The position numbers were made by a program, and so were the translations under genes. A stretch of DNA of 64,000 nucleotides from a virus, in the IMG/VR virus record IMGVR_UViG_3300047552_001147, positions 30,507-94,506 of that record; one strand, given 5' to 3'. The notes under the pieces are model-generated. The model saw only the letters and a program-made list of their open reading frames with translations, had not been told where the DNA came from and made no database searches. Shown piece after piece: positions 1-64,000 of the stretch; positions within the stretch are counted from its first letter, which is position 1, and every line of letters begins with the position of its first letter.

Positions 1-1
1 G

Positions 2-397
2 TCGACGACGCCGATGGCTGTCAAGCGCATCAGCCCGTGGTGGGCACTGAAAGCTAATCACGCTGAGAACAGCAATCTCAAGATCTTCACGGAGTTTGAG
101 AACAACGGCTCTAGCGCCAGTGCTGGAACATATGACGCTCACCTTACAGCCGATCAGTGGACGCCTGGAGTTGTGTGCGATGGTAGTGGAACACTACTAG
201 GTGATGGCTACCAGTGGATCATGCCGGATGACGGTAGAATCCAGGCCGCCCCGTGGCGCACTGCGCTGCTAGAGTGGCCATATACTGGCACACCGATCAC
301 ATCAAGCATCGTACGAGACAACACCACCAACTCTTCTGATCCGCTGATAACGGATCAAGAAGCTTGGGTCGAGGACGTGTACAACTTCATAGTGTGA
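2..397 (+). CDS. 5'-truncated hypothetical protein (probably virion-associated)
   Basis: Frame is open from the window start; its TGA overlaps the next ATG (TGATG at 395-399). Confidence 0.6.
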   Translation, partial: STTPMAVKRISPWWALKANHAENSNLKIFTEFENNGSSASAGTYDAHLTADQWTPGVVCDGSGTLLGDGYQWIMPDDGRIQAAPWRTALLEWPYTGTPITSSIVRDNTTNSSDPLITDQEAWVEDVYNFIV

Positions 398-1776
398 TGT
401 GGCTCTTACTGCTACTACAAACAATGCTAACACCCTGGGCACCTAACTACGAGTTCCACATACCGGCCAACTCAACGACGACTGGCCTGTCGTGGACACG
501 CGTGACGCCGACGCTGTACGATGATGTCGGTGGGTGGGCATTCACGTTTAAGACGGGTCAGCGTATTCGCGCCCGCCTATTTGACGACGTACTTGTTGGC
601 ACAGAGCCTAATGCGAAGCCGACAGCGTACACTGGTGATCTGACGATTGACACAACAGACGTTGGTAAGGATCACTACGAGCCGGACATCTGCTGGAACC
701 CAACCACCAGAAACATCGCGCTCGCGTGGAACAACCGCCTGGCGCTTCCTGGTGATGCAATGGACGTTCGCTTCAGAGTCATCAATGAGGCGGGCGTTGC
801 ACAAATGTCGCAAGACGCTCTCGCCACTAGAAAGAAGCTAACGTCCCAGTGGCGTCCTATCCTAGAACCGTACGAAGACTCGTGGATCATGAGCTTCACT
901 GGCAATGATAAGGACTCGGCGTTCTTCACAATGATCGACGCCTCAGCACCGTTTGCACTGACGTCTGATTACCCAGCGCAAGCAGTCGATATCAAGATGG
1001 CGCCGGTGATTGGTTCTCACCGACAAATCGATCAGCACGCTATCGCGCTACCTGATGGACGCATCCTGTGTGCGTGGAATCACTTTGAAGGTAAAGGCCG
1101 CGTCCGCTATCGGTTGTTCAACGCCGACTGCACGCCTACCGGTAACTATGTCGAGCTTCCTGCGCAGCTGACATACGGTAAAGATGAGCCGAGACTCGCC
1201 TACAGCAACGGCTTCATCTGGTTGGTGTATCACCACGAGGTTAAGGGTGGAGAGTATTACGGTCTAGACGTTTACGCTACTGTGCTTAGCTACAACAGCA
1301 CGAGCGGCGCGATTTCTGTAGTAAAAGATGAATTTGCTATTCACCCAATCGACCGTCCTGGGTTACAATTAAAACCAGAGATCACCATCGTAGGCAATAA
1401 GGTGATCATCGTATTTGAAGACTATCCAAGCGCTTACGTACCAACAGGATATGGCGCAACACCTTATCCCGTAATGGTTGTGTCAGGCGGGTACTCGCAG
1501 ATTTGCTACAGAATATTCTCGATTGGTGGTGGCGCAAGAACACGCGTACTCCGCCTAGACAATCAGAGCGTATCCAATCCTAGCGGCAGTGTTCCGTATG
1601 CCTTGCGTCCGGACATTGCAGCCAGCGAAGACGGTGCACAGGCTGTAGTGTGTTGGACGCAGACAAATCTAATTCAGACAGCAATCGGTTCTAGACCGAA
1701 TGACATTTACAGCATACAATCAGGCACGCCGACGCGGCTGTATGCTAGAGTACTCGACCTGACAGCCTTACCTTAA
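397..1776 (+). CDS. beta-propeller-like repeat protein with hydrophobic N-terminus
   Basis: ATG 397 coupled to the upstream stop; about 6 repeats of the type P-x-I...[W/F/Y]...R; N-terminus MWLLLLLQ. Confidence 0.6.
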   Translation: MWLLLLLQTMLTPWAPNYEFHIPANSTTTGLSWTRVTPTLYDDVGGWAFTFKTGQRIRARLFDDVLVGTEPNAKPTAYTGDLTIDTTDVGKDHYEPDICWNPTTRNIALAWNNRLALPGDAMDVRFRVINEAGVAQMSQDALATRKKLTSQWRPILEPYEDSWIMSFTGNDKDSAFFTMIDASAPFALTSDYPAQAVDIKMAPVIGSHRQIDQHAIALPDGRILCAWNHFEGKGRVRYRLFNADCTPTGNYVELPAQLTYGKDEPRLAYSNGFIWLVYHHEVKGGEYYGLDVYATVLSYNSTSGAISVVKDEFAIHPIDRPGLQLKPEITIVGNKVIIVFEDYPSAYVPTGYGATPYPVMVVSGGYSQICYRIFSIGGGARTRVLRLDNQSVSNPSGSVPYALRPDIAASEDGAQAVVCWTQTNLIQTAIGSRPNDIYSIQSGTPTRLYARVLDLTALP

Positions 1777-1786
1777 GGAACACAAA

Positions 1787-2032
1787 ATGGCAAATGCAGT
1801 TCTGACAAGACACAGCAGCGGAGATCCCGCACTCGTCATCACACTCCCCGCCGGAGTTAACTTCGCAGAGCATACGCAGCACGCTGTAGAAGCTCTCCGC
1901 ATTCTGAACAATACACCGACTGCCCCGGCATCTTCGTTCTCGACACTAGAGATTGCAGAACAGATGCAGGAAGCTGTTCGCGAAGTAACGTGGCGCGCAG
2001 TTAACGATCATATCGACCTCAATGTTTTTTGA
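1787..2032 (+). CDS. hypothetical protein
   Basis: AAGGAA RBS upstream; fits the operon. Confidence 0.7.
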   Translation: MANAVLTRHSSGDPALVITLPAGVNFAEHTQHAVEALRILNNTPTAPASSFSTLEIAEQMQEAVREVTWRAVNDHIDLNVF

Positions 2033-2201
2033 TGGTTTTATCAAAGAGCTAGTGAAGCTAGCGAAGAACGACAAGGCTCAGCGCATGCAAGCTGCGTTGA
2101 GCCGAGTTGATCGTATGTACAGTAATCGCTCAGCAGCCGACAAAGTAAAAATGAAGAAGCAACGTATCGCCAACATGTCTGGCTTCTTCCGCTTGCGCTA
2201 A
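2022..2201 (+). CDS. 59-aa basic protein with ELVKLA leader (not in ORF track)
   Basis: MFFDGFIKELVKLAKNDK...FRLR; fills the gap before the portal; N-terminus resembles that of 40374-40670. Confidence 0.65.
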   Translation: MFFDGFIKELVKLAKNDKAQRMQAALSRVDRMYSNRSAADKVKMKKQRIANMSGFFRLR

Positions 2202-2211
2202 AGGAACGTAG

Positions 2212-4176
2212 ATGGTACTGACCTCAGAGATGAATCGTCGAACCTCTGGTTCGATGAAGTCATTAAACACCTACCCGAGTCAATTCTTTGACATCAGCTC
2301 GCAGTACATGCCGCCGAGCGTCAAGGAAATGTTCCGGTGGTGTCTTTATCTGTACATGACGCACTCCGAGATCGCTCCGGTGATCAACAAGAAGTGCGCG
2401 TATGTCATTACTGACCTGATTTATGAGTCCGGCGATCCTGAGAAGGACAAGCCGAGTGATAAGGTTGTAGATACTTGGCGAGAGCTGCTGGAACGTATCC
2501 TCAAGATCAGTGAAGAAGAGTACAAGCTTCTCCTGGACTTTGAAGTCTACGGCAACGCCTTCTGCTCATTCTTCTTCCCATTCGAGCGTTACCTCAAGTG
2601 CCCGTCTTGTCAGAACGAGCATCTAGGCCGCGACGTTAAGTGGAAGTATGAGGCCCATGAGTTCCGTGGCGTGTGCGCAGACTGCAACGCGCAGACAGCC
2701 TTCATTCCGCGTGATAAGATTGTCAAGAACCGCCGCCGCATTCGGCTGATTCGCTGGTTCCCTCAGTACATTGACATTCAACATAACCCATTCACGGGCC
2801 AGGCTACGTACATCTACCGCATCCCAACATGGCTCAAGAAGCGTGTAGCGGATGTCACTCAGAATAAAGCACTGGTAGAAGAAACGCCGCTGACGTTCCT
2901 CACTGCTATCAAGCAGAAGAAGAACATTCAGTTCGATCCAGACAACTTCTATCACATGAAGAACCCCTCTGTATCTACAGAGGACGATTCGTTTGGTATT
3001 CCCCCGCTGCTATGCGTGTTCAAAGACGCTTGGCTGTTCCAGACATATCGTAGAGCGCAGGAGGCGATCGCAATTGATCACATCCTCCCGATGACTCTAC
3101 TAATCCCCACACCACCGTCTGGTAACGTCAGCCCCCACATGAGCACTAACCTTGCTGAGTGGGCGAGCCGCATGCAGGTTATGATCAGTAAGTGGCGCCG
3201 CGACCCGAACGCCATCTTCACTGTTCCATTCGCAGCCACAGTTGAGAACATTCGTGGCGATGCTAAGGCTCTCGGTGTGCAAGCTGAGATGGAGCAGATT
3301 CGACAGCAGATTTGTGGTGGTCTAGACGTGCCGCAGGAGTTCATCTACGGTGGACTTAACTGGAGCGGAAGCTCTATCTCGCTGCGCGTACTTGAGAACC
3401 TATTCCTCGCCCGCATTTCTCAGCTCGATAACTTCTTGCGCGACTTCGTTGTCCCGTCGATGCAGCGCTTCTGCAGCCTACCGAAGATCGTTGTTCGCCA
3501 CACCGACTTCAAGATGGCTGATGACGTGCAGCAGAAACAGCTGGCGATGAACCTGCGTCAAACGAACACGATCTCTGATCGTACTACTATTGAAGAACTC
3601 GGCTTCGACTACGAGCGCGAAATGAAGCGCCGTAAGGACGAAGAAGATGGTCGCGTTAACCAAATGAAGAAGCAGGCCCAGGCTCAAGCAGAGTCTCAAG
3701 GCCAGCAGATGATTATTCAGGCTAAGTACCAGGCTTTGGCCCAGATTGCTGGACAGAAGGCGGCGCAGGAAGCTGCGATGGCCGCTGCCAACAATAACCC
3801 AATGACTGAACAGATGCCACCCAATATGACAATGCCGGGACAAGGAGCTGAACAAGGTGGTAAGCCAGGTGGCGCAAAGCCGGCTGGTGGAAGCGCTCCC
3901 GCTAAGCAAAGTGGGTCCGGTAGTAGCGGATCAAAAGGCGCACCGCAATCACAACCTCAGGAGATCTCTCCTGTGATGATGGACTCGGTCGTCAATAATT
4001 TCTTGAAGGGTATCCCTGACGATCAGAAAGAGTCTGAGTTGATGGCCATGCGCAAGACTAACCCCTCGCTCGCGGTTCAGATTCAGAAGCGTATGAAGCT
4101 TATCGATAAGCAGTCGAAGGATACTAAGCCATTACCCGAACAAAAACCGCCCAGAAGAAAGAACAGCCCAGTATGA
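2212..4176 (+). CDS. portal protein with Zn-ribbon insertion
   Basis: LDFEVYGNAF, FGIPPL and GLDVPQEFI...NWSGS are portal-type motifs; CPSC...CADC insertion; Q/G-rich tail. Confidence 0.75.
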   Translation: MVLTSEMNRRTSGSMKSLNTYPSQFFDISSQYMPPSVKEMFRWCLYLYMTHSEIAPVINKKCAYVITDLIYESGDPEKDKPSDKVVDTWRELLERILKISEEEYKLLLDFEVYGNAFCSFFFPFERYLKCPSCQNEHLGRDVKWKYEAHEFRGVCADCNAQTAFIPRDKIVKNRRRIRLIRWFPQYIDIQHNPFTGQATYIYRIPTWLKKRVADVTQNKALVEETPLTFLTAIKQKKNIQFDPDNFYHMKNPSVSTEDDSFGIPPLLCVFKDAWLFQTYRRAQEAIAIDHILPMTLLIPTPPSGNVSPHMSTNLAEWASRMQVMISKWRRDPNAIFTVPFAATVENIRGDAKALGVQAEMEQIRQQICGGLDVPQEFIYGGLNWSGSSISLRVLENLFLARISQLDNFLRDFVVPSMQRFCSLPKIVVRHTDFKMADDVQQKQLAMNLRQTNTISDRTTIEELGFDYEREMKRRKDEEDGRVNQMKKQAQAQAESQGQQMIIQAKYQALAQIAGQKAAQEAAMAAANNNPMTEQMPPNMTMPGQGAEQGGKPGGAKPAGGSAPAKQSGSGSSGSKGAPQSQPQEISPVMMDSVVNNFLKGIPDDQKESELMAMRKTNPSLAVQIQKRMKLIDKQSKDTKPLPEQKPPRRKNSPV

Positions 4177-4340
4177 GTCGCGACCCTGATGTATATGATG
4201 TGAAGCGCGAACTGGCGGTATTGAAGAATACGCTGGCAAACGTTAGATCCGATCTGATCGATATTGGCGACAGCATTAAGAAGAACAAAACAGAACCGCC
4301 TAAAGTTGCAGCTAAAAAGTCTGCGGTGAAGCGGAACTAA
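4173..4340 (+). CDS. 55-aa hypothetical protein (not in ORF track)
   Basis: ATGA overlap with the portal stop; MSRDPDVYDVKRELAVLKN...; ends just before a terminator. Confidence 0.65.
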   Translation: MSRDPDVYDVKRELAVLKNTLANVRSDLIDIGDSIKKNKTEPPKVAAKKSAVKRN

Positions 4341-4347
4341 AAAACAA

Positions 4348-4367
4348 GGGGGAGCGAAAGCTCCCCC
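4348..4367. terminator. intrinsic terminator between convergent genes
   Basis: GGGGGAGC-GAAA-GCTCCCCC; U-tract on the minus strand. Confidence 0.85.
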
Positions 4368-4373
4368 GAGTTG

Positions 4374-4838
4374 TTAGTTGAGGACGGGCTCACTGCTGTG
4401 GGCCGGCCTGCTGATGCCGTTGTAGTATCCGGCGATCATTCCCGCGAACTTGTCACGCCGGCTTGACGTCTTCTCGTCCGCGATGCCGCCCGTGATGTAC
4501 TCAAGCGATATGCTGATCGCCAGCATCTTCTTGAGTTCCGAGAACAGCTCGACGAGATTGGCTTCAGCGAACAGTGCGATCTCCCTGCCGACCTCGATAG
4601 AGATCTCGTCCTTGAAGACCTTGGTGACGTCATCGGACATGCTGGGAAGCTCCGCCACGAGATCATTCACGGTCGCCAGCGGGCAGCCGATGTAGTCTTC
4701 CGGCTTCACCATCATGATCAGGAAGTGCGTGTGGCCGGGATTTTCGTCGCACTTCTTGTTGAAGTGAGCCATCACGGCTCCGGCCGTGTACACGATGAGA
4801 GCCGTCGCGTCGTTACGAATCTTCTGAGAAATGTTCAT
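4374..4838 (-). CDS. stand-alone hypothetical early protein
   Basis: AAGGAG RBS; has its own promoter motif and terminator. Confidence 0.8.
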   Translation of the reverse strand: MNISQKIRNDATALIVYTAGAVMAHFNKKCDENPGHTHFLIMMVKPEDYIGCPLATVNDLVAELPSMSDDVTKVFKDEISIEVGREIALFAEANLVELFSELKKMLAISISLEYITGGIADEKTSSRRDKFAGMIAGYYNGISRPAHSSEPVLN

Positions 4839-4864
4839 CTATGTCTCCTTGTAGATGTGAGAAA

Positions 4865-4895
4865 ACTCATGGAGCAGTATTCCTACTCCATGAGT
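4865..4895 (-). terminator. terminator-like hairpin ending the 4916-10069 cluster
   Basis: Minus strand ACTCATGGAGTAG-GAATA-CTGCTCCATGAGT, 13-bp stem with one G-U, followed by a short T run. Confidence 0.6.
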
Positions 4896-4903
4896 CTTAT
4901 GCC
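4894..4903 (-). promoter_or_regulatory. putative phage promoter motif GGCATAAGAC
   Basis: One of 4 intergenic copies heading leftward units. Confidence 0.7.
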
Positions 4904-4915
4904 ACTTCAAGGGAG

Positions 4916-5434
4916 CTATTTTGCCTTCTTAGCTACGATCTTCTGGTAGTTTTCCCAGCCGACTTCCTTGGCTGTGAAGCAGTGCTTGATGACAGCCTCG
5001 AACATGGTCGCCGACGCGCGCTTGCCAGAAGCACGATCGATCCACTCAAGGAACTCTTCCGCAGCCACATTCTCGGCGCGGATCTTACCTTTCTTCTCTT
5101 CATCAGCCGTGAAGATCGGATCAGCATCCGGGTGACCTTCTAGCCACTCCAAACCCTTTGCGAACATGTTGCGGCAGGTCTGCTCATATGCTCCGCCGTA
5201 TCCTGAGATCTCGTCCATCTCTGGTGTGAAGACGTATTTGGTTCTGACCTGCTGGACATCAGGAATATCCACACTCAAGTCAGGACCATATACGTCATCA
5301 GCATCCATGACAATCTTCTTGACGCATGTCAAGCATGTCGGGATAGACTCTCCCTTCACTACAGCTGTGACACCATCAATACCTTCCACGAAAGACTTAC
5401 CGCAATCACAGACTTGGTTTCTTACTCCTGACAC
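4916..5434 (-). CDS. hypothetical protein
   Basis: ORF in a coupled leftward cluster; N-terminal CxC...CxxC. Confidence 0.7.
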   Translation of the reverse strand: MSGVRNQVCDCGKSFVEGIDGVTAVVKGESIPTCLTCVKKIVMDADDVYGPDLSVDIPDVQQVRTKYVFTPEMDEISGYGGAYEQTCRNMFAKGLEWLEGHPDADPIFTADEEKKGKIRAENVAAEEFLEWIDRASGKRASATMFEAVIKHCFTAKEVGWENYQKIVAKKAK

Positions 5435-5898
5435 TGTCTTCTTATCTCCTCGATTAGTTCTGCTAGTGAGTTAACCTGTCGGGCGCCGAAGAATTCAGCA
5501 GTGATGTCCACGTTGCCCTTCTTCCAGAATCCTTCTGGGCAACATAGTATAACACTGCTAGACTTGCGAGCGAGTGTAATGCCGAGCTCCATCATCGAGA
5601 TTGGCGATGTTGTGGCAGGATCGAAGTAGAACGCGACGATATCTGCTTGCTCTGCCAGGTGGGTAAGCTCCCAAGTGACCTGCTCTACGAATCGCTTATC
5701 TGTCCTATCCTGCCGCCAAGATGAGTCCCAATCCGGTCTTCTAGGATTGAAGATCATCAGGCCAGCAACATCAGCAAGAGCAGCAACTACTTTAGATTGC
5801 CACGGCTCTGCGTTGCCCATAGCAATGCTGCCAGCGAGGAATAGTGTCTTTTTGGCCTTCCACCACTCTGCGTAGTGCGGGGCAGTAACTTCTTTCAT
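5422..5898 (-). CDS. nucleoside 2-deoxyribosyltransferase-like protein
   Basis: LFLAGSI...WQ, IFNPRR.DW, QV.WE...L, FYF.P.T.SPIS..ELG motifs. Confidence 0.85.
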   Translation of the reverse strand: MKEVTAPHYAEWWKAKKTLFLAGSIAMGNAEPWQSKVVAALADVAGLMIFNPRRPDWDSSWRQDRTDKRFVEQVTWELTHLAEQADIVAFYFDPATTSPISMMELGITLARKSSSVILCCPEGFWKKGNVDITAEFFGARQVNSLAELIEEIRRQCQE

Positions 5899-6203
5899 TT
5901 TACTCCTAAGAGGTTCTCAACATCTACCAACGCATATCGAAGATTCTGGTAATCTGCTTCACTTTGATTGAAGTCCTGATAGCGGAATTTATCACACATT
6001 TTCACTAGGATCTTGGTGCGGGCACGTAGTTCCCGCTCCTTGTCAAACTCTTCCCAACTGAGTGATGGACCGTATGATCCTGCGCGGCAAGAACATGGTC
6101 GTGTTTTAGGCGGGCCATATAACCCGACACCAATGACCTCTCCGTCCTCTCTAGGTAGTGTGACGATACCGGTGTTATCACACACTAGGCATTTGTGCCC
6201 CAT
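5895..6203 (-). CDS. small Zn-finger hypothetical protein
   Basis: CLVCDNTG...PCSC; ATGA coupling. Confidence 0.7.
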   Translation of the reverse strand: MGHKCLVCDNTGIVTLPREDGEVIGVGLYGPPKTRPCSCRAGSYGPSLSWEEFDKERELRARTKILVKMCDKFRYQDFNQSEADYQNLRYALVDVENLLGVK

Positions 6204-6204
6204 A

Positions 6205-6549
6205 TTATTCCTTGGTTAGTAGCCCGTTTAGTAGTTCATGTGCGCGAGCGGGATCACGCTCTTGAATCTCCCGCGCCCCTCGCTGCACAAACAAGTTCAT
6301 AGTATCAGTTCGTGCTGACTTGTCTACTAGCTTGATGATCGATATCGCTGCCAATATGGAAGCTGTATCTAGTTTTGGCAGCTCAAGCTTTTGAAGGATC
6401 TGATCTCCTAGGCTGAAGTTGCACTCAGCCCATGTAGAGTCTAGGGCGCCAAGCAGCTGATCCATCGCTGCGAATGGTCGGCCATCCGCGAACTTGCGGT
6501 AGATGTCCGCAACAATGTCCTCAGCTAACAGATCACTGTATTCGTTCAT
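6205..6549 (-). CDS. hypothetical protein
   Basis: Start reassigned to the ATGA-coupled ATG at 6549. Confidence 0.65.
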   Translation of the reverse strand: MNEYSDLLAEDIVADIYRKFADGRPFAAMDQLLGALDSTWAECNFSLGDQILQKLELPKLDTASILAAISIIKLVDKSARTDTMNLFVQRGAREIQERDPARAHELLNGLLTKE

Positions 6550-6836
6550 AGTTGGAAGTCTTTCATTGCGTTCGCTATCCATGTTTCTTTATTTGGGTGG
6601 GTCTGTTTGAATAAGATGTGGTTGCCAATTGTGTGGGCAGCGGCTGCGTCCCAGCACTCCCGCAACATCCTGTTGACGGCCACCTGAACGGCGGCGCTTA
6701 TTTTACGCTCTTCCGGTGTCCGAGGATCGTGCTCTGCACAGTACAGTCTTCCATTGTACCGTATAGTGCCGGGATTCCTGCACTGGATGGAGGTGGCGCT
6801 GTAATCAAGCTTACAACAGAAATCGATTTTGTTCAT
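6546..6836 (-). CDS. hypothetical protein
   Basis: Coupled ORF; C...C...CAEH. Confidence 0.65.
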   Translation of the reverse strand: MNKIDFCCKLDYSATSIQCRNPGTIRYNGRLYCAEHDPRTPEERKISAAVQVAVNRMLRECWDAAAAHTIGNHILFKQTHPNKETWIANAMKDFQL

Positions 6837-7102
6837 TATACATCCTTTCCTTGTTCAAGGGCGCGGAGCTTGTCCTCCGCTGTATGCCACGCCCTGCTGA
6901 GGTAGTAAATATCTTGTCCCGTGTGGTCGACAGTCTCTATTGCTGCCTGCATAGCGCGTCTGGCCTTATGCGTCCTGATTGCTGCGTTGATGACCAGATC
7001 GGCCCTATCCAGATCCTCTGCCTCCTGCACGCTCAGGCTGGACAAGCGGCGATAGTAGGTGCGGGTCAATGCCACGGCTTCCTCAAACGTCATCGGCTTC
7101 AT
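6836..7102 (-). CDS. hypothetical protein
   Basis: GGAGG RBS and ATGA-coupled start MKPMTF. Confidence 0.65.
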   Translation of the reverse strand: MKPMTFEEAVALTRTYYRRLSSLSVQEAEDLDRADLVINAAIRTHKARRAMQAAIETVDHTGQDIYYLSRAWHTAEDKLRALEQGKDV

Positions 7103-7431
7103 GCGTCCTCCCCGCGTTCGAGGGCGCGAAGCTTCGCCAGCGACTCGAAGCACGCCTCAACACGCAGCAACCGCTCAGGTCTGTCCCCGCCCTCGTAATC
7201 GTCGAGGTAGCACCGCGCCTCATGCGCCTCTACCGCCGCGTCAACGATGGCGCGGGCGCGTTCCTTTGCTCTGTATTTGCCCTCTCGTTTCTTCTTCATC
7301 AAGGCCTCAGCCTGCTCGCGCGATATACCAGCTGGCGTAACAATGAAAACGTGCATACAGTACTTAGGATTTCGGTCAATTTCCACAGCCGTGCGTAAGT
7401 CCATCGGCGGGTGCTTCGGTTTGTCAGCCAC
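7099..7431 (-). CDS. hypothetical protein
   Basis: Coupled ORF; start uncertain (GTG 7431 or ATG 7404). Confidence 0.55.
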   Translation of the reverse strand: MADKPKHPPMDLRTAVEIDRNPKYCMHVFIVTPAGISREQAEALMKKKREGKYRAKERARAIVDAAVEAHEARCYLDDYEGGDRPERLLRVEACFESLAKLRALERGEDA

Positions 7432-7792
7432 TGGAAGACTTCTTTCTAGCTGCCTGTGCCGCCAAGTGAAGCTCCTTGAGGTTCGCTCCGTGATTCGCGT
7501 CATCGCCAGTTCCCCAGCAACGGTCGCACTCTGCATCGGTCATTGCTGATCCACCAACGCCTCCGAAGTATGTTGCCGTGCTAGAGTACGCGCGCCTTCC
7601 TGTTCCGGTGCAGACGCGGCACGGGTATTCACCAATTCCGCGCAAGTCCCAGAAGCGGTTCCAGAACTCGGCCTCGGGGTGGCCCTTTCCGAGTAGTTCG
7701 TCGCGGGTCAACATTGCTTTGCTGTTTGTCATACGATCACCGTCCCAGTAAACAGTCCTAAGACTACGGCTAAAAGCATAATCGTCCACCAA
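7424..7792 (-). CDS. DnaJ-type CxxCxGxG Zn-finger protein
   Basis: CRVCTGTG and CDRCWGTG; start uncertain. Confidence 0.65.
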   Translation of the reverse strand: MVDDYAFSRSLRTVYWDGDRMTNSKAMLTRDELLGKGHPEAEFWNRFWDLRGIGEYPCRVCTGTGRRAYSSTATYFGGVGGSAMTDAECDRCWGTGDDANHGANLKELHLAAQAARKKSSSG

Positions 7793-7798
7793 TCCAAT

Positions 7799-7990
7799 TC
7801 AGGGTCCTGTCGTTCCTTCATCGTCTTCCTCCTCTTCTCTACCGTATAGCGACCATTGCGCTATCTTCCGCAGAGCGCCGGTTAGTTCTACACAACCCAT
7901 TCCGCACACCGGGCAATTATCAGCCGCTCTAAATCGCTCACAATCGAAGCACCACTTGTAGTGCTGGTACTTAGGACCAGTGCTTGTCAT
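7799..7990 (-). CDS. small Zn-ribbon protein
   Basis: CFDC...CPVCG. Confidence 0.65.
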   Translation of the reverse strand: MTSTGPKYQHYKWCFDCERFRAADNCPVCGMGCVELTGALRKIAQWSLYGREEEEDDEGTTGP

Positions 7991-8153
7991 CGACGGCCTT
8001 CGTCAGTTTCTTGAGTAGGGTCTCCGCATGTTCCATTTCATTGGACGCGCGGTTACCCCACTCTATTTGACCTATTCTGACCTTAATTGTGCGAAGAAGC
8101 CACGAGGCCTGTTCGTCAGTCAATGATAGTGTAATCGGCTGGTCTTTGCTCAT
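7971..8153 (-). CDS. hypothetical protein
   Basis: GGAGG upstream of MSKDQP. Confidence 0.6.
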   Translation of the reverse strand: MSKDQPITLSLTDEQASWLLRTIKVRIGQIEWGNRASNEMEHAETLLKKLTKAVDDKHWS

Positions 8154-8155
8154 TA

Positions 8156-8359
8156 TCAGTCGTCCTCCTGTAAGTCGCACACGCCAGAGTCATCCACCCG
8201 TGTTTTATCCAACCAGGTGAAGTACTCATTTGTGTACTTCGTTGGCCGGTCCTTCAAAAGATTGCAGTGTCTCGTATCGCTCCACTGATCAGAATCGGTT
8301 ACGCTGTGCTTACAGGATGCGCATGTCTTCAAAACACGGTAGTTGTTCTTCCCAATCAT
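8156..8359 (-). CDS. small Cys-containing hypothetical protein
   Basis: CASCKH...C...C; ATGA coupling. Confidence 0.65.
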   Translation of the reverse strand: MIGKNNYRVLKTCASCKHSVTDSDQWSDTRHCNLLKDRPTKYTNEYFTWLDKTRVDDSGVCDLQEDD

Positions 8360-8658
8360 TGTTTTACCTTCTGGATTGTTTCAAGAAGATCCTGTGCTGT
8401 ACAACCTATGCACCAATGAGATTGTTCATTAGGGTAGCTTTCACGACAATCAGGGAGAGTATTGTGTAGCCCGATGTCACACTTAAACTGGCTGACGCGA
8501 ATCACCAATTGCTGGAGGTTTTGCTTTTGCTTCCGCAACTGCGCTACTTCTTTACCAGTCTCCGCCAACATATCTAGGGCCTCATGATATCGCCGCTCTT
8601 GCCATACGGGATTACATCGCCGCAGGAAAGAGCCGATTCTCCACCATAGCTTCTTCAT
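8356..8658 (-). CDS. hypothetical protein
   Basis: GGAGG RBS, ATGA coupling. Confidence 0.65.
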   Translation of the reverse strand: MKKLWWRIGSFLRRCNPVWQERRYHEALDMLAETGKEVAQLRKQKQNLQQLVIRVSQFKCDIGLHNTLPDCRESYPNEQSHWCIGCTAQDLLETIQKVKQ

Positions 8659-8882
8659 GTACCCTCCTTAGCTTGCTGAGCCAGTGCAAACTGCCAACTG
8701 CTTGTAGCGGTTAGCAGCTTATTGCGGGCGCTCAGGTATTCCGGTACATCACCACGCATAAAGGCACGTTGATACTCGTCCGCCGCCTTCACCACGCCCT
8801 CGGCGGCGAGGCGGACGGCGTCGTCTAGCTTGCGAAGTTCAGAGCGGTCGTACTCCTCGCGATCGTAATCGTAGTAGCTCAC
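8655..8882 (-). CDS. hypothetical protein
   Basis: GTGA coupling. Confidence 0.65.
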   Translation of the reverse strand: MSYYDYDREEYDRSELRKLDDAVRLAAEGVVKAADEYQRAFMRGDVPEYLSARNKLLTATSSWQFALAQQAKEGT

Positions 8883-9157
8883 GTTCCGATCTCCTTCTCG
8901 ACCGCCGCGAGGGCGTCCCTAAGTCTGAAGCAGTACACGCAATCACAGTTCTCGGAAGCCCGCTTACTTGCCTCCACCAGCCGCGCGACGGCATCGCTGC
9001 GCGCAGAGACGCGGCGGTTCCAGTTGTCCGCGCAGATCCACGTAATGTGGCCCTCGCACCCAGTGCTTGAGCAGCACGCCATCAGCCCGAATACGCGGTG
9101 TTCTTTGGAATCCGCTTTTGCGCCGCAGAACGGGCACGCCTTGAGTTCGCTCGTCAC
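8879..9157 (-). CDS. Lar-like restriction alleviation family Zn-ribbon protein
   Basis: ELKACPFCG...C...C...WNRR. Confidence 0.7.
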   Translation of the reverse strand: MTSELKACPFCGAKADSKEHRVFGLMACCSSTGCEGHITWICADNWNRRVSARSDAVARLVEASKRASENCDCVYCFRLRDALAAVEKEIGT

Positions 9158-9669
9158 GACTGCACCTCCTTATCAACGCGTAACTTCCTGATCCGATGAA
9201 GTAGGATCACAACAGCATCAACCGGATGGCTTTTGAAGCCTTCCCATCCGTTTGCTTGCATGTCCTTCTGAATTGTCTGGCTTTGGCCATACCACAGCTG
9301 CTCAGTCATTTTCAACTTCTTGATTTCCTCGGCATCAGCAGCAGCTTTATGCTTCAGCTCTGCAATCTCGTCATAGAGTGTCTCAATCCTGTGGTCAACC
9401 TCCGAAACATGCTGAGACGCGGTATCGTACCAAGATCTGAGCTTCTCAAGCTCCGCCCTATGCTCATCCCGCTCTCGCCGAGCAGATCTGACATCTTCCT
9501 TTGCTGCTTTTGTTTTAGCCTGTTCAGCTGACAGCAAATCCTGAATAGCGACAAAGACGTCCTTCACCAGGTAATCGCCGTAGTTATTGCGCATATGCCA
9601 CGAGCGTGACATATCGCAGGGAATATCCTTGAGAATCATCTCCAGGATCTCTTTGTGTGTTTTTTTCAT
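9154..9669 (-). CDS. coiled-coil hypothetical protein
   Basis: Start MKKTHK immediately after the upstream stop. Confidence 0.65.
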   Translation of the reverse strand: MKKTHKEILEMILKDIPCDMSRSWHMRNNYGDYLVKDVFVAIQDLLSAEQAKTKAAKEDVRSARRERDEHRAELEKLRSWYDTASQHVSEVDHRIETLYDEIAELKHKAAADAEEIKKLKMTEQLWYGQSQTIQKDMQANGWEGFKSHPVDAVVILLHRIRKLRVDKEVQS

Positions 9670-9670
9670 C

Positions 9671-10069
9671 TTAGTCCCATCCGTGGCAGCCGCAATAGAA
9701 GCGGTCATAGCCACGATCGCCTCTTGGTTTGTAGTTCGTACATACGCCTTGACATTGCTTGGTGTGAGCTACTTCAGCGTAACCACACCACTTGCACAGG
9801 TTTGCTTCCCACGTACCGTCTACACAAGATTCGAAGAACGGCAACGAGGAATCCGACGGTCGCTCACAGGTGCATATCGCGTGGTTGGACTGGCCATAGT
9901 TGCACTCATTACCACCGCCGTATGCACCATGTCTCGCGGTTTTGCCTCCATAATGGGAGCAGCGAGCCATTCTAACCGGTAGCGGCGCACCAGCCGAAAC
10001 TGATTCACACTTGTCTTCTAGATCAGCCATGTTTCTTACCCACTCCTCGCTGGGCCATTTAGGTTTCAT
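9671..10069 (-). CDS. Cys-rich hypothetical protein, first gene of the leftward cluster
   Basis: GGAG RBS; many Cys; ends DRFYCGCHGWD. Confidence 0.7.
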   Translation of the reverse strand: MKPKWPSEEWVRNMADLEDKCESVSAGAPLPVRMARCSHYGGKTARHGAYGGGNECNYGQSNHAICTCERPSDSSLPFFESCVDGTWEANLCKWCGYAEVAHTKQCQGVCTNYKPRGDRGYDRFYCGCHGWD

Positions 10070-10115
10070 TTTCAGGTACTCCAATTTGGTTGCTAAAACA
10101 ATAGGACAGGTTCGC

Positions 10116-10144
10116 TTGTCTTATGCCTCAATTCGGATCATAAT
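10116..10144 (+). promoter_or_regulatory. sigma70-like promoter for the RNAP operon
   Basis: TTGTCT-17nt-CATAAT, 7 nt before ATG 10152. Confidence 0.5.
10118..10127 (-). promoter_or_regulatory. putative phage promoter motif GGCATAAGAC
   Basis: Intergenic copy at a divergent junction. Confidence 0.7.
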
Positions 10145-10151
10145 TTGATGC

Positions 10152-10487
10152 ATGTCTAGTCCCACAAACCAGTTATCGCAGCGCGTTAAGGACGGTCTGG
10201 CGCAACGCCTGGCCGAGTATCCCGCTGTCCTGCGTACCCGGACCTTGGGGGATATTGCTTCAACCAAGATGCGTAGAATTGAGCTCTTGGATTTGAACAA
10301 AGAAGCCGACAGATGCCGATGGCAGCTTCTCCACAATGACCCAGAGCGATTTGAGGTTATTAGCGAGAAGGAATCTCATCAAAAGCAAGAGTATTTTGTT
10401 CGAATCATTTACAACGAGCTGGGCGACGACCAGTCAGTCGTAAAAACTAAGGAAGAGCTGCGATCCGAAGAAACCGGATCAGTTTAG
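10152..10487 (+). CDS. hypothetical protein upstream of RNAP
   Basis: First gene of the rightward unit; stops 2 nt before the RNAP ATG. Confidence 0.75.
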   Translation: MSSPTNQLSQRVKDGLAQRLAEYPAVLRTRTLGDIASTKMRRIELLDLNKEADRCRWQLLHNDPERFEVISEKESHQKQEYFVRIIYNELGDDQSVVKTKEELRSEETGSV

Positions 10488-10489
10488 CA

Positions 10490-13400
10490 ATGCTAGATCA
10501 TCAAAAATCCTTCGAGTCTGCGATTGTTCTTGCCGAGAAGATCGTCAAAGAAGCCTTCCCGATTGTCGGCAAACACCACACGGTTCAGGCCAGCAACTTC
10601 CGCTGGCAGGGTGTTGGGTCATCTGTATCATACGACATTGCCGCCCAAAAGAAAGCCAAGCTAGAAGACAAGTCGCTTCTCGCTACCCTCCTGGCCGATG
10701 TCCAGGTAGTTGACAAGACCGGCAAAGTGCTGGATCAGCGAGACGGCCACATCGTCCTCCAGATCCCACACATCACCTCTAGAGCTTCGTACATCCTGCA
10801 AGGGACGGAGCGCCAGGTCATCAACCAGCTTAGATTGCGCCCAGGTATTTACGCCGACTTCACGCCGGACAACAACATCAAGGTGCGCATCAACACGTCA
10901 GCCGCAGGCACCTACGCTGTCCTTCTGGACAGAGAGAGCCTGATAATGACGTTTAGGGTTGGCACCTCGACCAACTTCCCAATCATCTCAGTTTTGAAGG
11001 TATTGGGCCTGAACGAGGTTGAGATCCGCCAGCTGCTGGGAGACAAGATCTTCGCGGTAAACCAGAAGAAGTCTAAGCCTGATATGGATGCGCTGAAGCT
11101 GATCAAGAAGCTCCGCCCATACCACGCCACAGCCAACGTAGACGACGCTAAGAAGATGGTCGTTGACTTCCTGGCATCAAAGCCGCTGGACCCGGAAGTT
11201 AACAAGGTAACGATTGGCAAGCCGATTGATAAGGTGGACCAGTCAGCAGTTGTTGAGTGTGTGCGCAAGGCAATTTCTCTTGCCACTGGTGCCTCTGAGC
11301 CGGATGACGTCGAATCGTTAGCGTTCAAGTCGATCCTATCATTTGACGACTTCGTGGCCGAGAGACTGCTAAAGGCCATCCCCGATATCAAGCGTAAGGT
11401 TGCGTCACTGGTTGATAGAAAGCCGCAGGTGCTGTTTGCCTTGCCGCCGTCAATGTTCACAGACACTATTGACAACTTCTTCAACAAGTCTGAGTTCACG
11501 CGACACGCTGACCAGAACAACCCGATTGACATTGCCGCCGTCAACTCCCTTGTCACTACGATGGGTGAGGGCGGTATCAAGAGCACGTACGCGGTGACTG
11601 ACGAGGTCCGCACGATTCACCCGTCGCACTTAGGTATCCTCGACGTGGCGCACACCTCAGAAGGTGGCAACATCGGTATTACCAACCACCTGTCGCTGGG
11701 AGCGAAGAAGATTGGCAGTGCTTTGGGCATGTCTGTCTATGACGCCCGCACAGGTAAAAGAGAAGACCACACAATCCAGGCGCTCGTTAACAAGACCATC
11801 GCATACCCGGACCAGTATGATAACCTTGGCAAGGGGATCCCGAAGCCCAGGGGTAAGGAGATCAAGGTAAGGGCTGGCAGCTCTTTCAAGGTCGTGTCTC
11901 CTAAAGAGGTAGACTACGTTTTTACGACGCCCGACTCCTTCTTCTCGTCAACAACCTCCGCTATCCCCTTCCTGCCGAACAACCACGTTAACCGCGTGTT
12001 GATGGGTGATAAGCACATTGAGCAGGCAGTTAATCTGACGAACCCCGATAAGCCGTTGGTCATGCACGAGATGACCAGTGGCCCGGATGCCCCTAAGAAG
12101 ATCTCGGCGGGCTACGAAGAGCTGTTCGGTCAGATGTTCAACATCAAGTCACCGGTCAAGGGCAAGGTCACGAAGGTGACTGCCGACGCTATCTACATCA
12201 AGCCTACAACAGGCAAGGCGGTTCCGGTAGCTATCCACAATAACTACCCGCTGAACTCGCACACGTTCTTCCACGACACGCCCAGCGTTAAGGTCGGCGA
12301 TCGCGTCAAAGAGGGTCAACCGCTGGCTGAGAGTAACTTCACCAAGGACAATGTCCTGGCTCTCGGTAAGAACCTGAGAGTAGCGTATACCGCATACAAG
12401 GGGTATAACTTCGAGGACGGTGTTGTTATCTCCGAAGCGGCTGCTCAAAAGCTCACATCTACCCACAAGCACGAGTACCGTGTTGACGTAGATAAGAACA
12501 CTAAGACTGGCGCAGACATCTTCTTTGCCGCCTTCCCGCAAGACCTTAAGTACCTGCGCGAGCTGAAAGAGCGCTACGACTCTGACGGTATCATCAAGAA
12601 GGGCATCAAGGTAGAGCCCGGCGATATCCTTATCCCGGCGTTCCAACAGATCCCGCTGCACGCGGAGTTCGACTACAAGAGACTCGGTAAGAAGCTCGGT
12701 GATAGAGCTATCGACATCTCTCAGCGGTGGGACGGCCTAGGTCCCGCTGAAGTTATTGACGTTGTCAAGTCCAGATCGTTCATCAAGGTCTTCCTAAAGT
12801 CGGAAGAGCCTATGAAGATCGGCGACAAGATCAGTATGCGTCACGGCGGTAAGGGTATCATTACCCACATCGTCCCAGACGATCAGATGTACAAGGACGA
12901 GTCGGGCAACATCGTTGACGTGCTTTTGAACCCTCTCGGTGTGCCTAGCCGTGTCAACACTGGCCAGCTGTTTGAGACAGCGGCAGGTAAGCTAGCACAG
13001 AAGACCGGTAAGCCGTACTATACGAAGAACTTCAACGAGACGCACGGCAATACCCTAGGGAAGCTGAAGAGCGACCTCGCTGCTGCCGGTGTTAAGGATG
13101 CTGAGACCCTAACTGATCCTGTGACTGGTCGCAAGCTGCCCGAGACCCTCGTAGGCATCACGCATATCTACAAGCTTAAGCATCAGGTTGACACGAAGTT
13201 CAAGGCTCGTGGCGCAACTGATGAGAGCTTCACTCTTGATGAGCAGCCGGCAAAAACTGACGAATCGTCCGCACAACGTATCGGTATGCTCGACACGTTC
13301 TCGCTGCTCTCCGGCGATGCAACGCACTTCCTGAACGACGCCTACGGTATCAAGTCACAGAAGAACGACGAGTATTGGGTTGCCCTGCAACGCGGGGTCA

Positions 13401-16400
13401 TGCCTCCGCCTCCAAAGGTACCGTTCATTACAGAACGCTTCGTGACGATGTTGCTTGGTGCGGGAATCAACCTTCGCCAGGAAGGTAGCAAGCTAACCGC
13501 TGCCCCGCTCACCGACAGTCAGATCAAGAACATGTCGCACGGTGAGATCGATAAGCCGCTAGTGGTTAAGTCTACCAACCTGATGCCTGAGAAGGGCGGG
13601 CTCTTTGACCCCGTCAAGACTGGCGGTATCGGCGGTAACCGGTTCAATCACATTGAACTTGTGACACCTATCCCTAACCCGTTGATGCTGGACGCGATCA
13701 CGTCCGTCGCACGTCTTCCAAAGACTGATATCCTTACACAGATCATTGATGGTAACCTCGCTGTCAATGATCAAGGTGAGGTTGTTAAGGACTTGAACGA
13801 CGGAGCCAGCTTCGGTAACGGCGTGATCAATCTACTCAAGAACATTGACGTTGAGAAGGAGATCACACGCACACAGGCGGAGATCAAGACGTCTAAGGCG
13901 GATAAGCTCAACGCAGCATATCGCCGACTCAAGTATCTGCGTGCTTTGAAAGAGCTTAAGCTAAAGCCGGTAGATGCCTACACAAACAAGTTCGTTCCGA
14001 TCATTCCGGCGAAGTTCAGAAATGTTCAGCCAAGAACTGACGGGTCGCTAAACGTGGCTGATGCAAACTTCGGCTATCGCGAAGTGATCATGATCAACAA
14101 CCAGCTGAAGAAGCTGTCGACTGCCGGAATCTCGCAAGATAACCTCAAGACGCTGAACCGTGACCTGTTCCGGGCCGTGTCTGGTATTACTGGTGTGACT
14201 GCCCCTCTAACGAGAGCGGCGGACGTTTCCGGCTTCATTGAGAAAATCAAAGGACCTAGCCCGAAGATGGGCTTCTTCCAGTCTAGAGTACTAACCAGAG
14301 CGCAAGATCTGTCAGCGCGTTCTACAGTTATCCCTAACCCCAAGCTTGGGCTGGACGAGATCGGTCTACCGTCTGAGATGGCGCTAACGATCTACAAGCC
14401 CTTTGTTGTGAAGCGTCTAGTTGGTCTTGGATATGATCCGCTACGCGCCAGAGATATGGTTGAGAAGCGAGACGAGCTCGCAATCCGCGCGCTGCAGTCG
14501 GAGATCGAAGATCGTCCGGCGATCATGAACAGAGCGCCGTCTCTGCATAAGTTCAACCTACAAGCATTTAAGCCGCGTCTAATTGAAGGTAGAGCGGTAG
14601 AAGTCAACCCGCTGATCGTTGCGGGATACAACATGGACTTCGACGGCGATACAGCTGGTATCCACGTCCCCGTGTCTGAGGATGCGCGCAAAGAGGCCTG
14701 GGATAAGTTGATGCCTAGCCGCAACCTGTTTGCTACTAGAGAGGACTCGGTTATTCACGCCCCCTCAAGAGAAACGGTTCACGGCCTGTATCTGATGACA
14801 ACGCCCAAGGGCACGCCCGTACCTGTGAAGTCGGTCAAAGAACTGATGGACATGTACAAGGACGGGAAGATCGAGGTAAACGCAGCGGTCACTGTTGGCG
14901 GTCAAGTGCAATGTGCTGGGCAGTACTTAGTTGATGCGCTAATACCGGATCAAATCAAGCTCGGCCCTGTACAGATCACATCGAAGAACCTCAAGGATCT
15001 TCTGATCAGTGTTGCTAAGACACAAGAGTCTAACAAGGCTGGCGAGATCATCTCCAAACTGAAAGACCTTGGTAACCACTACGTCACGCACGTCGGCTTC
15101 TCGATTTCACTCAACGACCTGGAGATTGATAGAGGTCTACGCGACGACATCATGACCAAGGCTAAGCAGCGCATCAAGGAAGTCGGCTTCAATACCGCTG
15201 CCAACGAGGCGTCTAAAGGTGTCAAGGATCTGGTCAGTAAGACCAAAGACAACCGGTTCGTAGAGGTTTCGGTAACATCCGGCGCCCTAGGAAAGCTCGA
15301 CTCTCTCGCACAGATGGTCGGGTCGCCAGTCGCTGTTGAGGACCACAAAGGCCGCGTCGTTCCCATGCTGATCGAGAAGTCGTATGCAGAAGGACACGAC
15401 CTAGGATCGTATTTGGCAACAGCCCCCGGTGCTCGTAAAGGCCTGGTAGATAAGGGCTTATCGGTAGGTGAGACAGGTTACTTCAACAAGAAGCTTGTGA
15501 ACACCACGATCGAGTATAAGATTGTCTCGCCTGATTGTAAGACAACGATCGGCATCGATATGCCGCTTTCATCGAGTGATATCTACGATAGGTTTGTGGC
15601 CGCCGGTCCTTACCGCAATAAGCAGTTGACTCCCGAGTTCGTAAGACAGCTAACAGCGAAGGGGAAGACGAAGATTCTTGTTCGTTCCCCAATGACATGT
15701 GCCGCAATCGGTGGCCTGTGTCAGAAGTGCTTCGGCCTCGACTCCAGCGGAAAGCTTCCGCCGATTGGATCACATATCGGAGCTCTCGCTGGCCAGACGC
15801 TAGGAGAACGTGCAACGCAAACAACGCTGAAAGCCTTCCACACCGGCGGTACTATCGGCGGACCTAAGCTAGGATTTGATCGCATCTCCGAGATCGTGGA
15901 GATGCCTGAAACGATTAAGAACAAAGCCACGCTGGCATCTGTTTCTGGAGCAGTCAGTAAAATAGAAGAAACGCCAACAGGCGGTTGGTTCGTTTATGTG
16001 AAGGACACCAAGCACTTCGTTCCGAAAGAACTCGGATTAGGGGTTAAGCTGCGACAAGTAGTTAAGGCTGGCGATAAGCTTAGCCAAGGAGGCACAATCA
16101 AGCCTCAAGAGCTACTTGAATACACAGGCAGCATTAACACTGTCCGCAATTATCTAGTGAACGAGCTGGCGCAAAGCTACAGCAAAGAGCAAGGTGCTTA
16201 CATCAAACGAAAGCTACTAGAAACTGTTGTTCGTCCATTAACTGACAAGGCCCAGGTAACAGATGCTGGCGGGGCACTCAACAAGTTCAACGTGTATCCT
16301 GGAGATGTTCTCTCTGTCAACCTGATTAAGGACTACAATAAGCAGCTGAGAGTTTCCAAGCAACCAGAGATCAAGTTCGAGCCGATGCTGCTTGGAATCA

Positions 16401-16579
16401 ATAACGCACCTTATCACAGCCAGGACTTCATTGGTCCGCTATCTCACGAGCGGTTGAAGCAGACGATCGTGCGGGCACCGCAGTTCGGCATGTCAACCGA
16501 CATCGAGAAGGGTCACCCGATGGCCCAGCTGGCCCTGAAGAACCTAAGAGACATCGAAAGTACCAGAGCTAGAACGTGA
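10490..16579 (+). CDS. rpoBC: fused beta-beta' DNA-directed RNA polymerase (phage-encoded)
   Basis: beta motifs DQNNP, GYNFEDG, GDKISMRHGGKG, NPLGVPSR, KLKHQV; beta' motifs NRAPSLH, NMDFDGD, GARKGL, GERATQ..LKAFHTGG, all in one frame. Confidence 0.95.
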   Translation: MLDHQKSFESAIVLAEKIVKEAFPIVGKHHTVQASNFRWQGVGSSVSYDIAAQKKAKLEDKSLLATLLADVQVVDKTGKVLDQRDGHIVLQIPHITSRASYILQGTERQVINQLRLRPGIYADFTPDNNIKVRINTSAAGTYAVLLDRESLIMTFRVGTSTNFPIISVLKVLGLNEVEIRQLLGDKIFAVNQKKSKPDMDALKLIKKLRPYHATANVDDAKKMVVDFLASKPLDPEVNKVTIGKPIDKVDQSAVVECVRKAISLATGASEPDDVESLAFKSILSFDDFVAERLLKAIPDIKRKVASLVDRKPQVLFALPPSMFTDTIDNFFNKSEFTRHADQNNPIDIAAVNSLVTTMGEGGIKSTYAVTDEVRTIHPSHLGILDVAHTSEGGNIGITNHLSLGAKKIGSALGMSVYDARTGKREDHTIQALVNKTIAYPDQYDNLGKGIPKPRGKEIKVRAGSSFKVVSPKEVDYVFTTPDSFFSSTTSAIPFLPNNHVNRVLMGDKHIEQAVNLTNPDKPLVMHEMTSGPDAPKKISAGYEELFGQMFNIKSPVKGKVTKVTADAIYIKPTTGKAVPVAIHNNYPLNSHTFFHDTPSVKVGDRVKEGQPLAESNFTKDNVLALGKNLRVAYTAYKGYNFEDGVVISEAAAQKLTSTHKHEYRVDVDKNTKTGADIFFAAFPQDLKYLRELKERYDSDGIIKKGIKVEPGDILIPAFQQIPLHAEFDYKRLGKKLGDRAIDISQRWDGLGPAEVIDVVKSRSFIKVFLKSEEPMKIGDKISMRHGGKGIITHIVPDDQMYKDESGNIVDVLLNPLGVPSRVNTGQLFETAAGKLAQKTGKPYYTKNFNETHGNTLGKLKSDLAAAGVKDAETLTDPVTGRKLPETLVGITHIYKLKHQVDTKFKARGATDESFTLDEQPAKTDESSAQRIGMLDTFSLLSGDATHFLNDAYGIKSQKNDEYWVALQRGVMPPPPKVPFITERFVTMLLGAGINLRQEGSKLTAAPLTDSQIKNMSHGEIDKPLVVKSTNLMPEKGGLFDPVKTGGIGGNRFNHIELVTPIPNPLMLDAITSVARLPKTDILTQIIDGNLAVNDQGEVVKDLNDGASFGNGVINLLKNIDVEKEITRTQAEIKTSKADKLNAAYRRLKYLRALKELKLKPVDAYTNKFVPIIPAKFRNVQPRTDGSLNVADANFGYREVIMINNQLKKLSTAGISQDNLKTLNRDLFRAVSGITGVTAPLTRAADVSGFIEKIKGPSPKMGFFQSRVLTRAQDLSARSTVIPNPKLGLDEIGLPSEMALTIYKPFVVKRLVGLGYDPLRARDMVEKRDELAIRALQSEIEDRPAIMNRAPSLHKFNLQAFKPRLIEGRAVEVNPLIVAGYNMDFDGDTAGIHVPVSEDARKEAWDKLMPSRNLFATREDSVIHAPSRETVHGLYLMTTPKGTPVPVKSVKELMDMYKDGKIEVNAAVTVGGQVQCAGQYLVDALIPDQIKLGPVQITSKNLKDLLISVAKTQESNKAGEIISKLKDLGNHYVTHVGFSISLNDLEIDRGLRDDIMTKAKQRIKEVGFNTAANEASKGVKDLVSKTKDNRFVEVSVTSGALGKLDSLAQMVGSPVAVEDHKGRVVPMLIEKSYAEGHDLGSYLATAPGARKGLVDKGLSVGETGYFNKKLVNTTIEYKIVSPDCKTTIGIDMPLSSSDIYDRFVAAGPYRNKQLTPEFVRQLTAKGKTKILVRSPMTCAAIGGLCQKCFGLDSSGKLPPIGSHIGALAGQTLGERATQTTLKAFHTGGTIGGPKLGFDRISEIVEMPETIKNKATLASVSGAVSKIEETPTGGWFVYVKDTKHFVPKELGLGVKLRQVVKAGDKLSQGGTIKPQELLEYTGSINTVRNYLVNELAQSYSKEQGAYIKRKLLETVVRPLTDKAQVTDAGGALNKFNVYPGDVLSVNLIKDYNKQLRVSKQPEIKFEPMLLGINNAPYHSQDFIGPLSHERLKQTIVRAPQFGMSTDIEKGHPMAQLALKNLRDIESTRART

Positions 16580-17754
16580 GAAGTGTTCACGACACCGCCA
16601 AAGGACGCTCTCCGGAGACGTCACTAACAACTGGAACAGTAGAGCAGTGTCTTCCGAGTAAGAAGGTCTACAAGGTTCTAGTAGACAACGATACGATCCG
16701 CTACTGCCGGTTGGTCTATACCGGAGTACAGACGGCGCTCAAGCAGGGAGACCGCGTTGTCATAATCAAGTGCGGATCAGCGGATTGGCTGATCTTGGGA
16801 ATGATTGACCCTGTTCCCGGACCGTCCGAGCCGTTCATTAACATCGACCTTGACGAGCAGTTCGCGGCAGATAGGGAAGAGTTCCTGTCAGGAAATCAGG
16901 TTGGGAACGACCCTGACTTCCGCCCAGTAGATAAGTTGGGACAGAAGGAGCCGCCGATCATGCCGGGTGACGCGCAGCTAGAGAACAGGTCCAAGACCTT
17001 CATTGGCCGTTCGCTCGTCCGCGTCTACTCCTTCGGCGACATCTTTGTGAAGGCCAGCGACATCTGCTTCACATACTACAACAAGAACAAGAACTGGATC
17101 TTGCAACGCGGTATGGGTCTTCTTCGAAGAACGTACGGCTACTCGGAAACGATCATAACGTCGATAGCCGGTCCGCTCAAAGGCAAGACGACTGTTACCG
17201 AGACGATCACCTTTGATCCAAAAACACTGGCACCGGATATATCGGTATCCGCCGGCGTCTCGTTACCTGAAACACCCGGCACCCTGCTAGAGGCCAGCCA
17301 GACAACTGCAGGATATCGTGCCGTCCACAAGGACGTGCTAGCTGTTGAGGTGGATCACAGTACCAAGACGCTTCGAGCATCAATGGCTGTTGGCGCCTCC
17401 AATATTGATCTCCAGGCTGGTACGTTCTTGAAAGAGAATGCTGGCACGTTCACAGACCCTGTGGTGATCGATACCGCTGTCGTCGCAAACGGCCTGCATC
17501 TTCGCCTTGGCGGCGGGTATGACATCGTCTATGACGAGCAAACGAACACGCTCGCTATCACAGGCATAAGCTCCAGAAACCAGGTTAAGCTGTCAGATCA
17601 GGCTTTATCCTTGGTGCGTGGAGAGCAGTCCTTAGTACTCTCGGACGATGGCCTGTCAGGAACTGTCCGGAATTTCCGGATGGTTGTCGAGGGCGAAAGT
17701 ATCGAGACCGCTGGCACGAAGTCCATCCAGGCCACAACGATCAGGCTGAACTAA
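16576..17754 (+). CDS. baseplate central spike protein (gp5/gpV/VgrG-like)
   Basis: N-terminal OB-fold-like GTV...GDRVVI...ILG; beta-repeat C-terminus; directly precedes PAAR. Confidence 0.65.
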   Translation: MRSVHDTAKGRSPETSLTTGTVEQCLPSKKVYKVLVDNDTIRYCRLVYTGVQTALKQGDRVVIIKCGSADWLILGMIDPVPGPSEPFINIDLDEQFAADREEFLSGNQVGNDPDFRPVDKLGQKEPPIMPGDAQLENRSKTFIGRSLVRVYSFGDIFVKASDICFTYYNKNKNWILQRGMGLLRRTYGYSETIITSIAGPLKGKTTVTETITFDPKTLAPDISVSAGVSLPETPGTLLEASQTTAGYRAVHKDVLAVEVDHSTKTLRASMAVGASNIDLQAGTFLKENAGTFTDPVVIDTAVVANGLHLRLGGGYDIVYDEQTNTLAITGISSRNQVKLSDQALSLVRGEQSLVLSDDGLSGTVRNFRMVVEGESIETAGTKSIQATTIRLN

Positions 17755-18047
17755 TGAATCTATCAAAAGTAGGCGATATCGGCGAGGGTGTCTGCCCTAA
17801 CCACAAATCCGCCCAGGCGTATACCACTGTTTTTCAGACAGGCGCCCCGTCAGTGCTGATTAACGGCCAACCCGCTGCTACCGTCGAAACAGTGGGTATT
17901 GCGACCTGCGGACACCCAACAGTGGCCCTAACAGGCAGCGCAACCGTGTTTATTGAGGGGAAACCGGCCCACCGAGTGGGGGACACTGGGGCGAACTACG
18001 GACCATATACGGCGGTATCTGGCTCTGGGAACGTTATACTTGGTTGA
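17754..18047 (+). CDS. PAAR spike-tip protein
   Basis: VLINGQPAATV, VFIEGKPAHRVGD, GSGNVILG. Confidence 0.9.
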   Translation: MNLSKVGDIGEGVCPNHKSAQAYTTVFQTGAPSVLINGQPAATVETVGIATCGHPTVALTGSATVFIEGKPAHRVGDTGANYGPYTAVSGSGNVILG

Positions 18048-18069
18048 ATCAACTTTTTAGCTCACTGAC

Positions 18070-18423
18070 ATGACACAAGCAAACACCGGCCGAATCTTCT
18101 TCAATTCTGATAAGTCACCCTCAGCACCGTTGCAGGTAGCTCTAGGTAACTTCCCCACTAGTGGTGTTAAGAACGTCCTCTTCAGAAACGTGGGGGATTC
18201 TCTTATCTACGCCAGAGGGCGTGCAAACACTACAGCCACCTCACCAGACGTGTCATTGATGCCTAAGCATGGCGGAGTCATCTCCCTCATCGGCACAGCC
18301 GGGCAGCCGGCGTACATCGAGTTCTGGAAGAGATTTGATCCGAGATTTGTCAACATTCACGACAGCTCGGCAGTTGTGAATGAGAAACCCGGTATTGTAG
18401 AAATTGAAGGTATTCAAGGGTGA
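18070..18423 (+). CDS. hypothetical (likely virion) protein
   Basis: beta-rich ORF within a structural operon. Confidence 0.7.
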   Translation: MTQANTGRIFFNSDKSPSAPLQVALGNFPTSGVKNVLFRNVGDSLIYARGRANTTATSPDVSLMPKHGGVISLIGTAGQPAYIEFWKRFDPRFVNIHDSSAVVNEKPGIVEIEGIQG

Positions 18424-18427
18424 TTAG

Positions 18428-20116
18428 ATGAGTACTCACTTTAATGGCGAGCCGCTGTTCTTTGAGAAGGCCCCGATTGTTAAGCTGGCCCGCACTAAGC
18501 TAGGGGATGATCCGAAGCAGTGGGAGTCCGACATCCTGGAAGTCCTTCACCAGCAGCACCCATACATGCTGGACACCAACATCAGCATCAACATGAAGAA
18601 AGTTGATGCGGAGAGCGGTACAGGTATCGGCGCTATCGTGCTCGACGGTAAGATCAACGTTCCCATCGTCATTCATAACTACAGAATGGCGCCGCTGGAC
18701 GTCTTCCTTAACGACACAGAAGTGGTCCCGCTAACTCGTGAGAGAATCGAGCGGGCCATGAAGACGCTGGCCATTGGTAAGCCGGTAACCCCGTCCAAGG
18801 GCGAGGCGACCGATAGTTCTATCACGCACATGACTACCCCGCCTTATGACGGGAAGTACACGTTCGCTAGCAACCTATCGTACACCAAAGCCGAGTTCGC
18901 TTCGGCAATCAACCACACATTCAATGAGACCGGCTTCGTCCTCGATATCGCCAACAACGATCTCTGGAAAGAGGCCCTGAACTCTTACCTGACAAGTGCT
19001 CTAGAACAAGAAAAGACCGCACAGACCGGTCCAAAGTACTTCCTTGAAGAAAAAGCTCCGTTCCAGCACCAGCTTACAAAAGAGGCTGGCATTTATTCCG
19101 TACCGACTAGTAAGGGCGACAAAGTTGGCGTTCTCGTTCCTATCACAGAAAAGCTGGCAAGCTCTACAGATCGCTGGCTGTTTGTTTCCCTAGACGGTGG
19201 ATACATTCCGCTGGCTGATCCAACGATCCCGTTCAAACCGGTAGAACACGTAAAAGTTGCTAGAAAAGAACCCGTCAGCGGCTCCGGAATCTTCGTAGCC
19301 AATAACGGTAAGCTGCAAGCAACTGAGATATTCGATGTCATCTGCAAGCTCGGCTCTGGCGACGTTCTTCTCAAGGACATCCATGGGCGGGAATGCCGGA
19401 TGGTCAAGTCCGCTAATGTGGACCGCATTCAGATGGGCGGAGGCCTCCTAGTCGTGCCGGAGAACTATATGTTCCTGCCGACGACGGAGCGCCTGAGCCT
19501 GACGCACGTTAAGGTAGCAAACCTGCTTGAGGATGGTTCTGACCGCATCACGGTTAGAAACCAAAACTCTCGTTTGCTATTCAGCAGTGGCAAGCTTTGG
19601 GAGTTCGGTGATCTGCTGTCTAAAGAGGGCAGCTATCCTGATGAAGTTCTGAACGCGCTGTCACCTTATTTTGATGACCAATCTTTGCAACTGTTGCTGA
19701 CGATTCCAACCGGCCAGCAACGTACGTTTACAGTTAAGACCGCCGGCATTGATAAGACAGCTTCAGCTGATGTAGCCGTTCCGGTTATCAGTCGCGAATC
19801 GATCGCGGCTATTAACCAGGCAGCCGCTGTTATCGATCGCAAGGCCGCTGGCTTCCTTAAGATCGCCGCCAATGAGGCGAGCGAAACTGTAGACACACTG
19901 CTAGGCCTCAACTTCCTCAACAAGTCCAATCTTCACAAATTCGTGGAGAACATGGACAAGGTTGGCGAAGCACGCCAAATCGTGGGACAGCTTCTCATAG
20001 CCTCCCGCCTTGGCCTGGATGTGGATGACGCTCCGCTACGGACGGCGTTCTTCGCTCTAGATGAAGTTGAACAGGACCTTCAGCAGCTGTATAACGTTAC
20101 TACCGTTAACAACTAG
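18428..20116 (+). CDS. K-x-A-rich putative inner head/core protein
   Basis: Long ORF; about 11 K-x-A motifs. Confidence 0.6.
   Translation: MSTHFNGEPLFFEKAPIVKLARTKLGDDPKQWESDILEVLHQQHPYMLDTNISINMKKVDAESGTGIGAIVLDGKINVPIVIHNYRMAPLDVFLNDTEVVPLTRERIERAMKTLAIGKPVTPSKGEATDSSITHMTTPPYDGKYTFASNLSYTKAEFASAINHTFNETGFVLDIANNDLWKEALNSYLTSALEQEKTAQTGPKYFLEEKAPFQHQLTKEAGIYSVPTSKGDKVGVLVPITEKLASSTDRWLFVSLDGGYIPLADPTIPFKPVEHVKVARKEPVSGSGIFVANNGKLQATEIFDVICKLGSGDVLLKDIHGRECRMVKSANVDRIQMGGGLLVVPENYMFLPTTERLSLTHVKVANLLEDGSDRITVRNQNSRLLFSSGKLWEFGDLLSKEGSYPDEVLNALSPYFDDQSLQLLLTIPTGQQRTFTVKTAGIDKTASADVAVPVISRESIAAINQAAAVIDRKAAGFLKIAANEASETVDTLLGLNFLNKSNLHKFVENMDKVGEARQIVGQLLIASRLGLDVDDAPLRTAFFALDEVEQDLQQLYNVTTVNN
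20067..20095 (+). promoter_or_regulatory. sigma70-like promoter upstream of packaging genes
   Basis: TTGAAC-17nt-TATAAC. Confidence 0.45.
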
Positions 20117-20136
20117 CGTCTGCTTGTGAGGTTTCA

Positions 20137-21183
20137 ATGGGCCACTCTAGGCCCCAAATTGCTAAAGAGTTCCGCATCAATGAGCGGACACTCTGTTGGC
20201 TAGAACAGACTGGTCGGCTCCATCTTGAGTGGAAGCCGTTAAACGGCCTGCTAACTTGTGAGCTAGACGACGACGCTCGTCGAGTGCTCGCTTGTGCTGC
20301 CGTGTCTGTTACAGCGCTGGATAACGTCCTGCCTTTCCAGCGGTTCCTCATTCTCAGAACGCTCCAGCTTCCTGCCGACGAGCAGTACCAGGAGCTGCTA
20401 GACCGCAACATCTTTGCGCCAGCTGGCTTTAGCTTAGAAGCTATCACCGCTATCAGAGAGCAGATAATTGATCGGCTTCCGCTGGTTGTGCGCCGATTTG
20501 TGAAGACTAATCGCCCGCCAGAGACAGACGAAGAGCGGCAATGGCTAGACGGTGTGCTGGATGCGTGTGAGGTTCACCTCGCGTACCACCACCCAGACCT
20601 AGAGCAATCGTTCCAGTTCATGCCGAATCCGGAGTACAAGGAAGCGGTGGATTGCGCGGTTAGCACCAAATCGAGCTACGCAGACATTCAGAAATTCTTG
20701 ATTGATGTGCTAGGATTGCGGGTATCTGTGGAGGGAATCGCCTTCTATCAGCAGCTCTTCCACGACATCAACATCGTGTCGACAGACAATCTGCGGATGT
20801 ACCTAAAGAAGGTCAAGCCTTCTCTCAGATCGCGCATGGCTCTTGCTGTTAGCAGCTCGATTGATACCTTCAGAGTCAAGAGCGGCATCGACGACAAGTT
20901 TGAAGTCGACAAGGTCATGTCCGTCTTCAAGGACGACCTGATCAACGATCTGCTCAAGATGCTGAACAATAAAGCGCCAGAATCTGAGAAGGCATTCAAC
21001 AACACGCTGCGAAGTCTGGTTATTGTTTTGGACCGCATGGACCGGATCAAAAGCGCAAACACCAAGTCTGGCAACGGCGTCCCTCAGTTCTTCAAGACAA
21101 TCAAAGTCTCAGCCCAACCATCTAACGAGATGAAGATCTTCCAGCTACCATCTCCTGTTAAGGACAGCGCACAGTCACAATGA
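20137..21183 (+). CDS. hypothetical protein, candidate terminase small subunit
   Basis: ATGA-coupled to TerL; helical; function inferred from position only. Confidence 0.4.
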   Translation: MGHSRPQIAKEFRINERTLCWLEQTGRLHLEWKPLNGLLTCELDDDARRVLACAAVSVTALDNVLPFQRFLILRTLQLPADEQYQELLDRNIFAPAGFSLEAITAIREQIIDRLPLVVRRFVKTNRPPETDEERQWLDGVLDACEVHLAYHHPDLEQSFQFMPNPEYKEAVDCAVSTKSSYADIQKFLIDVLGLRVSVEGIAFYQQLFHDINIVSTDNLRMYLKKVKPSLRSRMALAVSSSIDTFRVKSGIDDKFEVDKVMSVFKDDLINDLLKMLNNKAPESEKAFNNTLRSLVIVLDRMDRIKSANTKSGNGVPQFFKTIKVSAQPSNEMKIFQLPSPVKDSAQSQ

Positions 21184-23000
21184 CTAGCTTTGGTGTGTCG
21201 CAAGTAATGCCGGTTGTTGATCTAATTGAACAACTGGCCGCAGCCGAAAACAGCGGAGAGATTGATGCAGACCGCTTCAACTGGGCAAAGTACAATGAGG
21301 CTGCCGAGAGGCTAGCCGAAGAGCTGTCTGAAGAGGCGCAGAAGAACCAACAGGACGCGCTAGACAACCTGACACCAGAGTCGGTAGCGCTTACGACATT
21401 GTCCGGTATTGTTGCCGGACTACTTACGGTAGATCAGCTGGCGTTCTCTTTCGAGGGCCGCGACTATATTCGTGGGCTATATGACCTTGTTGAGGAGTAC
21501 CCGGTCGGATGCCGTAATCAGATATGGCAGGCTGGACGTCAGGTAGAGAAGTCAACGACCCAATCGGCCAAGTCTATCGCGCTGGGGATAGCGTACCCGA
21601 CATACAAGACGCTCTACATCGCGCCTAGATTCGACCAGGTCACTGTGTTCTCACAGCAGCGCTTCAAGCCCATGTGCGAGGATTCAAAAGACATTGTCGG
21701 TCGCTGGATAGATCAGCACAGAATGCTGTGGCAGGTTGGTGCTAAGCAGTTTATGAACGGATCGTTCTTTAACTTCCGCTCCTGCTACTTGAATGCCGAC
21801 GGCGCTCGTGGTATTTCAGCTCACCATCTAATGATCGACGAGATCCAAGACGTTGTCTCAGATGCCGTACCTATTCTTGAACAAACCCAGTCGCACGCCT
21901 CCAAGGAACTGAAGTTCAACACGTACGCCGGCACTCCAAAGACCAACAGTAACGTCATCACACGACGATTCAAGAACAGTTGTCAGTTCGAGTGGCTGAT
22001 TAAGTGCGACCACTGCAACCACTGGAACTTCCCGGATGACAATATTGTCGGGGAGACGTTCTTCATGTGCGTCAGATGCTCTCGGGACATTCGTCCAGCT
22101 AACGGACAATGGGTTCCTGCGAGACCAGAGCTTCTAGACAAGTGCTGGGGATTCCGGCTACCACAGCTGATCGTACCATTCAAGACGCACGCGGATATCC
22201 TTGCAACCAAGCACGACCCGCAGGTATCACGTCGCCAATACTTCAACGAGTGTCTTGGGCTGTCATATGACGAGGGCGAGCTCGTTCTGGTTGAGCGCGA
22301 CCTTATCGAGGCTTGCGCCGCCGGTGATGGTCAACCTATGTGGGCGCCGTCTAGGGCGCACTCCATGACCATCCCCAAGTTTATGGGCGTGGACTACGGA
22401 ACTGCGGAAGGCGAGAAGCCGTCGTGGAGCGTGATAACCGTTGGCTTCATGAATGCTATGGGCCAATTCCAGGTCATCTTCATGGAGAAACTGGTAGGCG
22501 AGAAAGCCAACCTATCTAAGCAGCCGGAATACATCAACAAGGTTGCCCGATCGTTCGGTGTGACCTGGATGGGTACAGACTGGGGATTCGGCGCACCGCT
22601 GAACCAGAGACTGGTCGATGAATTTGACTGGCCGCGATATGAGGGTCGACGTATCTTGATGGAAATGCAGTACGTCAAGCAGAAGCTTAAGGCCCAGTGG
22701 AACCCACAGGCCCAGCGGTACATGATCGACCGTAACCAGTCGATGACCGACTTCATTGACCGCATCCGAACTAAAAAAGTGGTCTTCTTCCACTATGACC
22801 AGTTCAAACACTTCACAAGCGATTTCACGTCGATCTTCATTGAATTTGACCCTGACCATGGGACGATGAAGTACGATCACGATCTGCCGGACGACGCCTT
22901 CCACTCTGCCAACTACGCGTACATGACAGCGCTGCAGTATTACGGCCAGCTGGTCAACACATCACTGCCAGATACGAACGGGTTCGAAGAGCCGTTGTAA
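21180..23000 (+). CDS. terL: terminase large subunit (lambda gpA-like)
   Basis: Walker A GRQVEKST, Walker B LMIDE, AGTPK, Zn finger CDHC...CVRC, nuclease motifs MGVDYG and DDAFHS. Confidence 0.9.
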   Translation: MTSFGVSQVMPVVDLIEQLAAAENSGEIDADRFNWAKYNEAAERLAEELSEEAQKNQQDALDNLTPESVALTTLSGIVAGLLTVDQLAFSFEGRDYIRGLYDLVEEYPVGCRNQIWQAGRQVEKSTTQSAKSIALGIAYPTYKTLYIAPRFDQVTVFSQQRFKPMCEDSKDIVGRWIDQHRMLWQVGAKQFMNGSFFNFRSCYLNADGARGISAHHLMIDEIQDVVSDAVPILEQTQSHASKELKFNTYAGTPKTNSNVITRRFKNSCQFEWLIKCDHCNHWNFPDDNIVGETFFMCVRCSRDIRPANGQWVPARPELLDKCWGFRLPQLIVPFKTHADILATKHDPQVSRRQYFNECLGLSYDEGELVLVERDLIEACAAGDGQPMWAPSRAHSMTIPKFMGVDYGTAEGEKPSWSVITVGFMNAMGQFQVIFMEKLVGEKANLSKQPEYINKVARSFGVTWMGTDWGFGAPLNQRLVDEFDWPRYEGRRILMEMQYVKQKLKAQWNPQAQRYMIDRNQSMTDFIDRIRTKKVVFFHYDQFKHFTSDFTSIFIEFDPDHGTMKYDHDLPDDAFHSANYAYMTALQYYGQLVNTSLPDTNGFEEPL

Positions 23001-23003
23001 AAT

Positions 23004-23031
23004 AGATGGCAGGGTGTTACCCCCGCCATCT
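23004..23031. terminator. terminator hairpin between convergent units
   Basis: AGATGGCAGGG...CCCCGCCATCT; ATTTT tail on the minus strand. Confidence 0.7.
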
Positions 23032-23034
23032 GTA

Positions 23035-23202
23035 TTACTTGCTTGTCTCTTGGCTGCTGGTGTGGCAACTCACAGAGCAGCGCACACCAGTCAAAGACAG
23101 GAAGATGAGCGCGATGAGCAGTAGAACAATGCTCTCCACGAGAGACATGTTGTTTCTCCACATCTTACGCTCTTCTTGCCACCAGTCGCGCAGCTTCTTC
23201 AT
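23035..23202 (-). CDS. small membrane protein
   Basis: ATGA-coupled MKKLRDWW; one hydrophobic helix. Confidence 0.6.
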   Translation of the reverse strand: MKKLRDWWQEERKMWRNNMSLVESIVLLLIALIFLSLTGVRCSVSCHTSSQETSK

Positions 23203-23516
23203 CTGCTCTTGGCCTCGCAGTCGCAGCACACGGTTTGTTTGCCGATGTATCCCTGGTACAGGGCTTTAACCTCTACCGCATACTGTAGAGGTCTCCTTGT
23301 CCTGCAAACAGGGCAAACAAACGAGACACAACGAACAACCTCTTGTAGGAAGTTGTTAGCAATTCTGTCCGCCGACTTCTCATCACGAGAGACCATCAAA
23401 GTCAGTACATCAATCAACTGCTGCGCTGAACCCGTCGGGTTGGCGAAATCACTGTCCCAAGGTAGAGAAGCAATTTCTCCAGCGCTTAGGCCAATAACGT
23501 AGACGTCGCTACTCAT
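23199..23516 (-). CDS. Zn-binding hypothetical protein
   Basis: CPVC...CCDC. Confidence 0.65.
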   Translation of the reverse strand: MSSDVYVIGLSAGEIASLPWDSDFANPTGSAQQLIDVLTLMVSRDEKSADRIANNFLQEVVRCVSFVCPVCRTRRPLQYAVEVKALYQGYIGKQTVCCDCEAKSR

Positions 23517-23770
23517 TTCTTCCTCCGCTTTCTAGGGCGAATCAAGCGCACCTCGCTTTGCTTGGTGCAGCACTCCACGGTCTCCACAACGTTCCCGCTC
23601 CTCATCTCGATGTACAGTGGGATATGTCCGCACTCGCTGCGGAGCGCGTCCAGCACCCACATCTCAATCTGTCGCTTCGCCGCGTCGTTGTCCGCCTTCT
23701 TGTGGAAGGCCTCAAACGACACGTCGATGACAGCGGTCAATATCAGTCGGGACAGCTTGGCTTTAGCCAT
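23513..23770 (-). CDS. hypothetical protein
   Basis: Coupled ORF. Confidence 0.65.
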   Translation of the reverse strand: MAKAKLSRLILTAVIDVSFEAFHKKADNDAAKRQIEMWVLDALRSECGHIPLYIEMRSGNVVETVECCTKQSEVRLIRPRKRRKK

Positions 23771-23778
23771 TGGAGCGA

Positions 23779-25224
23779 CTACAATCCGCTCCGCACGCGG
23801 TCACGGATCTCCGCGTACGTCTGCTCGTTGTGGAGCTGGCCGTTCGAGAACACCTTGCGGAACGCGCAGCTTGTCACGTCAGTCTTCTTCGCGTTCTGCT
23901 TCAACGTGAAACGACCGTTCTGATCGTGATAGACGGCCAAGAGGCCCTTGGCGGACTTCTTGGTACCGTTATCAGTCACAGGATTCTTGAAGATCTCACG
24001 CGCCTCATTGCCGACTTCGACGTAGGTGGCCTTCATCGCCCAACCGAGAGTGTCTCTCGTGTTGTACTGGTAGGTGTAGCTACCGATTCCGGCCACCCAG
24101 TTGGTCGACGCGAACCCCTGCTGCATCAGTCGCTCGCAGATAGCCGCCGCCAGCTCTCTGGTGATAGAGTCACCGTAGATCAGGCCGATGTGGGGATCGA
24201 GGACCTTGAATCCCTTGCTGTTCGTAGTGCCTCCGAAGAGTTCCCACAGCAGCTGGATTGAGCCCTTCTTCTCCACTTCGGTTTCCCCGTCAGGATCGCC
24301 ACAGATGATCTCCAGAGGAGTCTTCTTGGAGCTGTCTGGACGGATGACGACCTTGCCCGCACGGGCCATGATCTCCGACTTGAGCGTCGGAAGGATCTCG
24401 GTCAAAACCTTCCAGTAGTCCCAGGTGTCCGAGACGATGGACACGATCCCCTTGGGGTACAGATCGAGGATGCGGCGGAACGTGTCCACCTCAGACTCTC
24501 TCGTACCTGCACACATGACACTGTGTTCCGTCGCCGGAACAGAGAATCCTGTGATCCCTCTCGGAGCATGGTAGTACTTCGAGAGGAATGAGGTGGCCGG
24601 AACAGTGTCAGAGCCGTCGAAGGACAGGAGATGTCCCGCCCCGCTGGTCTTGGCCGTTTCGAGCGAGCTCATTCCACGGAAACTGAAGTCGTGCCCCTGG
24701 AAGTTGACGGACGCAGCTTCATCAGAGGTCATGTCAGCGTATCTGGTGAAGATCTGCCGATAGTGTCTTGCGATGGTTGCTGATGTGCACGGCTGCCAGA
24801 TCGTAGCCGACATGATGGTTTCCAGGTAGTTGACCAACCAGAAAGCATCAGGTACCGTGTTCATCATGACAAGCGAGGGAACGCCGGCAGGAACCACCGA
24901 ACCTTCCGGCAACGCCCAGATCTCGATCGGCAGGCCTGAGTGTCTTCCCAGCAGCCGGAGGTGATAGTCGTTCGGTCTTACCCCGAGAGCTGCCTCCATC
25001 ATATCCGCAAAATCGCCGATGTTCATTCGCTCCAAGAACGGGACCAGGTACTCCTTCAGGAAGTACTGCAGTCCGAAGAACACCACCGCTTCCTCGCCGG
25101 TAGGGTCCTTGATGCGACACTTCCGGGGAGTAAAGTTGGAGAACACCAACTTGGTGCCATCCGGGTATTGCCGACGGTGGTCGGCCTTGTACCAGTCAAT
25201 CAGATTCAGTGAGTTGTCAGTCAC
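23779..25224 (-). CDS. nadV: nicotinamide phosphoribosyltransferase-family enzyme (likely NARP1 Namat)
   Basis: DWYKADH, HDFSFRG, PATEHSVM, SIVSDTWD, VIRPDS, IYGDSIT, KKSAKG; GTG start at 25224 directly after the Prs-like stop. Confidence 0.9.
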   Translation of the reverse strand: MTDNSLNLIDWYKADHRRQYPDGTKLVFSNFTPRKCRIKDPTGEEAVVFFGLQYFLKEYLVPFLERMNIGDFADMMEAALGVRPNDYHLRLLGRHSGLPIEIWALPEGSVVPAGVPSLVMMNTVPDAFWLVNYLETIMSATIWQPCTSATIARHYRQIFTRYADMTSDEAASVNFQGHDFSFRGMSSLETAKTSGAGHLLSFDGSDTVPATSFLSKYYHAPRGITGFSVPATEHSVMCAGTRESEVDTFRRILDLYPKGIVSIVSDTWDYWKVLTEILPTLKSEIMARAGKVVIRPDSSKKTPLEIICGDPDGETEVEKKGSIQLLWELFGGTTNSKGFKVLDPHIGLIYGDSITRELAAAICERLMQQGFASTNWVAGIGSYTYQYNTRDTLGWAMKATYVEVGNEAREIFKNPVTDNGTKKSAKGLLAVYHDQNGRFTLKQNAKKTDVTSCAFRKVFSNGQLHNEQTYAEIRDRVRSGL

Positions 25225-25225
25225 G

Positions 25226-26086
25226 CTAGCGTACCTTGCAGACGATGAGGTTGTTGGGAGGAGTTGTGTTCCAATATGCCGGAATGCTGTTGGTAACAGC
25301 AATCTTGGAGAAGTTGGCCATGAGTTCGTCAAAGCCCTTGGAGAAAATGCCGTGTGTGACGCACAAGGCGATATTGCTCACCGGGACTTTTGCGTCTTGT
25401 AGCGCCTTCGAGATCGCGATGAAGGTTGCGCCCCCATCACAGATGTCGTCGACGATGATGTAGTTGTGATCCGGAAATACCGGATCACATAGTTTGGCTG
25501 AAAGGCTGCGGACTCCGTCTTTTTCCGTGCGCTTCTTCAGCGCTTGGATCATCGGGTAGTCTCTGCCTTCGAGTACCTTGGGTACCCAAGAAGATGCGCC
25601 AGCGTCAGGGATGACAATGGTGCAATCCTTTTTGCCCGCAGTAACCTCGCGCACGAGCCACGGGGTTACGTCATTTTCCTTAGCATTGTCCAGCAATGCC
25701 AGCATCGCCGGAGAGTGTGGACGCAGCACCCTCACCCGCTCGAATTTCATCGAGTTGATGATCCGGCAGTTGATGCGAAGGTCGTTCGCCTCCCCTGGCC
25801 TGAATGCTCTGTCAGATCTGCTGGCAGACATGTACGTGATTTCCAGGTCTGTCAGCGCCGGGTACGCTTCTTTGAGCTGAGCAAGCAACAAGAGATAGTC
25901 CCCGGTCTGGATACCGGCAATTACGCGCGTAGCCCTGTGATTGAATTCGTTCAGGGACACGCGATCGCTTGGCTTTTCGAAGTGCACATGCCCGTCCGGG
26001 AATCGCGAAAAAGGGACCCTTTCCAGCTGTATAGGATTGTATACGGGATCAATGTCGTGATCATCCAGATCGTCGTAGTGACTCAT
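25226..26086 (-). CDS. prs: ribose-phosphate pyrophosphokinase-family enzyme (likely NARP1 Adps)
   Basis: FPDG, SRSDR, PHS, PDAGA, IIVDDICDGGATF, VTHGIFSKG, TNS. Confidence 0.9.
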   Translation of the reverse strand: MSHYDDLDDHDIDPVYNPIQLERVPFSRFPDGHVHFEKPSDRVSLNEFNHRATRVIAGIQTGDYLLLLAQLKEAYPALTDLEITYMSASRSDRAFRPGEANDLRINCRIINSMKFERVRVLRPHSPAMLALLDNAKENDVTPWLVREVTAGKKDCTIVIPDAGASSWVPKVLEGRDYPMIQALKKRTEKDGVRSLSAKLCDPVFPDHNYIIVDDICDGGATFIAISKALQDAKVPVSNIALCVTHGIFSKGFDELMANFSKIAVTNSIPAYWNTTPPNNLIVCKVR

Positions 26087-26397
26087 GCGCGTCTCCCTTT
26101 AGGGTATTTTTGGTGACGGCGCCTCTTGTTGATGAGGGCCTGGTTTGGGTTTCGTATGTTGTACTCTTTGCGGTACGCTTTGCTTTCTCTGTTTTCACAG
26201 CATCCGCTGCAATTGTGGATGCCTTTGATGTAGCCAGCGGCTATGGACCAGCATCCCCACTCCGGTGTGATGGCTTGTGGATAGTTACACCAGGTTGGCT
26301 GGCGGTACATTTTGATAAACTGCCCGACAGTTACGCCAGGCTGTTTATACGCAGCTTCCCGCTCTTCATCAGAGAGCTTGTGAAAGAAGGGTTTCAT
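26083..26397 (-). CDS. Cys-containing hypothetical protein
   Basis: QPTWCNYP...GCWS...CSGC. Confidence 0.65.
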   Translation of the reverse strand: MKPFFHKLSDEEREAAYKQPGVTVGQFIKMYRQPTWCNYPQAITPEWGCWSIAAGYIKGIHNCSGCCENRESKAYRKEYNIRNPNQALINKRRRHQKYPKGRRA

Positions 26398-26840
26398 CAG
26401 TAGTAGCCCACGATTTCTTTGCAGTCTCGACAGATCAGTGCCCAGTAGCCGGGCTTAGGTCTGCCGAATAGTCGCGCCCAGAAAGCTTTCCATCCCCACC
26501 AGTCACGGCACACCTGATTAGGGAGGAACTCTTCAAACGGGGCGTTGCACAGAGGACAAAAGTCCGGATCTTGCACAAGCACCGCAATCCGCGTGCTGCA
26601 GTGCAGCGTCAAAAACTCGGCCTCGTAGCGCTTGCTTTTAGACAGGACACAGATGTACACCTTACCGTTATCGGCGGTAAATCCCTGAACCTCGAAAATC
26701 TGTGTCGCTGACATCACCGGATCGTAGATGAGATCCCCGACATCTACGTCAGACGCATCAATAAGCTGAATATGATAGAGGCGGTCGCCGCTAGCATCTG
26801 CCTTCATCGTGCCGTCGAAGTATTCGCTGACACGAATCAT
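26397..26840 (-). CDS. hypothetical protein with C-terminal Zn ribbon
   Basis: ATGA-coupled MIRVSEY; CPLC...CRDC. Confidence 0.65.
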   Translation of the reverse strand: MIRVSEYFDGTMKADASGDRLYHIQLIDASDVDVGDLIYDPVMSATQIFEVQGFTADNGKVYICVLSKSKRYEAEFLTLHCSTRIAVLVQDPDFCPLCNAPFEEFLPNQVCRDWWGWKAFWARLFGRPKPGYWALICRDCKEIVGYY

Positions 26841-27031
26841 TTCTTCACCTTTTCCAGGTGCCGCTTGTTCCAGGCGGAGAGCTTCCAATCCCGCTGCGAC
26901 CGTTTCGTGCACGTCTTGTTTCCACACTTGACGTACGCGATCTCGCCGTTGCCGAAGTAAGCGACAATCAGCGGGTGGTACCCGCAGTCGTGGCAATCCT
27001 CGACGTAGTTTGTGTGTTGTGTTCTAGTCAT
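26837..27031 (-). CDS. Lar-like Zn-ribbon protein
   Basis: CHDCG...VKC...C...AWNKR. Confidence 0.55.
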   Translation of the reverse strand: MTRTQHTNYVEDCHDCGYHPLIVAYFGNGEIAYVKCGNKTCTKRSQRDWKLSAWNKRHLEKVKK

Positions 27032-27240
27032 TTCTGACTCCTTTCTGAATAATCACAATACCACTCGAAATCGTTAGTCCACATTCTCTGTCTTCTAATG
27101 GCATAGTGGCGGGTGACCCACTCTAGCCACACAAGCGACCCGTCTTTCAGGAAGACAGGCAGCAGCGCGAATTGCTTCTTGACTATTTTGGTCTCTTTCG
27201 AGATCTTGTCTATTTGTGGGAATCCTTGGTACAGTTTCAT
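27028..27240 (-). CDS. hypothetical protein (paralog of 27249-27443)
   Basis: FALLP...G..VWLE motif. Confidence 0.7.
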   Translation of the reverse strand: MKLYQGFPQIDKISKETKIVKKQFALLPVFLKDGSLVWLEWVTRHYAIRRQRMWTNDFEWYCDYSERSQK

Positions 27241-27248
27241 GGCTTTAC

Positions 27249-27443
27249 CTAGCCCTTAATGCGCTCGCGGCGCACACAGACCCACGAGGATTGGTCAAAG
27301 ATACCGCGATCGAGCGTCCAGCGGACGGTCTCGAGCCAGACGATGTCGCCGTTCGACATCTTCGTTGGGAGCAGAGCAAATCGATTGATGATGATCCTCT
27401 CGGGGCTGTGCTCAGCAATGGGGAGTCCTCGCCAGAGCTTCAC
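27249..27443 (-). CDS. hypothetical protein (paralog of 27028-27240)
   Basis: FALLP...G..VWLE motif. Confidence 0.7.
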   Translation of the reverse strand: MKLWRGLPIAEHSPERIIINRFALLPTKMSNGDIVWLETVRWTLDRGIFDQSSWVCVRRERIKG

Positions 27444-27997
27444 GACTGCACCTCGCCTTCCTTGCGGACAGCAGCGGATTTCAGGCTAACGATCAGGTCG
27501 AACGTTTTTCTGGTGACTACCGTGAACACCTCGCCCCGGTAGCTTCGCATACCGACCGTGCAGAGTCCCGGATCGTCTCCGGGGATCAAAAAGGTCGCGA
27601 TCTCCCTCAGCGCGTTCCGCATCAGATCACGCTCAGACATGGTGCTGGAAAGTTCGCTCCGCAGCCGCTCCATCTCCAACCAATCTTTGTGCGCAGCTCC
27701 TTGCTGATCTCGATAGCTTGTATAGGTGACTTTCTGTAGCCGCTCGACCTCGGCCTTGAGGGCGTCGCGCTCGGCGTACAGCTCGCTCTGCGACATGAAC
27801 CGCAGGCGTGTGTCGATGTCCTTCTTGAGTTCCGCAACCTCGGCGCGCAGCTTCTCGTTCTCCTCCGCCGCGTCGAGCAGCGCGGGGGCGGCGTTGAGGA
27901 TCGTGAACGTCAGATCTTCGCGCAGCGTGACGTTCACCGGGCCTTTGAGGCGATCAAGCGCAGCCCGCAGCGCCTGCGTGTCGAGATTCGCGGTCAT
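27440..27997 (-). CDS. Ead/Ea22-like coiled-coil protein
   Basis: ATGA-coupled MTANLD; NAAPALLD..EE..KLRAEV. Confidence 0.55.
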   Translation of the reverse strand: MTANLDTQALRAALDRLKGPVNVTLREDLTFTILNAAPALLDAAEENEKLRAEVAELKKDIDTRLRFMSQSELYAERDALKAEVERLQKVTYTSYRDQQGAAHKDWLEMERLRSELSSTMSERDLMRNALREIATFLIPGDDPGLCTVGMRSYRGEVFTVVTRKTFDLIVSLKSAAVRKEGEVQS

Positions 27998-28257
27998 GAT
28001 TGCTCCTTGGCGGCGAGGGCACGAATGAGTTGCGCCGCGTCGTATCCGCCCATTGGCCTCGACCATCCCATTCCCTCTAAGTGTGAGGCTATCTCCTCGA
28101 ACGCCTGCCTGCGCGCCTCCCGCAGCGCGTCGAGCACGATGCGGAGGTCGGCGCACTCGATATGGCAATGCTGCGAGAGGCGACCGGGGCGCAGTCGCTT
28201 CTCTAGTCTCTCCCTCGCCTGCGCGAGCTCATCGTCCGGCTTACAGTGGTTTTCCAT
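27994..28257 (-). CDS. hypothetical protein
   Basis: GGGAG RBS; ARRQAFEE...AA..IRALA. Confidence 0.65.
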   Translation of the reverse strand: MENHCKPDDELAQARERLEKRLRPGRLSQHCHIECADLRIVLDALREARRQAFEEIASHLEGMGWSRPMGGYDAAQLIRALAAKEQS

Positions 28258-28453
28258 TGTGTCTCCCTTGTGGTTGGTTGTAGCCCAGAGCGAACGCCGC
28301 CGACAGCAACGACATCGTTGCCGGACTGATCGGTTTACGCTCCTTGATTGCTTCGCTGAACTGTTCGCGCTCCAGCCGCGCCTGTTCTTTGGCTAGCTGG
28401 CGGGCGATCTTGCGCTTTTCCTTGTCGCCACCGTGCTTGTAATCAATAGTCAT
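28241..28453 (-). CDS. hypothetical protein
   Basis: AAGGA RBS before MTIDYK. Confidence 0.55.
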   Translation of the reverse strand: MTIDYKHGGDKEKRKIARQLAKEQARLEREQFSEAIKERKPISPATMSLLSAAFALGYNQPQGRHNGKPL

Positions 28454-28661
28454 TGTAGTCCTTCTGCTCAAGTTTTACGGATAGCTGCTCAATCGACGAT
28501 TTGATCAGCGCGTCGTACTCGTGAAAAAACGCTTGGTGAAGGGCCAGTGCCAGCGCCGCTTGTGACGGCACTGGCTGACCAGCCTTCTTCAATCTTCTTA
28601 TGACCTTTTTCGCGCAATCTATTGCGTTGTGGCCAGGCCGCTGGTTCTTGCGTTTTACCAT
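28443..28661 (-). CDS. hypothetical protein
   Basis: Overlapping cluster ORF. Confidence 0.55.
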   Translation of the reverse strand: MVKRKNQRPGHNAIDCAKKVIRRLKKAGQPVPSQAALALALHQAFFHEYDALIKSSIEQLSVKLEQKDYNDY

Positions 28662-28912
28662 TTGTTCTTTGGTAGGATCACCATATCACCGGTGTCAAAG
28701 TCAAGTTCAAGCACTACGCACTCACCGAAATCTGTCCAGGGTTCCAGCTTGTCCAGGATTCTATTCCGCCGACGCTCGATGATGTCCGCTCTCTCGTTAT
28801 CGTCTAACAGCTCTGAATTACCTCCGCCGATGTCTCTCGCCAGTTTTTCTGCGGCCTGCACCGCCCCATCGTGGAACCCGTCGGGGTCCTTTATGTAGAA
28901 ACGTACCTTCAT
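28655..28912 (-). CDS. hypothetical protein
   Basis: ATGA coupling. Confidence 0.7.
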   Translation of the reverse strand: MKVRFYIKDPDGFHDGAVQAAEKLARDIGGGNSELLDDNERADIIERRRNRILDKLEPWTDFGECVVLELDFDTGDMVILPKNKW

Positions 28913-29223
28913 CTCTTCCTCAACTTCTCCAGCTTTTTCAGGTATTCTTGTTCCATCTCCTTGTATTCCACCACGAGGGCTTTCAGGGCCAGATCGTAAG
29001 CATCTGTGTCTACATCTGGGTTACCGCTGTAGCGGTGTAGAACAGCGGCAGCGATCCGCTCATTTAAGCGGTTTCTATCTATGCGCAGAACTGAGCGTGT
29101 CATGCAGAGCTGCCTGTCGTGATACTCGCAGTAGTCATCCGAGTACTCGCAAACATCCCGCTCGCACTCCTTCCACTCCCTGAATATCCCAGCAGGTCCG
29201 TCATGTTTGCATTTACGTGACAT
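28909..29223 (-). CDS. hypothetical protein
   Basis: Cys/His cluster C...C...CEYH. Confidence 0.65.
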   Translation of the reverse strand: MSRKCKHDGPAGIFREWKECERDVCEYSDDYCEYHDRQLCMTRSVLRIDRNRLNERIAAAVLHRYSGNPDVDTDAYDLALKALVVEYKEMEQEYLKKLEKLRKR

Positions 29224-29494
29224 TGGGTGGTAATCTCCATTTAAGGTGCCATTTCTCTAGGAAGGCCTTTGCAGGAGCAGGGTCGGCCCCTTCCTCTATG
29301 CTGCAATAGATCCCTTCCCAGAATTCGGTATCGTAGATGTACCACAGATCAAAGAAATCCATGGTAGCGTCAACTGATGGGAGAGAGTCCCACAGCGACT
29401 CAATCTCGTAGTTTGAGACACCCGCTAGTCTGCGGATGTAGTCAATACCTGACTCGTCTTCGTGTTGCGATAGTCGTCTAACGTTTAGTACCAT
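29213..29494 (-). CDS. hypothetical protein
   Basis: Cluster ORF. Confidence 0.6.
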   Translation of the reverse strand: MVLNVRRLSQHEDESGIDYIRRLAGVSNYEIESLWDSLPSVDATMDFFDLWYIYDTEFWEGIYCSIEEGADPAPAKAFLEKWHLKWRLPPNVT

Positions 29495-29816
29495 TTTTCC
29501 GTTGCCCGCTGATCCTCACATCACCCGCCTGAATTAGCTTCCATCCTTTCTTTGATAGGTCCTTACGAATTCGCCGACTGACGACAGCCGGAGTACCAGA
29601 CAGGTATTTGACGTAACCGTATTCCGTGGGGTCAGTGAAACCAGCAACGAACTTCGCGGCAACACGAAAGCTCATGTATTCAGTTCCATGGTCTTTGTGA
29701 AACCAGTCAACGTTGGCGAGAGCTGACCAAATCTCTTTGTCCAGCTCAGGCTCGTCGTAGATCTTCTCCCCGTAGAGGGCATCAAGATCGTTGAGTATTT
29801 GCAGTTTGTGCTTCAT
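29478..29816 (-). CDS. hypothetical protein
   Basis: ATGA coupling. Confidence 0.7.
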   Translation of the reverse strand: MKHKLQILNDLDALYGEKIYDEPELDKEIWSALANVDWFHKDHGTEYMSFRVAAKFVAGFTDPTEYGYVKYLSGTPAVVSRRIRKDLSKKGWKLIQAGDVRISGQRKNGTKR

Positions 29817-30175
29817 TCCAACGCCTTTATCAGTGCTTCTAGCTGATCTACTTTGACTTCTATTCTGGACTTACACGCCGACCTGGCATGTAGAACCATG
29901 TTCTTTATGTATGTCAGGTCGGCTTTTGGTTTCCCGTTGTTGAAGATGATGGCGGTGAGTTTTGCAACTTCTTCACACATCTCTGTGTGCATTCGGCGAG
30001 AGTCCACAAGATCTCTCTCCAACTCCCTAACCAAGGTCATATGCTCATCGTACAGGACATAAGCACCGGCGCGGTTCTCTGTCATGTACGGCCAAGCGTG
30101 GAAGTTATCGTCGTGAGCAATTTCAGGATCGTATCGATCAATCCCGGCAGGGATACGGTCTTGATTACCACTCAC
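29813..30175 (-). CDS. hypothetical protein
   Basis: GTGA coupling. Confidence 0.65.
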   Translation of the reverse strand: MSGNQDRIPAGIDRYDPEIAHDDNFHAWPYMTENRAGAYVLYDEHMTLVRELERDLVDSRRMHTEMCEEVAKLTAIIFNNGKPKADLTYIKNMVLHARSACKSRIEVKVDQLEALIKALE

Positions 30176-30489
30176 GATACTTTACCTTCAGCCTTGGCGA
30201 GGGCGGCATTGATGACTGAGTAGAGTTCTGAATGTTCGTCAGAGTCGTCCCCAGCGAACATCTCAGCCACTTGTCGCAACGCCTCATACATCTCTGGTGC
30301 AGCGGCGATCAGGTCGAGGTTTGCGTTCTCTTCATCCGGACTACGCAGGTGCCGTGAATATTTTGAAGATGCCGGGCACGCAACTATCCCACGATCCGCA
30401 CCGCATATGAAAAACCGCGTTTCAGCCACTCCAACAGAGTTAAGCCAGCCGCGACGCCACGGCCCCTTTGTGAAGCCAGGTCTACTCAT
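30172..30489 (-). CDS. common phage early hypothetical protein
   Basis: FTKGPW...AN..LIAAAPEMYEAL pattern. Confidence 0.7.
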   Translation of the reverse strand: MSRPGFTKGPWRRGWLNSVGVAETRFFICGADRGIVACPASSKYSRHLRSPDEENANLDLIAAAPEMYEALRQVAEMFAGDDSDEHSELYSVINAALAKAEGKVS

Positions 30490-30686
30490 TTCACCGGTTC
30501 CTTGATTTTGAACTGAGTCTCTCCTGTTTTCGGATCAACAACCCATTCGGCATATCCCTTCTCAATGAGCTCGTCCCTAATCTGCTTAACCTTGCCACAA
30601 GTGCCGGCTACGTGGAATAAGGCAAACAACGCAGATCCAGCTGCGAGTCCGACACAGATTCCGTTGATAAAGCGGGAGTCACTCAC
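30486..30686 (-). CDS. small membrane protein, triplicated family copy 3
   Basis: GTG 30686; TM helix plus LIEKGYAEWVVDPKTGETQFKIKE. Confidence 0.75.
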   Translation of the reverse strand: MSDSRFINGICVGLAAGSALFALFHVAGTCGKVKQIRDELIEKGYAEWVVDPKTGETQFKIKEPVK

Positions 30687-30898
30687 TTGAGGCACTCCTT
30701 GATTTTGAGTTCCGTTCTGCCTGTCACCGAATCGACAACTACCCACTCGGCGTAGCCGCGCTCGATCAGGCGACGTTCCATCTGCTCGGCAGTCCAGTCA
30801 CGGGCGCTCGACTTGCCTTGGTAGAAGCCAATCACGAACATCGCGACCAGCGCAACCGCAAACAGCGCAATGACCGACCAAGTAGTTTCGTACTTCAT
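30683..30898 (-). CDS. small membrane protein, triplicated family copy 2
   Basis: ATG 30898; TM helix plus LIERGYAEWVVVDSVTGRTELKIKE. Confidence 0.75.
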   Translation of the reverse strand: MKYETTWSVIALFAVALVAMFVIGFYQGKSSARDWTAEQMERRLIERGYAEWVVVDSVTGRTELKIKECLK

Positions 30899-31098
30899 TT
30901 GACACACTCCTTGATTTTGAATTCTGTTTTTCCAGTGCGCGGATCTACGATGACCCACTCAGCATAGCCCCGATCCACTAGAACCTTGTTAAGTTCCCGA
31001 CTCTTGCCGTCGAAGTGCGAGGTAGCGCAGATCATTGTGATGAAGAAGGTAAGCACGGCGCCTGTGACAAGCCCCGGAATGAACCCGTCGCTGCTCAT
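30895..31098 (-). CDS. small membrane protein, triplicated family copy 1
   Basis: TM helix plus LVDRGYAEWVIVDPRTGKTEFKIKE. Confidence 0.75.
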   Translation of the reverse strand: MSSDGFIPGLVTGAVLTFFITMICATSHFDGKSRELNKVLVDRGYAEWVIVDPRTGKTEFKIKECVK

Positions 31099-31304
31099 TT
31101 CGCACCGTCCTTCGCCAGTTCCGCGAGTAGGGCGTCGGCGGCTTCCACCGCAAGACGCGCGTTGTTCTTTGCGAACCCATCGAAGTCCGCAGGAACTCCA
31201 ACATCAGCCAGCATGGCCTTCGCCATCTCCAGCGCAAACACTTCACGCTTTGTCATATCGCTTGCATAGCGATAGCCGTTGAATCCGTCTACTTCTTTGC
31301 TCAT
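31095..31304 (-). CDS. common phage hypothetical protein
   Basis: MTKRE.FA...AV..ADALLAEL pattern. Confidence 0.7.
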   Translation of the reverse strand: MSKEVDGFNGYRYASDMTKREVFALEMAKAMLADVGVPADFDGFAKNNARLAVEAADALLAELAKDGAK

Positions 31305-31510
31305 GATTTTTTACCTTCCTTGTTGCGTTGGTTTTCTTTACTCTTTTCGATGACCACTGTCAGGCAGTCACCACAGATATCCAATACCTGCCATGTCTTA
31401 AAGAAGAACTCGTTCTCCCTTTTCTCCTGGAGGCGGAATTGGCCAGCGAGGTCCCACTCGTCGTCGACATCCTTACAGCAAAAATCACAAGAGATGATCT
31501 TTGTTCGCAT
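31301..31510 (-). CDS. small Zn-binding protein
   Basis: CDFC...DICGDC. Confidence 0.7.
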   Translation of the reverse strand: MRTKIISCDFCCKDVDDEWDLAGQFRLQEKRENEFFFKTWQVLDICGDCLTVVIEKSKENQRNKEGKKS

Positions 31511-31511
31511 T

Positions 31512-31628
31512 TTACAGGTTCCTACAGAATTTGATTAGGGCAGCGAAAGCTACCAGGACAGTGGTGAACAGGAAAAGTTCCGCAGCAATTGGTAGGATCA
31601 ATTTTACGTAGTGCTTGATGACCGTCAT
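31512..31628 (-). CDS. 38-aa membrane peptide (not in ORF track)
   Basis: ATGA-coupled MTVIKHYVKLILPIAAELFLFTTVLVAFAALIKFCRNL; fills the gap exactly. Confidence 0.6.
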   Translation of the reverse strand: MTVIKHYVKLILPIAAELFLFTTVLVAFAALIKFCRNL

Positions 31629-31819
31629 TTGGACTCTTGGTAGAACCAGCCACGGTCAAAGTCTTTGCCAGCCGCTTCCCGGTAGCCGGCAACACGCTTC
31701 TCAGCGTAGTCCTCCATAGCACGGGCGACCTCTACATCGAGATCGGTGTACTTGTCCGCCAAGGTCCCAAGAGCCTTACGAGCGGCTGCAAGAGCCTTCA
31801 AACTTACTGTCTCTTTCAT
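31625..31819 (-). CDS. hypothetical protein, first gene of the leftward cluster
   Basis: TAAGGAG RBS downstream of the promoter motif. Confidence 0.75.
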   Translation of the reverse strand: MKETVSLKALAAARKALGTLADKYTDLDVEVARAMEDYAEKRVAGYREAAGKDFDRGWFYQESK

Positions 31820-31859
31820 GTGATGTGCTCCTTAAAAGCAGAAAGTGTTCGGGATCTAA

Positions 31860-31869
31860 GTCTTATGCC
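31860..31869 (-). promoter_or_regulatory. putative phage promoter motif GGCATAAGAC
   Basis: Intergenic copy at a divergent junction. Confidence 0.7.
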
Positions 31870-31898
31870 ATATTTGATCAGTTTATTAGTTGTGCAGT

Positions 31899-31969
31899 CG
31901 CTTTTTGACGGTATCCTGAATTAGATCAGGATCTTTTTTTGTGATCCGCTCATTACGGATCAAAAAGCG
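31899..31969. other. nested inverted-repeat element
   Basis: Outer CGCTTTTTGA/TCAAAAAGCG; inner ATCCTGA/TCAGGAT and TGATCCG/CGGATCA. Confidence 0.65.
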
Positions 31970-31975
31970 CTTTCT

Positions 31976-33148
31976 ATGAATTCAATCAGTTTTTACCTGT
32001 TCGCTAAGCAAGCGGCGGGCGACTACATTGGGGCGAATAAAGACCTCAACGATTCGATCGCCAAGATTGCCGGGGATAACGGACTTTCGCAAGTCCAAAT
32101 CCAGCGGATTGTCGAGCTTGCCAATCATGAGGTCAACGACCACCTACGTAAGCTGGCGTCAGAGAAGACGTTTACGTTTAACGTGGCAAGTGTCGACGGT
32201 GTCTTGTCAAAAATGCAAGGCATCCCTAAGGTCGCCGGCATCACCCACTCGCGGGTCGTTGATGCGATCCACGCGTACAACAGAGGAATCGGGGAAGAGT
32301 CGATTGACGCCAGAGTCCAGGAAATCATGGACGGCTCCAACAAGAAGGAGTTGCTGGAAAAGCAGGCGTCGCTGCACCAAAAACTGATTCTAGAGAAGCT
32401 GGCCGCCGTCCGCCGCAGAACTGAATCTGAAAAAATCGGCTCCCTCAACAAGGTCGCAGAAGAGCTGAGAGAGTTCTTACAGACGGCAAAACAGTTCGTG
32501 TACGGTGAGCAAGGCACGCTTGACGACCTGAAGAAATACGCGGAAGCCGTGGTACCTAACTGGAGCGGCTGGGACGTTGTGTTCGAGGTAGTGCAGGCAG
32601 AGCTTCGTAAAGTCGCCGGTAAGTACAACGCCAAGAACGCAGCAAAACTGAAGTTGTGCCACGTCGCTCCGCTAGCTGCTCGGTCAAATACCGAGGGAGA
32701 GACGCCTAAGGTTCGCGTGGTCAACGGTGCCCACAAACTTGGGTACCAGGTTAAGAAGGTTCATGAGCGGGTTACGGATGCGCAGATCCTCTCCAGCCGC
32801 CTAACAGAACTTGATAACTTCAAGGACGTTCTCACTAAGAACGTGACCAACTTCAACACCAGCGCCGACGTTGAAAAGTACCTTGGAACCTTATACAAGG
32901 TAGACAAGGCCGTATCTTCTGATCAGTTCTCCAATGATCTGTTGAAGAAACTGGGAGAAGACGAAGTAAAAAAACTGACAGCCGAAGAGACTCGTAAGGC
33001 CGCTCTTGGCCTCCTCTTCGGCGAAGCTGCAACAAGAGCATCTAAGGCGACTCTTGGATCTGCTGCAAAGCATTTGATCCACAACAAGACGCCCGCTGCC
33101 CACCAAGGGCCGATTAAGAACCTCCCACAATATGAAACTGGTCAGTGA
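31976..33148 (+). CDS. K-x-A-rich putative head/core protein
   Basis: First gene of the head operon; about 11 K-x-A motifs. Confidence 0.6.
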   Translation: MNSISFYLFAKQAAGDYIGANKDLNDSIAKIAGDNGLSQVQIQRIVELANHEVNDHLRKLASEKTFTFNVASVDGVLSKMQGIPKVAGITHSRVVDAIHAYNRGIGEESIDARVQEIMDGSNKKELLEKQASLHQKLILEKLAAVRRRTESEKIGSLNKVAEELREFLQTAKQFVYGEQGTLDDLKKYAEAVVPNWSGWDVVFEVVQAELRKVAGKYNAKNAAKLKLCHVAPLAARSNTEGETPKVRVVNGAHKLGYQVKKVHERVTDAQILSSRLTELDNFKDVLTKNVTNFNTSADVEKYLGTLYKVDKAVSSDQFSNDLLKKLGEDEVKKLTAEETRKAALGLLFGEAATRASKATLGSAAKHLIHNKTPAAHQGPIKNLPQYETGQ

Positions 33149-33855
33149 ACATGAGCAAGATTTTTGACGAGTACGCTTTTGTCTATGGTGGCTTCCTTAC
33201 TGAGCAGGAAAAGATTGAGCTAGGAAAGTTCGCGTCTCAGCTCCTCAATGCCAAGACTGCTAGCAATCGAACACAGGTCAACGAGATTATCAAGAACGCG
33301 GCTGCGGAAATTGATAACTACGAAGACTTCGAGGCCGTAGTTGGGTTGTTTGATTGGCTGGAAAAGGAAGCAGCAGTCAATCCTGGATACAAGAAAATGT
33401 CACCTGTGCTGGGAAACGTACTGGCGGCAGCGACAGCGGCATTTGCACTAGCCCCTGCAGTTGCCTCGATGTCAAGACACTCGAAGCGCCAGAAGGCCTT
33501 TTCGGAGTCTTTCGAGCAGATCCTCAAGGACTACCCGAACCTAAAGGGCGACCCGAACACCCCCCGCTATTTTAAGCTGATTACCGACTTCGCGCCAGAA
33601 GTGGCCAGTAATCCGCTTGTAGCTGGAAACGTAATGGACACATTCAGAAAGATGGGTCCGGCGTCAATTACCCCGACGGTCATCAATGAGCTGCTCGGTC
33701 TACAGGGTCGCATCAATACGAACTCAACTGACGTGGCAAACACGTTCTCGCAGCCGATGTCCAAGGCATTCGAAGTGGGCGCAAACCGCTACCAGAAACT
33801 CGAAGAGCTTGCACGCAAGGACCGCGAAAACGATCTGAAGTTCAAGTCGACGTAA
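33145..33855 (+). CDS. putative inner head protein
   Basis: K-x-A motifs followed by an Ala-rich hydrophobic helix. Confidence 0.55.
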   Translation: MNMSKIFDEYAFVYGGFLTEQEKIELGKFASQLLNAKTASNRTQVNEIIKNAAAEIDNYEDFEAVVGLFDWLEKEAAVNPGYKKMSPVLGNVLAAATAAFALAPAVASMSRHSKRQKAFSESFEQILKDYPNLKGDPNTPRYFKLITDFAPEVASNPLVAGNVMDTFRKMGPASITPTVINELLGLQGRINTNSTDVANTFSQPMSKAFEVGANRYQKLEELARKDRENDLKFKST

Positions 33856-33856
33856 A

Positions 33857-34078
33857 ATGGCGATTGAAATGCACTATCGGTCCGCCCTCTCACCGACCTA
33901 CCTGGTTGGTGATGAGGTGGATCCTCAGATCAAATCTTCTGGAGACACGCGGGCCGGTAGGCTCGGGGTCGCTAAGAAGGTGCAGTCTATCGGGCTAGAC
34001 GAGGGACCGGTTTTACGGAAGGTTGCGTTCTTCCGAGCAATACTGGACGAACTAGCAAAGTATGATCAAGCTCATTAA
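33857..34078 (+). CDS. hypothetical protein
   Basis: Fills the gap in the operon; RKVAF...LDELAK. Confidence 0.55.
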   Translation: MAIEMHYRSALSPTYLVGDEVDPQIKSSGDTRAGRLGVAKKVQSIGLDEGPVLRKVAFFRAILDELAKYDQAH

Positions 34079-35435
34079 CTGCGACTGGTCTGGCGCTGGC
34101 TGGGGACCGTCATATACCCACATCCACAGCGGGACGATGGAGAAGGTGGCTAGCAGCTACATTCCCACAGATCTCCGCGTATGGATCGAGAAGCTGACGC
34201 CAAGACCAGAAGGTCGCTATGTGCTCCTGAACGCGCTCGGTGCCCACGAATATTGGGGACCTAACGCTAACGGAGATACCTTCCCGGAGTGGAGCTTGAA
34301 GGGGCTGCCGCCGCCAGCGGACGTCAAAGAGTTCCTTAAGACCGAAGTCAATAAGGTCATCCCTGACTTCACGGAGCCGCCGTCATATGGTGGACCGTCG
34401 TTCGTTACGAACGCAAAGGTCTATCAGAACCACATCAACAAAGATCCGACGATAGCCTGTGGGGACGTAATCGCCCAAGCGTATAACGATCAGATGCACA
34501 GAGTTGAGCTGATCGTGTTCATCTACGAACAGCGGGCGCCAGATGTGGTGCGGATGATTGACGCGGGAGATCCTGTGCCCTGGTCGATGGGCGCTAAGTT
34601 ACGCTTCGACGTTTGCTCCATCTGTTCCAAGGTATCAAAGACCAGAGCAGAATACTGTCCTCACCTCGCAACCCAGCTGCGCCAGATTCTGCCGGACGGC
34701 CGTAAAGTCTTCTCCTACAACTACTTCCCGGTGTTCTTCGACATCTCTAAAGTGTCGATGCCAGCGGATAGAAGCGCGTGGATGCTGAAGAAGGTCGCGA
34801 GTGTTGGTGAGCCTAAAGAAGCCAGCATGGAGAAGCGCGAGCTGGTATCTACGGCACCCGTGGATCAAAAAGATCTGGGTAGTACACCCATTAACCCGGA
34901 TCTGATCAAATTCATCTCGAACAATGGTGGCTGCCAGGACGATAGCGTCGCGGTTGATCCCCAGATGATCGCCATGAAGAAGGAATTCTCGCTGCCCGAG
35001 ATTCTGAAGAACATGCTGATGGTTGGTATGCTTCCATCAGAAAAGGACCTGAATTATCTATCTGACGGCGATCCGTCAAGAATTCCGGGTAATCTTGATC
35101 TTGTCAATCCAAACCGCCGTCTTATACTACTTTTGAGTAGTAAGATTCCGGAGCGGTCCCTCCTCGACCCGCACTTTACAAAAAGGGCAGCTAGAGGCCA
35201 GACCAGACCGCTGAAGGTGAGCAATTCTCCATTTATGCAGAAGCTCGCTCACTTACTCGGAAATATAGACTATACTAGGTTAGTGCAGATGATTGAAACA
35301 AATCCGACGATCCAGCTCGCCGTTCAGCCGAACGCTGTAGAATCGTCTTTGTTTAAAACTGCCAGTCAATCCAAGGCGGCAACGTGGCTGCCTTTTGTAG
35401 TTGTTTGTTCACAGTTTAATGGAGAAACCAAATGA
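34062..35435 (+). CDS. prohead maturation protease (HK97/assemblin-type) with Zn insertion
   Basis: NANGDTF, YQNH (His), WSMG (Ser), CSIC...YCPH, FFDISKVSMPAD; upstream of scaffold and MCP. Confidence 0.8.
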   Translation: MIKLINCDWSGAGWGPSYTHIHSGTMEKVASSYIPTDLRVWIEKLTPRPEGRYVLLNALGAHEYWGPNANGDTFPEWSLKGLPPPADVKEFLKTEVNKVIPDFTEPPSYGGPSFVTNAKVYQNHINKDPTIACGDVIAQAYNDQMHRVELIVFIYEQRAPDVVRMIDAGDPVPWSMGAKLRFDVCSICSKVSKTRAEYCPHLATQLRQILPDGRKVFSYNYFPVFFDISKVSMPADRSAWMLKKVASVGEPKEASMEKRELVSTAPVDQKDLGSTPINPDLIKFISNNGGCQDDSVAVDPQMIAMKKEFSLPEILKNMLMVGMLPSEKDLNYLSDGDPSRIPGNLDLVNPNRRLILLLSSKIPERSLLDPHFTKRAARGQTRPLKVSNSPFMQKLAHLLGNIDYTRLVQMIETNPTIQLAVQPNAVESSLFKTASQSKAATWLPFVVVCSQFNGETK

Positions 35436-35806
35436 ACGTCGAGGCTCTATTTGCGGAACTCCGCAAAAACTCAGACGCTGAGGCTAAAGAAACGCCGGTC
35501 GAGAAGACAGCCTCGGCGCAAGGTCAGGGTGAAGTTGGTATGGAGAAGCTGGCAGGCGAACTTTACGCTGCTGGTCAACTCTTCGCCGAAGGCTTCACTG
35601 ATCGCTTTATTGAAAAGCTAGCGGCTGGTGTACCGGCTGCTGGTGCTGGCATTGCTTCGCCCAAGAGCAAGTGGGAAGCGGTCGGCAAGAAGATTGAGAA
35701 CCTGAAGACACACGGTGGCGTCGGTGATAACAGCGTTGTTCGCGCTGAAGCCGAAGCGATGTCGGGTGCAAAGGGTGTTGTGAATCCGGCGAAACCGCTG
35801 TCATAA
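35432..35806 (+). CDS. putative scaffold/inner head protein
   Basis: EKTAS, EKLAG, EKLAA. Confidence 0.6.
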   Translation: MNVEALFAELRKNSDAEAKETPVEKTASAQGQGEVGMEKLAGELYAAGQLFAEGFTDRFIEKLAAGVPAAGAGIASPKSKWEAVGKKIENLKTHGGVGDNSVVRAEAEAMSGAKGVVNPAKPLS

Positions 35807-35823
35807 TCAGGAGACAACCACAC

Positions 35824-36291
35824 ATGACATCACTAGCAGAAACGTTTGAACTGGTGAAGCAGGCGGAGTTTGAAACCAAGCTCGCCTCGCTCCAGAAGGC
35901 CTGGGGAGATGACGAGGTTCGCCTTGATCTGATGGATCAGGCTATCGACATCGTCAAGGAAGCTCAGGCAAATGGCGAACTTCCGGAAATGGACGAAGCG
36001 CAGATCCTAGATCTCTGTGTCGCCATGGTGGAAGACGCTATGGAAGAAGAGCAAGAGAAGACGGCTAGCGAGGAATCGGAAGAAGCTCAGGAAGAGCTCT
36101 CGGAAGAAGAACTCGAAAAGCAGGCTGAAGCGCTCTATGACCTAGGTCAGGACGTCGGTGTCATTCTCGCAGAGAACGACATTACGGCGGAAGACATTGA
36201 GAAGCTGGCGGAAGAAGATGCTGACCAGCTCGGTAGAGAAGTCGCTCGCGAGCTTGTGGCACGTTACGAAGCTCTCGAAAGCGCTGAGTAA
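35824..36291 (+). CDS. acidic scaffold-like protein
   Basis: Very Glu-rich and helical; 6 K-x-A motifs. Confidence 0.65.
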   Translation: MTSLAETFELVKQAEFETKLASLQKAWGDDEVRLDLMDQAIDIVKEAQANGELPEMDEAQILDLCVAMVEDAMEEEQEKTASEESEEAQEELSEEELEKQAEALYDLGQDVGVILAENDITAEDIEKLAEEDADQLGREVARELVARYEALESAE

Positions 36292-36316
36292 GCGTTACTG
36301 ACCGGGAGGCAACCCC

Positions 36317-36535
36317 ATGCTGTTTTCTGACATCGAAGAACTGATTAAGAGAGCCTCGGCAACTCCAACCACCGACGAGGATTCTGAAACAGAAAAGGTT
36401 GCCTCCAAGTCTGATAGTGATGCCATCGACGAACTCGTAAGAGAAATTGATGGCGAACTGTCGGAATCAATTGAAAAGCGAGCCAGCAAGGTGGGGATCG
36501 CTAAACTATTACTGGCTATTGATTTGCTTCAATAA
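36317..36535 (+). CDS. small acidic head assembly protein
   Basis: GGAGG RBS; KRAS, KVAS, KRAS. Confidence 0.65.
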   Translation: MLFSDIEELIKRASATPTTDEDSETEKVASKSDSDAIDELVREIDGELSESIEKRASKVGIAKLLLAIDLLQ

Positions 36536-36900
36536 TGGGATTCACAAAAGCCGCCTCACTGCTTCTAAAAGCAAGGGACGCCCTGGTTCAGCTCAAAGCT
36601 GACTCAGCTGCAACGCACGTAAAACTCGCGTCTGCGGAAACTGAGCTTAAGGCGTATTTAGCCGTTTTAGAGTTAGTCAAGGAAGGGCTTATCGATCCGA
36701 TCGACGTATTTGATAAACTGGCGGAATTCAAGGAAGACCCGAATAAGCCGGTCCTGCTAAAACAGGCAGCGCAAATGGGATACTCTTCTCAAAATTATTC
36801 AATTGGTTATGTGACGGATCTTGGTAAGCAAGCAAGCGATACAGCTACTCCGGAAGAGCGGCTGGTCGAAAGAGTAAGGGACATCGTAGAGGACTACTAA
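36535..36900 (+). CDS. putative scaffold-like protein
   Basis: 5 K-x-A motifs. Confidence 0.65.
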   Translation: MGFTKAASLLLKARDALVQLKADSAATHVKLASAETELKAYLAVLELVKEGLIDPIDVFDKLAEFKEDPNKPVLLKQAAQMGYSSQNYSIGYVTDLGKQASDTATPEERLVERVRDIVEDY

Positions 36901-36901
36901 A

Positions 36902-37417
36902 ATGGCTCGTAAAACCCAATCAAACGTAACGCTTAACGCAAAGCTCTCATCTGTAAACCTTCAGCGCATCGCGCTTAAGGACGACTCGTCATTCTCGGAA
37001 GGTGCACCGGTCAAGATCGATGCAACGACTGGTGGCGCAGCGATCCCGCTCGGCTGCAGCCCGGCGGCTGAAGCGGCAAACGCCGTTGTCTTCATGAACT
37101 GGGTTGACTCGGATCGTTCCGACGTCGCCTTCATTCAGCAGGACAAGACCGACAGTACAGCGCCGACGATGTACATCGAAGGTGGTGGTCTGACCGGTAT
37201 TCTCGGTAACGACGTTGACGTCGGTCTCCCGGCGTCGCTGTGGAACCACAGTGGCCAGCTGCCCACGATCAACTACGGCGTCTTCATCAGCGCCGCAGGT
37301 ACGAAGTGGCAGGCGGAAGCCATCGTCGCTGGTCGTACGTACTACGGCCGCATCTATCGCCACTACAACGGTCGCGCGCACTTCATCTTCCACTCAGTGC
37401 CGCACGTCTACGCCTGA
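36902..37417 (+). CDS. capsid decoration/cement-like protein
   Basis: beta-rich, immediately upstream of the MCP. Confidence 0.55.
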   Translation: MARKTQSNVTLNAKLSSVNLQRIALKDDSSFSEGAPVKIDATTGGAAIPLGCSPAAEAANAVVFMNWVDSDRSDVAFIQQDKTDSTAPTMYIEGGGLTGILGNDVDVGLPASLWNHSGQLPTINYGVFISAAGTKWQAEAIVAGRTYYGRIYRHYNGRAHFIFHSVPHVYA

Positions 37418-37425
37418 TATTGAAC

Positions 37426-37450
37426 AGGGGGGCGGCTCGGCTGCCCCCCT
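37426..37450 (+). other. GC-rich hairpin upstream of the MCP
   Basis: AGGGGGGCGGC-TCG-GCTGCCCCCCT. Confidence 0.65.
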
Positions 37451-37497
37451 ATAGTTTGTAAGTCATCTAGATTCTCTGGACATCAAAAAGGATAACA

Positions 37498-38745
37498 ATG
37501 AAGATTGATTCTTCTGATTTCAACTCGCTTTTTGGTGAAGCCCTGAATCGCGGTGGCGAAGCTCTTGAAAAGGTCGGTGAAGTGACCGGTCTGTACATTC
37601 AGGATAAGCTTCGTGAAAACTCTTTCGCGAGAAAGATCCTCCCGCCTCAGACTGTCACCTTGGCTGAACTGACCCGTAACGAGAACGACGAAGGTCTCTC
37701 GTACATCGACGACATCGAACCGGATTCGCTCGCAATGCGCGTGAACTGGCGCGGTGAACCGGAAAAGACCTACATCGAAGGCAAGCGCTATTCGATCAGA
37801 ATGAGCACGATTTCTTCGGACAGATTCGTCAAGTCCGAACAGGAACTGCGCTCGTACCGTATGCCGCTGACCAAGATCATCGAGCAGAACACGGTCAAGG
37901 ACATGCAGGAACAGCACGACAAGACCTTCATGGACCACGTTCGCGTTGGTCTAATGCTGGCCACCCGTCGTCGCATGAACGACCTGGTCGACCGTGGCCT
38001 GGTACTCAACGCTAACCAGGGTCTGAGCGCTCTGTCTGGCACGACAAGCAAGAACTGGGGTACGATGCAGCAATTTGCTGCGTATCTGTACTTCCGCAAC
38101 GTCACGACCTCTTACGGTCTGACAGACTACCAGACGTGGGATTCCACTCCGCCGACGGCGAACCTCGTCACGGCACTGTACTCGAACATCCTCCTGTCGA
38201 CTGAAACTGAGTTCACACGCACAGTGCTGCGCGATGCGATCAAGATTCAGGCTGCTCGCGAGATGAAGGCCCGCTGCTTCCTCCTGCACGAGTACGACTG
38301 GGCGGACGTTCTTGGCTGGATGGAAAACGAAGCCGGTCTGCAGATCACTGGCGAAATCGTCAAGGACGGCTACAAGTACACCACGGTCGGTGGGTACACG
38401 TTCGTGACGACTGTCCGTGACAACCCGGACATCGTTCAGCCTGGCCAGATCTTCACCTTCCCGGCTCCTGAGTTCCTGGGTCGCTACCTGATCCTGGAAA
38501 ACACGAAGTTCTGGATCGAGAAGAAGGGCCGCTTCATCGAGATGGAAGCGTACGAAGACGCCGGTATGGGCTTCGGTAACATCAAGGGCCTGGGTCTCAT
38601 CCTGCTCAACGGCGCTTCGGTGGTTCTCCCGAACCTGTGGCAGGATAGCTCTGGTGCAACGGTAACCAACGGAACGGTCGGATATTTCCGCCTCACGAAC
38701 GTCGGTACCACTGTTACGTCGACGTCTCCTGTCGCGACCGCCTGA
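37498..38745 (+). CDS. major capsid protein (HK97-like)
   Basis: Position after protease, scaffold and decoration genes; size; strong codon bias; followed by a terminator. Confidence 0.75.
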   Translation: MKIDSSDFNSLFGEALNRGGEALEKVGEVTGLYIQDKLRENSFARKILPPQTVTLAELTRNENDEGLSYIDDIEPDSLAMRVNWRGEPEKTYIEGKRYSIRMSTISSDRFVKSEQELRSYRMPLTKIIEQNTVKDMQEQHDKTFMDHVRVGLMLATRRRMNDLVDRGLVLNANQGLSALSGTTSKNWGTMQQFAAYLYFRNVTTSYGLTDYQTWDSTPPTANLVTALYSNILLSTETEFTRTVLRDAIKIQAAREMKARCFLLHEYDWADVLGWMENEAGLQITGEIVKDGYKYTTVGGYTFVTTVRDNPDIVQPGQIFTFPAPEFLGRYLILENTKFWIEKKGRFIEMEAYEDAGMGFGNIKGLGLILLNGASVVLPNLWQDSSGATVTNGTVGYFRLTNVGTTVTSTSPVATA

Positions 38746-38762
38746 TCTGATGTGAGTTGACG

Positions 38763-38800
38763 GGGACCCCGGTGTAATCCGCTGGGGTCCCTTTTTCTTT
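38763..38800 (+). terminator. intrinsic terminator after the MCP
   Basis: GGGACCCCGG...CTGGGGTCCC-TTTTTCTTT. Confidence 0.85.
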
Positions 38801-38816
38801 TTCTCAAGGACAGTAA

Positions 38817-39338
38817 ATGGCAAACGTAAGAGTTTTCTGGTTTGGTAAAACACTGCTGAAGTCGCCTAGAACTGGGATACGTCCCAACGGCACGACTACA
38901 TATGACGAGCGTATTGCTAAGGAATTGGTCAAGGATAGTGGCGATTTGCTGATGGTCACAACGCTGGACCAGAGAAAAGTCCTGCACCTGGGCAAGAAGA
39001 TCGACCCAGAATACATCGTATTCAAATACCCGTCTCTAAAGGAAGTCGTAGAGAAGGCCGCTGGAATCAAAATCATTACGACAGTCAGCGACGTAATTAA
39101 GCACATCGCGTCAGAGCCTCTGACGCTTATGGACGAAATTCAACAGAGACAACTGCATCAGTTCCTAGAAATGGGTAAGCCAGAAGACACGGCTCCTGAA
39201 GGAAATACTGATCCCGTAACAACGGATCAGGAATCTACTGGTGCTGAAGCAAAAGTGGAAGATACTGTAGTAGAGAAGCCTAAGCGCGGAAGACCTAAGA
39301 AGGTCGCCGATAGCACGCCTAGTGCTGACACACAATGA
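38817..39338 (+). CDS. hypothetical protein with C-terminal AT-hook
   Basis: KPKRGRPKK. Confidence 0.7.
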   Translation: MANVRVFWFGKTLLKSPRTGIRPNGTTTYDERIAKELVKDSGDLLMVTTLDQRKVLHLGKKIDPEYIVFKYPSLKEVVEKAAGIKIITTVSDVIKHIASEPLTLMDEIQQRQLHQFLEMGKPEDTAPEGNTDPVTTDQESTGAEAKVEDTVVEKPKRGRPKKVADSTPSADTQ

Positions 39339-39853
39339 CAGATAAGCCGATCTCTCAATCGGACCTCAGCAGTGCGGTTCCGATGAAACTGATTCAGCAG
39401 GTGCGAACGTTTATCCAGGACTTCGCGCCCACGAACGAGCTGTTTCAGGGTCAAGAGGTGACGGACGAATTGATCGGGCGGTGTATTGTCGACACAATCG
39501 ACGACTGGAATGGTACACCGCCAATCCTTGCCTATCAGATTAGCGGCTACTTGCTGATGTCGCAGGTTCGCTTTCAAGGAGTTCGCAAGAACATCGTTGA
39601 CATGTCCGGCGCCCGTGTTTTGAGAATTCTATCCATCAAGCACGCTAGGAACGATATTCCGTTTACTGCCGGAAATGTGAACGTTCAGTCGCACTCGATC
39701 TGGCGTAACCTTGAAAACATCATTGGGATGATCAAGCAGGATTACGACACGTACAAGGCGCAGTTCAAGCTGGCAGAGAACCTTAACAACTGCTACACCA
39801 TCTCGTACACAGAAATGTGGGACGGCTTCATCAGTGACATCGATGGATACTAA
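39335..39853 (+). CDS. putative head-tail adaptor (neck) protein
   Basis: Position after the MCP; VR.FIQD...TDE.I pattern. Confidence 0.5.
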   Translation: MTDKPISQSDLSSAVPMKLIQQVRTFIQDFAPTNELFQGQEVTDELIGRCIVDTIDDWNGTPPILAYQISGYLLMSQVRFQGVRKNIVDMSGARVLRILSIKHARNDIPFTAGNVNVQSHSIWRNLENIIGMIKQDYDTYKAQFKLAENLNNCYTISYTEMWDGFISDIDGY

Positions 39854-40331
39854 CGCTATTCAAGAAGCCTTCATTCGTGGTTTTGAGGCCGGTACTCGCT
39901 ACCGCCGAGAGCCCGAAGAAGAGAGTGTTCCGCAGTACTCATTAGTTCGCGGCGGCGATTCAGGCGTTGGCATGGTCACCGCCGACAAGAGCCTTTACAA
40001 GGACCGCGTAGTATCGGCAGCAACGACTGGCACGCTTGCTAGCCTTGTAACAGCAATCGTTTCGGGTCTACTAGGCCTCGGAGTTGGTAGCGCTGTCGGC
40101 ATGCCCGTACAGGGCGCTCTAGCAGGAACCGCCTTGGGCGGCTCGCTAGGATATCTCGGCGGCTCCGCAAAAGGTCAGCTAGACGCTGATCATAGGTTCT
40201 TAGCTGAGAAGGGTTACAGTGCTAAGTACCCTGTTCCTGTTAAGGAGCTAATGCTTCGTCCTGGGATAAGCGCCGCGCTCCCGCTGGCATCTTTTGCTAG
40301 AATCAAAAAGATACCTAAAATTGATCAATAG
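39843..40331 (+). CDS. glycine-zipper membrane-like virion protein
   Basis: GLLGLGVGSAVG...GALAGTALGGSLGYLGG. Confidence 0.6.
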   Translation: MDTNAIQEAFIRGFEAGTRYRREPEEESVPQYSLVRGGDSGVGMVTADKSLYKDRVVSAATTGTLASLVTAIVSGLLGLGVGSAVGMPVQGALAGTALGGSLGYLGGSAKGQLDADHRFLAEKGYSAKYPVPVKELMLRPGISAALPLASFARIKKIPKIDQ

Positions 40332-40348
40332 CCGCTAAGCGGTATAAC
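40321..40348 (+). promoter_or_regulatory. sigma70-like promoter
   Basis: TTGATC-16nt-TATAAC upstream of a TAAGGAG RBS. Confidence 0.45.
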
Positions 40349-40373
40349 TACACAGACGTCTAAGGAGATTGAC

Positions 40374-40670
40374 ATGTTCGAATCGTTTTACAGTGGTCTT
40401 GTCGACGAGCTCGTTAAGGTGGCTAAGAAGGACAAAGATCGTCCCTCGAAAGGCCACAGCGTTGGCATGCTTGGCGGTATGCTAGGCGCCGGTGTCGGTG
40501 CCGCGCACGGGTACACTAAAGGTCTCTGGGGTCTTGGCCGCACCATCCCAATGATTGCTAAAGGTACTGCTGGCGGTGTCGGTGGATATCTGGCGGCCCG
40601 CACTGCATACTCTGCTATGAAGCGGGCTAAGAAGCACACCAAGAATGTTGCCGAGGGCGACGACCAGTAA
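40374..40670 (+). CDS. small glycine-zipper protein with DELVKVA leader
   Basis: MFESFYSGLVDELVKVAK; GMLGGMLGAGVG. Confidence 0.7.
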   Translation: MFESFYSGLVDELVKVAKKDKDRPSKGHSVGMLGGMLGAGVGAAHGYTKGLWGLGRTIPMIAKGTAGGVGGYLAARTAYSAMKRAKKHTKNVAEGDDQ

Positions 40671-41545
40671 TGATCTCGTCGCTACGACTAGACAATATTG
40701 TCGTAGCCCAGCAAACAGCCGATTCCCAGGTAGTAGGTTGGACACTGCTGGGGATCGGTCCTGCTGCTGATGGAGCTGTCGTTGAGATCAGAAGATCCTA
40801 CGCTGAGAACGACGGTTTTGATCTGATAGACACTGTGGCTGCAAGCGTGGGTTTTTACAGGGACGACACCGTCAATCTTTTTGATCGGTGGCGTTTTCCT
40901 TTTTACAAGCTGACCGTTGTCGATAGTCTAGGAAACCGTCGAGACTATCCGGCGGCCAGGGTTAGCGGATCCTTAGACGGGATTGCTATCTCAATCATCC
41001 GCAACACGAACATACAGTTGCGTCAAGGCGGTAATCCGGTTTTGATCTACACCAGAAAAGCTGATGAGAGTGATCGCTGCTCAGCTTGCTGGGACACTGT
41101 GCTCAGAAAAGTCACAGTGTCGTTCTGTGAGGTGTGCTTCAATACCGGATATACTGGCGGATACTACGCACCGATCTTGACGTTAGCCGTTATCTCTCCA
41201 GAAGTTAAGTCAGTCGCGGCCGGTGACGTCTCTAGACAACCGTCAACTACTTCGGCCCTTTTTGGTAATTACCCTGTGCTCCGCCCTCGCGATCTGATTT
41301 ATGAGCTGGACACTGGAAAGCGCTTTAGAGTTGTCACAATTGCGCCGACTGAAAAACAGCGGATGCTTTTGAACCAATCTGCGACGTTAGAGGGGCTGGC
41401 GGCGGGTGATGTTGAAAACCGCATGGTAGTCCCACAAATTTCTCAGATGGTGCCGGTGCTAAGTAGAAGCACCGCCCCTAGTCGTTACGTGGTGGTGGAC
41501 AATTTTTCTCCACAAGACACTGCAATCGGCTACCTGTATATTTGA
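40670..41545 (+). CDS. putative neck/head-closure protein with Zn finger
   Basis: RCSACWD...CEVCFNTGYTGGY; position. Confidence 0.55.
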   Translation: MISSLRLDNIVVAQQTADSQVVGWTLLGIGPAADGAVVEIRRSYAENDGFDLIDTVAASVGFYRDDTVNLFDRWRFPFYKLTVVDSLGNRRDYPAARVSGSLDGIAISIIRNTNIQLRQGGNPVLIYTRKADESDRCSACWDTVLRKVTVSFCEVCFNTGYTGGYYAPILTLAVISPEVKSVAAGDVSRQPSTTSALFGNYPVLRPRDLIYELDTGKRFRVVTIAPTEKQRMLLNQSATLEGLAAGDVENRMVVPQISQMVPVLSRSTAPSRYVVVDNFSPQDTAIGYLYI

Positions 41546-41596
41546 ACAAATCATGCACAGTAACACACTTAGACAGTAGCTTAGGAGCACTAAAAC

Positions 41597-41875
41597 ATGT
41601 ATACGCCGGAAGATCGCTTTCTCTCGTCTCTTCGTAACATCATCGGTGATGCGGAAGTTGAAAAGACTGCCTCAGAAACAGAGACAGAAGAAGTCGAAGT
41701 AGAAGAAGTTGAAGAAACACAGGAAGCGGAAAGCGCTCCGACGATCACTAAAATCGCGGACATGTCGATCGACGCTATCCTGAACGACGAACACTTCCTT
41801 AGAGGAGTTTCGGATAGAGTGGGTAGACGCGGTTACGAAATTGAAGGTGCCCTGCACCGTATCGTACAGAGCTGA
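41597..41875 (+). CDS. small acidic protein with K-x-A motifs
   Basis: AGGAG RBS; EKTAS, TKIAD. Confidence 0.7.
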   Translation: MYTPEDRFLSSLRNIIGDAEVEKTASETETEEVEVEEVEETQEAESAPTITKIADMSIDAILNDEHFLRGVSDRVGRRGYEIEGALHRIVQS

Positions 41876-42627
41876 TGAGCTTAGGACTGCCCGAGTTTGG
41901 TGACACATCCGTTCCCCCGTTCAACCCACTCATCTATCCAAGACGAGTACTGTTGGCGGTGCTAGAGAACTTCTTCTCTCAAACGAACCTTGTCATCTAT
42001 CCGGGCTCTCCGCCAAATCCATTCTTGTTCATACCATCTGGTTCAGAAACATCTGTGCGAAGTAAAGTGGTCATAGCCGATTCATTCTCAGACGAGCTAA
42101 CGAAGAGCGATCCTCGCCCTACGGTAGTACTTGGTCGTGGAACGTTCCAGTTCAATGACACGGCTATTGACTCTCGCAGAGATAACATGGCTACGAAGAT
42201 GTTGACGAGAATTGACACTAAAGCCATCGGAACAGAAAACAGAACCAGAGCGCGGTATGCGGACATGACAACCATGGGCCTAGAGATTAAGTGCTACTCT
42301 AGGCGAGATACAGACGCTGACCAGCTCGCCTGGTTAGTGTGCGGTGTCCTGAAGTTCTTCAAGAAGAACATCACAGATGGCGCGCGTATCCACAAAGTCT
42401 CAAGTCCTGTGATTGGTCCGCCGGTAGTTGTAAAATCAGACTCGCAGCACGACATGTTTATGGTCCCTGTTAGCCTGACAATCAATCAGCCGATGGTGTG
42501 GCAGATCCAGAACTCCGCCTCACCGGCGGAAATCATCGCCGGTATCACCAATCTATCCGGTTCCGAATATCCGCGTGTGCTGTCCGATAGTAGCCCGCTC
42601 TCGTTGTACGTAAGCCCCAGTGCTTGA
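41875..42627 (+). CDS. putative tail completion/terminator protein
   Basis: Directly upstream of the sheath; RPTVVLGRG. Confidence 0.5.
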   Translation: MSLGLPEFGDTSVPPFNPLIYPRRVLLAVLENFFSQTNLVIYPGSPPNPFLFIPSGSETSVRSKVVIADSFSDELTKSDPRPTVVLGRGTFQFNDTAIDSRRDNMATKMLTRIDTKAIGTENRTRARYADMTTMGLEIKCYSRRDTDADQLAWLVCGVLKFFKKNITDGARIHKVSSPVIGPPVVVKSDSQHDMFMVPVSLTINQPMVWQIQNSASPAEIIAGITNLSGSEYPRVLSDSSPLSLYVSPSA

Positions 42628-42647
42628 TAGGTTAAGGAAATCTGACA

Positions 42648-45600
42648 ATGGCAACCAATAATCTTCGTCCGGACCTCAAGATCACGCAGATCTTCACTCC
42701 GGTTGCACCTATTGTTCCGGAAGCCGGTCTGCCGGTTCTTCTGATTGGCGTCAACCGCCACTTCGAGTACCAGACCGCTACCAGCCTGACTGACTGGAAT
42801 GCCGGCTCTATCAGTGCCAACGTTGACTTCCCTAATTGGCTGGGTGGAACCGTAGAGACGAGTTCGGCGACGTCGGCGGAGCTTCGCCCGCACGTTTACG
42901 TCACCAACGAATTCGGAACGGCGGAGATCACAGACGTCGCGTACGACTTTACTGGGGATCCAGTATTTACCGTGCTAGCTGGAGCGGACGCGACATTCAG
43001 CATTGCTACCGGAACAACTGGCGTGTTCGCGGTCAACAGCGACAGTCCGGCACTCGGATCTTTCACGGATACAAACGCCGACTTCATCAGAAGCCAGGCT
43101 GCTGCCGGAGACCTGATCTACATCGGTGGAGTTCCGACGTACCGGGTGGATACTGCGGGTATCCAATCTGATACCGAGGTAACTGTTCGCCGTGTGGACA
43201 AGGGACCGGGCTCGATCGGCGCGTCAGAAGTCGCCAAGTTCTATGTAACGACCGAGGACAGCAACGAGGTGCGCAAGCTGGTAACAACCAGCCAATCGTT
43301 CATCGACGCTGGTGGTTTCGTGGCACAAGGCGTCAAGGTAAACGATATCGTTCGCCTCGACAACTGGAGCATCAAGAAGGCTCTCGAAGGTGTAACATAC
43401 ACCGCTGTCGGTGATAGCGCCGGAGAACTCGCTGTTGATAACTCGACAGTTGTGGAAGCTGATTGGCGCAAACTGACCTTCGCCACCAAACCGTCGCCGT
43501 TCGGTGTGTGGGACAACTCAGCACTATCTGGTACGGTAGTGTTCGTGTTGAACACGGCTGGTGCCTTCGTTCCGGAATTCTTCGCGGCATCTGTGAGAAT
43601 GGGCGGCGGCTCACTGGTGTTCTACGCCAAAGACTACGCCAGCTCGACGATCGCGGAGACGGCTAAGCGCGATGATGGGGTAGTGTACTACCAGAGAAAC
43701 TACACCATCGTGTCTTCGCCTGGCGCTTACGGCCTAGGTGCGTTCACATCGGCCACAAGCAACGTGCGCACATTCACGGACGCAAACCTGGCCAGCATCG
43801 GTGGAATCACTACCGGTAAGCACGTGGCGATCAAAGACACGGACGGTATCTATCGTCCGGTGTTCAACATCACCAGCATCGCTGACATTGCATCTGGACA
43901 GATCGAGGTCACTCAGTTCAGCGACGATATCATCAACCCGCTGTACCATGCTACGGGTGTAGACTACGCTATCCTCACGGTATCTGGCAGCACGTCGTAT
44001 CTCGGAGCCTCGGTTTCCGTGGTCGCGACAGAGCAGGCACCGGCACCGAGTATCGACGGCTATCAGCTGACAGGCGACGATCGTCTACTGAGAGTTTCTC
44101 CGGCTGACACGTCTGACCTAGATCCGGGCGACCTGCTGTTCACTGACGCTGGTCACCTAGCATTCATCGTCACCGCCGTGCCCTCTCCGCTGAGCGCACA
44201 CGAAGGCAAGCTCGCTGTTCGTCTACACCCGTACGCTGGAATCACGCTGGCGGACGACGAGACGATTACGAACTTCGGCTTCACGGCCAGAACTGGCGGC
44301 GTCCGCTCAGACTTCAAAGTTCGTAGACTAGTGAACGCTAGCGAGCTTGAGATCGTTGAGCTCTCGACGAACCTGAACCCGGTCGCTGCTGATACGCGCA
44401 TCGACGGCGCAATCTACTTCCAGACACCTACAGAGGTTGATGGCAGCACGGTTGTTGAGGACGGTGATGATCCCGTGCTGGTAATCGCTCCCGACAGTTC
44501 GGCCGCACTGAACTACGAGATTAAGAAGACACTAACAGGCGCAAACCTGACCGGTGACGTTCTGATCTCTTACTCAGAGATCCGTAATGACGACCTGGAT
44601 CTGCTAGAGGTTACGGTCAGCAACCGCGAAGATCTCCTGGGGCCGGCAGTTCCTGGCAACCCGATGGCGATGGCCGCAAGCATCGCACTGCAGAATACGC
44701 CAACCGCTATCTACGCCATGCGCGTTGAGTCTGACGATTCAACTGGCTGGACAGAGGCGTTCGACCGCGTTAAGGTTGACACGGTGTACTCGATCGTTCC
44801 GCTGACTCAGGAAGCGGCGATCCTGGCCATCGCGCAGGCCCACGTTGATTCAGAATCGACACCTGCCAACAAGCACGAACGTATTCTGTACCAGAGTGCC
44901 GCCTTCCCGCGCTCGGTTAACCGCTTCACGCTATCAACGGAAACGGCTACTGTTGCTCGCGGCGCAACCCAAACGGTTGTTATTGATGCTGACATGCTAG
45001 CAGAAGGTGTGATCGTTGGTGACGTGGTCACCGCGACTGCCTTCGACGGCACTGACACGATCAGCTTCGAAAGCAGAATCACTGCGATCTCTCTAGACGG
45101 TCAGACACTGACAACTATGCCGAGTGCGGATATTCCGAACCCGACAACGGTGCCGCTAGCTATCGTGGAAATGTCCATCGACAGCAAGACGCTATCGGAC
45201 GCTGAACTGCGTGACGAGATTGCGGACTACGCAACGAACCTGCAGAACCGCAGAATTCGTAACATCTACCCGGACAACGTGACCCTCGCGTTCACGGATG
45301 AGACCGGCCCGACAACGACGACAGGTGTTTACGGTGGCGGCGAGGTCACTGGATACGATGCCGGTGGCTTCTATCTGTGCGCGGTTGAGGGTGCTAAGCG
45401 TGCGCGCTTTGGTCCGGTTAAGCCGCTAACAAAAACAGGTGGTCCTGGTATTGAAACCATCGTCGACCCGTTCAAAGGTAATTCGACGTATCAGGATGTA
45501 ATCATCGACGCCGGTACTTACTACATGGAGCAGCCGAGTGGCTCCGGTGCCAATGTTCAGGCGATCCGCGCCCTCTCCACGAACTCGACGGACCTCGTCT

Positions 45601-45884
45601 TCGTGGAAGACAGCGTGACAACGCAGATCGATTACTTCGCCAGACGTCTCCGCAGACAGCTAACACCACTGCTCGGACCATACATTCTGGATGAAGGATT
45701 CTTCACCATCCTCTCTGCTCAGCAGGGGGCGGTGAGCAAGGACATCCTTGATAACAAGCAAATGAAGTCCATCAAGCTTATCGGTATCGAGGAAGACAGC
45801 GTCAACCCCGACACGTTCCGGCTGAGCTATGTGGTTGAACCATACTTCTCGTCGGCACGCGGCGAAATCACAATCTACATCTGA
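42648..45884 (+). CDS. contractile tail sheath protein with large insertions
   Basis: Sheath-like N-terminus (RPDLKITQ) and C-terminus (IRALST...EDSVTTQIDYF...ITIYI); precedes the tube gene. Confidence 0.75.
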   Translation: MATNNLRPDLKITQIFTPVAPIVPEAGLPVLLIGVNRHFEYQTATSLTDWNAGSISANVDFPNWLGGTVETSSATSAELRPHVYVTNEFGTAEITDVAYDFTGDPVFTVLAGADATFSIATGTTGVFAVNSDSPALGSFTDTNADFIRSQAAAGDLIYIGGVPTYRVDTAGIQSDTEVTVRRVDKGPGSIGASEVAKFYVTTEDSNEVRKLVTTSQSFIDAGGFVAQGVKVNDIVRLDNWSIKKALEGVTYTAVGDSAGELAVDNSTVVEADWRKLTFATKPSPFGVWDNSALSGTVVFVLNTAGAFVPEFFAASVRMGGGSLVFYAKDYASSTIAETAKRDDGVVYYQRNYTIVSSPGAYGLGAFTSATSNVRTFTDANLASIGGITTGKHVAIKDTDGIYRPVFNITSIADIASGQIEVTQFSDDIINPLYHATGVDYAILTVSGSTSYLGASVSVVATEQAPAPSIDGYQLTGDDRLLRVSPADTSDLDPGDLLFTDAGHLAFIVTAVPSPLSAHEGKLAVRLHPYAGITLADDETITNFGFTARTGGVRSDFKVRRLVNASELEIVELSTNLNPVAADTRIDGAIYFQTPTEVDGSTVVEDGDDPVLVIAPDSSAALNYEIKKTLTGANLTGDVLISYSEIRNDDLDLLEVTVSNREDLLGPAVPGNPMAMAASIALQNTPTAIYAMRVESDDSTGWTEAFDRVKVDTVYSIVPLTQEAAILAIAQAHVDSESTPANKHERILYQSAAFPRSVNRFTLSTETATVARGATQTVVIDADMLAEGVIVGDVVTATAFDGTDTISFESRITAISLDGQTLTTMPSADIPNPTTVPLAIVEMSIDSKTLSDAELRDEIADYATNLQNRRIRNIYPDNVTLAFTDETGPTTTTGVYGGGEVTGYDAGGFYLCAVEGAKRARFGPVKPLTKTGGPGIETIVDPFKGNSTYQDVIIDAGTYYMEQPSGSGANVQAIRALSTNSTDLVFVEDSVTTQIDYFARRLRRQLTPLLGPYILDEGFFTILSAQQGAVSKDILDNKQMKSIKLIGIEEDSVNPDTFRLSYVVEPYFSSARGEITIYI

Positions 45885-45902
45885 TAGCGTAGAGGCAAAC
45901 AC

Positions 45903-46631
45903 ATGTCATCATATCTGGACTGGAACTGGGCTGGCGAACACGTCCAGGGAGAAATTCAAAACGGAGAGTACCTGTCGTCTGAATCGACGCTGGTACTCGC
46001 CGGTCCGTCTCGGTTTACCCACCTCAATAGCGCTGGTGGTTTGACCTCTAACGCAATCATCCCGCTAGGGTTGATTGAGAGTTTTAGCGTTCAACAAAGC
46101 CGTCAGGTCGGTCGTCTATTCGAGATCGGCTCGAAGCGAGCGTACTTCGTACCTGGTCGCCTGTTCGCTAACTTCAATATGGGCCGCGTAATGTTTTACG
46201 GGCCGTCATTGATGCGTATGCTATATGCGGTGGCGCCTATTGGTGATGCCAAGCAGCTTGGACCATTCGGATCCGAGTTGAATAGGGATCCCGACGACCC
46301 GGAAGGGGACGGCACGGGTAACATCACCCAATACAACCAACTATTCCAAAGTTCGAACCTGCAAGCCGCACCGGGTTACGGTGGGTCGAATGGTGAGTCC
46401 AATAGAGACTTCTTCATTAACCTGGCATCCGAGCTCTTCAACGTACCGTTCGGATTGATTCTGGTGTTCAAGGACACGCGGAATCGCCCCTACGGGGCCG
46501 TGTATCTAGAGGATTGCCTAATTGAAGGGCACAGCCTAAGCCTGAATGCAAACTCGGTGGTGATCTCTGAATCAGTGTCAGGGCAGTTTGACAGTGTGAC
46601 GCCAATCCAATTGGTCACTCCACCGAAATAG
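45903..46631 (+). CDS. tail tube protein
   Basis: LGLIESFSVQQSRQV.RLFEIGS..YFVPG; YLEDCLI; follows the sheath. Confidence 0.75.
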   Translation: MSSYLDWNWAGEHVQGEIQNGEYLSSESTLVLAGPSRFTHLNSAGGLTSNAIIPLGLIESFSVQQSRQVGRLFEIGSKRAYFVPGRLFANFNMGRVMFYGPSLMRMLYAVAPIGDAKQLGPFGSELNRDPDDPEGDGTGNITQYNQLFQSSNLQAAPGYGGSNGESNRDFFINLASELFNVPFGLILVFKDTRNRPYGAVYLEDCLIEGHSLSLNANSVVISESVSGQFDSVTPIQLVTPPK

Positions 46632-46657
46632 TAGCTAAAATCAGAGTGTTGATTGTA

Positions 46658-46691
46658 AAAAAACCAGGGCCGTCATTGGCCCTGGTTTTTT
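46658..46691. terminator. bidirectional terminator
   Basis: AAAAAACCAGGGCC-GTCATT-GGCCCTGGTTTTTT between convergent units. Confidence 0.9.
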
Positions 46692-47398
46692 GTCATCTCA
46701 TTTGGATGGCAGATCTCTCTAAGACCATAGATTCGCTGCCGCAATAAGGCGTTAAGGTGTACATTCTGTACTTCACTCTTAAACGGAGCACTCCTTTTCA
46801 GGATATACAACGCTGGCCGATATTCTCCGAACGCTTCCTTGTAACGGATGATCCGTCGTTCCACATCATCAAGCAAGAAGAAACCGGCGGACAGGATGAC
46901 TATCTTACACTGAATCCTATCGATTCTCAGTGCGTGAATAGGTTGTTGCTGTACAGGTAGGTTGAAGAGATCGTCACGAGCGTTATCGACATCGTGGGAT
47001 GTGAAGACATGCCCGAGCTCTTTACTGTACGCATCCAGGACCTGCTTTACTAAGCCAGTGAGAGGCTTACGGAATTCCCTGAACAGGAAGATGATCGCCG
47101 AGTTACTAGACGCAAGTGAGTGCACCCCTGAATTTCGGCGGCGCATGAGATTCATCACATTGAGATACTGGTACCGGTTGCTCGCCGGTTCTCCGCCGTA
47201 TGCCTCAGCCATCACCTCGTTTCTTGCATGAATGTATTCTAGGCCGCGATCCCGCTGCTGAAGAAATTCGCTGCGCGTTCTATTAGACTCCTGCAACACC
47301 TGCGAGAAGATGTAGTTGTGTTCGGAGGAGGATTGAATCAGTTGGCCAATCTCTTCGAGAGTGCTGTGTAGTTCCTGGTAAGGGGCGTGTTCAGTCAT
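46673..47398 (-). CDS. hypothetical protein downstream of the sigma factor
   Basis: Overlaps the sigma stop; last gene of the unit. Confidence 0.7.
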   Translation of the reverse strand: MTEHAPYQELHSTLEEIGQLIQSSSEHNYIFSQVLQESNRTRSEFLQQRDRGLEYIHARNEVMAEAYGGEPASNRYQYLNVMNLMRRRNSGVHSLASSNSAIIFLFREFRKPLTGLVKQVLDAYSKELGHVFTSHDVDNARDDLFNLPVQQQPIHALRIDRIQCKIVILSAGFFLLDDVERRIIRYKEAFGEYRPALYILKRSAPFKSEVQNVHLNALLRQRIYGLREICHPNEMTKNQGQ

Positions 47399-48224
47399 TG
47401 TGATCCGCTAACAGCGGTTCATTTTTCAAGGCTACCCACAGTTTTCGTAGCCCGTCATTCTCTAGTTGCCTAATTCGCTCACGAGTGAATCTGTAGAACT
47501 GTGCGAGATCATCGTATGTTTCTGTGTCTTGGTAGCCAAGACCGTAGTGTCTACGAATGATGTCTTCCAGCTCTGGTGGCAATTTGGCTAGCGCCTCGGA
47601 CAGCTTCTGAGATGTTTCATTCTCAAGCATCTCATCGAATACCGCCCTATCTTCGTCGATGATTAACGGATCGTTCTTCAGCTGCCCCATTTCTGACGCA
47701 GTCTCGATGTTCTCAAGCGGAATGATCTGCCGCTCAGAATCTTCAAGATACTGGATGATGGTAGTATCGTCCCACTCCAGCGCAATGAACACTTCTTCCT
47801 GAGAAGGCCGCTGACCGTTCTGCAAATGAAGCTGCTTGGCCATGGCCCGGTACTTAGTATGCAGTACCTTGTGCTGGTGGATCTTCGGCTGGATCGCGTG
47901 AAGCTCCTTACGGATCCTTGCTTGAATCCACCACACAGCGTAAGTAGAGAACCGGTTCTTCTTCGATACCTTGAAGTCGTCGATGGCTTTCATTAGACCA
48001 AGTGTCCCTGCGGACACCAGGTCCATCGCCTTTGCATCGTTAGAGTCAACGAACCTCAAGACGCAGCTCAGCACTAGCCGCATGTTGTGAGTGATGAACA
48101 GGTCTCTTGCGGCGATATCTCCTTTCTTGATCTTACGGAGAAGCTTGCGCTCCTCCTTAGCGTCAAAGTGGGAGAACGTTCTGAACTGATTATAGTACGC
48201 CTGAAATTCGGACTCTTGTTTCAT
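47391..48224 (-). CDS. sigma70-family RNA polymerase sigma factor
   Basis: Region 1.2/2.1 EERKL...ARDLFITHNMRLV; 2.2-2.4 GLMKAIDDF...RFSTYAVWWI; 4.2 TRERIRQLE. Confidence 0.92.
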   Translation of the reverse strand: MKQESEFQAYYNQFRTFSHFDAKEERKLLRKIKKGDIAARDLFITHNMRLVLSCVLRFVDSNDAKAMDLVSAGTLGLMKAIDDFKVSKKNRFSTYAVWWIQARIRKELHAIQPKIHQHKVLHTKYRAMAKQLHLQNGQRPSQEEVFIALEWDDTTIIQYLEDSERQIIPLENIETASEMGQLKNDPLIIDEDRAVFDEMLENETSQKLSEALAKLPPELEDIIRRHYGLGYQDTETYDDLAQFYRFTRERIRQLENDGLRKLWVALKNEPLLADHND

Positions 48225-48233
48225 ACAGGTGGA

Positions 48234-48446
48234 TTACTCAGGCTTCTGGTAAGCCGGCAGCTTCCAAGATGCCTGCAGCCAGGCGATGGTGTCAATGTCA
48301 CTAATCATGCGTTGATCGAGTACCTTACCTAGCTGCTGACCAACATTGTAACACCAGTTACTCAAATCCTCGTTTGGATCTTTAGCCAGTAGTTCTCTTA
48401 GCAGCGCAGCATAGTCGAGCGGGAAATCATACTCTGAGTAGTTCAT
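48234..48446 (-). CDS. hypothetical protein
   Basis: AGGAG RBS. Confidence 0.65.
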   Translation of the reverse strand: MNYSEYDFPLDYAALLRELLAKDPNEDLSNWCYNVGQQLGKVLDQRMISDIDTIAWLQASWKLPAYQKPE

Positions 48447-48447
48447 A

Positions 48448-48819
48448 CTAGACTCCTAGGTTCTTGGCGACTGCCTGTAGGATATCGGCCTGAATGAGAG
48501 GAGCGCGCAATGTCGGCACATCCATGAAGATGAAATCCCATTGGTTCCTGTAGACCGGACTCGGGCTGGCACTAGCCACAGCGGTAGGGATGTTCATGCT
48601 ATTAACTAGCTCCCACAAGATCTTGCCAATCGCGTTCATGTCCTTGATAGACACGTTTTTGAAGTGGAAGATCAGTTTCATGAGGTCTCCGCGAGAGCCA
48701 TCCTCAGCATAGTCTATCAGCATTTGCGGGCTGTTAGCTGTCGGGATGACCTTGCTTCTGAATGTAATCGGACTGATTCCGGGCGCAATGCCCATACTGT
48801 TTTTCAAGTCTTCAGACAA
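48448..48819 (-). CDS. hypothetical protein
   Basis: Cluster ORF with GAGGA RBS. Confidence 0.65.
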   Translation of the reverse strand: MSEDLKNSMGIAPGISPITFRSKVIPTANSPQMLIDYAEDGSRGDLMKLIFHFKNVSIKDMNAIGKILWELVNSMNIPTAVASASPSPVYRNQWDFIFMDVPTLRAPLIQADILQAVAKNLGV

Positions 48820-49264
48820 CTGATTCCTCTTGATTTAGGAGGTGAGGTGAAATGCGATGTAGGTAATCTTCTGCGTCCCTAAAGTAGTGGACCCAGTAGT
48901 TGGTTGTTTTGTATCGTAGTTGCAGGGCAACGGCATAGCCTGTGAGTACACCGACGCCGCTGCTCTTGCCTGACACTGACTTTATCTTGCAACCCCAGGC
49001 GAGGTCACCAAGATCGTCAACGATCTGTCTAGGGAGTCTGGTGTAGAGCCGATATCGGCACCACTTTCCAGGCCTGATGTAGTTAGCTATTGTGTCAGAA
49101 CTAATGCTGTTGCTAATCTCATAGTCCTGTCCCGAGAACGTCTTCCAAAGAAGACCGTTGACTATTGAGGAGATCGCGCGACCAGACAGCTCAGATATCT
49201 TACGGACCTTCCGATATGTCTGGGCGTCTACGTAAACGTTAACCTTCGGATTTCTCGGAATCAT
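48812..49264 (-). CDS. ribbon-helix-helix DNA-binding protein
   Basis: KVNVYVD...Y.KV..IS..SG..ISSIV; possible second RHH. Confidence 0.55.
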   Translation of the reverse strand: MIPRNPKVNVYVDAQTYRKVRKISELSGRAISSIVNGLLWKTFSGQDYEISNSISSDTIANYIRPGKWCRYRLYTRLPRQIVDDLGDLAWGCKIKSVSGKSSGVGVLTGYAVALQLRYKTTNYWVHYFRDAEDYLHRISPHLLNQEESVV

Positions 49265-49451
49265 CTTCCGTGTCCATCTCCCAGTCCTTCGTGTAGCCGC
49301 AGGCACACAGAGAGACTGCTTTCATGCGGACGACATCTTTAACAGGTATCGGCGCACACGCCTCTTTTAGAAGAGTATCGAGTCCTGGGATCTTCTGGGT
49401 CATGTTGGAGCCGCACCGGGGGCAGGACTCTACACCGTACTTTTCGAGCAT
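49239..49451 (-). CDS. small Zn-ribbon protein
   Basis: MLEKYGVESCPRCG...CACG. Confidence 0.6.
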   Translation of the reverse strand: MLEKYGVESCPRCGSNMTQKIPGLDTLLKEACAPIPVKDVVRMKAVSLCACGYTKDWEMDTEDDSEKSEG

Positions 49452-49453
49452 AC

Positions 49454-49969
49454 CTATCCTTTGAGTTTTGTGAACGAAGCCCACCCCAGCGCTATAGCGT
49501 CTGAGATGTCCTCTTGCGTTCCTTTTAGTGGTTGTTTGCCTAGCGTAGCCAGGTCTTCAGCAAAGCGCTCGTTAATGATTCGACGAGTCTCGGTTTTCTT
49601 ATTCTTCTTGGCAGTGTTTCCAATAATGCCTCGGACAGTAGATGCCGTAAGCATTATTGGATCACCACACAGATACGTGTAGGCGGCCTCGGTGGCTACG
49701 CCTATGATGAAGGCTACCTTAGTAAGACTGGAGAAGTTCGGCGCCCCTGCGTTGAACTTAAGGTCTTCTATGGCGATGATATCTGGTTCGTGTTCCCAGC
49801 ACAGTGCTGTAAATCTTGCCCTAAACACGCGCAACCTCTCAGGCATGGACATAGCGTCGTCCAGCTTAAGGGCTTCTGCGCTAACCAATCGAACACGAGT
49901 GCCGGGTAACCGTTCTAAAACGGCTACCCCGCTGACTCTTGTTGCTCCGTCTAGGGCAAGGATCTTCAT
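49454..49969 (-). CDS. ruvC: RuvC-like Holliday junction resolvase
   Basis: ILALDG, IAIED, DISDAIA. Confidence 0.85.
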   Translation of the reverse strand: MKILALDGATRVSGVAVLERLPGTRVRLVSAEALKLDDAMSMPERLRVFRARFTALCWEHEPDIIAIEDLKFNAGAPNFSSLTKVAFIIGVATEAAYTYLCGDPIMLTASTVRGIIGNTAKKNKKTETRRIINERFAEDLATLGKQPLKGTQEDISDAIALGWASFTKLKG

Positions 49970-50263
49970 TCACTTCTTCTCGATATTTGCAGAGTACACG
50001 AGTTCGCCATCATCGTTGATGTGTTGAAATAGTAGGCCCTTATCAACCATCTTGTTGAGAGTGTGTTGGATATCGGCCATGTGATAGAGTTCGGCGACCT
50101 CGTCCGGCGTGTAGGTACGGTCGTTCTCCATCGCGCAAAACAGCAGGTCCGCTACCGCGAGGACGTCGTCATGCTTGTTTGCTTGATAGTCCGAACGATA
50201 GTCCGGATTTCGCGTGATACTGCCGTCTTCTTCTTCGAAGAACCTAACGATTGTGTCACTCAT
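49970..50263 (-). CDS. hypothetical protein (possible winged helix)
   Basis: TLNKMVDKGLL...Y. Confidence 0.6.
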   Translation of the reverse strand: MSDTIVRFFEEEDGSITRNPDYRSDYQANKHDDVLAVADLLFCAMENDRTYTPDEVAELYHMADIQHTLNKMVDKGLLFQHINDDGELVYSANIEKK

Positions 50264-50646
50264 TTCTTTCTCTTAGACGGGGGTACTCTTGTATTGACTT
50301 CTTTCGGGGCCGTCGGAATATCGTTGAACGGTGTCCTGAACAGTTCTTGCAGGGCAGCAACAACGTCCTTAGCGGAGATCTCGTCTACCGCTTTGTTCTT
50401 GAAATACTCTGATCCGCGCAGCCGTATTGTCACCGGCTTGTCGGTATCGTGAATCACGTCGGTTTCGATTGACGGCTCGTACCCGGATACACCCGGAACA
50501 GGTTGAGTCTTCGATACGCGGCTAAATGCGAACCACCCCGTAACCACAGCTTCCTGGGCTAAAGAGCCGTTCTGGTCAACCGCCCTAATCGTAATCGATT
50601 GTGGCAGGAATGTCCAGAACTTGTAGCTATCTAGGTTATCGGACAT
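50260..50646 (-). CDS. hypothetical protein
   Basis: Coupled ORF. Confidence 0.65.
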   Translation of the reverse strand: MSDNLDSYKFWTFLPQSITIRAVDQNGSLAQEAVVTGWFAFSRVSKTQPVPGVSGYEPSIETDVIHDTDKPVTIRLRGSEYFKNKAVDEISAKDVVAALQELFRTPFNDIPTAPKEVNTRVPPSKRKK

Positions 50647-51109
50647 TGTGCCATTCTTTCGAGATTTTGATCATCTGGCTGTTTGTGCTGCGTGAGAGAA
50701 GGTGTACTGTCTTCAAATCACTTCTACTCACTTTTGCGATTTCGACGTTAGTCCATTTTTTGATTGCCTTCTTAAACCTAGTCGCAATGAGGCCGACACA
50801 GTCATCCTGCTCTAGCAGGTTACATAGCGAGTTGACCGCTATTTGGCAATCATTTCGTACCTGAAGTATAGTGTTCTTCGTATCAATTTTGGTGATGTGA
50901 GCGAAGGTATTGGCGTGCTCTATAGCTAGCACCATCCCCAGAAGCTCGCAATGAATGCTGTCGGCGTAGGGTAAGATACCGCTATAGTAGGCACCTGGGA
51001 ATGACTTCCCACGTGCCCCACTATAGTACGGCTTGATGTAGCAGCCATAGGCTGCGTCCATCCCCTTGACAGTTGAATCGACTTTGACGACAAGCCGCTT
51101 ATCTGTCAT
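50636..51109 (-). CDS. RNase H-like protein
   Basis: VKVDS, HCELLGM, RNDCQ match the RNase HI D/E/D spacing. Confidence 0.6.
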   Translation of the reverse strand: MTDKRLVVKVDSTVKGMDAAYGCYIKPYYSGARGKSFPGAYYSGILPYADSIHCELLGMVLAIEHANTFAHITKIDTKNTILQVRNDCQIAVNSLCNLLEQDDCVGLIATRFKKAIKKWTNVEIAKVSRSDLKTVHLLSRSTNSQMIKISKEWHNVR

Positions 51110-52404
51110 GATGTGATGGAGATATTGTGTTCCTCACACAGATCCCACAACCAGTTACCGACGATTGACGCCGCCTGCTTCTCATTCTTCGTCTCGGCTC
51201 TAGCAGCAGTGACACGATTCTTGAGGGCGTCCTTGTTGATGATCTTGGCGACCTCCAGGGCCTTGGCCAGCTCTGATAGGAGCTTGACCTTGGTGTCCGA
51301 AGGAATGAGATCGAAGTCAGGTCGCTTCATAACCTCACCAGTACTCTCCGTGGCCGGTTCCGGTTCCGGAACCTTTTCCGGATGAACCTCAACGCTGGCG
51401 ATTGATGGCGTCAGCATGATGGGGAACTCGCGTACTGAATCGGTTTGGAGGGTGCGTTTTGCTTCACTCTCTGACGCGGCTAGCACAAATGTCAGTTCCT
51501 TCTTCCCGCCAAGCTCGCTGAACCCTTGGTACACGCTGTGCACCGGAGGTACGCCGAGCTTGTCGAAAGTCAGTTCTGGGTTGTTGGTGACAAAGATCAC
51601 TGTAACGCCGGGAACAAGGTGCTCAGCCGCCTTCTTGAGGCCAACGAGTCCGCCAAGCTTGGCTGCCTCGTAGTTCTCCCCGATGATGGTTGATGATAGC
51701 ACCTCAAGCGCCTTCAGGCATTGCATTCCGGCGTCGTCAATATTCAGCCCGGTGCGAACTACGTCTTGGTAGTTATAGAACGCATCCAGACGATCGTTGG
51801 GGATACCGATCTTGATCTTGGTGAAGCCCTCAACAGCCGCCTCATCTTCTGGCTTGACCGATCCGAGGATTCGCTTGACGCGAGTCTCCAGATCAGACAT
51901 TCTCAGAGCTTCCGGACCATCCGTGGTGAGCCAGGGTAGCCACTCGTAGATGCTCGCTTCTGTTAGATAGCCGACCTTGATCAGCGGTCTAACGAGACGG
52001 AACTTGTTCCAGCTCATCGGATGCTCTCCACCTAGAACGGTGGTTGGCAGCCCGATCATCATGAACGCTTCCCATGTCGTGGCCATTTCGTTGGCCTTTG
52101 ACTTACCAATGCCGATCTCCGCCTCTACATACGCGGCGAAAGTTTCGTAGCTCTTGTCAATGAATCCACGCTTTTCTCTCAGCGTGTATAGAAGGAAGCT
52201 GAGTTCAGCATCGTTAACGTCCTTGGAGTTCGCGAGGCTGTGCGCTCTCTCTTCAAGCTCGTCGGAGGTACCGTCTAGGTTGAACGGTACCGTACCTTCC
52301 TTGGCTAGCTGCCGACCATACTCGGCACGCTTCTTAGCCATCTTCGCAGCCTGTCTGTCGGCTTCCGGAGAGCTGGTAATCAGCTCGTCTTTTTCTTCTG
52401 TCAT
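51106..52404 (-). CDS. hypothetical protein
   Basis: 432-aa ORF; YETFAAYVEAEIGIGKSKA HTH-like segment. Confidence 0.75.
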   Translation of the reverse strand: MTEEKDELITSSPEADRQAAKMAKKRAEYGRQLAKEGTVPFNLDGTSDELEERAHSLANSKDVNDAELSFLLYTLREKRGFIDKSYETFAAYVEAEIGIGKSKANEMATTWEAFMMIGLPTTVLGGEHPMSWNKFRLVRPLIKVGYLTEASIYEWLPWLTTDGPEALRMSDLETRVKRILGSVKPEDEAAVEGFTKIKIGIPNDRLDAFYNYQDVVRTGLNIDDAGMQCLKALEVLSSTIIGENYEAAKLGGLVGLKKAAEHLVPGVTVIFVTNNPELTFDKLGVPPVHSVYQGFSELGGKKELTFVLAASESEAKRTLQTDSVREFPIMLTPSIASVEVHPEKVPEPEPATESTGEVMKRPDFDLIPSDTKVKLLSELAKALEVAKIINKDALKNRVTAARAETKNEKQAASIVGNWLWDLCEEHNISITS

Positions 52405-52405
52405 C

Positions 52406-52624
52406 TCAGAACACCTTGTCTTTTTTCATCTCACGCAGCAGCTCTGACATCGCGCGCAGATCAACGCCGGTGAGCCCGATGAACTCGCCGAACTCCGGGT
52501 GGTTGAAGTCCCACACCGTGCCACCCTCTTCGGGCGTAACTCGACTGGTCACTGTCACATCACCTAGCGTGTACGTGGACGTGACTGTCTTCTTCACTTC
52601 TGACGGAACACTGTGTTTGCTCAT
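52406..52624 (-). CDS. hypothetical protein
   Basis: ATGA coupling. Confidence 0.65.
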   Translation of the reverse strand: MSKHSVPSEVKKTVTSTYTLGDVTVTSRVTPEEGGTVWDFNHPEFGEFIGLTGVDLRAMSELLREMKKDKVF

Positions 52625-53640
52625 TTCTTCGCTTTCTTGAGAGGGAAACAGTTTAACCTAAACGGACATGTCTTTGCTGGTGCAGAAGCGCGACTGGTGC
52701 AGATCTTTTGACCGTACAATGGTTGCTTCTTTTCTACCAGCGATCTAATGGTCTTGACGCGTTCCTTCACTCTATTGAACGCGTGCTCAGTTACTGGCAA
52801 CAGGAATCCTCGACTGCTGAGCGTTTCTCTAGAGATGTAGATGAGGATGGCGCCGCCGAAATTGGGAGGAAGGTTCCATTTTCCCGTATCAACGTACAAT
52901 TGCTTAATCATCCCCACATAGATAGCCGATTGCTCGACGTGCTTCTCCATAGGTAGGAGATCGTATCCGGGCTTGAGCGTTATCACGTCACCGCTAACAC
53001 TCTTCTGTAGAGCGGATAGGATGTTCTCTGTGGTGCTCTTTAATTCTAACACGTACCACGTGTCTTTGTCGACTAAAATTCCATCTATTTTTCCGCTGAC
53101 ATCGTGTTCAGTGTCCTCAAGGCGCATCTCACAGTACTCGAAGCCGTCTGCGGTCTTGGCATGATACTCGATGCATTTACGCGTACTGCCAGAGAATCCC
53201 AGCCTAGGCGCGATCGAGACGGTGTTGGCACACGTGTGCGGTTTCAGGCACGCTTCGGAGATAGCCCCGCAGCAGCGGCAGCGCCAGTTTCCCCACATCA
53301 TTCCAGTGCGGGACATGAGCCCGTTCTGGAACCACTCGTGGGTAGCTGTACCGCCCTCAGTCGACTTGATGGCTTCAACTGTCCACTCCTGGTTATCTTC
53401 CCAGATATTCAGGACGCGCTTGAATGCTTCCTTAACATCACACATGTACGGGATCGAGCTCGGGTGGAACCGTTGTGAAGTGCGGCGTCCTTCCCGGTTC
53501 TTACGTATCAGCGTAGTGTTAATGAGGTCACCCAAGTCAAACGACCTAATCGGCGTTGATAGGGCGTCAGCAGCCTTGATCAGGAACTGAGCTATTACCG
53601 GGTCGGGCTTTTCAGTGATAGGTTGAGATTCGTTAGACAT
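52621..53640 (-). CDS. Cas4/AddB-like PD-(D/E)xK exonuclease with Fe-S cysteines
   Basis: HPSS...C, GTATHE, GKIDG, ELKS, QSAIY, C...CPF..NC. Confidence 0.8.
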   Translation of the reverse strand: MSNESQPITEKPDPVIAQFLIKAADALSTPIRSFDLGDLINTTLIRKNREGRRTSQRFHPSSIPYMCDVKEAFKRVLNIWEDNQEWTVEAIKSTEGGTATHEWFQNGLMSRTGMMWGNWRCRCCGAISEACLKPHTCANTVSIAPRLGFSGSTRKCIEYHAKTADGFEYCEMRLEDTEHDVSGKIDGILVDKDTWYVLELKSTTENILSALQKSVSGDVITLKPGYDLLPMEKHVEQSAIYVGMIKQLYVDTGKWNLPPNFGGAILIYISRETLSSRGFLLPVTEHAFNRVKERVKTIRSLVEKKQPLYGQKICTSRASAPAKTCPFRLNCFPLKKAKK

Positions 53641-54341
53641 GCTATAGCGCTTTCTAGGGTTTCAGCCTGGTCTTTGGTTTCTGTGTCGATCGTTGTAACG
53701 CTCGGGAACATGCGATAGAAAGCATCAAGCATGTCTAGGGATGCCGCCCGTTGTATCAGGCGCTCGTATCCGGAAGCGTAAGCCTCGTTCACCACATCGA
53801 TGTTCTTATCAAACGGACAATCCAACGTCGTTCTCTTGCTGATCTTATCAGCCTGACCAGTAAGAATGAACGTCTTATCATACCGGAGCCGGCAGAACGT
53901 TGTGGCCACAAACAGAATCGGATCAATCAGGTGGATCGCTCCACGGGAGATTGCCTGATAGACAAGAGTGGACAGCAAGGATCGGTCGTGGATGACGACC
54001 AGTTCTTGGTTTACTTTTGCCAATTCTGCATCCAATTTTGCAATGTACTCAGATGTTGCCGCCATGCCGCCAAGCATCAGCAGGGATGTGGCCTCTACAC
54101 ATGCGGCGCCACTTGTGCGCAGCTTTTCCAGCTCGCTGAAATTGGCTGACGACATCTTAGCCAGATCAGGTACCGCCACGTTAGGATGCTTGGCGCACGC
54201 CCGTAGGCCCTGAATGATGTCGTTCGGTTGCCTGATAACTGTGGCCTGAAGCCCGTGCGTTTTCATCAGGTGGTTGGCGAGATTGTTACACAGCGTGGTC
54301 TTACCAACGCCGTCCACGCCTTCTACAGCAATGTTGATCAC
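53595..54341 (-). CDS. tmk: thymidylate/dNMP kinase
   Basis: IAVEGVDGVGKTT, HDRSLLSTLVYQ. Confidence 0.85.
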   Translation of the reverse strand: MINIAVEGVDGVGKTTLCNNLANHLMKTHGLQATVIRQPNDIIQGLRACAKHPNVAVPDLAKMSSANFSELEKLRTSGAACVEATSLLMLGGMAATSEYIAKLDAELAKVNQELVVIHDRSLLSTLVYQAISRGAIHLIDPILFVATTFCRLRYDKTFILTGQADKISKRTTLDCPFDKNIDVVNEAYASGYERLIQRAASLDMLDAFYRMFPSVTTIDTETKDQAETLESAIACLTNLNLSLKSPTR

Positions 54342-54550
54342 GCTGTAAAGCCTTCTTTCTTGAGTTGTTGGATCACGTCATCAAAAGCTAAGAACTCTTC
54401 CAGTGGTAGGATGACACTACCGTGCTCAGAGTTTATTTCCACGTCTCCCTTAACTGTGCCAGTGATGTCGACTGTCTTACCGACAAAATCGAATCCTTTG
54501 GTGAATTGCAGCTTAGTCTTGTTAGCTACTTTAGCTCGTTTCTTCGACAT
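54338..54550 (-). CDS. hypothetical protein
   Basis: Coupled ORF. Confidence 0.6.
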   Translation of the reverse strand: MSKKRAKVANKTKLQFTKGFDFVGKTVDITGTVKGDVEINSEHGSVILPLEEFLAFDDVIQQLKKEGFTA

Positions 54551-55013
54551 ACTTCTTCCAGGTTAGTTCTGTTACTATGGCAGTGAATCTGGGCATATTG
54601 AACTTGGTTGTATTGTGCCAGAGTATGCCCACCTTTTGGTTGTCCTGGAGCATCAGGACTTCCGGACAGTGGATCGCGTCGATACGGAAGGAGTTGGCCT
54701 GGATCGAGTAATCACCTATGTACTCATATCCGAGTGTTACGTCCCTGGGTAGCATGACGTAGCGGCCAAACGGAGACGACAGGCACAGTGCCATCAGTGG
54801 CTTGTTTTTGGACGCCGCCTGATAGATCACTTTCTCCCACCACAGTCTTTGAACTTGTAAGCAATCCTTACGAGTTGACTTGTCTTCGACGTGCCAACGC
54901 TCGTCTCCGTTATCGCCCTTGAATAGCTTGCCACAGCCGGAGCCGGGGGTTCGAGCGAGCCCTGTGACCCGCTCGATCCGTTCCTCACTCTTCTTCGATT
55001 GTGACCGGTTCAT
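54531..55013 (-). CDS. Hjc-like PD-(D/E)xK resolvase/nuclease
   Basis: SKKSEERI...RTPGSGC...KGD...VEDKST; start reassigned to MNRSQS. Confidence 0.65.
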   Translation of the reverse strand: MNRSQSKKSEERIERVTGLARTPGSGCGKLFKGDNGDERWHVEDKSTRKDCLQVQRLWWEKVIYQAASKNKPLMALCLSSPFGRYVMLPRDVTLGYEYIGDYSIQANSFRIDAIHCPEVLMLQDNQKVGILWHNTTKFNMPRFTAIVTELTWKKYVEETS

Positions 55014-56478
55014 CGCCCGACTCAGCTCCATCATCAAAAGTGATTCCGAGCTCGGCAAGGGGGTCTTCGCCTCCTGAATCTTCCGAGACCTCTTCATCAG
55101 CTCCAGTGCTTCCGGTGTCATCTCTTGTTGAGACAACATTTGTTCCAATGCGCTGCGCCGCTTCATTGATTAGCTCCAGAATAGGCTCGTCTTTCCAAGG
55201 GCAGTAGTTAAACATGTCCACATTCAGGTGCTTACGCATCTCTGGGCTGAGTCTCAGCGCAAAGATAGGAAGTCTGAGCATGAACCCGATATCGGGGCGT
55301 GAAAGGAAGATCTTGATATCCTTCGCAGAAGTGAAGGTTCTGCCTAGGACATGATACCCTTTGTTGTCCTTGTAGAACCATCTCTTATCGCCCAGACCGC
55401 CCTCACCTAGCTCGGCGACGATGTCCCACAGTCTGGATCCCTCGTCTGTGTCACCGGTAATGTAATCCACCCGGTTAACCGATGTGGGCTTCAGATAGAC
55501 GCGGTAATGAGCCTCTGCGCCAGAGGAGCCAGAGAACTTATCCTTCTTCACCTTAGCCGTGGTGTCGCCGTATGCCTTCTCACCCTTAAACCCACCGCCC
55601 TCGGCTGCATACGCAGTGTTCAGGTGGAGAGTCTGGAATGTGAAGTACTTGCCAGCAAAGCCGCCAGCAGCTTCTCGCGGGTCAGCCATTGGCCCACCGC
55701 TCATACCGATCTTGTTTCGATATTGGTTAGGGAACGCAATTGTTGGCGAGGTTCGGTGCTTAACCCAGCAAGCCGCTGCCGCAGAGTTAATCGCCGAGAC
55801 CAGGTTGCTTACAGCGCGGGCCTTAGTTCCCGGCTGCTTCTTGCCTTCCATGGACTCCCTAGAGGCCAAAGACATTAGGTCATCAATCACGACAAAGTCA
55901 GCCGCCCCGTCGCTCATCAGATGCTGAACAACCGTAGAGGTTTGGTCCAGATTCTCTAGACGAACGATGACGAACTTGGAGTTCGGAGCTAGCTTAACGC
56001 CGGGAATAACCTCGGTGTACTTGTCGATATCTGGGTCACCGAGCAGCATGCCCCAGGCAGTGGCCCAAGCGGAGTCAAATTCTCGCGCAAAGTCGAACCA
56101 CACGACAACCATGCCATCATTTTTACCACAACGGCAGGTTGTCTTGACCTCCCCAGTACGGTCGTTGACGAACTCGATGATTGGGGTATAGCATTGGCGG
56201 CAGGTGCGCTGCGCACTTCTGGCAAGAATGATGCACAGAAGCGTCTTGCCTGTCGACTCGTTACCAAGCAACTGGATGTGGCTTTGGAAGCCAAGTCGGC
56301 AGATAAGGTCGATCTCCAAGAGGCCTGTATAGATCAGCTTCTTGTTAAACTCCGCCACGTCGGCGGTGGCGCGCAGAGCGCCGCCATCCGCCTTCAAGGC
56401 AATCTGTGCTTGGGTAAGCGCGTCCGTCAAAGACTGTCTACCCTCGGTCGTTACCTCTTTATTCTTCTTTTTGGCCAT
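54985..56478 (-). CDS. recA: RecA/UvsX-like recombinase with Zn-ribbon insertion
   Basis: TGLLEIDL, GNESTGKT, FVVIDD, NQYRNKIG, GG.A.KY. Confidence 0.85.
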   Translation of the reverse strand: MAKKKNKEVTTEGRQSLTDALTQAQIALKADGGALRATADVAEFNKKLIYTGLLEIDLICRLGFQSHIQLLGNESTGKTLLCIILARSAQRTCRQCYTPIIEFVNDRTGEVKTTCRCGKNDGMVVVWFDFAREFDSAWATAWGMLLGDPDIDKYTEVIPGVKLAPNSKFVIVRLENLDQTSTVVQHLMSDGAADFVVIDDLMSLASRESMEGKKQPGTKARAVSNLVSAINSAAAACWVKHRTSPTIAFPNQYRNKIGMSGGPMADPREAAGGFAGKYFTFQTLHLNTAYAAEGGGFKGEKAYGDTTAKVKKDKFSGSSGAEAHYRVYLKPTSVNRVDYITGDTDEGSRLWDIVAELGEGGLGDKRWFYKDNKGYHVLGRTFTSAKDIKIFLSRPDIGFMLRLPIFALRLSPEMRKHLNVDMFNYCPWKDEPILELINEAAQRIGTNVVSTRDDTGSTGADEEVSEDSGGEDPLAELGITFDDGAESGDEPVTIEEE

Positions 56479-56791
56479 GCTGGAAATAAGGCTCCTTGCC
56501 TGATGTTACGAGGATTTGGTTGATGAGTTCTTGTTGATATGCTAGCGCTCTAGCGGCGTACTTGTTAGCGAATTCTTCGAAATTCTCCAACTTAGCGGGA
56601 CCGGTCAGCTCAAGAGCAATCTCGGCTGACGAGAACTTACCGTAGACCTCCGGTACTTTGAGGCCGATACGGAAGCTGACGGATTCTCCGGGGTTTGTCT
56701 CTTGGTCTGCCATAGGGATCTCCACTTGGTCGTGATAGACGACTTTTGACTCTTGTTGTAGGTGTCTTGTTAGCGTGATGGATGCAATCAT
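56459..56791 (-). CDS. hypothetical protein
   Basis: ATGA-coupled MIASITL. Confidence 0.65.
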   Translation of the reverse strand: MIASITLTRHLQQESKVVYHDQVEIPMADQETNPGESVSFRIGLKVPEVYGKFSSAEIALELTGPAKLENFEEFANKYAARALAYQQELINQILVTSGKEPYFQHGQKEE

Positions 56792-58194
56792 ATCTCTACC
56801 GTAGTGATCTCGCACCCGGCTGCGTTGTAGATTCTGCGTCTAGCGAACCACATGTATTTGAACATATTGACGTGCTGTAGGACAGGGTCGACGATGAGTG
56901 GATCCTTCTTATCGAAGAACTCACGCTCGATGCGGCCCTTAGCTTGCCGGACATCCGACTTAGGCGTCGCGAATATGGCCGTATCCTTGTGAGGAACGTC
57001 AAGTGCTTTATTGGCCACGCCAAATGTGCAGAACGTTAGTCGCCGGTCCATAGCAACGGCGCGGCGTACCTCGTCATCTTTGACCTGCACACCGAGGTAA
57101 ATACCGCAGTTGCTGTCGCCAAACCGCGACACGGCATCTTTGTGCAATGTCTTGAGATGTGCCCGGAGCTGTGAGAAAACCAGGATATGTCTTCCGGAAT
57201 TCAGCAGGTTCATGCAGCTGTCCAAGATCCACTTATTGTATTCTGGATCGTTGGCCAGAGCTGAAACCATTGCTGCGAGATTGATGCGTTCCTTACTGAG
57301 AGAAGACATCCAGCCGCAGTTAGGGAACTTGTCAAAAAGCGGACACTCGGTGCACTTAGCTCGCCAAGAACTCTTGCGATTCTTCCGGCACCAAAACATC
57401 TCGTAATCCTCTGACGCCATGTCTGGTAGGCAATCTAGGAACACACCACGAACCTTAGCGGTTCTGGCTTTTGCCTCCACATGAACAGTCTTATTCCCGA
57501 GAATGTCCTGGAACACCCACTCCAGCTTATCCTTGCGGTCCGGTGTGGCCGTAAGACCAATAGAGAACGCAAAGTCGATGTTCTTCATTGCCCCGCTGAA
57601 TATCGGAGCAGAGAACACGTGCGCCTCGTCAACAATGAGTAGGTCTGTGACGATAGGGTCTTCAGCCCAGTCCTGCCGCATCAGGGACTGGGCCATGATT
57701 ACCTTGATGTTTGCTGTTGATGCGTAGGCTTCCTCAATAGACTCGCCATCACCGCTAAAGATGACAGCGTCTTCTCCGAGGAATTGCTTGATACGCTCTA
57801 CCCACTGATCGGCGATATTCGCTTGATCGACCAGAACAATGGCACGCTTCACACCAAGCTGCTGCAGAATTGCTAGAGACATCACAGTCTTACCTGTGCC
57901 GCAGTCGGCTCTCAGCAGCATCCCGCCACTCTGGCAAAGGACAACTAGTGATTGCTGAACTGCGGTTGTTTGGTAAGGCTTTAGTTGGCCGGTGAACGAT
58001 CTGGCACCGGCCTCCCATCCTCTCTGTTGCACGCGATCCGCTGGCAGCGAGAATCTCGGGACGAGTCTGTCGCTGCCGACGTTGTGGGCTAGGCTGAATA
58101 CCTTCCCTTCAGGAGGCTTCGCTTCCAGTTTTGGAAGATAACCGTCATATCCGTCTGGTATCCTAACCAGCCCTCGTGCTTCTAATAGCTTCAT
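56788..58194 (-). CDS. superfamily 2 (DEAH) helicase
   Basis: YQ, CGTGKT, DEAH, TAT, LDVP, QAKGRIER. Confidence 0.9.
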   Translation of the reverse strand: MKLLEARGLVRIPDGYDGYLPKLEAKPPEGKVFSLAHNVGSDRLVPRFSLPADRVQQRGWEAGARSFTGQLKPYQTTAVQQSLVVLCQSGGMLLRADCGTGKTVMSLAILQQLGVKRAIVLVDQANIADQWVERIKQFLGEDAVIFSGDGESIEEAYASTANIKVIMAQSLMRQDWAEDPIVTDLLIVDEAHVFSAPIFSGAMKNIDFAFSIGLTATPDRKDKLEWVFQDILGNKTVHVEAKARTAKVRGVFLDCLPDMASEDYEMFWCRKNRKSSWRAKCTECPLFDKFPNCGWMSSLSKERINLAAMVSALANDPEYNKWILDSCMNLLNSGRHILVFSQLRAHLKTLHKDAVSRFGDSNCGIYLGVQVKDDEVRRAVAMDRRLTFCTFGVANKALDVPHKDTAIFATPKSDVRQAKGRIEREFFDKKDPLIVDPVLQHVNMFKYMWFARRRIYNAAGCEITTVEI

Positions 58195-58586
58195 ACGACA
58201 GCTTTCAACCACGGCTTATGGCTGATCAAGTTACCGAGGATGGATCGTGATTTCACCCATCCCCAGGAGTTCGCCGTATCTGTGGTGTCCACTGAGTGGT
58301 AGAACAGAATCATGTTCAGGTCAGCGTCGCTTTCGTATACAAACGCATCGATGAATCTGTCTACGGCGTCGGCTGGACGCTTACGACTGACCTCGATGGC
58401 TTTGGTTGGTTCAGATGTTCTGACGATCAGGATCTTATCGTCGCTAGGGATAACGCACAGCCGAGAACTGTATCCGACTGCTGTACCGGCGCACAATGCT
58501 TCCTTGATTGCAAGCTTCAATAGCAGCATCTCGGCATCCTTATCGTCTACCGGGCATGCGCGCACCTTTGTTCCAAAGTAGGTCAA
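58191..58586 (-). CDS. hypothetical protein
   Basis: Coupled ORF. Confidence 0.6.
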   Translation of the reverse strand: MTYFGTKVRACPVDDKDAEMLLLKLAIKEALCAGTAVGYSSRLCVIPSDDKILIVRTSEPTKAIEVSRKRPADAVDRFIDAFVYESDADLNMILFYHSVDTTDTANSWGWVKSRSILGNLISHKPWLKAVV

Positions 58587-58927
58587 GCGATATCCGATGG
58601 GTTAACGGTTGATACTCTGGAAGATACGTCCATCTTGCGGGATGTGACTAGATTGCACGCATAGATGTTCACCGTTTGCATATCTCGGTCTCTCAGTTTT
58701 TTGTACGCCCTGATCGCTCGTTTTCTAGCGTCAGCATACTTAGAAAATACCGCGATACGCTCCGGTTCTTCTACGCGACCTTCGTGGCCATGTGTTGTCG
58801 CGAAGCGGCACGGATGAAATGTGTCATCTGACATGAGCACGTTGTCTTCTACATTCCGCGTGTCTTTCATGACGACGACGTAATATGTGGTATCAGTGTC
58901 TACAGCTTCCTGGATTGTTATCATCAC
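58583..58927 (-). CDS. hypothetical protein
   Basis: Coupled to the polA stop. Confidence 0.65.
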   Translation of the reverse strand: MMITIQEAVDTDTTYYVVVMKDTRNVEDNVLMSDDTFHPCRFATTHGHEGRVEEPERIAVFSKYADARKRAIRAYKKLRDRDMQTVNIYACNLVTSRKMDVSSRVSTVNPSDIA

Positions 58928-61329
58928 TGTTTCTTCAGAAAAGGCCCGTTATCTGGGATTATTGTACGGCACCACTCCCGCTGTTCTTGGGTCAGGTGTG
59001 CGCAGGCGCTCTTATTGGTAATCTTGACAGTTTTGTCTTCCTGAAGATGCACCCACTCGGTCCAGTTATCCTTATCGAATGTTCTCGGAGATCCATTGAT
59101 TTCCGCATAGATTGTGCCGATTTCCGGAATTGACTCGTTTGAGTTATCCGACCACCGCTGACAGATGCGACCACTGGCAAGCAGGGGCACGTTAACCTCG
59201 AACCACGCATACTCCATGATGTATTTCAGCAGGATGCCAACCTCTTGAGAGTATCTCTTGGGGCAAGCAGTGACTAGCTCATCGTGGATCTGCAACAGGA
59301 TTCGAGTACCAGGATACTTACTTCCCACGTACTTGTCAATCACGTACATGCAAACTTTCAGCAGATCTGCGCACGATCCCTGGATCTTAGCGTTCAGTAT
59401 CTTCCCTCCAGCGACGCGCTCATCTAGGAAGTGTCGGCACCTTCCAGATATGGTCGTGAAGTTCCGAATGTTCTTGTACTTGAACGCTGTGGAGAGCTTA
59501 CGCATCAGAGTAAGAATGCCTCCGTACTGGCGGAAGAAGTCATCTCTGATTTTGGCTGCTCTCTCAACATCATATTCAGATGTCCCGGCTTTGAACATCT
59601 TGACCTGTCTTGCAAACTTCTCTTCTCTCATCCCATAGTTGAAACCGAAGTTGACATTTTTGGCCAGCTTGCGGGGGATTGCGAGCTTAGTCTGCGTGTT
59701 CAGGTGGATGTCGCCAGTGTAGAATTTGTTGCCGCCGTAGTTGACACACTGCTTATAGATCTTCAGCAGATTGAAGTCGCCAGTGAACTGAGCCATCATT
59801 CTGAGCTCAATCTGGCTTTGATCCACTATTATCAGATCATATCCTTCCGGAGCGAGTTCGTCCGGTGGCGGCGCGATGAACATCTGCCGCAGGCGCATGC
59901 CGAGCTTTTGGATACGCTCGTCGTAGTTAGAATCCTTCGCCCTAGACGGGATATTCTGCATGTTCGGATCAGAACTGGAGAATCGACCAGTATCTGTTCC
60001 GTTCGAGTTGAAGCTCGCATGCAGTTTACCATCACCGTTAACGGCTAGGTTTCGTCGTGTGCCTACAACGTACGTCTCATATAGCTTGGCTACCGCTCTG
60101 TAGTCGAGAATGGCCTGCCCCAGCGGGTGGTCCAATCGTTCAAGAACATCTCTATCTGACGATAGGTATTCCTGTACTATGATGTCTGGGAAAGGCTCCC
60201 CGACGTTTAGTACGATGCCGTTGAGCTTGCAATACTCTTCTCCGGCTGGTGTGAGTTTTGGCCACTTATTGCCGTCATCATCTACACGATGGATTGGCGG
60301 CACGCACCCTAGGGTGCTCCACAGCAGATCTGAAACCTGCTTTGGACTGTCAATGTTGAACTCACACTTAGCGATGTCGAAGACGTTGGCCTTGAACTCG
60401 TCAATCAGCGGCTCCATGAACGTCCCAAGCTCATCGAGCTTTTGGACGTCGATATTGATGCCGTAGATCTGCATTTTGATGGATATCGTCTTGACATCCA
60501 TCTCCAGCTTGATCCACTTCTTCTTGGTGGTTTTTAACGCCCGCTTAATCAGCCGGTTGTATAGCCGCAGCAGCCACTTGGCATCGTCACGGGAATACTC
60601 ACGAAACTCCCGCTCCGCAATCGGATACAGCATCGTGAGCCTTGTCTGGAGTTCTCCAGCTTTGGCTACCGACCAGGCCTTGTACTTCTCGCACTCTTCA
60701 GTGCCTAAAAGTCTGTTAGCCTCTTCCCGGAGTTCCTTCTTAACCAGCCCCTGACCCTCTTTGAGGATCTTACGGATAGCGTTCTTACCTAATACTGGAC
60801 TATCGAATTCTGGATACGGTCGGCGTTTAGCCCAATTCTCTGGGATAGTCTTCAGATCAGCTATCTGCGTCTGACATAACGCAATTGATTGGAGTGTCGG
60901 TGACGTCTTGGTTACCTCTTTATAGGTAACCATCTTGTGACCGAACTCGTCAAGCACGAGCTTCTTCAGATTGTGCAGCCGCTCTTCACAGATTAGCCAC
61001 GACAGTAGCGCGGTGTCAATCTTGTTGACCTTGATATCGTGAAAGTCTATCCAGCCGTTGTAGTGCAGGGCTTGACCGTCATACGGCCAGTAATGGATGA
61101 CGCAGGTTAGATCTTCCCGCCGCATCAGGTCCACCACGGGTGCGATGGTTTCTGGAGTGGCCCGAAAGCAGCCACTCACAGTTCCAGACGCCAATGAATA
61201 GTACGTAATCTTGGCTAGTCGAGGGTTCTTCGCATCCGATTCATCTGATGTTGTGGATTCTGCCTCAACGTCAAATGCGAATACCTTCGTCTCTTCGATT
61301 GCTCGAAGGATGTCAGGTAAGCTATCCAT
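58924..61329 (-). CDS. polA: family A DNA polymerase with 3'-5' exonuclease
   Basis: FDVE exo I; TGRFSSSDPNMQNIP; DQSQIELR; RKLAKNVNFGFNYG; QIHDE. Confidence 0.95.
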   Translation of the reverse strand: MDSLPDILRAIEETKVFAFDVEAESTTSDESDAKNPRLAKITYYSLASGTVSGCFRATPETIAPVVDLMRREDLTCVIHYWPYDGQALHYNGWIDFHDIKVNKIDTALLSWLICEERLHNLKKLVLDEFGHKMVTYKEVTKTSPTLQSIALCQTQIADLKTIPENWAKRRPYPEFDSPVLGKNAIRKILKEGQGLVKKELREEANRLLGTEECEKYKAWSVAKAGELQTRLTMLYPIAEREFREYSRDDAKWLLRLYNRLIKRALKTTKKKWIKLEMDVKTISIKMQIYGINIDVQKLDELGTFMEPLIDEFKANVFDIAKCEFNIDSPKQVSDLLWSTLGCVPPIHRVDDDGNKWPKLTPAGEEYCKLNGIVLNVGEPFPDIIVQEYLSSDRDVLERLDHPLGQAILDYRAVAKLYETYVVGTRRNLAVNGDGKLHASFNSNGTDTGRFSSSDPNMQNIPSRAKDSNYDERIQKLGMRLRQMFIAPPPDELAPEGYDLIIVDQSQIELRMMAQFTGDFNLLKIYKQCVNYGGNKFYTGDIHLNTQTKLAIPRKLAKNVNFGFNYGMREEKFARQVKMFKAGTSEYDVERAAKIRDDFFRQYGGILTLMRKLSTAFKYKNIRNFTTISGRCRHFLDERVAGGKILNAKIQGSCADLLKVCMYVIDKYVGSKYPGTRILLQIHDELVTACPKRYSQEVGILLKYIMEYAWFEVNVPLLASGRICQRWSDNSNESIPEIGTIYAEINGSPRTFDKDNWTEWVHLQEDKTVKITNKSACAHLTQEQREWCRTIIPDNGPFLKKQ

Positions 61330-61334
61330 GTAGC

Positions 61335-61553
61335 TTACTTGAGGGTCAGAATTACTGACATCTCGCGGAAGGGTTTATCGTCCGCGTTAACAAGATCATA
61401 GGGAAGCAGACGTTGTGTTTTCGAGTGCGTGTACGCCACATCGAATTCAGTGATCTGGCGGAGAGTTTCCTCTCCGGCCAGTTTCACATACACAGGAAAG
61501 TGAGGCTTGATGATCTTAGACGTCAGTTCCTCGACGAGTTCTTCGGCGTTCAT
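61335..61553 (-). CDS. hypothetical protein
   Basis: TAATG coupling. Confidence 0.65.
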   Translation of the reverse strand: MNAEELVEELTSKIIKPHFPVYVKLAGEETLRQITEFDVAYTHSKTQRLLPYDLVNADDKPFREMSVILTLK

Positions 61554-62551
61554 TACTCCGCGTCCTCCGTGACGTCGTTATCGTCACCTTCGAGCGGATT
61601 GCCGACCATGATCTCGTCCAGATCTTCCAGACCAGTCTTCTTCGTATCACTCAAGACTTTGATACCCAGGCCAATCTTGGGAGCCGTGTTAACCGGCGCT
61701 GCCGTGGTCGGAGCAGCCGGCGCTGCCGTTGTTGATGCACCACACACCGCCACAATACCATCCTCTTCATAGGTCAGGATAGGGTTCTTCTGTTGAGAAC
61801 CATCGTTGAACTTGTCGCTGATGCGTCTATGCGTGCGCAGAACGTTGACGACTTCCGAGTCTTCCAGGATAGGATAGCCAGCATCGAAGTCGATCGCGTT
61901 TGCGGCGATCATCATATCCTCATCAATATCAGTGGCGGCAAAGTGTTCCTTGTATGTCCACGAGTCGCCAATCTTGACCGACTTCTCGCTGCCAGAACGT
62001 GACACCGAGAATGCGCCATAGCACACGCTCTTGCCGCTGACTTCTGACGTTGCTGCCAACTGCTGAATCACGTTGCTATTGCTGGGGATGACGATCGATC
62101 TGACTGCCCAAGGAATGTCGCGCCCATCCTTAGTCTTGAACGGCGTGAGGTCCACGATCTTGGCGACAGCCACCAGCTTCGGCCCACGACCTAACGCCTT
62201 TGCGAACAAGCACTTACGACCAGAGCGGATCTGCTCGCCGTCCGGTGAGATACCGATGAGATCCGTTGAACGGAACGATTCGATAACCGGGTAGCGGCCC
62301 TTCGGACCCTTCTTCTCGCCAATAGCGACATCGAAGACAGGGATCCAGGTGACGTCAGTCAGAAAGACGATCGTAGTCGTCTTGTTATTCGGCAGTCTGA
62401 ACGGGAGGCCACCACGGGCCTTCCACATGTTCGAGATCAACTGATTGCCCGTATTGGGCTGCTTCACCAGTTCAGAGTCCTTCAGGACAGTGAACGCTCT
62501 CAAATTGCCTACAGCGGTCTTGTTCGTGTGTACTTTGTCTGCTAGTCCCAT
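61553..62551 (-). CDS. putative single-stranded DNA-binding protein
   Basis: Between primase and polA; acidic C-terminal tail; flexible AP linker. Confidence 0.55.
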   Translation of the reverse strand: MGLADKVHTNKTAVGNLRAFTVLKDSELVKQPNTGNQLISNMWKARGGLPFRLPNNKTTTIVFLTDVTWIPVFDVAIGEKKGPKGRYPVIESFRSTDLIGISPDGEQIRSGRKCLFAKALGRGPKLVAVAKIVDLTPFKTKDGRDIPWAVRSIVIPSNSNVIQQLAATSEVSGKSVCYGAFSVSRSGSEKSVKIGDSWTYKEHFAATDIDEDMMIAANAIDFDAGYPILEDSEVVNVLRTHRRISDKFNDGSQQKNPILTYEEDGIVAVCGASTTAAPAAPTTAAPVNTAPKIGLGIKVLSDTKKTGLEDLDEIMVGNPLEGDDNDVTEDAE

Positions 62552-63543
62552 TTTTGTTTTTCCAGTAAGAAGTGTTGGAGGTCGAGTTTTGATAGATATT
62601 TTGGATCGACTTCCGGGGTTCTGACAATATGCTGAATTCCGTATCTAGTCAAGGTTTTCTTTATGACCTCAGCAGCGTTTTTCGCTGGCTGATCTGGGTC
62701 TAAGAGAAGGATAACATATCGAGCGTTTGCTGCTTGGAGTTTTAGGACTTTTTTCTCTTGCAGTCCTAAACCCATTAGTGCCAACGACCTATAGCCTTCC
62801 TGAACCACGTGCATTGCGTCGAGAGGACCTTCGACGATAAAAATGGGCTGGTCTTTTCGCAGATCCATCATCTGCTCTGCGAAGAAGAACCCTATGCCTT
62901 TGAATGGGAGCAGCGCAAAGTACTTCGGCCCCTTCTTCTCGCTGTCAACCGATCTCGCCTGAGCTCCGACGCACTTAAAAGAACCATCGGGCATTTTGGA
63001 GAAGACGGGGAAGATGATCAGATCGTCTCTAGTTCGCAACTCCGAGCCGTCTGGCATGTCGATCGTTGTACCTTCGGGAGCATAGGCGCACTTGAACGCT
63101 GTAGCCGTCTTTACGTCAACTCCCTTAGCGTTAAGGAACTCGATCGCTTTTTCGGACCACGGATTCAGGTACAATTCAGATATGATAGAAGTGTAGTCTG
63201 TGACAGGAATATTGGTTTCTGATTTGATCATATTGATTGGTCGTATATCCCGAGCGTTCTCAATTCTCTGCGCTTCGAGGGCCAGAGCAGCGTAACCACC
63301 GAGTTCTGTGTTGAGTTCTAAGAGCATGTTAACCAGGGGTTTCTTGTATCCACAACTCCAGCAGTGGACGAAGGAGAGACCGTCTGAAATACTAACTGTC
63401 ATCGAAGGATGTGAATCAGTTCCGCTCTTGTGTCTGAGCGCGGCCACGGCACAAGGTATGGCTAAAAAACCACTGCCACTGCTGCCCACTTTCTCGACAT
63501 CCGGTAGTTGGCTAAGAATTGATCTCAAAGCCTCTTCCTGCAT
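62542..63543 (-). CDS. DNA primase (Zn-binding domain plus TOPRIM)
   Basis: C...H...DSHPS...HCWSC; IVEGPLDA; LLDPD; ATG 63543 after AAAGGAAG. Confidence 0.85.
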   Translation of the reverse strand: MQEEALRSILSQLPDVEKVGSSGSGFLAIPCAVAALRHKSGTDSHPSMTVSISDGLSFVHCWSCGYKKPLVNMLLELNTELGGYAALALEAQRIENARDIRPINMIKSETNIPVTDYTSIISELYLNPWSEKAIEFLNAKGVDVKTATAFKCAYAPEGTTIDMPDGSELRTRDDLIIFPVFSKMPDGSFKCVGAQARSVDSEKKGPKYFALLPFKGIGFFFAEQMMDLRKDQPIFIVEGPLDAMHVVQEGYRSLALMGLGLQEKKVLKLQAANARYVILLLDPDQPAKNAAEVIKKTLTRYGIQHIVRTPEVDPKYLSKLDLQHFLLEKQKWD

Positions 63544-63560
63544 GACACTTCCTTTCACCT

Positions 63561-63570
63561 GTCTTATGAC
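63561..63570 (-). promoter_or_regulatory. putative phage promoter motif GTCATAAGAC
   Basis: Intergenic copy heading the replication operon. Confidence 0.7.
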
Positions 63571-63585
63571 AATTTCAGGGCAATA

Positions 63586-64000
63586 ATGGCGAGACCTATT
63601 AACCGTCGGGGGCGGCCTATCCCCCAGCGCAAGGCCAGCGATGTCTATGATGGCACGATGTCGGCTGAAGACAAGCTGCGGCTAGACGGTCTTTGGGAAA
63701 ATTCGCTGACATCTCCTCCAGCTGGACCAGCCGCTAGCGACGATTCGCCGGCGGTTCTCACTATTGGGCTTCCTGGAGGCTCTGGTGACGACGACCGGTA
63801 CTCTCGCGCTGATCACGCACACGAAGTTGTCCACGGGGATCTAGAGGGCGGAACGCTACACGATGTAGCCACAACGGGCACCGCTGGCTTCATGAGCAGC
63901 CAGGATAAGACCCGGCTGGATACGTTGTGGAGCAACCCACCGAGCAGTGGAACTGGGTTTAACCCGTATGTCTGGCATGAGTCGCCATCAGGAACACTTG
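63586..64000 (+). CDS. 3'-truncated tail-fibre-like protein (not in ORF track)
   Basis: Open to the window end; two G.MS..DK.RLD.LW.N repeats and RADHAH, motifs typical of fibre proteins. Confidence 0.65.
   Translation, partial: MARPINRRGRPIPQRKASDVYDGTMSAEDKLRLDGLWENSLTSPPAGPAASDDSPAVLTIGLPGGSGDDDRYSRADHAHEVVHGDLEGGTLHDVATTGTAGFMSSQDKTRLDTLWSNPPSSGTGFNPYVWHESPSGTL

Follow-up and report, generated by a model that had tools for sequence, protein, structure and literature searches.

A putative promoter conserved upstream of non-structural genes in phages that encode a bacterial-type RNA polymerase

The late promoters of phage T4 (TATAAATA) are read by gp55 and gp33 together with the host core RNA polymerase. 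The early promoters of phages phiKZ and AR9 are AT-rich and unrelated in sequence to the signal described here. The phiKZ and AR9 virion polymerases are packaged and injected multisubunit-type enzymes that serve many near-identical promoters; they consist of four to five very divergent pieces, and these phages lack a sigma-70-family protein (PMC7598289, PMC13282480). According to reviews of large phages, a near-bacterial RNA polymerase combined with the phage's own sigma factors is absent from the known cases (PMC7824862, PMC13282480).

We compared these systems with a repeated signal in a 64,000-nt window (the whole stretch of phage DNA analysed), which is part of a 49%-complete, 94.5-kb contig of an uncultured phage. 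The signal resembles T4 late promoters in being short, highly conserved, -10-only and phage-specific, and in probably being read via a phage sigma-like factor. It differs from them in sequence, and the T4 promoters serve late structural genes and depend on a host core with a sliding-clamp activator. With phiKZ and AR9 it shares many near-identical copies and a multisubunit-type polymerase, for which packaging and injection are suggested by analogy. We rejected assignment to the promoter class of phiKZ/AR9-type polymerases because the polymerase here is one near-bacterial chain and sigma genes are present (PMC13282480).

The window contains four exact copies of GKCATAAGAC, all on the minus strand and exactly where a sequence-only reading of this DNA had placed them, and no others (Table 1). 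Dinucleotide shuffles gave a mean of 0.27 copies, and none of 100 shuffles reached four, which agrees with that reading's estimate of fewer than one chance copy in 64 kb. Over the whole contig the exact motif occurs 7 times, again only on the minus strand, and GKCATAAGAY occurs 12 times where chance would give 0.66. A weight-matrix scan of the contig returned 13 sites with scores of at least 14 (background, at most 11.2), five of them in the window. One of these five is a match at nine of ten positions that had been reported inside a gene. The match exists, but its score falls within the range of true sites, so that we take it as probably a functional internal promoter rather than a chance copy. 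It lies inside a 72-aa ORF (28443-28661) and is followed downstream by an in-frame GTG that has a Shine-Dalgarno sequence. The window holds a second match at nine of ten positions, at 57488-57497. The proposal that the signal heads every leftward unit was correct for the four leftward blocks of the window, but the signal is not restricted to that direction: plus-strand copies, one in the contig and some in relatives, each point at the next gene.

Table 1. Positions of the signal copies and associated features in the window.
Feature	Position	Strand	Sequence, size and score	Context
Terminator hairpin, strong	4855..4896	-	14-bp stem and U-run; -23.1 kcal/mol, z = -6.1	5' arm starts within the final 3 nt of promoter copy 1
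Promoter copy 1	4888..4924	-	core GGCATAAGAC at 4903-4894, then N3-TG; score 21.9	heads single-gene cassette 4838 to 4374; 12 nt past the stop codon of the upstream gene
Promoter copy 2	10112..10148	-	core GGCATAAGAC at 10127-10118; score 20.3	heads unit 10069 to 4916; back-to-back with the RNA polymerase operon
Single-chain beta-beta' RNA polymerase, candidate reader	10490..16579	+	2029 aa	rightward operon with PAAR and large terminase subunit
Probable internal promoter copy	28589..28625	-	core GTCATAAGAA at 28604-28595, then gat-TG-A; score 20.5	
Promoter copy 3	31854..31890	-	core GGCATAAGAC at 31869-31860, without downstream TG; score 14.0	heads unit 31819 to 23199 (small genes, PRPP synthetase, NAMPT)
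Sigma factor s1, RpoS/RpoD-like	47391..48224	-	277 aa; regions 1.2 to 4	second-to-last gene of the copy 4 unit
Promoter copy 4	63555..63591	-	core GTCATAAGAC at 63570-63561; score 22.2	heads replication unit 63543 to 46673 (primase, DNA polymerase, helicase, UvsX, kinase, RuvC, sigma); 15 nt from the ATG of a divergent plus-strand gene

The signal is placed as a promoter would be. Each of the 13 contig sites is directed towards the ORF that follows, and most have a Shine-Dalgarno sequence and start codon within 16-55 nt. The four exact window copies are intergenic, as had been claimed, and lie 55, 48, 40 and 17 nt (copies 1 to 4) upstream of the first ATG of their units, close to the 20-55 nt originally given; a Shine-Dalgarno sequence precedes each of these start codons. 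Several sites are directly 3' of a terminator. In divergent regions the motif is only 15-33 bp from the ATG of the opposite gene, so there is no room for another promoter. Copy 2 has a conserved counterpart at the orthologous site of an uncultured relative (G002), although flanking sequence and the gene downstream are not the same in the two phages. The genes headed by the motif are non-structural and include many small cassettes, NAD-salvage genes and genes for replication and recombination. Structural operons, including the one with the polymerase gene, do not carry the motif. We conclude that the 10-base signal is very probably a promoter that switches on non-structural (replication and small early) genes.

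Orientation along the transcribed strand before start codons, and the stem-loops often found after the motif, would also suit a site that acts in RNA, for processing or protein binding in 5' leaders, or an operator for a DNA-binding regulator. We regard such a role as extremely improbable. Upstream of the motif there is no other conserved promoter element, nor space for one in divergent regions; several copies come right after terminators; start codons lie anywhere from 16 to over 100 nt away; and the sequence is not palindromic. A search for RNA elements returned no Rfam family match and no tRNA.

We found that the signal is longer than the 10 bp first described. In full, it comprises a weak A-tract about 17 nt upstream, t-G-K-C-A-T-A-A-G-A-Y, and N3-T-G-A. 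The A-tract has the form (C)AAA(W), lies about 16-17 nt upstream and is shifted in position in the relative G001. Four of the five window sites have the full pattern GKYATRAG-N5-TG, copy 3 being the exception. Set in a bacterial-type register, the core imitates an extended -10 element: t(-15) G(-14) K C(-12) A(-11) T A A G(-7). Transcription would then start at or beside the conserved T-G, 6-7 nt past the hexamer. The earliest Shine-Dalgarno sequence begins 14 nt past the motif's first G, which is compatible with a start at this TG. A search for RNA runs that contain this phage (window positions 4300-10400) listed none. The terminator that overlaps copy 1 also points to a start near the conserved TG. 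A transcript that begins there loses the outer 6 bp of the terminator stem and the stem-adjacent U-run, and the hairpin would block read-through from upstream while sparing the transcript of copy 1 itself.

This geometry is shared with extended -10 promoters (TGnTATAAT). In both, a single strong element precedes the presumed start by about 7-16 nt, G at -14 and A at -11 are invariant, a pyrimidine-purine step occurs at the expected start distance, and no TTGACA -35 element is needed. The A at -11 (the fourth base of the core, with the register assumed) is present in 36 of 36 sites from uncultured phages and 36 of 36 sites from Salmonella phage Arash. The TG element at -15/-14 is conserved in part: its G is invariant, and its T occurs in 19 of 36 sites here and 19 of 36 in Arash. 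The signal differs from extended -10 promoters in having G for T at -7 and, in this phage, C for T at -12. Its conservation is also much stricter than that of host promoters, and its reader is probably a phage holoenzyme. We found no TTGACA-like -35 at a spacing of 16-18 bp, only the weak CAAAW tract, and none of the motif sites, the four exact copies included, was called as a sigma-70-type promoter, which bears out the earlier statement on this point. A sigma-54 (-24/-12) promoter has an invariant GG and GC, 10 nt apart (TGGCAC-N5-TTGC). This class was rejected because the second G of the signal is G or T equally, and the downstream TG is 2 nt too far and not followed by C.

We examined the conservation of the signal in related phages. 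Searches with the exact 10-base motif gave zero to one copy per record, and the first impression of non-conservation was ruled out when relaxed patterns gave lineage variants. We found no near-identical phage records. Of the five uncultured relatives examined, which range from 48 to 63% GC, four carry the pattern GKYATRAG-N5-TG at raised frequency and in the same orientation as their genes. The pattern occurs 9 times in the present contig (G000; 0.85 expected), 9 times in G002 (0.45 expected), 5 times in G005 (0.45 expected) and 18 times in the complete genome G001 (63% GC; 1.3 expected), where 16 copies are on one strand. Enrichment was weak in G004 and G003. For the signal described here, placement between genes, a shared orientation with the gene that follows and a frequency well beyond chance all hold.

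Two cultured phages carry similar repeats. In Arash (OQ632216.1), the C-containing pattern had no match, and k-mer counting then gave a T variant, GGTATAAG-N5-TG, with about 31 copies upstream of Shine-Dalgarno sequences and ATG codons. Vibrio phage D69 (OZ195729.1) has 14 copies of GTTATAAG-N5-TG, against 2 for a control pattern. These repeats match those of the contig in core, N5-TG spacing, strand bias and position before a Shine-Dalgarno sequence and ATG. They differ from them at the third core base, which is T in Arash and D69 and C in this phage. The Arash paper does not describe the GGTATAAG-type repeats. Phage-specific promoters are a known kind of element, and we found no description of the GKYATRAG-N5-TG class in the literature searched, in keeping with the suggestion that the signal may be undescribed.

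The breadth of this conservation bears on whether the host sigma-70 holoenzyme could read the signal as an unusually uniform extended -10 promoter. The early genes of many phages rely on the host holoenzyme, and tGnYATAAG agrees with TGnTATAAT at four to five of six hexamer positions and in the G of the TG element. For sigma-70, T at -7 ranks among the two bases that matter most, yet all motif copies examined, from eight phages, have G there. Phages of Salmonella, of Vibrio and of unknown hosts, with 48-63% GC, share the signal, and ordinary sigma-70-type promoters are not enriched (matches were as frequent as expected by chance across the 60 kb scanned, positions 1-60000 of the window). A host sigma-70 reader is thus very improbable, and the description of the signal as phage-specific holds.

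We next considered the phage's own transcription genes. Every genome with the motif also encodes a bacterial-type beta/beta' polymerase, with one such enzyme per genome; in a complete 193-kb relative it is the sole RNA polymerase. The polymerase of this phage matches bacterial beta/beta' (E of about 1e-50 over 300 aa). The clamp-helix segment of beta' is retained, and the flap-tip segment is divergent. The polymerase is one chain in this phage and is encoded by two genes in Arash and D69, with identity of only about 28-31%. Sigma-70-family factors were found in each genome checked (G000, G001, G003, G005 and Arash), at least one in each and two in G001, G003 and Arash. The first class, s1, shares 30-35% identity with bacterial RpoS/RpoD across regions 1.2 to 4. 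Its region 4.2 is canonical and keeps TRERIRQ, and its region 2.4 is changed. Orthologues of s1 occur in G005, G001 and G003, and its closest counterpart in Arash is gp196. The second class, s2, is found in G001 and G003; its Arash orthologue is gp10, and its region 3 gave a significant match. We did not find s2 on the present 49%-complete contig or on the G002, G004 and G005 fragments, and a search for s2-type factors in closer relatives of this phage returned none. Thus, the clade promoter co-occurs with a bacterial-type phage polymerase and, in the genomes checked, with sigma-70-family factors. An alignment of sigma region 2.4 for covariation with the base at -12 was made and is sparse.

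The idea first put forward for the signal was that the phage polymerase reads it. The enzyme might do so without a sigma-70-family factor, either directly or via an unrelated specificity subunit such as phiKZ gp68 or AR9 gp226. With G at -7 and C at -12, the signal is unusual for a sigma-70-family target, which counts against a sigma-type reading, and known phage multisubunit polymerases need no sigma (PMC13282480). The geometry of the motif points instead to a sigma-dependent, extended -10-like promoter, and TGGTATAAG of Arash fits this geometry especially well. The enzyme is also far nearer to bacterial beta/beta' than to phiKZ-type polymerases, sigma-70-family genes are present in all five genomes checked, and one sigma accompanies the polymerase in Arash virions. 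We therefore consider recognition by a sigma-free polymerase decidedly unlikely.

A phage sigma, s1 or s2, might instead act on the host core polymerase, as in T4, SPO1 and phiEco32, with the phage polymerase serving other genes. The sigma-like promoter geometry and the similarity of s1 to RpoS/RpoD are consistent with this arrangement, and reviews describe the host core as the normal partner in large phages that encode sigma factors (PMC7824862, PMC13282480). The arrangement is nevertheless unlikely, given that a bacterial-type phage polymerase is present in every motif-bearing genome, that the Arash polymerase and sigma gp10 occur together in virions, and that the signal is unchanged despite very different hosts.

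Gene content and the Arash virion proteome suggest that the reader is most likely the phage single-chain beta-beta' polymerase guided by a phage sigma-70-family factor. On sequence evidence, we think it probable that GKYATAAG-N5-TG is an undescribed, clade-wide promoter class of early/middle genes, private to a group of large phages and read in this way. Proteomics of Arash virions found the polymerase subunits and sigma gp10 to be abundant, with polymerase homologues among the major virion proteins (PMC10585845). By analogy, virions of this phage probably also contain the polymerase and the divergent s2 factor and inject them, in which case the motif promoters would be early/middle. Virion packaging is known from Arash alone, whose polymerase is about 30% identical and split in two genes. 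The sigma encoded in the window, s1, may be made from the motif-headed units and not be what reads them. Its gene sits in a motif-driven unit, so that reading by s1 would require a supply of s1 from elsewhere. s1 may read the GKYATRAG-N5-TG class or, more likely, late promoters; made from a motif-driven unit, it would probably switch on the late rightward operons.

Taken further, these points allow a tentative model in which the virion carries a complete private bacterial-type system (core and s2) for early transcription from GKYATAAG-N5-TG, after which a second, RpoS-like sigma produced from motif-headed units redirects the same core to late operons. If this model is correct, retuning to G at -7 makes the host holoenzyme ignore an extended -10-type signal, and a two-sigma cascade runs on a viral core enzyme independently of the host polymerase. 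In this little-studied lineage, phage-encoded sigma factors accompany a near-bacterial RNA polymerase. Because the signal is present in the cultured phages Arash and D69, the identity of the reader is directly testable at the bench, and the consensus can serve directly as a template for in vitro transcription. Early/middle regulons of uncultured relatives can be annotated with it too. Sigma-promoter specificity could be studied through a natural experiment that the lineages provide in their single-base features: T or C at -12, and G always at -7.

We also looked for a second, late promoter class that might serve the rightward operons. A GGATCAWAA block occurs near two operon starts; it was not enriched and is suggestive only. 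A candidate late element, TTGTCT-N17-CATAAT, which is likewise suggestive only, precedes the polymerase operon and is conserved in G002.

The window holds four copies of the 10-mer GKCATAAGAC, always on the minus strand and between genes, and each copy heads one of the window's four leftward gene blocks, as the sequence-only reading had proposed. Its estimate of fewer than one chance copy was borne out by shuffling (mean of 0.27 copies; 0 of 100 shuffles reached four), and a one-mismatch search of the window added matches at chance level only. The window covers the right-hand 64 kb of an IMG/VR viral contig of 94.5 kb, whose estimated completeness is 49%. Exact copies number seven across the whole contig, and none lies on the plus strand. 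With Y allowed as the last base, the count rose to 12 against 0.66 expected: 11 on the minus strand and one on the plus strand, each oriented toward the next gene. The motif was the top enriched 8-mer of upstream regions, and no second motif stood out in that analysis.

Aligning the sites extended the signal in both directions. About 17 nt upstream of the core is an A-rich tract in which two positions are A in 10 of the 12 sites. Downstream, T-G and then A or G follow the 10-mer after a gap of three bases; both additions are weaker than the core. A weight matrix built over the core and downstream part and run on the contig returned 13 sites scoring 14.0-24.9, with everything else at or below 11.2. 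The 9/10 match at 28595-28604 does lie inside a gene, as previously noted, but its score of 20.5 and downstream TGA speak against a chance copy, and it is probably an internal promoter. The contig's most frequent 9-mers, TTTTTGATG and TTTTGATGA (11 and 13 copies), seem to match a repeated N-terminal peptide tag, F-F-D-E; the upstream A-tract is unrelated to them.

The surroundings of the motif resemble those of a promoter. A terminator hairpin and U-run lie directly 5' of several copies, and in two uncultured relatives (G002 and G005) cassette after cassette reads terminator, A-tract, core, TGA and Shine-Dalgarno sequence. Where genes diverge, the motif lies only 15-33 bp from the opposite start codon, which makes a separate promoter upstream of it unlikely. 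Copy 1 overlaps a strong terminator (14-bp stem, -23.1 kcal/mol, z = -6.1) whose 5' arm begins in the final three bases of the core. RNA initiated at the conserved TG would be missing the outer part of this stem and the stem-adjacent U-run. Transcription running in from the upstream operon would then be halted while the promoter's own RNA was spared, and we infer from this layout a start site near the TG. The Shine-Dalgarno sequence begins just 14 nt past the core's first G at some relatives' sites, a bound that agrees with this placement. We regard the motif as a promoter with high confidence. Two copies in G002 lie on opposite strands as a perfect inversion (CTTATGAC ... GTCATAAG) around a short T/A run and appear to be back-to-back divergent promoters.

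Features of the window and of related genomes (window positions unless another record is named)
Feature	Position	Strand	Remarks
Motif copy 1	4894-4903	minus	ATG with Shine-Dalgarno 55 nt downstream
Motif copy 2	10118-10127	minus	same, 48 nt
Motif copy 3	31860-31869	minus	same, 40 nt
Motif copy 4	63561-63570	minus	same, 17 nt
Leftward units (motif-headed)		minus	non-structural: Toprim primase, DNA polymerase, helicase, UvsX-like recombinase, nucleotide kinase, RuvC, NAMPT, PRPP synthetase, sigma factor, many small unknown proteins
Rightward operons		plus	structural/late: 2029-aa fused beta-beta' RNA polymerase, PAAR protein, large terminase subunit, protease-like protein, major-head-like protein
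TTGTCT-N17-CATAAT	10116-10144	plus	7 nt 5' of ATG 10152, first gene of polymerase operon
PAAR-motif protein	17754-18047	plus	two genes past RNA polymerase, same operon
Large terminase subunit	21180-23000	plus	same operon as RNA polymerase and PAAR
Second rightward operon head	31880-31975	plus	ATG 31976; G005 equivalent ~13240-13331
Sigma s1	47391-48224	minus	RpoS/RpoD-like, in replication unit
Sigma s2	G001 104938-105711	plus	divergent, structural strand; region 3 and weak region 2
Frequent 9-mers	e.g. 2022-2201, 40374
Inverted motif pair	G002 6995-7031	both
Arash plus-strand motif	OQ632216.1 11588-11602	plus	directly before gp9 and gp10

Polymerases 45-69% identical to that of the window were found at nine IMG/VR loci, and five records were fetched whole. 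Gene order and orientation are conserved. The exact 10-mer is rare in these relatives, which instead carry variants of their lineages: G002 and G005 have GKCATAAGAT in a clear extended consensus, G004 has GTCATAAGTA, G003 has GKCATAAGAA, and G001 (complete, 193 kb, 63% GC) has GKCATRAGTC-N3-TG, with 18 matches against 1.3 expected and 16 of the 18 on one strand. Enrichment was weak in G003 (5 against 1.2 expected) and G004 (2 against 0.5). Ahead of the polymerase operon, where genes diverge, this phage and G002 share the motif but not its flanks, and the genes downstream of this orthologous motif are non-homologous.

A tblastn search with the polymerase reached two cultured phages, Vibrio phage D69 (OZ195729.1) and Salmonella phage Arash (OQ632216.1), at about 28-31% identity. 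The C-containing pattern had no match in Arash. Its most frequent 10-mer by k-mer counting is GGTATAAGTA, and it carries about 31 minus-strand copies of tGGTATAAG-N5-TG(TA) upstream of a Shine-Dalgarno sequence and ATG. In D69, GKYATAAG-N5-TG occurs 14 times, with 13 copies on one strand, and a control pattern occurs twice. The signal thus belongs to the clade as a whole, as the class G-K-Y-A-T-R-A-G-N5-T-G, whose third core base is C in this phage's lineage. The Arash paper makes no mention of promoters (PMC10585845), and a full-text literature search for the motif strings returned unrelated primers only. The sole canonical plus-strand copy in Arash overlaps, at its conserved TG, the annotated ATG of gp9; gp10 is the virion sigma. 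This arrangement suggests a leaderless message, or a sigma operon under the GKYATAAG promoter class.

The extended -10 consensus is TGnTATAAT, and the Arash element, TGGTATAAG, is the same except for a G at -7. In this register the window motif reads t(-15) G(-14) K C(-12) A(-11) T A A G(-7), and the conserved T-G 6-7 nt downstream fits a pyrimidine(-1)/purine(+1) start. A G at -7 is unusual in sigma-70-family recognition. Each genome encodes one bacterial-type polymerase. The beta' clamp helix and flap tip are the two docking sites for sigma; the phage enzyme keeps the clamp-helix segment, and its flap-tip segment is present but divergent. In the sigma factor s1, region 2.4 is changed and region 4.2 (TRERIRQ) is unchanged. 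G001 and G003 also encode a sigma of another class, s2, in which region 3 gives a significant match and region 4 is non-canonical. In reciprocal BLAST the Arash counterparts are gp10 for s2 and gp196 for s1. We did not find s2 on this 49%-complete contig; gene order in G001 would place it past the right-hand edge. Purified virions of Arash, the only phage in which packaging is documented, are reported to be rich in the polymerase subunits gp206 and gp216 and in sigma gp10, for which the authors of that study offer two explanations, early transcription and carry-over (PMC10585845).

The motif is absent from the rightward operons. Matches to sigma-70-type promoters in 60 kb of the window were at chance level (15 against 13.4, 8 against 10.7 and 15 against 14.9). 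The sharing of one operon by the PAAR protein, large terminase subunit and polymerase fits a late-made, possibly packaged polymerase. The most economical model has three steps: an injected core polymerase with an s2-type sigma would read the GKYATAAG promoters; the non-structural units, s1 included, would then be turned on; and s1, through its canonical -35-reading helix, would activate the few long structural operons. We lean toward the phage polymerase as the enzyme that reads the motif, guided by a phage sigma, s1 or s2, and hold this less firmly than the motif's identity as a promoter. Both levels of confidence reflect a start site placed by layout, an s2 predicted to lie off the contig, the G at -7 and packaging documented only in Arash. 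According to reviews, known phage multisubunit polymerases come without sigma homologues, and sigma-encoding large phages come without polymerases (PMC7824862; PMC13282480).

Two rightward operon heads carry candidate late signals. The TTGTCT and CATAAT hexamers before the polymerase operon are both kept in G002; the -35 (TTGTCT) overlaps the reverse complement of the leftward motif, and the first gene lacks a Shine-Dalgarno sequence. This element may be a late, s1-type promoter for a leaderless or near-leaderless mRNA, a single case compatible with s1 driving the late operons. The second head also precedes an ATG without a Shine-Dalgarno sequence. GGATCA(A/T)AA lies shortly 5' of the ATG in this phage and G005, and this 9-mer is not enriched. 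Both genomes share a conserved block there, GTATCCTnAnTnAGATC, part of an inverted repeat. This operon head may serve as an operator or as a late promoter.

Follow-up and report, generated by a model that had tools for sequence, protein, structure and literature searches.

A trimmed, single-chain beta-beta' RNA polymerase encoded by an uncultured freshwater tailed phage

In an uncultured freshwater tailed phage, one gene specifies the whole catalytic core of a two-barrel RNA polymerase (RNAP) of the bacterial type, with beta joined head-to-tail to beta' (Table 1; "the window" below refers to the whole 64,000-nucleotide stretch of DNA that was analysed). The sequence-only reading had proposed a single-chain, trimmed beta-beta' RNAP in a tailed phage, with the beta blocks followed by the beta' blocks in one 2029-aa frame, and the open reading frame, the order of the Pfam domains and the data discussed below support it. 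The gene belongs to a very large phage family whose fused form has apparently not been described previously; we found no description of it in the literature. The reading that best accounts for the data, and that we consider probable, is that of an alpha/omega-free, sigma-dependent and probably virion-delivered phage RNAP.

Table 1. Features of the fused RNAP gene, its neighbourhood and the putative promoter motifs (coordinates refer to the window).
Feature	Coordinates	Strand	Basis or remark
Small ORF, 111 aa	10152..10487	+	Ends 2 nt upstream of the RNAP start codon
Fused beta-beta' RNAP gene (P0001)	10490..16579	+	Single ORF, 2029 aa, no internal stop (ORF listing and translation)
Beta module, aa 1-995, up to the conserved beta C-terminus	10490..13474	+	Pfam Rpb2_3, Rpb2_6; alignment; AF2; Foldseek
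Rifampicin-pocket cluster I equivalent (E. coli beta 505-537)	11477..11575	+	Alignment and numbering check
Beta/beta' junction RQEGSK	13475..13492	+	aa 996-1001; modelled as a tight hairpin turn
Beta' module, aa 1002-2029	13493..16576	+	Pfam Rpb1_1, _2, _3, _5; alignment; AF2; Foldseek
Short Gly-rich loop in place of the beta' zinc-binding domain	13610..13648	+	Alignment, deletion table
Catalytic Mg-binding motif NMDFDGD	14630..14650	+	aa 1381-1387; script check
Second beta' zinc site, four Cys kept (aa 1683, 1737, 1744, 1747)	15536..15730	+	Invariant alignment columns
392-aa ORF	16576..17754	+	Overlaps the RNAP stop codon (GTGA)
PAAR-domain protein (tail-spike tip)	17754..18047	+	PF05488 1.4e-10, phrog_281; overlaps the 392-aa ORF (TAATG)
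Terminase large subunit (TerL)	21180..23000	+	Same rightward block; phrog_675 1.8e-69, PF05876
Sigma70-family factor, 277 aa, regions 2 and 4	47391..48224	-	PF04542 5.5e-14, PF04545 6.9e-9, phrog_351 2e-41
Promoter-like motif GGCATAAGA	4895..4903	-	Upstream of a leftward gene
Promoter-like motif GGCATAAGA	10119..10127	-	Divergent gap beside the RNAP operon, towards the leftward genes
Promoter-like motif GTCATAAGA	28596..28604	-	
Promoter-like motif GGCATAAGA	31861..31869	-	42 nt ahead of an RBS and ATG on the minus strand
Promoter-like motif GTCATAAGA	63562..63570	-	Precedes the leftward primase/DNA polymerase block

The protein matches six Pfam RNAP domains, with E-values that reach 2e-58: Rpb2 domains 3 and 6 at aa 340-921 are followed by Rpb1 domains 1, 2, 3 and 5 at aa 1007-1927. 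In the beta part, PF00562 (the double-psi barrel with its sandwich-barrel insert) is matched at 2e-58 and PF04565 at 2.4e-10, while Rpb2 domains 1, 2 and 7 fall under the Pfam threshold in this 2029-aa family member. Solved bacterial beta' chains in the PDB match the phage protein at 1e-96. The AF2 model of the beta module (pLDDT 86, pTM 0.80) has bacterial beta chains as its top Foldseek matches (TM ~0.77), and the model of aa 830-2029 (pLDDT 88.8, pTM 0.85) likewise retrieves bacterial beta' chains (TM 0.74-0.78). The catalytic motif lies exactly where the sequence-only reading had placed it, and its residues D, D, G and D are invariant in 80 homologues. That reading also noted NMDFDGD as a replacement of NADFDGD. 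The replacement is present here, but it is a trait of the subclade and not of the family, M being typical of the nearest ~20 homologues and A, G or L occupying the second position in more distant ones. The clamp helices, the bridge region and the trigger loop (FHTGG) are kept, the GARKG and FHTGG blocks aligning with E. coli and S. aureus; the alignment of the beta module shows that the flap tip is kept in part. The cysteines of the second zinc site align with E. coli C814, C888, C895 and C898.

The junction had been expected near 13475, and a script check of the motif positions puts GAGINL at aa 990-995 (nt 13457-13474), just before RQEGSK, in agreement with that expectation. Alignment against the E. 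coli and S. aureus enzymes indicates that the last conserved residues of beta pass directly into approximately residue 19 of beta', such that there is no real linker, and the AF2 model shows the junction as a confident beta-hairpin (pLDDT ~94). The description of the enzyme as minimised is fair given its 2029 aa, compared with 2749 aa for the two E. coli subunits together and ~2220-2390 aa for the shortest of the bacterial pairs sampled. The alignment shows no counterpart of the beta' zinc-binding domain (E. coli 67-93, including Cys70, 72, 85 and 88), and the Gly-rich loop that takes its place is also present in the consensus of 80 family members, which shows that the loss is family-wide. Lineage-specific inserts are likewise absent from the aligned phage protein. 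The C-terminal omega-contact motif is mostly gone, and the beta' segment that aligns with E. coli 1346-1354 is deleted. In cluster I of the rifampicin pocket, E. coli Q513, F514, H526, R529 and S531 correspond to R, H, V, L and T in the phage protein, while D516 is unchanged. These are established rifampicin-resistance positions, and the substitutions suggest that the phage enzyme is probably insensitive to rifampicin.

In principle, a single long frame could stem from a bacterial rpoB-rpoC operon that was acquired recently or is decaying, or could look like a fusion only because of an assembly error or a frameshift. In bacteria, rpoB and rpoC are adjacent, natural fusions are found in Helicobacter and Wolbachia, and bacterial rpoBC contamination is present in phage databases. 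However, the identity to any bacterial enzyme is only 25-28%, and intact homologues (32-83% identity), in which the catalytic residues do not vary, number in the hundreds. In the trees, the family is a single clade with a long stem that joins neither Bacillota nor Proteobacteria and branches at the base of the sampled bacteria, where the order is not resolved. Grouping with Bacillota is also disfavoured by an AU test (p 0.022), and the family does not nest within any sampled bacterial rpoBC clade, the outcome that would have spoken against the sequence-only reading. Clustering of near full-length homologues at 50% identity leaves at least 150 clusters; the 150 top-scoring representatives all have E < 1e-150, and in almost all of them ~1000 residues of beta precede the beta' part. 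At least 490 IMG/VR stretches match, and the beta/beta' junction is unsplit in all 95 related IMG/VR loci. Two seeming stand-alone beta' proteins were set aside, one being interrupted by a TGA and the other probably cut at a contig end. Single contigs cover the region in two runs of what is probably the source sample, and an independent contig of 151 bases, which comes from another sample in another study, is identical over 13461-13611. The fusion is not an artefact, and the surrounding genes (TerL, a putative major head protein, PAAR and family A DNA polymerase) place the gene in a phage. Collectively, these data make a bacterial capture or an artefact highly improbable, and this explanation is effectively refuted.

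The RNAP gene is part of a translationally coupled block with the spike-tip (PAAR) and packaging genes, and its synteny with TerL is found in at least 26 related loci. Neither the 111-aa nor the 392-aa ORF beside it has a family match in Pfam or PHROG. A homologue of the 111-aa ORF lies directly upstream of RNAP in 10 of 97 related loci, all of them in the closest subclade, and a homologue of the 392-aa ORF lies directly downstream in nine related loci. For the capsid, the window gave only a weak match, to phrog_2522 "major head protein" (6e-9, PHROG); the marker of the mReC phages (see below) is the T4 gp23-type PF07068/VOG11186. The closest cultured relatives are Salmonella phage Arash (gp206 and gp216) and Vibrio phages D69, D148 and D181, with genomes of 181-188 kb. 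Their RNAPs show 28-31% identity over most of the length and fall inside the same clade (LG+G4 tree). As in the phage studied here, the beta/beta' junction is fused, a small ORF lies just upstream and a sigma factor is present without alpha or omega; the 111-aa ORF and Arash gp205, which occupies the same position, show no similarity. In contrast to the single chain here, beta' in these phages is cut at approximately residue 1470 (numbering of the 2029-aa protein), and its C-terminal third is encoded by a separate gene 1-5 kb away. Database records label these proteins merely as beta/beta' subunits or hypothetical proteins. The accessible text of the Arash paper names beta and beta' subunits without remark on a fusion (PMC10585845).

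Profile searches with PF01000, PF01193, PF03118 and PF01192 gave no match to alpha or omega in the whole 94.5-kb record (~49% complete), nor did PF01000 and PF01192 in the records of a complete 193-kb relative (with terminal repeats), Arash and D69. The same searches gave matches in 14 of 14 control genomes. The absence noted earlier for the window holds, at Pfam-profile sensitivity, for the record and for three complete relatives as well. Cellular-type RNAPs are thought to require an alpha dimer for the assembly of beta and beta'. The phage enzyme would work without phage-encoded alpha or omega, the covalent link probably filling the assembly role of the alpha dimer. A divergent or unrelated assembly subunit could exist, one candidate being the product of the small upstream ORF.

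The sequence-only reading had overlooked the sigma70-family gene of the window, together with the family-wide loss of the beta' zinc-binding domain and the cultured relatives with their link to virions. Both Pfam matches of the sigma70-family factor exceed the curated cut-offs, and its motifs YAVWWI and TRERIRQ (melting and -35-reading, respectively) are conserved in two relatives. One or two sigma genes are found in the records of four of five relatives, the fifth record being a 32% fragment. The extended -10-like motif GKCATAAGA occurs five times in the window, always on the minus strand, compared with 0.83 expected. The record as a whole contains 16 CATAAGA sites, of which 11 fall in the ~6% of the DNA that is intergenic; 10 of these 11 precede a minus-strand start by 10-60 nt. 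An extended form of the motif is also present in a relative with 69% RNAP identity, while a more distant, high-GC relative (G001) lacks it. No conserved -35 element was seen, though sigma region 4.2 is well conserved. Host sigma70 presumably needs a T at position -7. The motif has a G at this position, which argues for a dedicated holoenzyme. GKCATAAGA would represent one promoter class of the phage enzyme, preceding the leftward replication and small-gene units, and the phage's own sigma70-family factor would direct the enzyme to phage promoters; the motif may instead serve a different polymerase or sigma.

In an alternative scenario, the phage sigma would redirect the host RNAP in the manner of T4 gp55 or SPO1 gp28, and the single-chain enzyme would use another specificity factor or none. 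Phage sigmas that reprogram host RNAP are common, jumbo phages without an RNAP of their own all have sigma factors (PMC7824862), phiKZ-type RNAPs rely on a non-sigma fifth subunit, and the beta' zinc-binding domain is missing in the phage enzyme. Yet sigma genes accompany the fused RNAP in the relatives' records as given above, the enzyme keeps its clamp helices and a part of the flap tip, and Arash sigma gp10 was detected in particles alongside RNAP (PMC10585845), which together make a sigma dedicated to the host enzyme improbable. As to delivery, the same source reports that Arash gp206 gave the most spectra (3516) in sucrose-gradient-purified particles, where gp216 and gp10 were also detected (PMC10585845). 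The position in the late block and the abundance of Arash RNAP and sigma in purified virions suggest that the enzyme is most likely a late product that is packaged and enters the cell together with the DNA. The delivered enzyme would then start transcription independently of the host polymerase. Carry-over is, however, raised as an alternative by the authors of the Arash study, whose preparation yielded 116 "particle" proteins, ribonucleotide reductases and ligases among them (PMC10585845).

These non-structural enzymes are compatible with a different model, in which the fused core is genuine but not self-sufficient and recruits the host alpha dimer (possibly also omega) as a middle or late, non-virion enzyme, the Arash signal being carry-over of an abundant late protein. 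Host alpha could be borrowed because the conserved regions of beta and beta' are largely kept, and an engineered E. coli beta-beta' fusion assembles with alpha. The family's hosts and sources comprise Salmonella, Vibrio, and freshwater and sediment metagenomes, with a GC content of 49-63%; hosts this diverse, together with the low identity to bacterial enzymes, make it less likely that a conserved fit exists to the alpha of each host. Moreover, a place among late structural genes is odd for an enzyme needed before late transcription, the complete relative has a single RNAP gene only, and phiKZ- and AR9-type phage RNAPs work without alpha (PMC7598289). We therefore regard recruitment of host alpha as unlikely and retain the alpha/omega-free, sigma-dependent and probably virion-delivered enzyme. 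A bolder version of this preferred reading is tentative and somewhat doubtful. It states that the whole family has a self-sufficient alpha/omega-free single-chain core in which the link replaces the alpha platform, that the enzyme is packaged and injected with its own sigma, so that these phages (~190 kb) would not depend on host RNAP from the first minute onwards, and that the lineage split off before the radiation of the sampled bacterial phyla. If true, no smaller natural RNAP of the cellular type that depends on sigma would be known.

How does the enzyme compare with other known systems? The natural RpoBC fusions of Helicobacter and Wolbachia and the engineered E. coli fusions share the joining of the beta end to the beta' start, which are adjacent in the enzyme. 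These cellular enzymes are of full size and continue to rely on alpha and omega, whereas the phage enzyme is ~25% smaller and lacks the beta' zinc-binding domain as well as alpha/omega genes. The multisubunit-RNAP-encoding Caudovirales (mReC) are uncultured tailed phages, some with genomes >200 kb [Weinheimer & Aylward 2020, PMC7481178]. Their RNAP has a compact beta (~1000 aa) and beta' (~900-1000 aa), is alignable to cellular RNAP and was reported as deep-branching, and some mReC come from the same metagenomes as relatives of the phage studied here (PMC7481178). The mReC entries seen there list two separate proteins, sometimes two sets per contig, in contrast to the single ORF here, and as far as the main text goes a fusion is mentioned for crAssphage only (PMC7481178). 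In this layout the fused family differs from the published descriptions of mReC, with which it may share ancestry, as the sequence-only reading had suggested; our own trees show its separation from the sampled bacteria. The phiKZ and AR9 RNAPs are also phage-encoded two-barrel enzymes without alpha or omega, one set being virion-packaged (PMC7598289, PMC7824862). However, their beta and beta' are each divided into two to three polypeptides, are far more divergent and occur in two sets without a sigma70-type factor, while the phage studied here has a single chain, with one gene per genome (as judged from the complete relative), and a sigma70-family factor. The crAss-like phage RNAP and YonO likewise carry both catalytic barrels on a single polypeptide, and the crAss-like RNAP is virion-associated (as cited in PMC7481178). 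They show no detectable similarity to the COG0085/COG0086 models (PMC7481178), in contrast to the Pfam and beta' matches of the phage protein given above.

A widespread natural one-chain-plus-sigma enzyme with clear homology to the bacterial core would provide a minimal system for sigma-dependent initiation, and a compact, orthogonal transcription module that is probably rifampicin-insensitive. It would also test the limits of core trimming, since the zinc-binding domain, the omega site and the lineage inserts are all gone. With Arash and the Vibrio phages in culture, these proposals are already open to experiment. Finally, pipelines that seek separate beta and beta' proteins may have overlooked a major group of RNAP-encoding phages, which affects the published picture of "deep-branching" phage RNAPs.

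The β and β′ parts of the phage RNA polymerase (RNAP) reside in one polypeptide. ORF listing and translation give a single uninterrupted frame. In its product, Pfam recognizes two Rpb2 domains (3 and 6) across aa 340-921, followed by four Rpb1 domains (1, 2, 3, and 5) across aa 1007-1927. The closest solved structures are bacterial β′ chains (e.g., B. subtilis, 1e-96). In an alignment with the E. coli and S. aureus subunits, the C-terminal conserved block of β joins β′ directly, entering at approximately E. coli residue 19. A script check put both the junction peptide and the NMDFDGD motif exactly where the sequence-only reading had located them. AlphaFold gives pLDDT 86 and pTM 0.80 for aa 1-1000, and pLDDT 88.8 and pTM 0.85 for aa 830-2029, with the junction modeled as a hairpin (pLDDT ~94); superposition of the RNAP models on bacterial β and β′ yields TM 0.74-0.78.

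The family formed by this protein and its phage homologues is large. In a word-indexed search, homologues of 2000-2150 aa, 32-83% identical and lying on contigs of up to ~200 kb, made up more than 120 clusters at 90% identity. An exhaustive HMMER search with the β′ half as query recovered representatives of at least 150 clusters defined at 50% identity; each scored below E 1e-150, and in nearly all the match began at approximately residue 1000. At least 490 stretches in IMG/VR match. In a census of 95 loci, the whole core is one ORF in ~60; another ~17 are of the type seen in Salmonella phage Arash, in which ORF 1 comprises β plus the first ~470 β′ residues and the remaining β′ is a separate gene; and six have a single frame broken only by in-frame TGA. 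A split at the β/β′ junction occurs in none of the 95, and the fusion is the hallmark of the family. Collectively, the single frame, the Pfam domains, and the family-wide fusion bear out the proposal of a single-chain bacterial-type RNAP, which is real, intact, and strongly conserved. The NMDFDGD variant of the catalytic motif, also singled out from the sequence, is present but is a trait of a subclade only, other members having A, G, or L there. Longer family members (2350-3760 aa) carry inteins, recognized by Pfam LAGLIDADG and intein-splicing domains; examples are L006:9959-17137, L012:9992-18850, L165:3465-14753, and the proteins P0021 and P0024. One recurrent intein site is adjacent to or within NxDFDGD, such that P0021 and P0024 read NMDFDG followed by the intein Cys; others fall at ~aa 392 in β and at ~aa 1440, 1785, and 1953 (window-protein numbering).

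Two proteins that look like stand-alone β′ subunits probably have other origins. At L104:4307-10078 (IMGVR_UViG_3300025602_000002, 205 kb; n=3) and L168:5658-11564 (n=2), TGA codons are the only interruptions of the fused RNAP frame. One TGA from each lineage, compared with the family consensus, falls at a conserved Trp (e.g., NDEY-W), and neither RNAP frame contains an in-frame TAG or TAA, which suggests that TGA encodes Trp in these two lineages. Under code 11, gene calling on such phages then yields false "split" β and β′ proteins. P0247, a candidate stand-alone β′, is such a product: its ORF is cut by in-frame TGA, and its lineage apparently decodes that codon as Trp. For a further candidate, P0092, a near-identical contig has a fused ORF whose interior it matches, so that P0092 was probably cut at a contig end.

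The relationship to cellular enzymes was addressed with concatenated β and β′ from 23 family members and 23 bacteria, together with two archaeal B subunits; the bacterial rows (from the best-scoring 80 loci) are mostly Bacillota and leave out Cyanobacteria, Bacteroidota, Thermotogota, and others. With LG+G4 on all rows and 1930 columns, the phage family, including Arash and Vibrio phage D69, forms one clade (SH-aLRT 100, stem length 1.0) and every bacterium falls in a second (99). Forcing the phages to group with a Bacillota-like set, named post hoc with the tree already seen, costs 64 log-likelihood units (p-AU 0.022). With LG+C20 (24 rows, 832 β columns), the phage clade again has support of 100, in an unresolved three-way split with a Saccharimonadota sequence and the remaining bacteria. 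The family therefore does not nest in Bacillota or Proteobacteria. It may be sister to all bacteria; long-branch warnings apply, and many phyla lie outside the sampling. The placement of Arash and D69 within the fused clade in the LG+G4 tree suggests that their extra β′ split, which lies later than the junction, is secondary; the LG+C20 mixture tree does not resolve the point. Ordinary split rpoB-rpoC pairs of compact size are present on three MAG contigs labeled actinobacterium or Pseudomonadales (L034, L077, and L091). Two of them, L077 and L091, branch close to the bacterial base, apart from E. coli, and L034 likewise falls outside the Bacillota set. The labels assigned by binning may be wrong.

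The enzyme has been trimmed at several positions (see table). Inserts SI1, SI2, and SI3 of E. coli are absent as well, as they are from Gram-positive RNAPs. The Asp triad, the second zinc site, the clamp helices (YR.VI..NN.LK.L), and the GARKG and FHTGG (trigger-loop) blocks are kept. A consensus built from 80 members of the family shows the junction and likewise lacks the zinc-binding domain. In the rifampicin pocket, E. coli Q513, F514, H526, R529, and S531 are replaced by R, H, V, L, and T, and the phage RNAP is therefore predicted to be rifampicin-insensitive.

Features of the window, and segments missing from the RNAP relative to both E. coli and S. aureus (E. coli numbering)
Feature	Position	Strand	Remark
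β-β′ RNAP	10490-16579	+	2029 aa
Junction peptide	13475-13492	+	
NMDFDGD	14630-14650	+	
PAAR spike-tip gene	17754-18047		overlapped by 392-aa ORF
562-aa ORF	18428-20116	+	no family match
Large terminase	21180-23000		downstream of PAAR gene
Nicotinamide phosphoribosyltransferase and ribose-phosphate pyrophosphokinase	23779-26086	-	side by side
Major head protein	37498-38745		weak match
σ70-family factor, 277 aa	47391-48224	-	regions 2 and 4
Replication block		leftward	primase, family A DNA polymerase, helicase, UvsX-like recombinase, exonuclease
Missing, β			first 26 residues
Missing, β lobe (part)	393-419		
Missing, β			ten residues immediately ahead of flap-tip helix
Missing, β′ zinc-binding domain	67-93		all four Cys included
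Missing, β′	309-315		seven residues; taken here as rudder tip
Missing, C-terminal conserved block of β′	1346-1354		nine residues, taken here as part of omega contact; C-terminal tail also missing
Missing, various			several short loops

The surroundings of the RNAP gene are those of a phage. The window spans bases 30507-94506 of a 94.5-kb IMG/VR virus record (CheckV completeness ~49%), and its DNA is present in freshwater metagenome runs, with no RNA run listed among them; a 20-kb part of the window, compared with phage records by megablast, gave no match. The start of the 392-aa ORF overlaps the RNAP stop codon. The 562-aa ORF is the most conserved neighbor of the RNAP: among 97 related loci, 52 have a homologue of it 1-5 kb downstream of the RNAP and in the same orientation. 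It was considered as a portal and is not called one here, since BLASTP similarity to the Arash portal is absent. For an upstream 111-aa ORF, profile iteration gave no homologues past 10 loci, and it is unlike Arash gp205. ARAGORN found no tRNA genes in window 1-64000. The two adjacent nicotinamide and ribose-phosphate enzymes are of the NAD+ salvage pair type, with which phages restore NAD.

CATAAGA is the most enriched intergenic heptamer in the record: 11 of its 16 occurrences lie within the ~6% of the record that is non-coding, and 10 of these 11 face minus-strand genes, with an RBS and start codon 10-60 nt on. In the window, GKCATAAGA occurs five times, always on the minus strand, versus 0.83 expected. 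A relative with a 69%-identical RNAP has the same motif with the longer consensus CTAAATAnGGCATAAGATATATGA (8 of 18 sites intergenic); the motif is absent from a 55%-identity relative with 63% GC. This candidate promoter resembles an extended -10 element (TGnTATAAT), except that position -12 is C and position -7 is G, departures that suggest use by a phage-specific holoenzyme. Inspection by eye revealed no consistent -35 element 17 bp upstream. CATAAGA often adjoins G+C-rich, terminator-like hairpins with T runs (e.g., window 4839-4915), also left of the window (e.g., -16085, window numbering); hairpin and promoter-like motif are packed in 60-120-bp gaps.

As the sequence-only reading had noted for the window, recognizable α and ω are lacking: α (NTD, CTD, RNA_pol_L) and ω profiles have no match in the 94.5-kb record, and the α-NTD and ω profiles likewise match nothing in the records of Arash and D69 or in a complete relative of 193 kb that has terminal repeats; 14 of 14 control genomes were positive. 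That reading overlooked the σ70-family gene in the window; sigma genes are found in the records of four of five relatives. Complex prediction for the phage sigma with β′ aa 1005-1420 returned no answer (score 0.00), which speaks neither for nor against the pairing. The complete relative has one RNAP gene only, in contrast to the two RNAP sets of phiKZ-type phages.

A limited literature search found no published description of a fused β-β′ phage RNAP family. Compact, deep-branching β and β′ have been described in uncultured phages, the multisubunit-RNAP-encoding Caudovirales (PMC7481178). The available tables of that paper list two proteins per RNAP set, unlike the one fused chain here, and its available text mentions fusion for crAssphage only (PMC7481178). 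The Arash proteins gp206 and gp216 carry β and β′ annotations, and the Arash paper gives gp206 the highest spectra count among proteins of sucrose-gradient-purified particles (PMC10585845). Both gp216 and the sigma factor gp10 were likewise detected, in a list of 116 particle proteins for which the authors allow carry-over (PMC10585845). Our best reading is that the RNAP is free of α and ω and depends on sigma; it would be self-sufficient, with the phage sigma as its partner, and is probably packaged in the virion.
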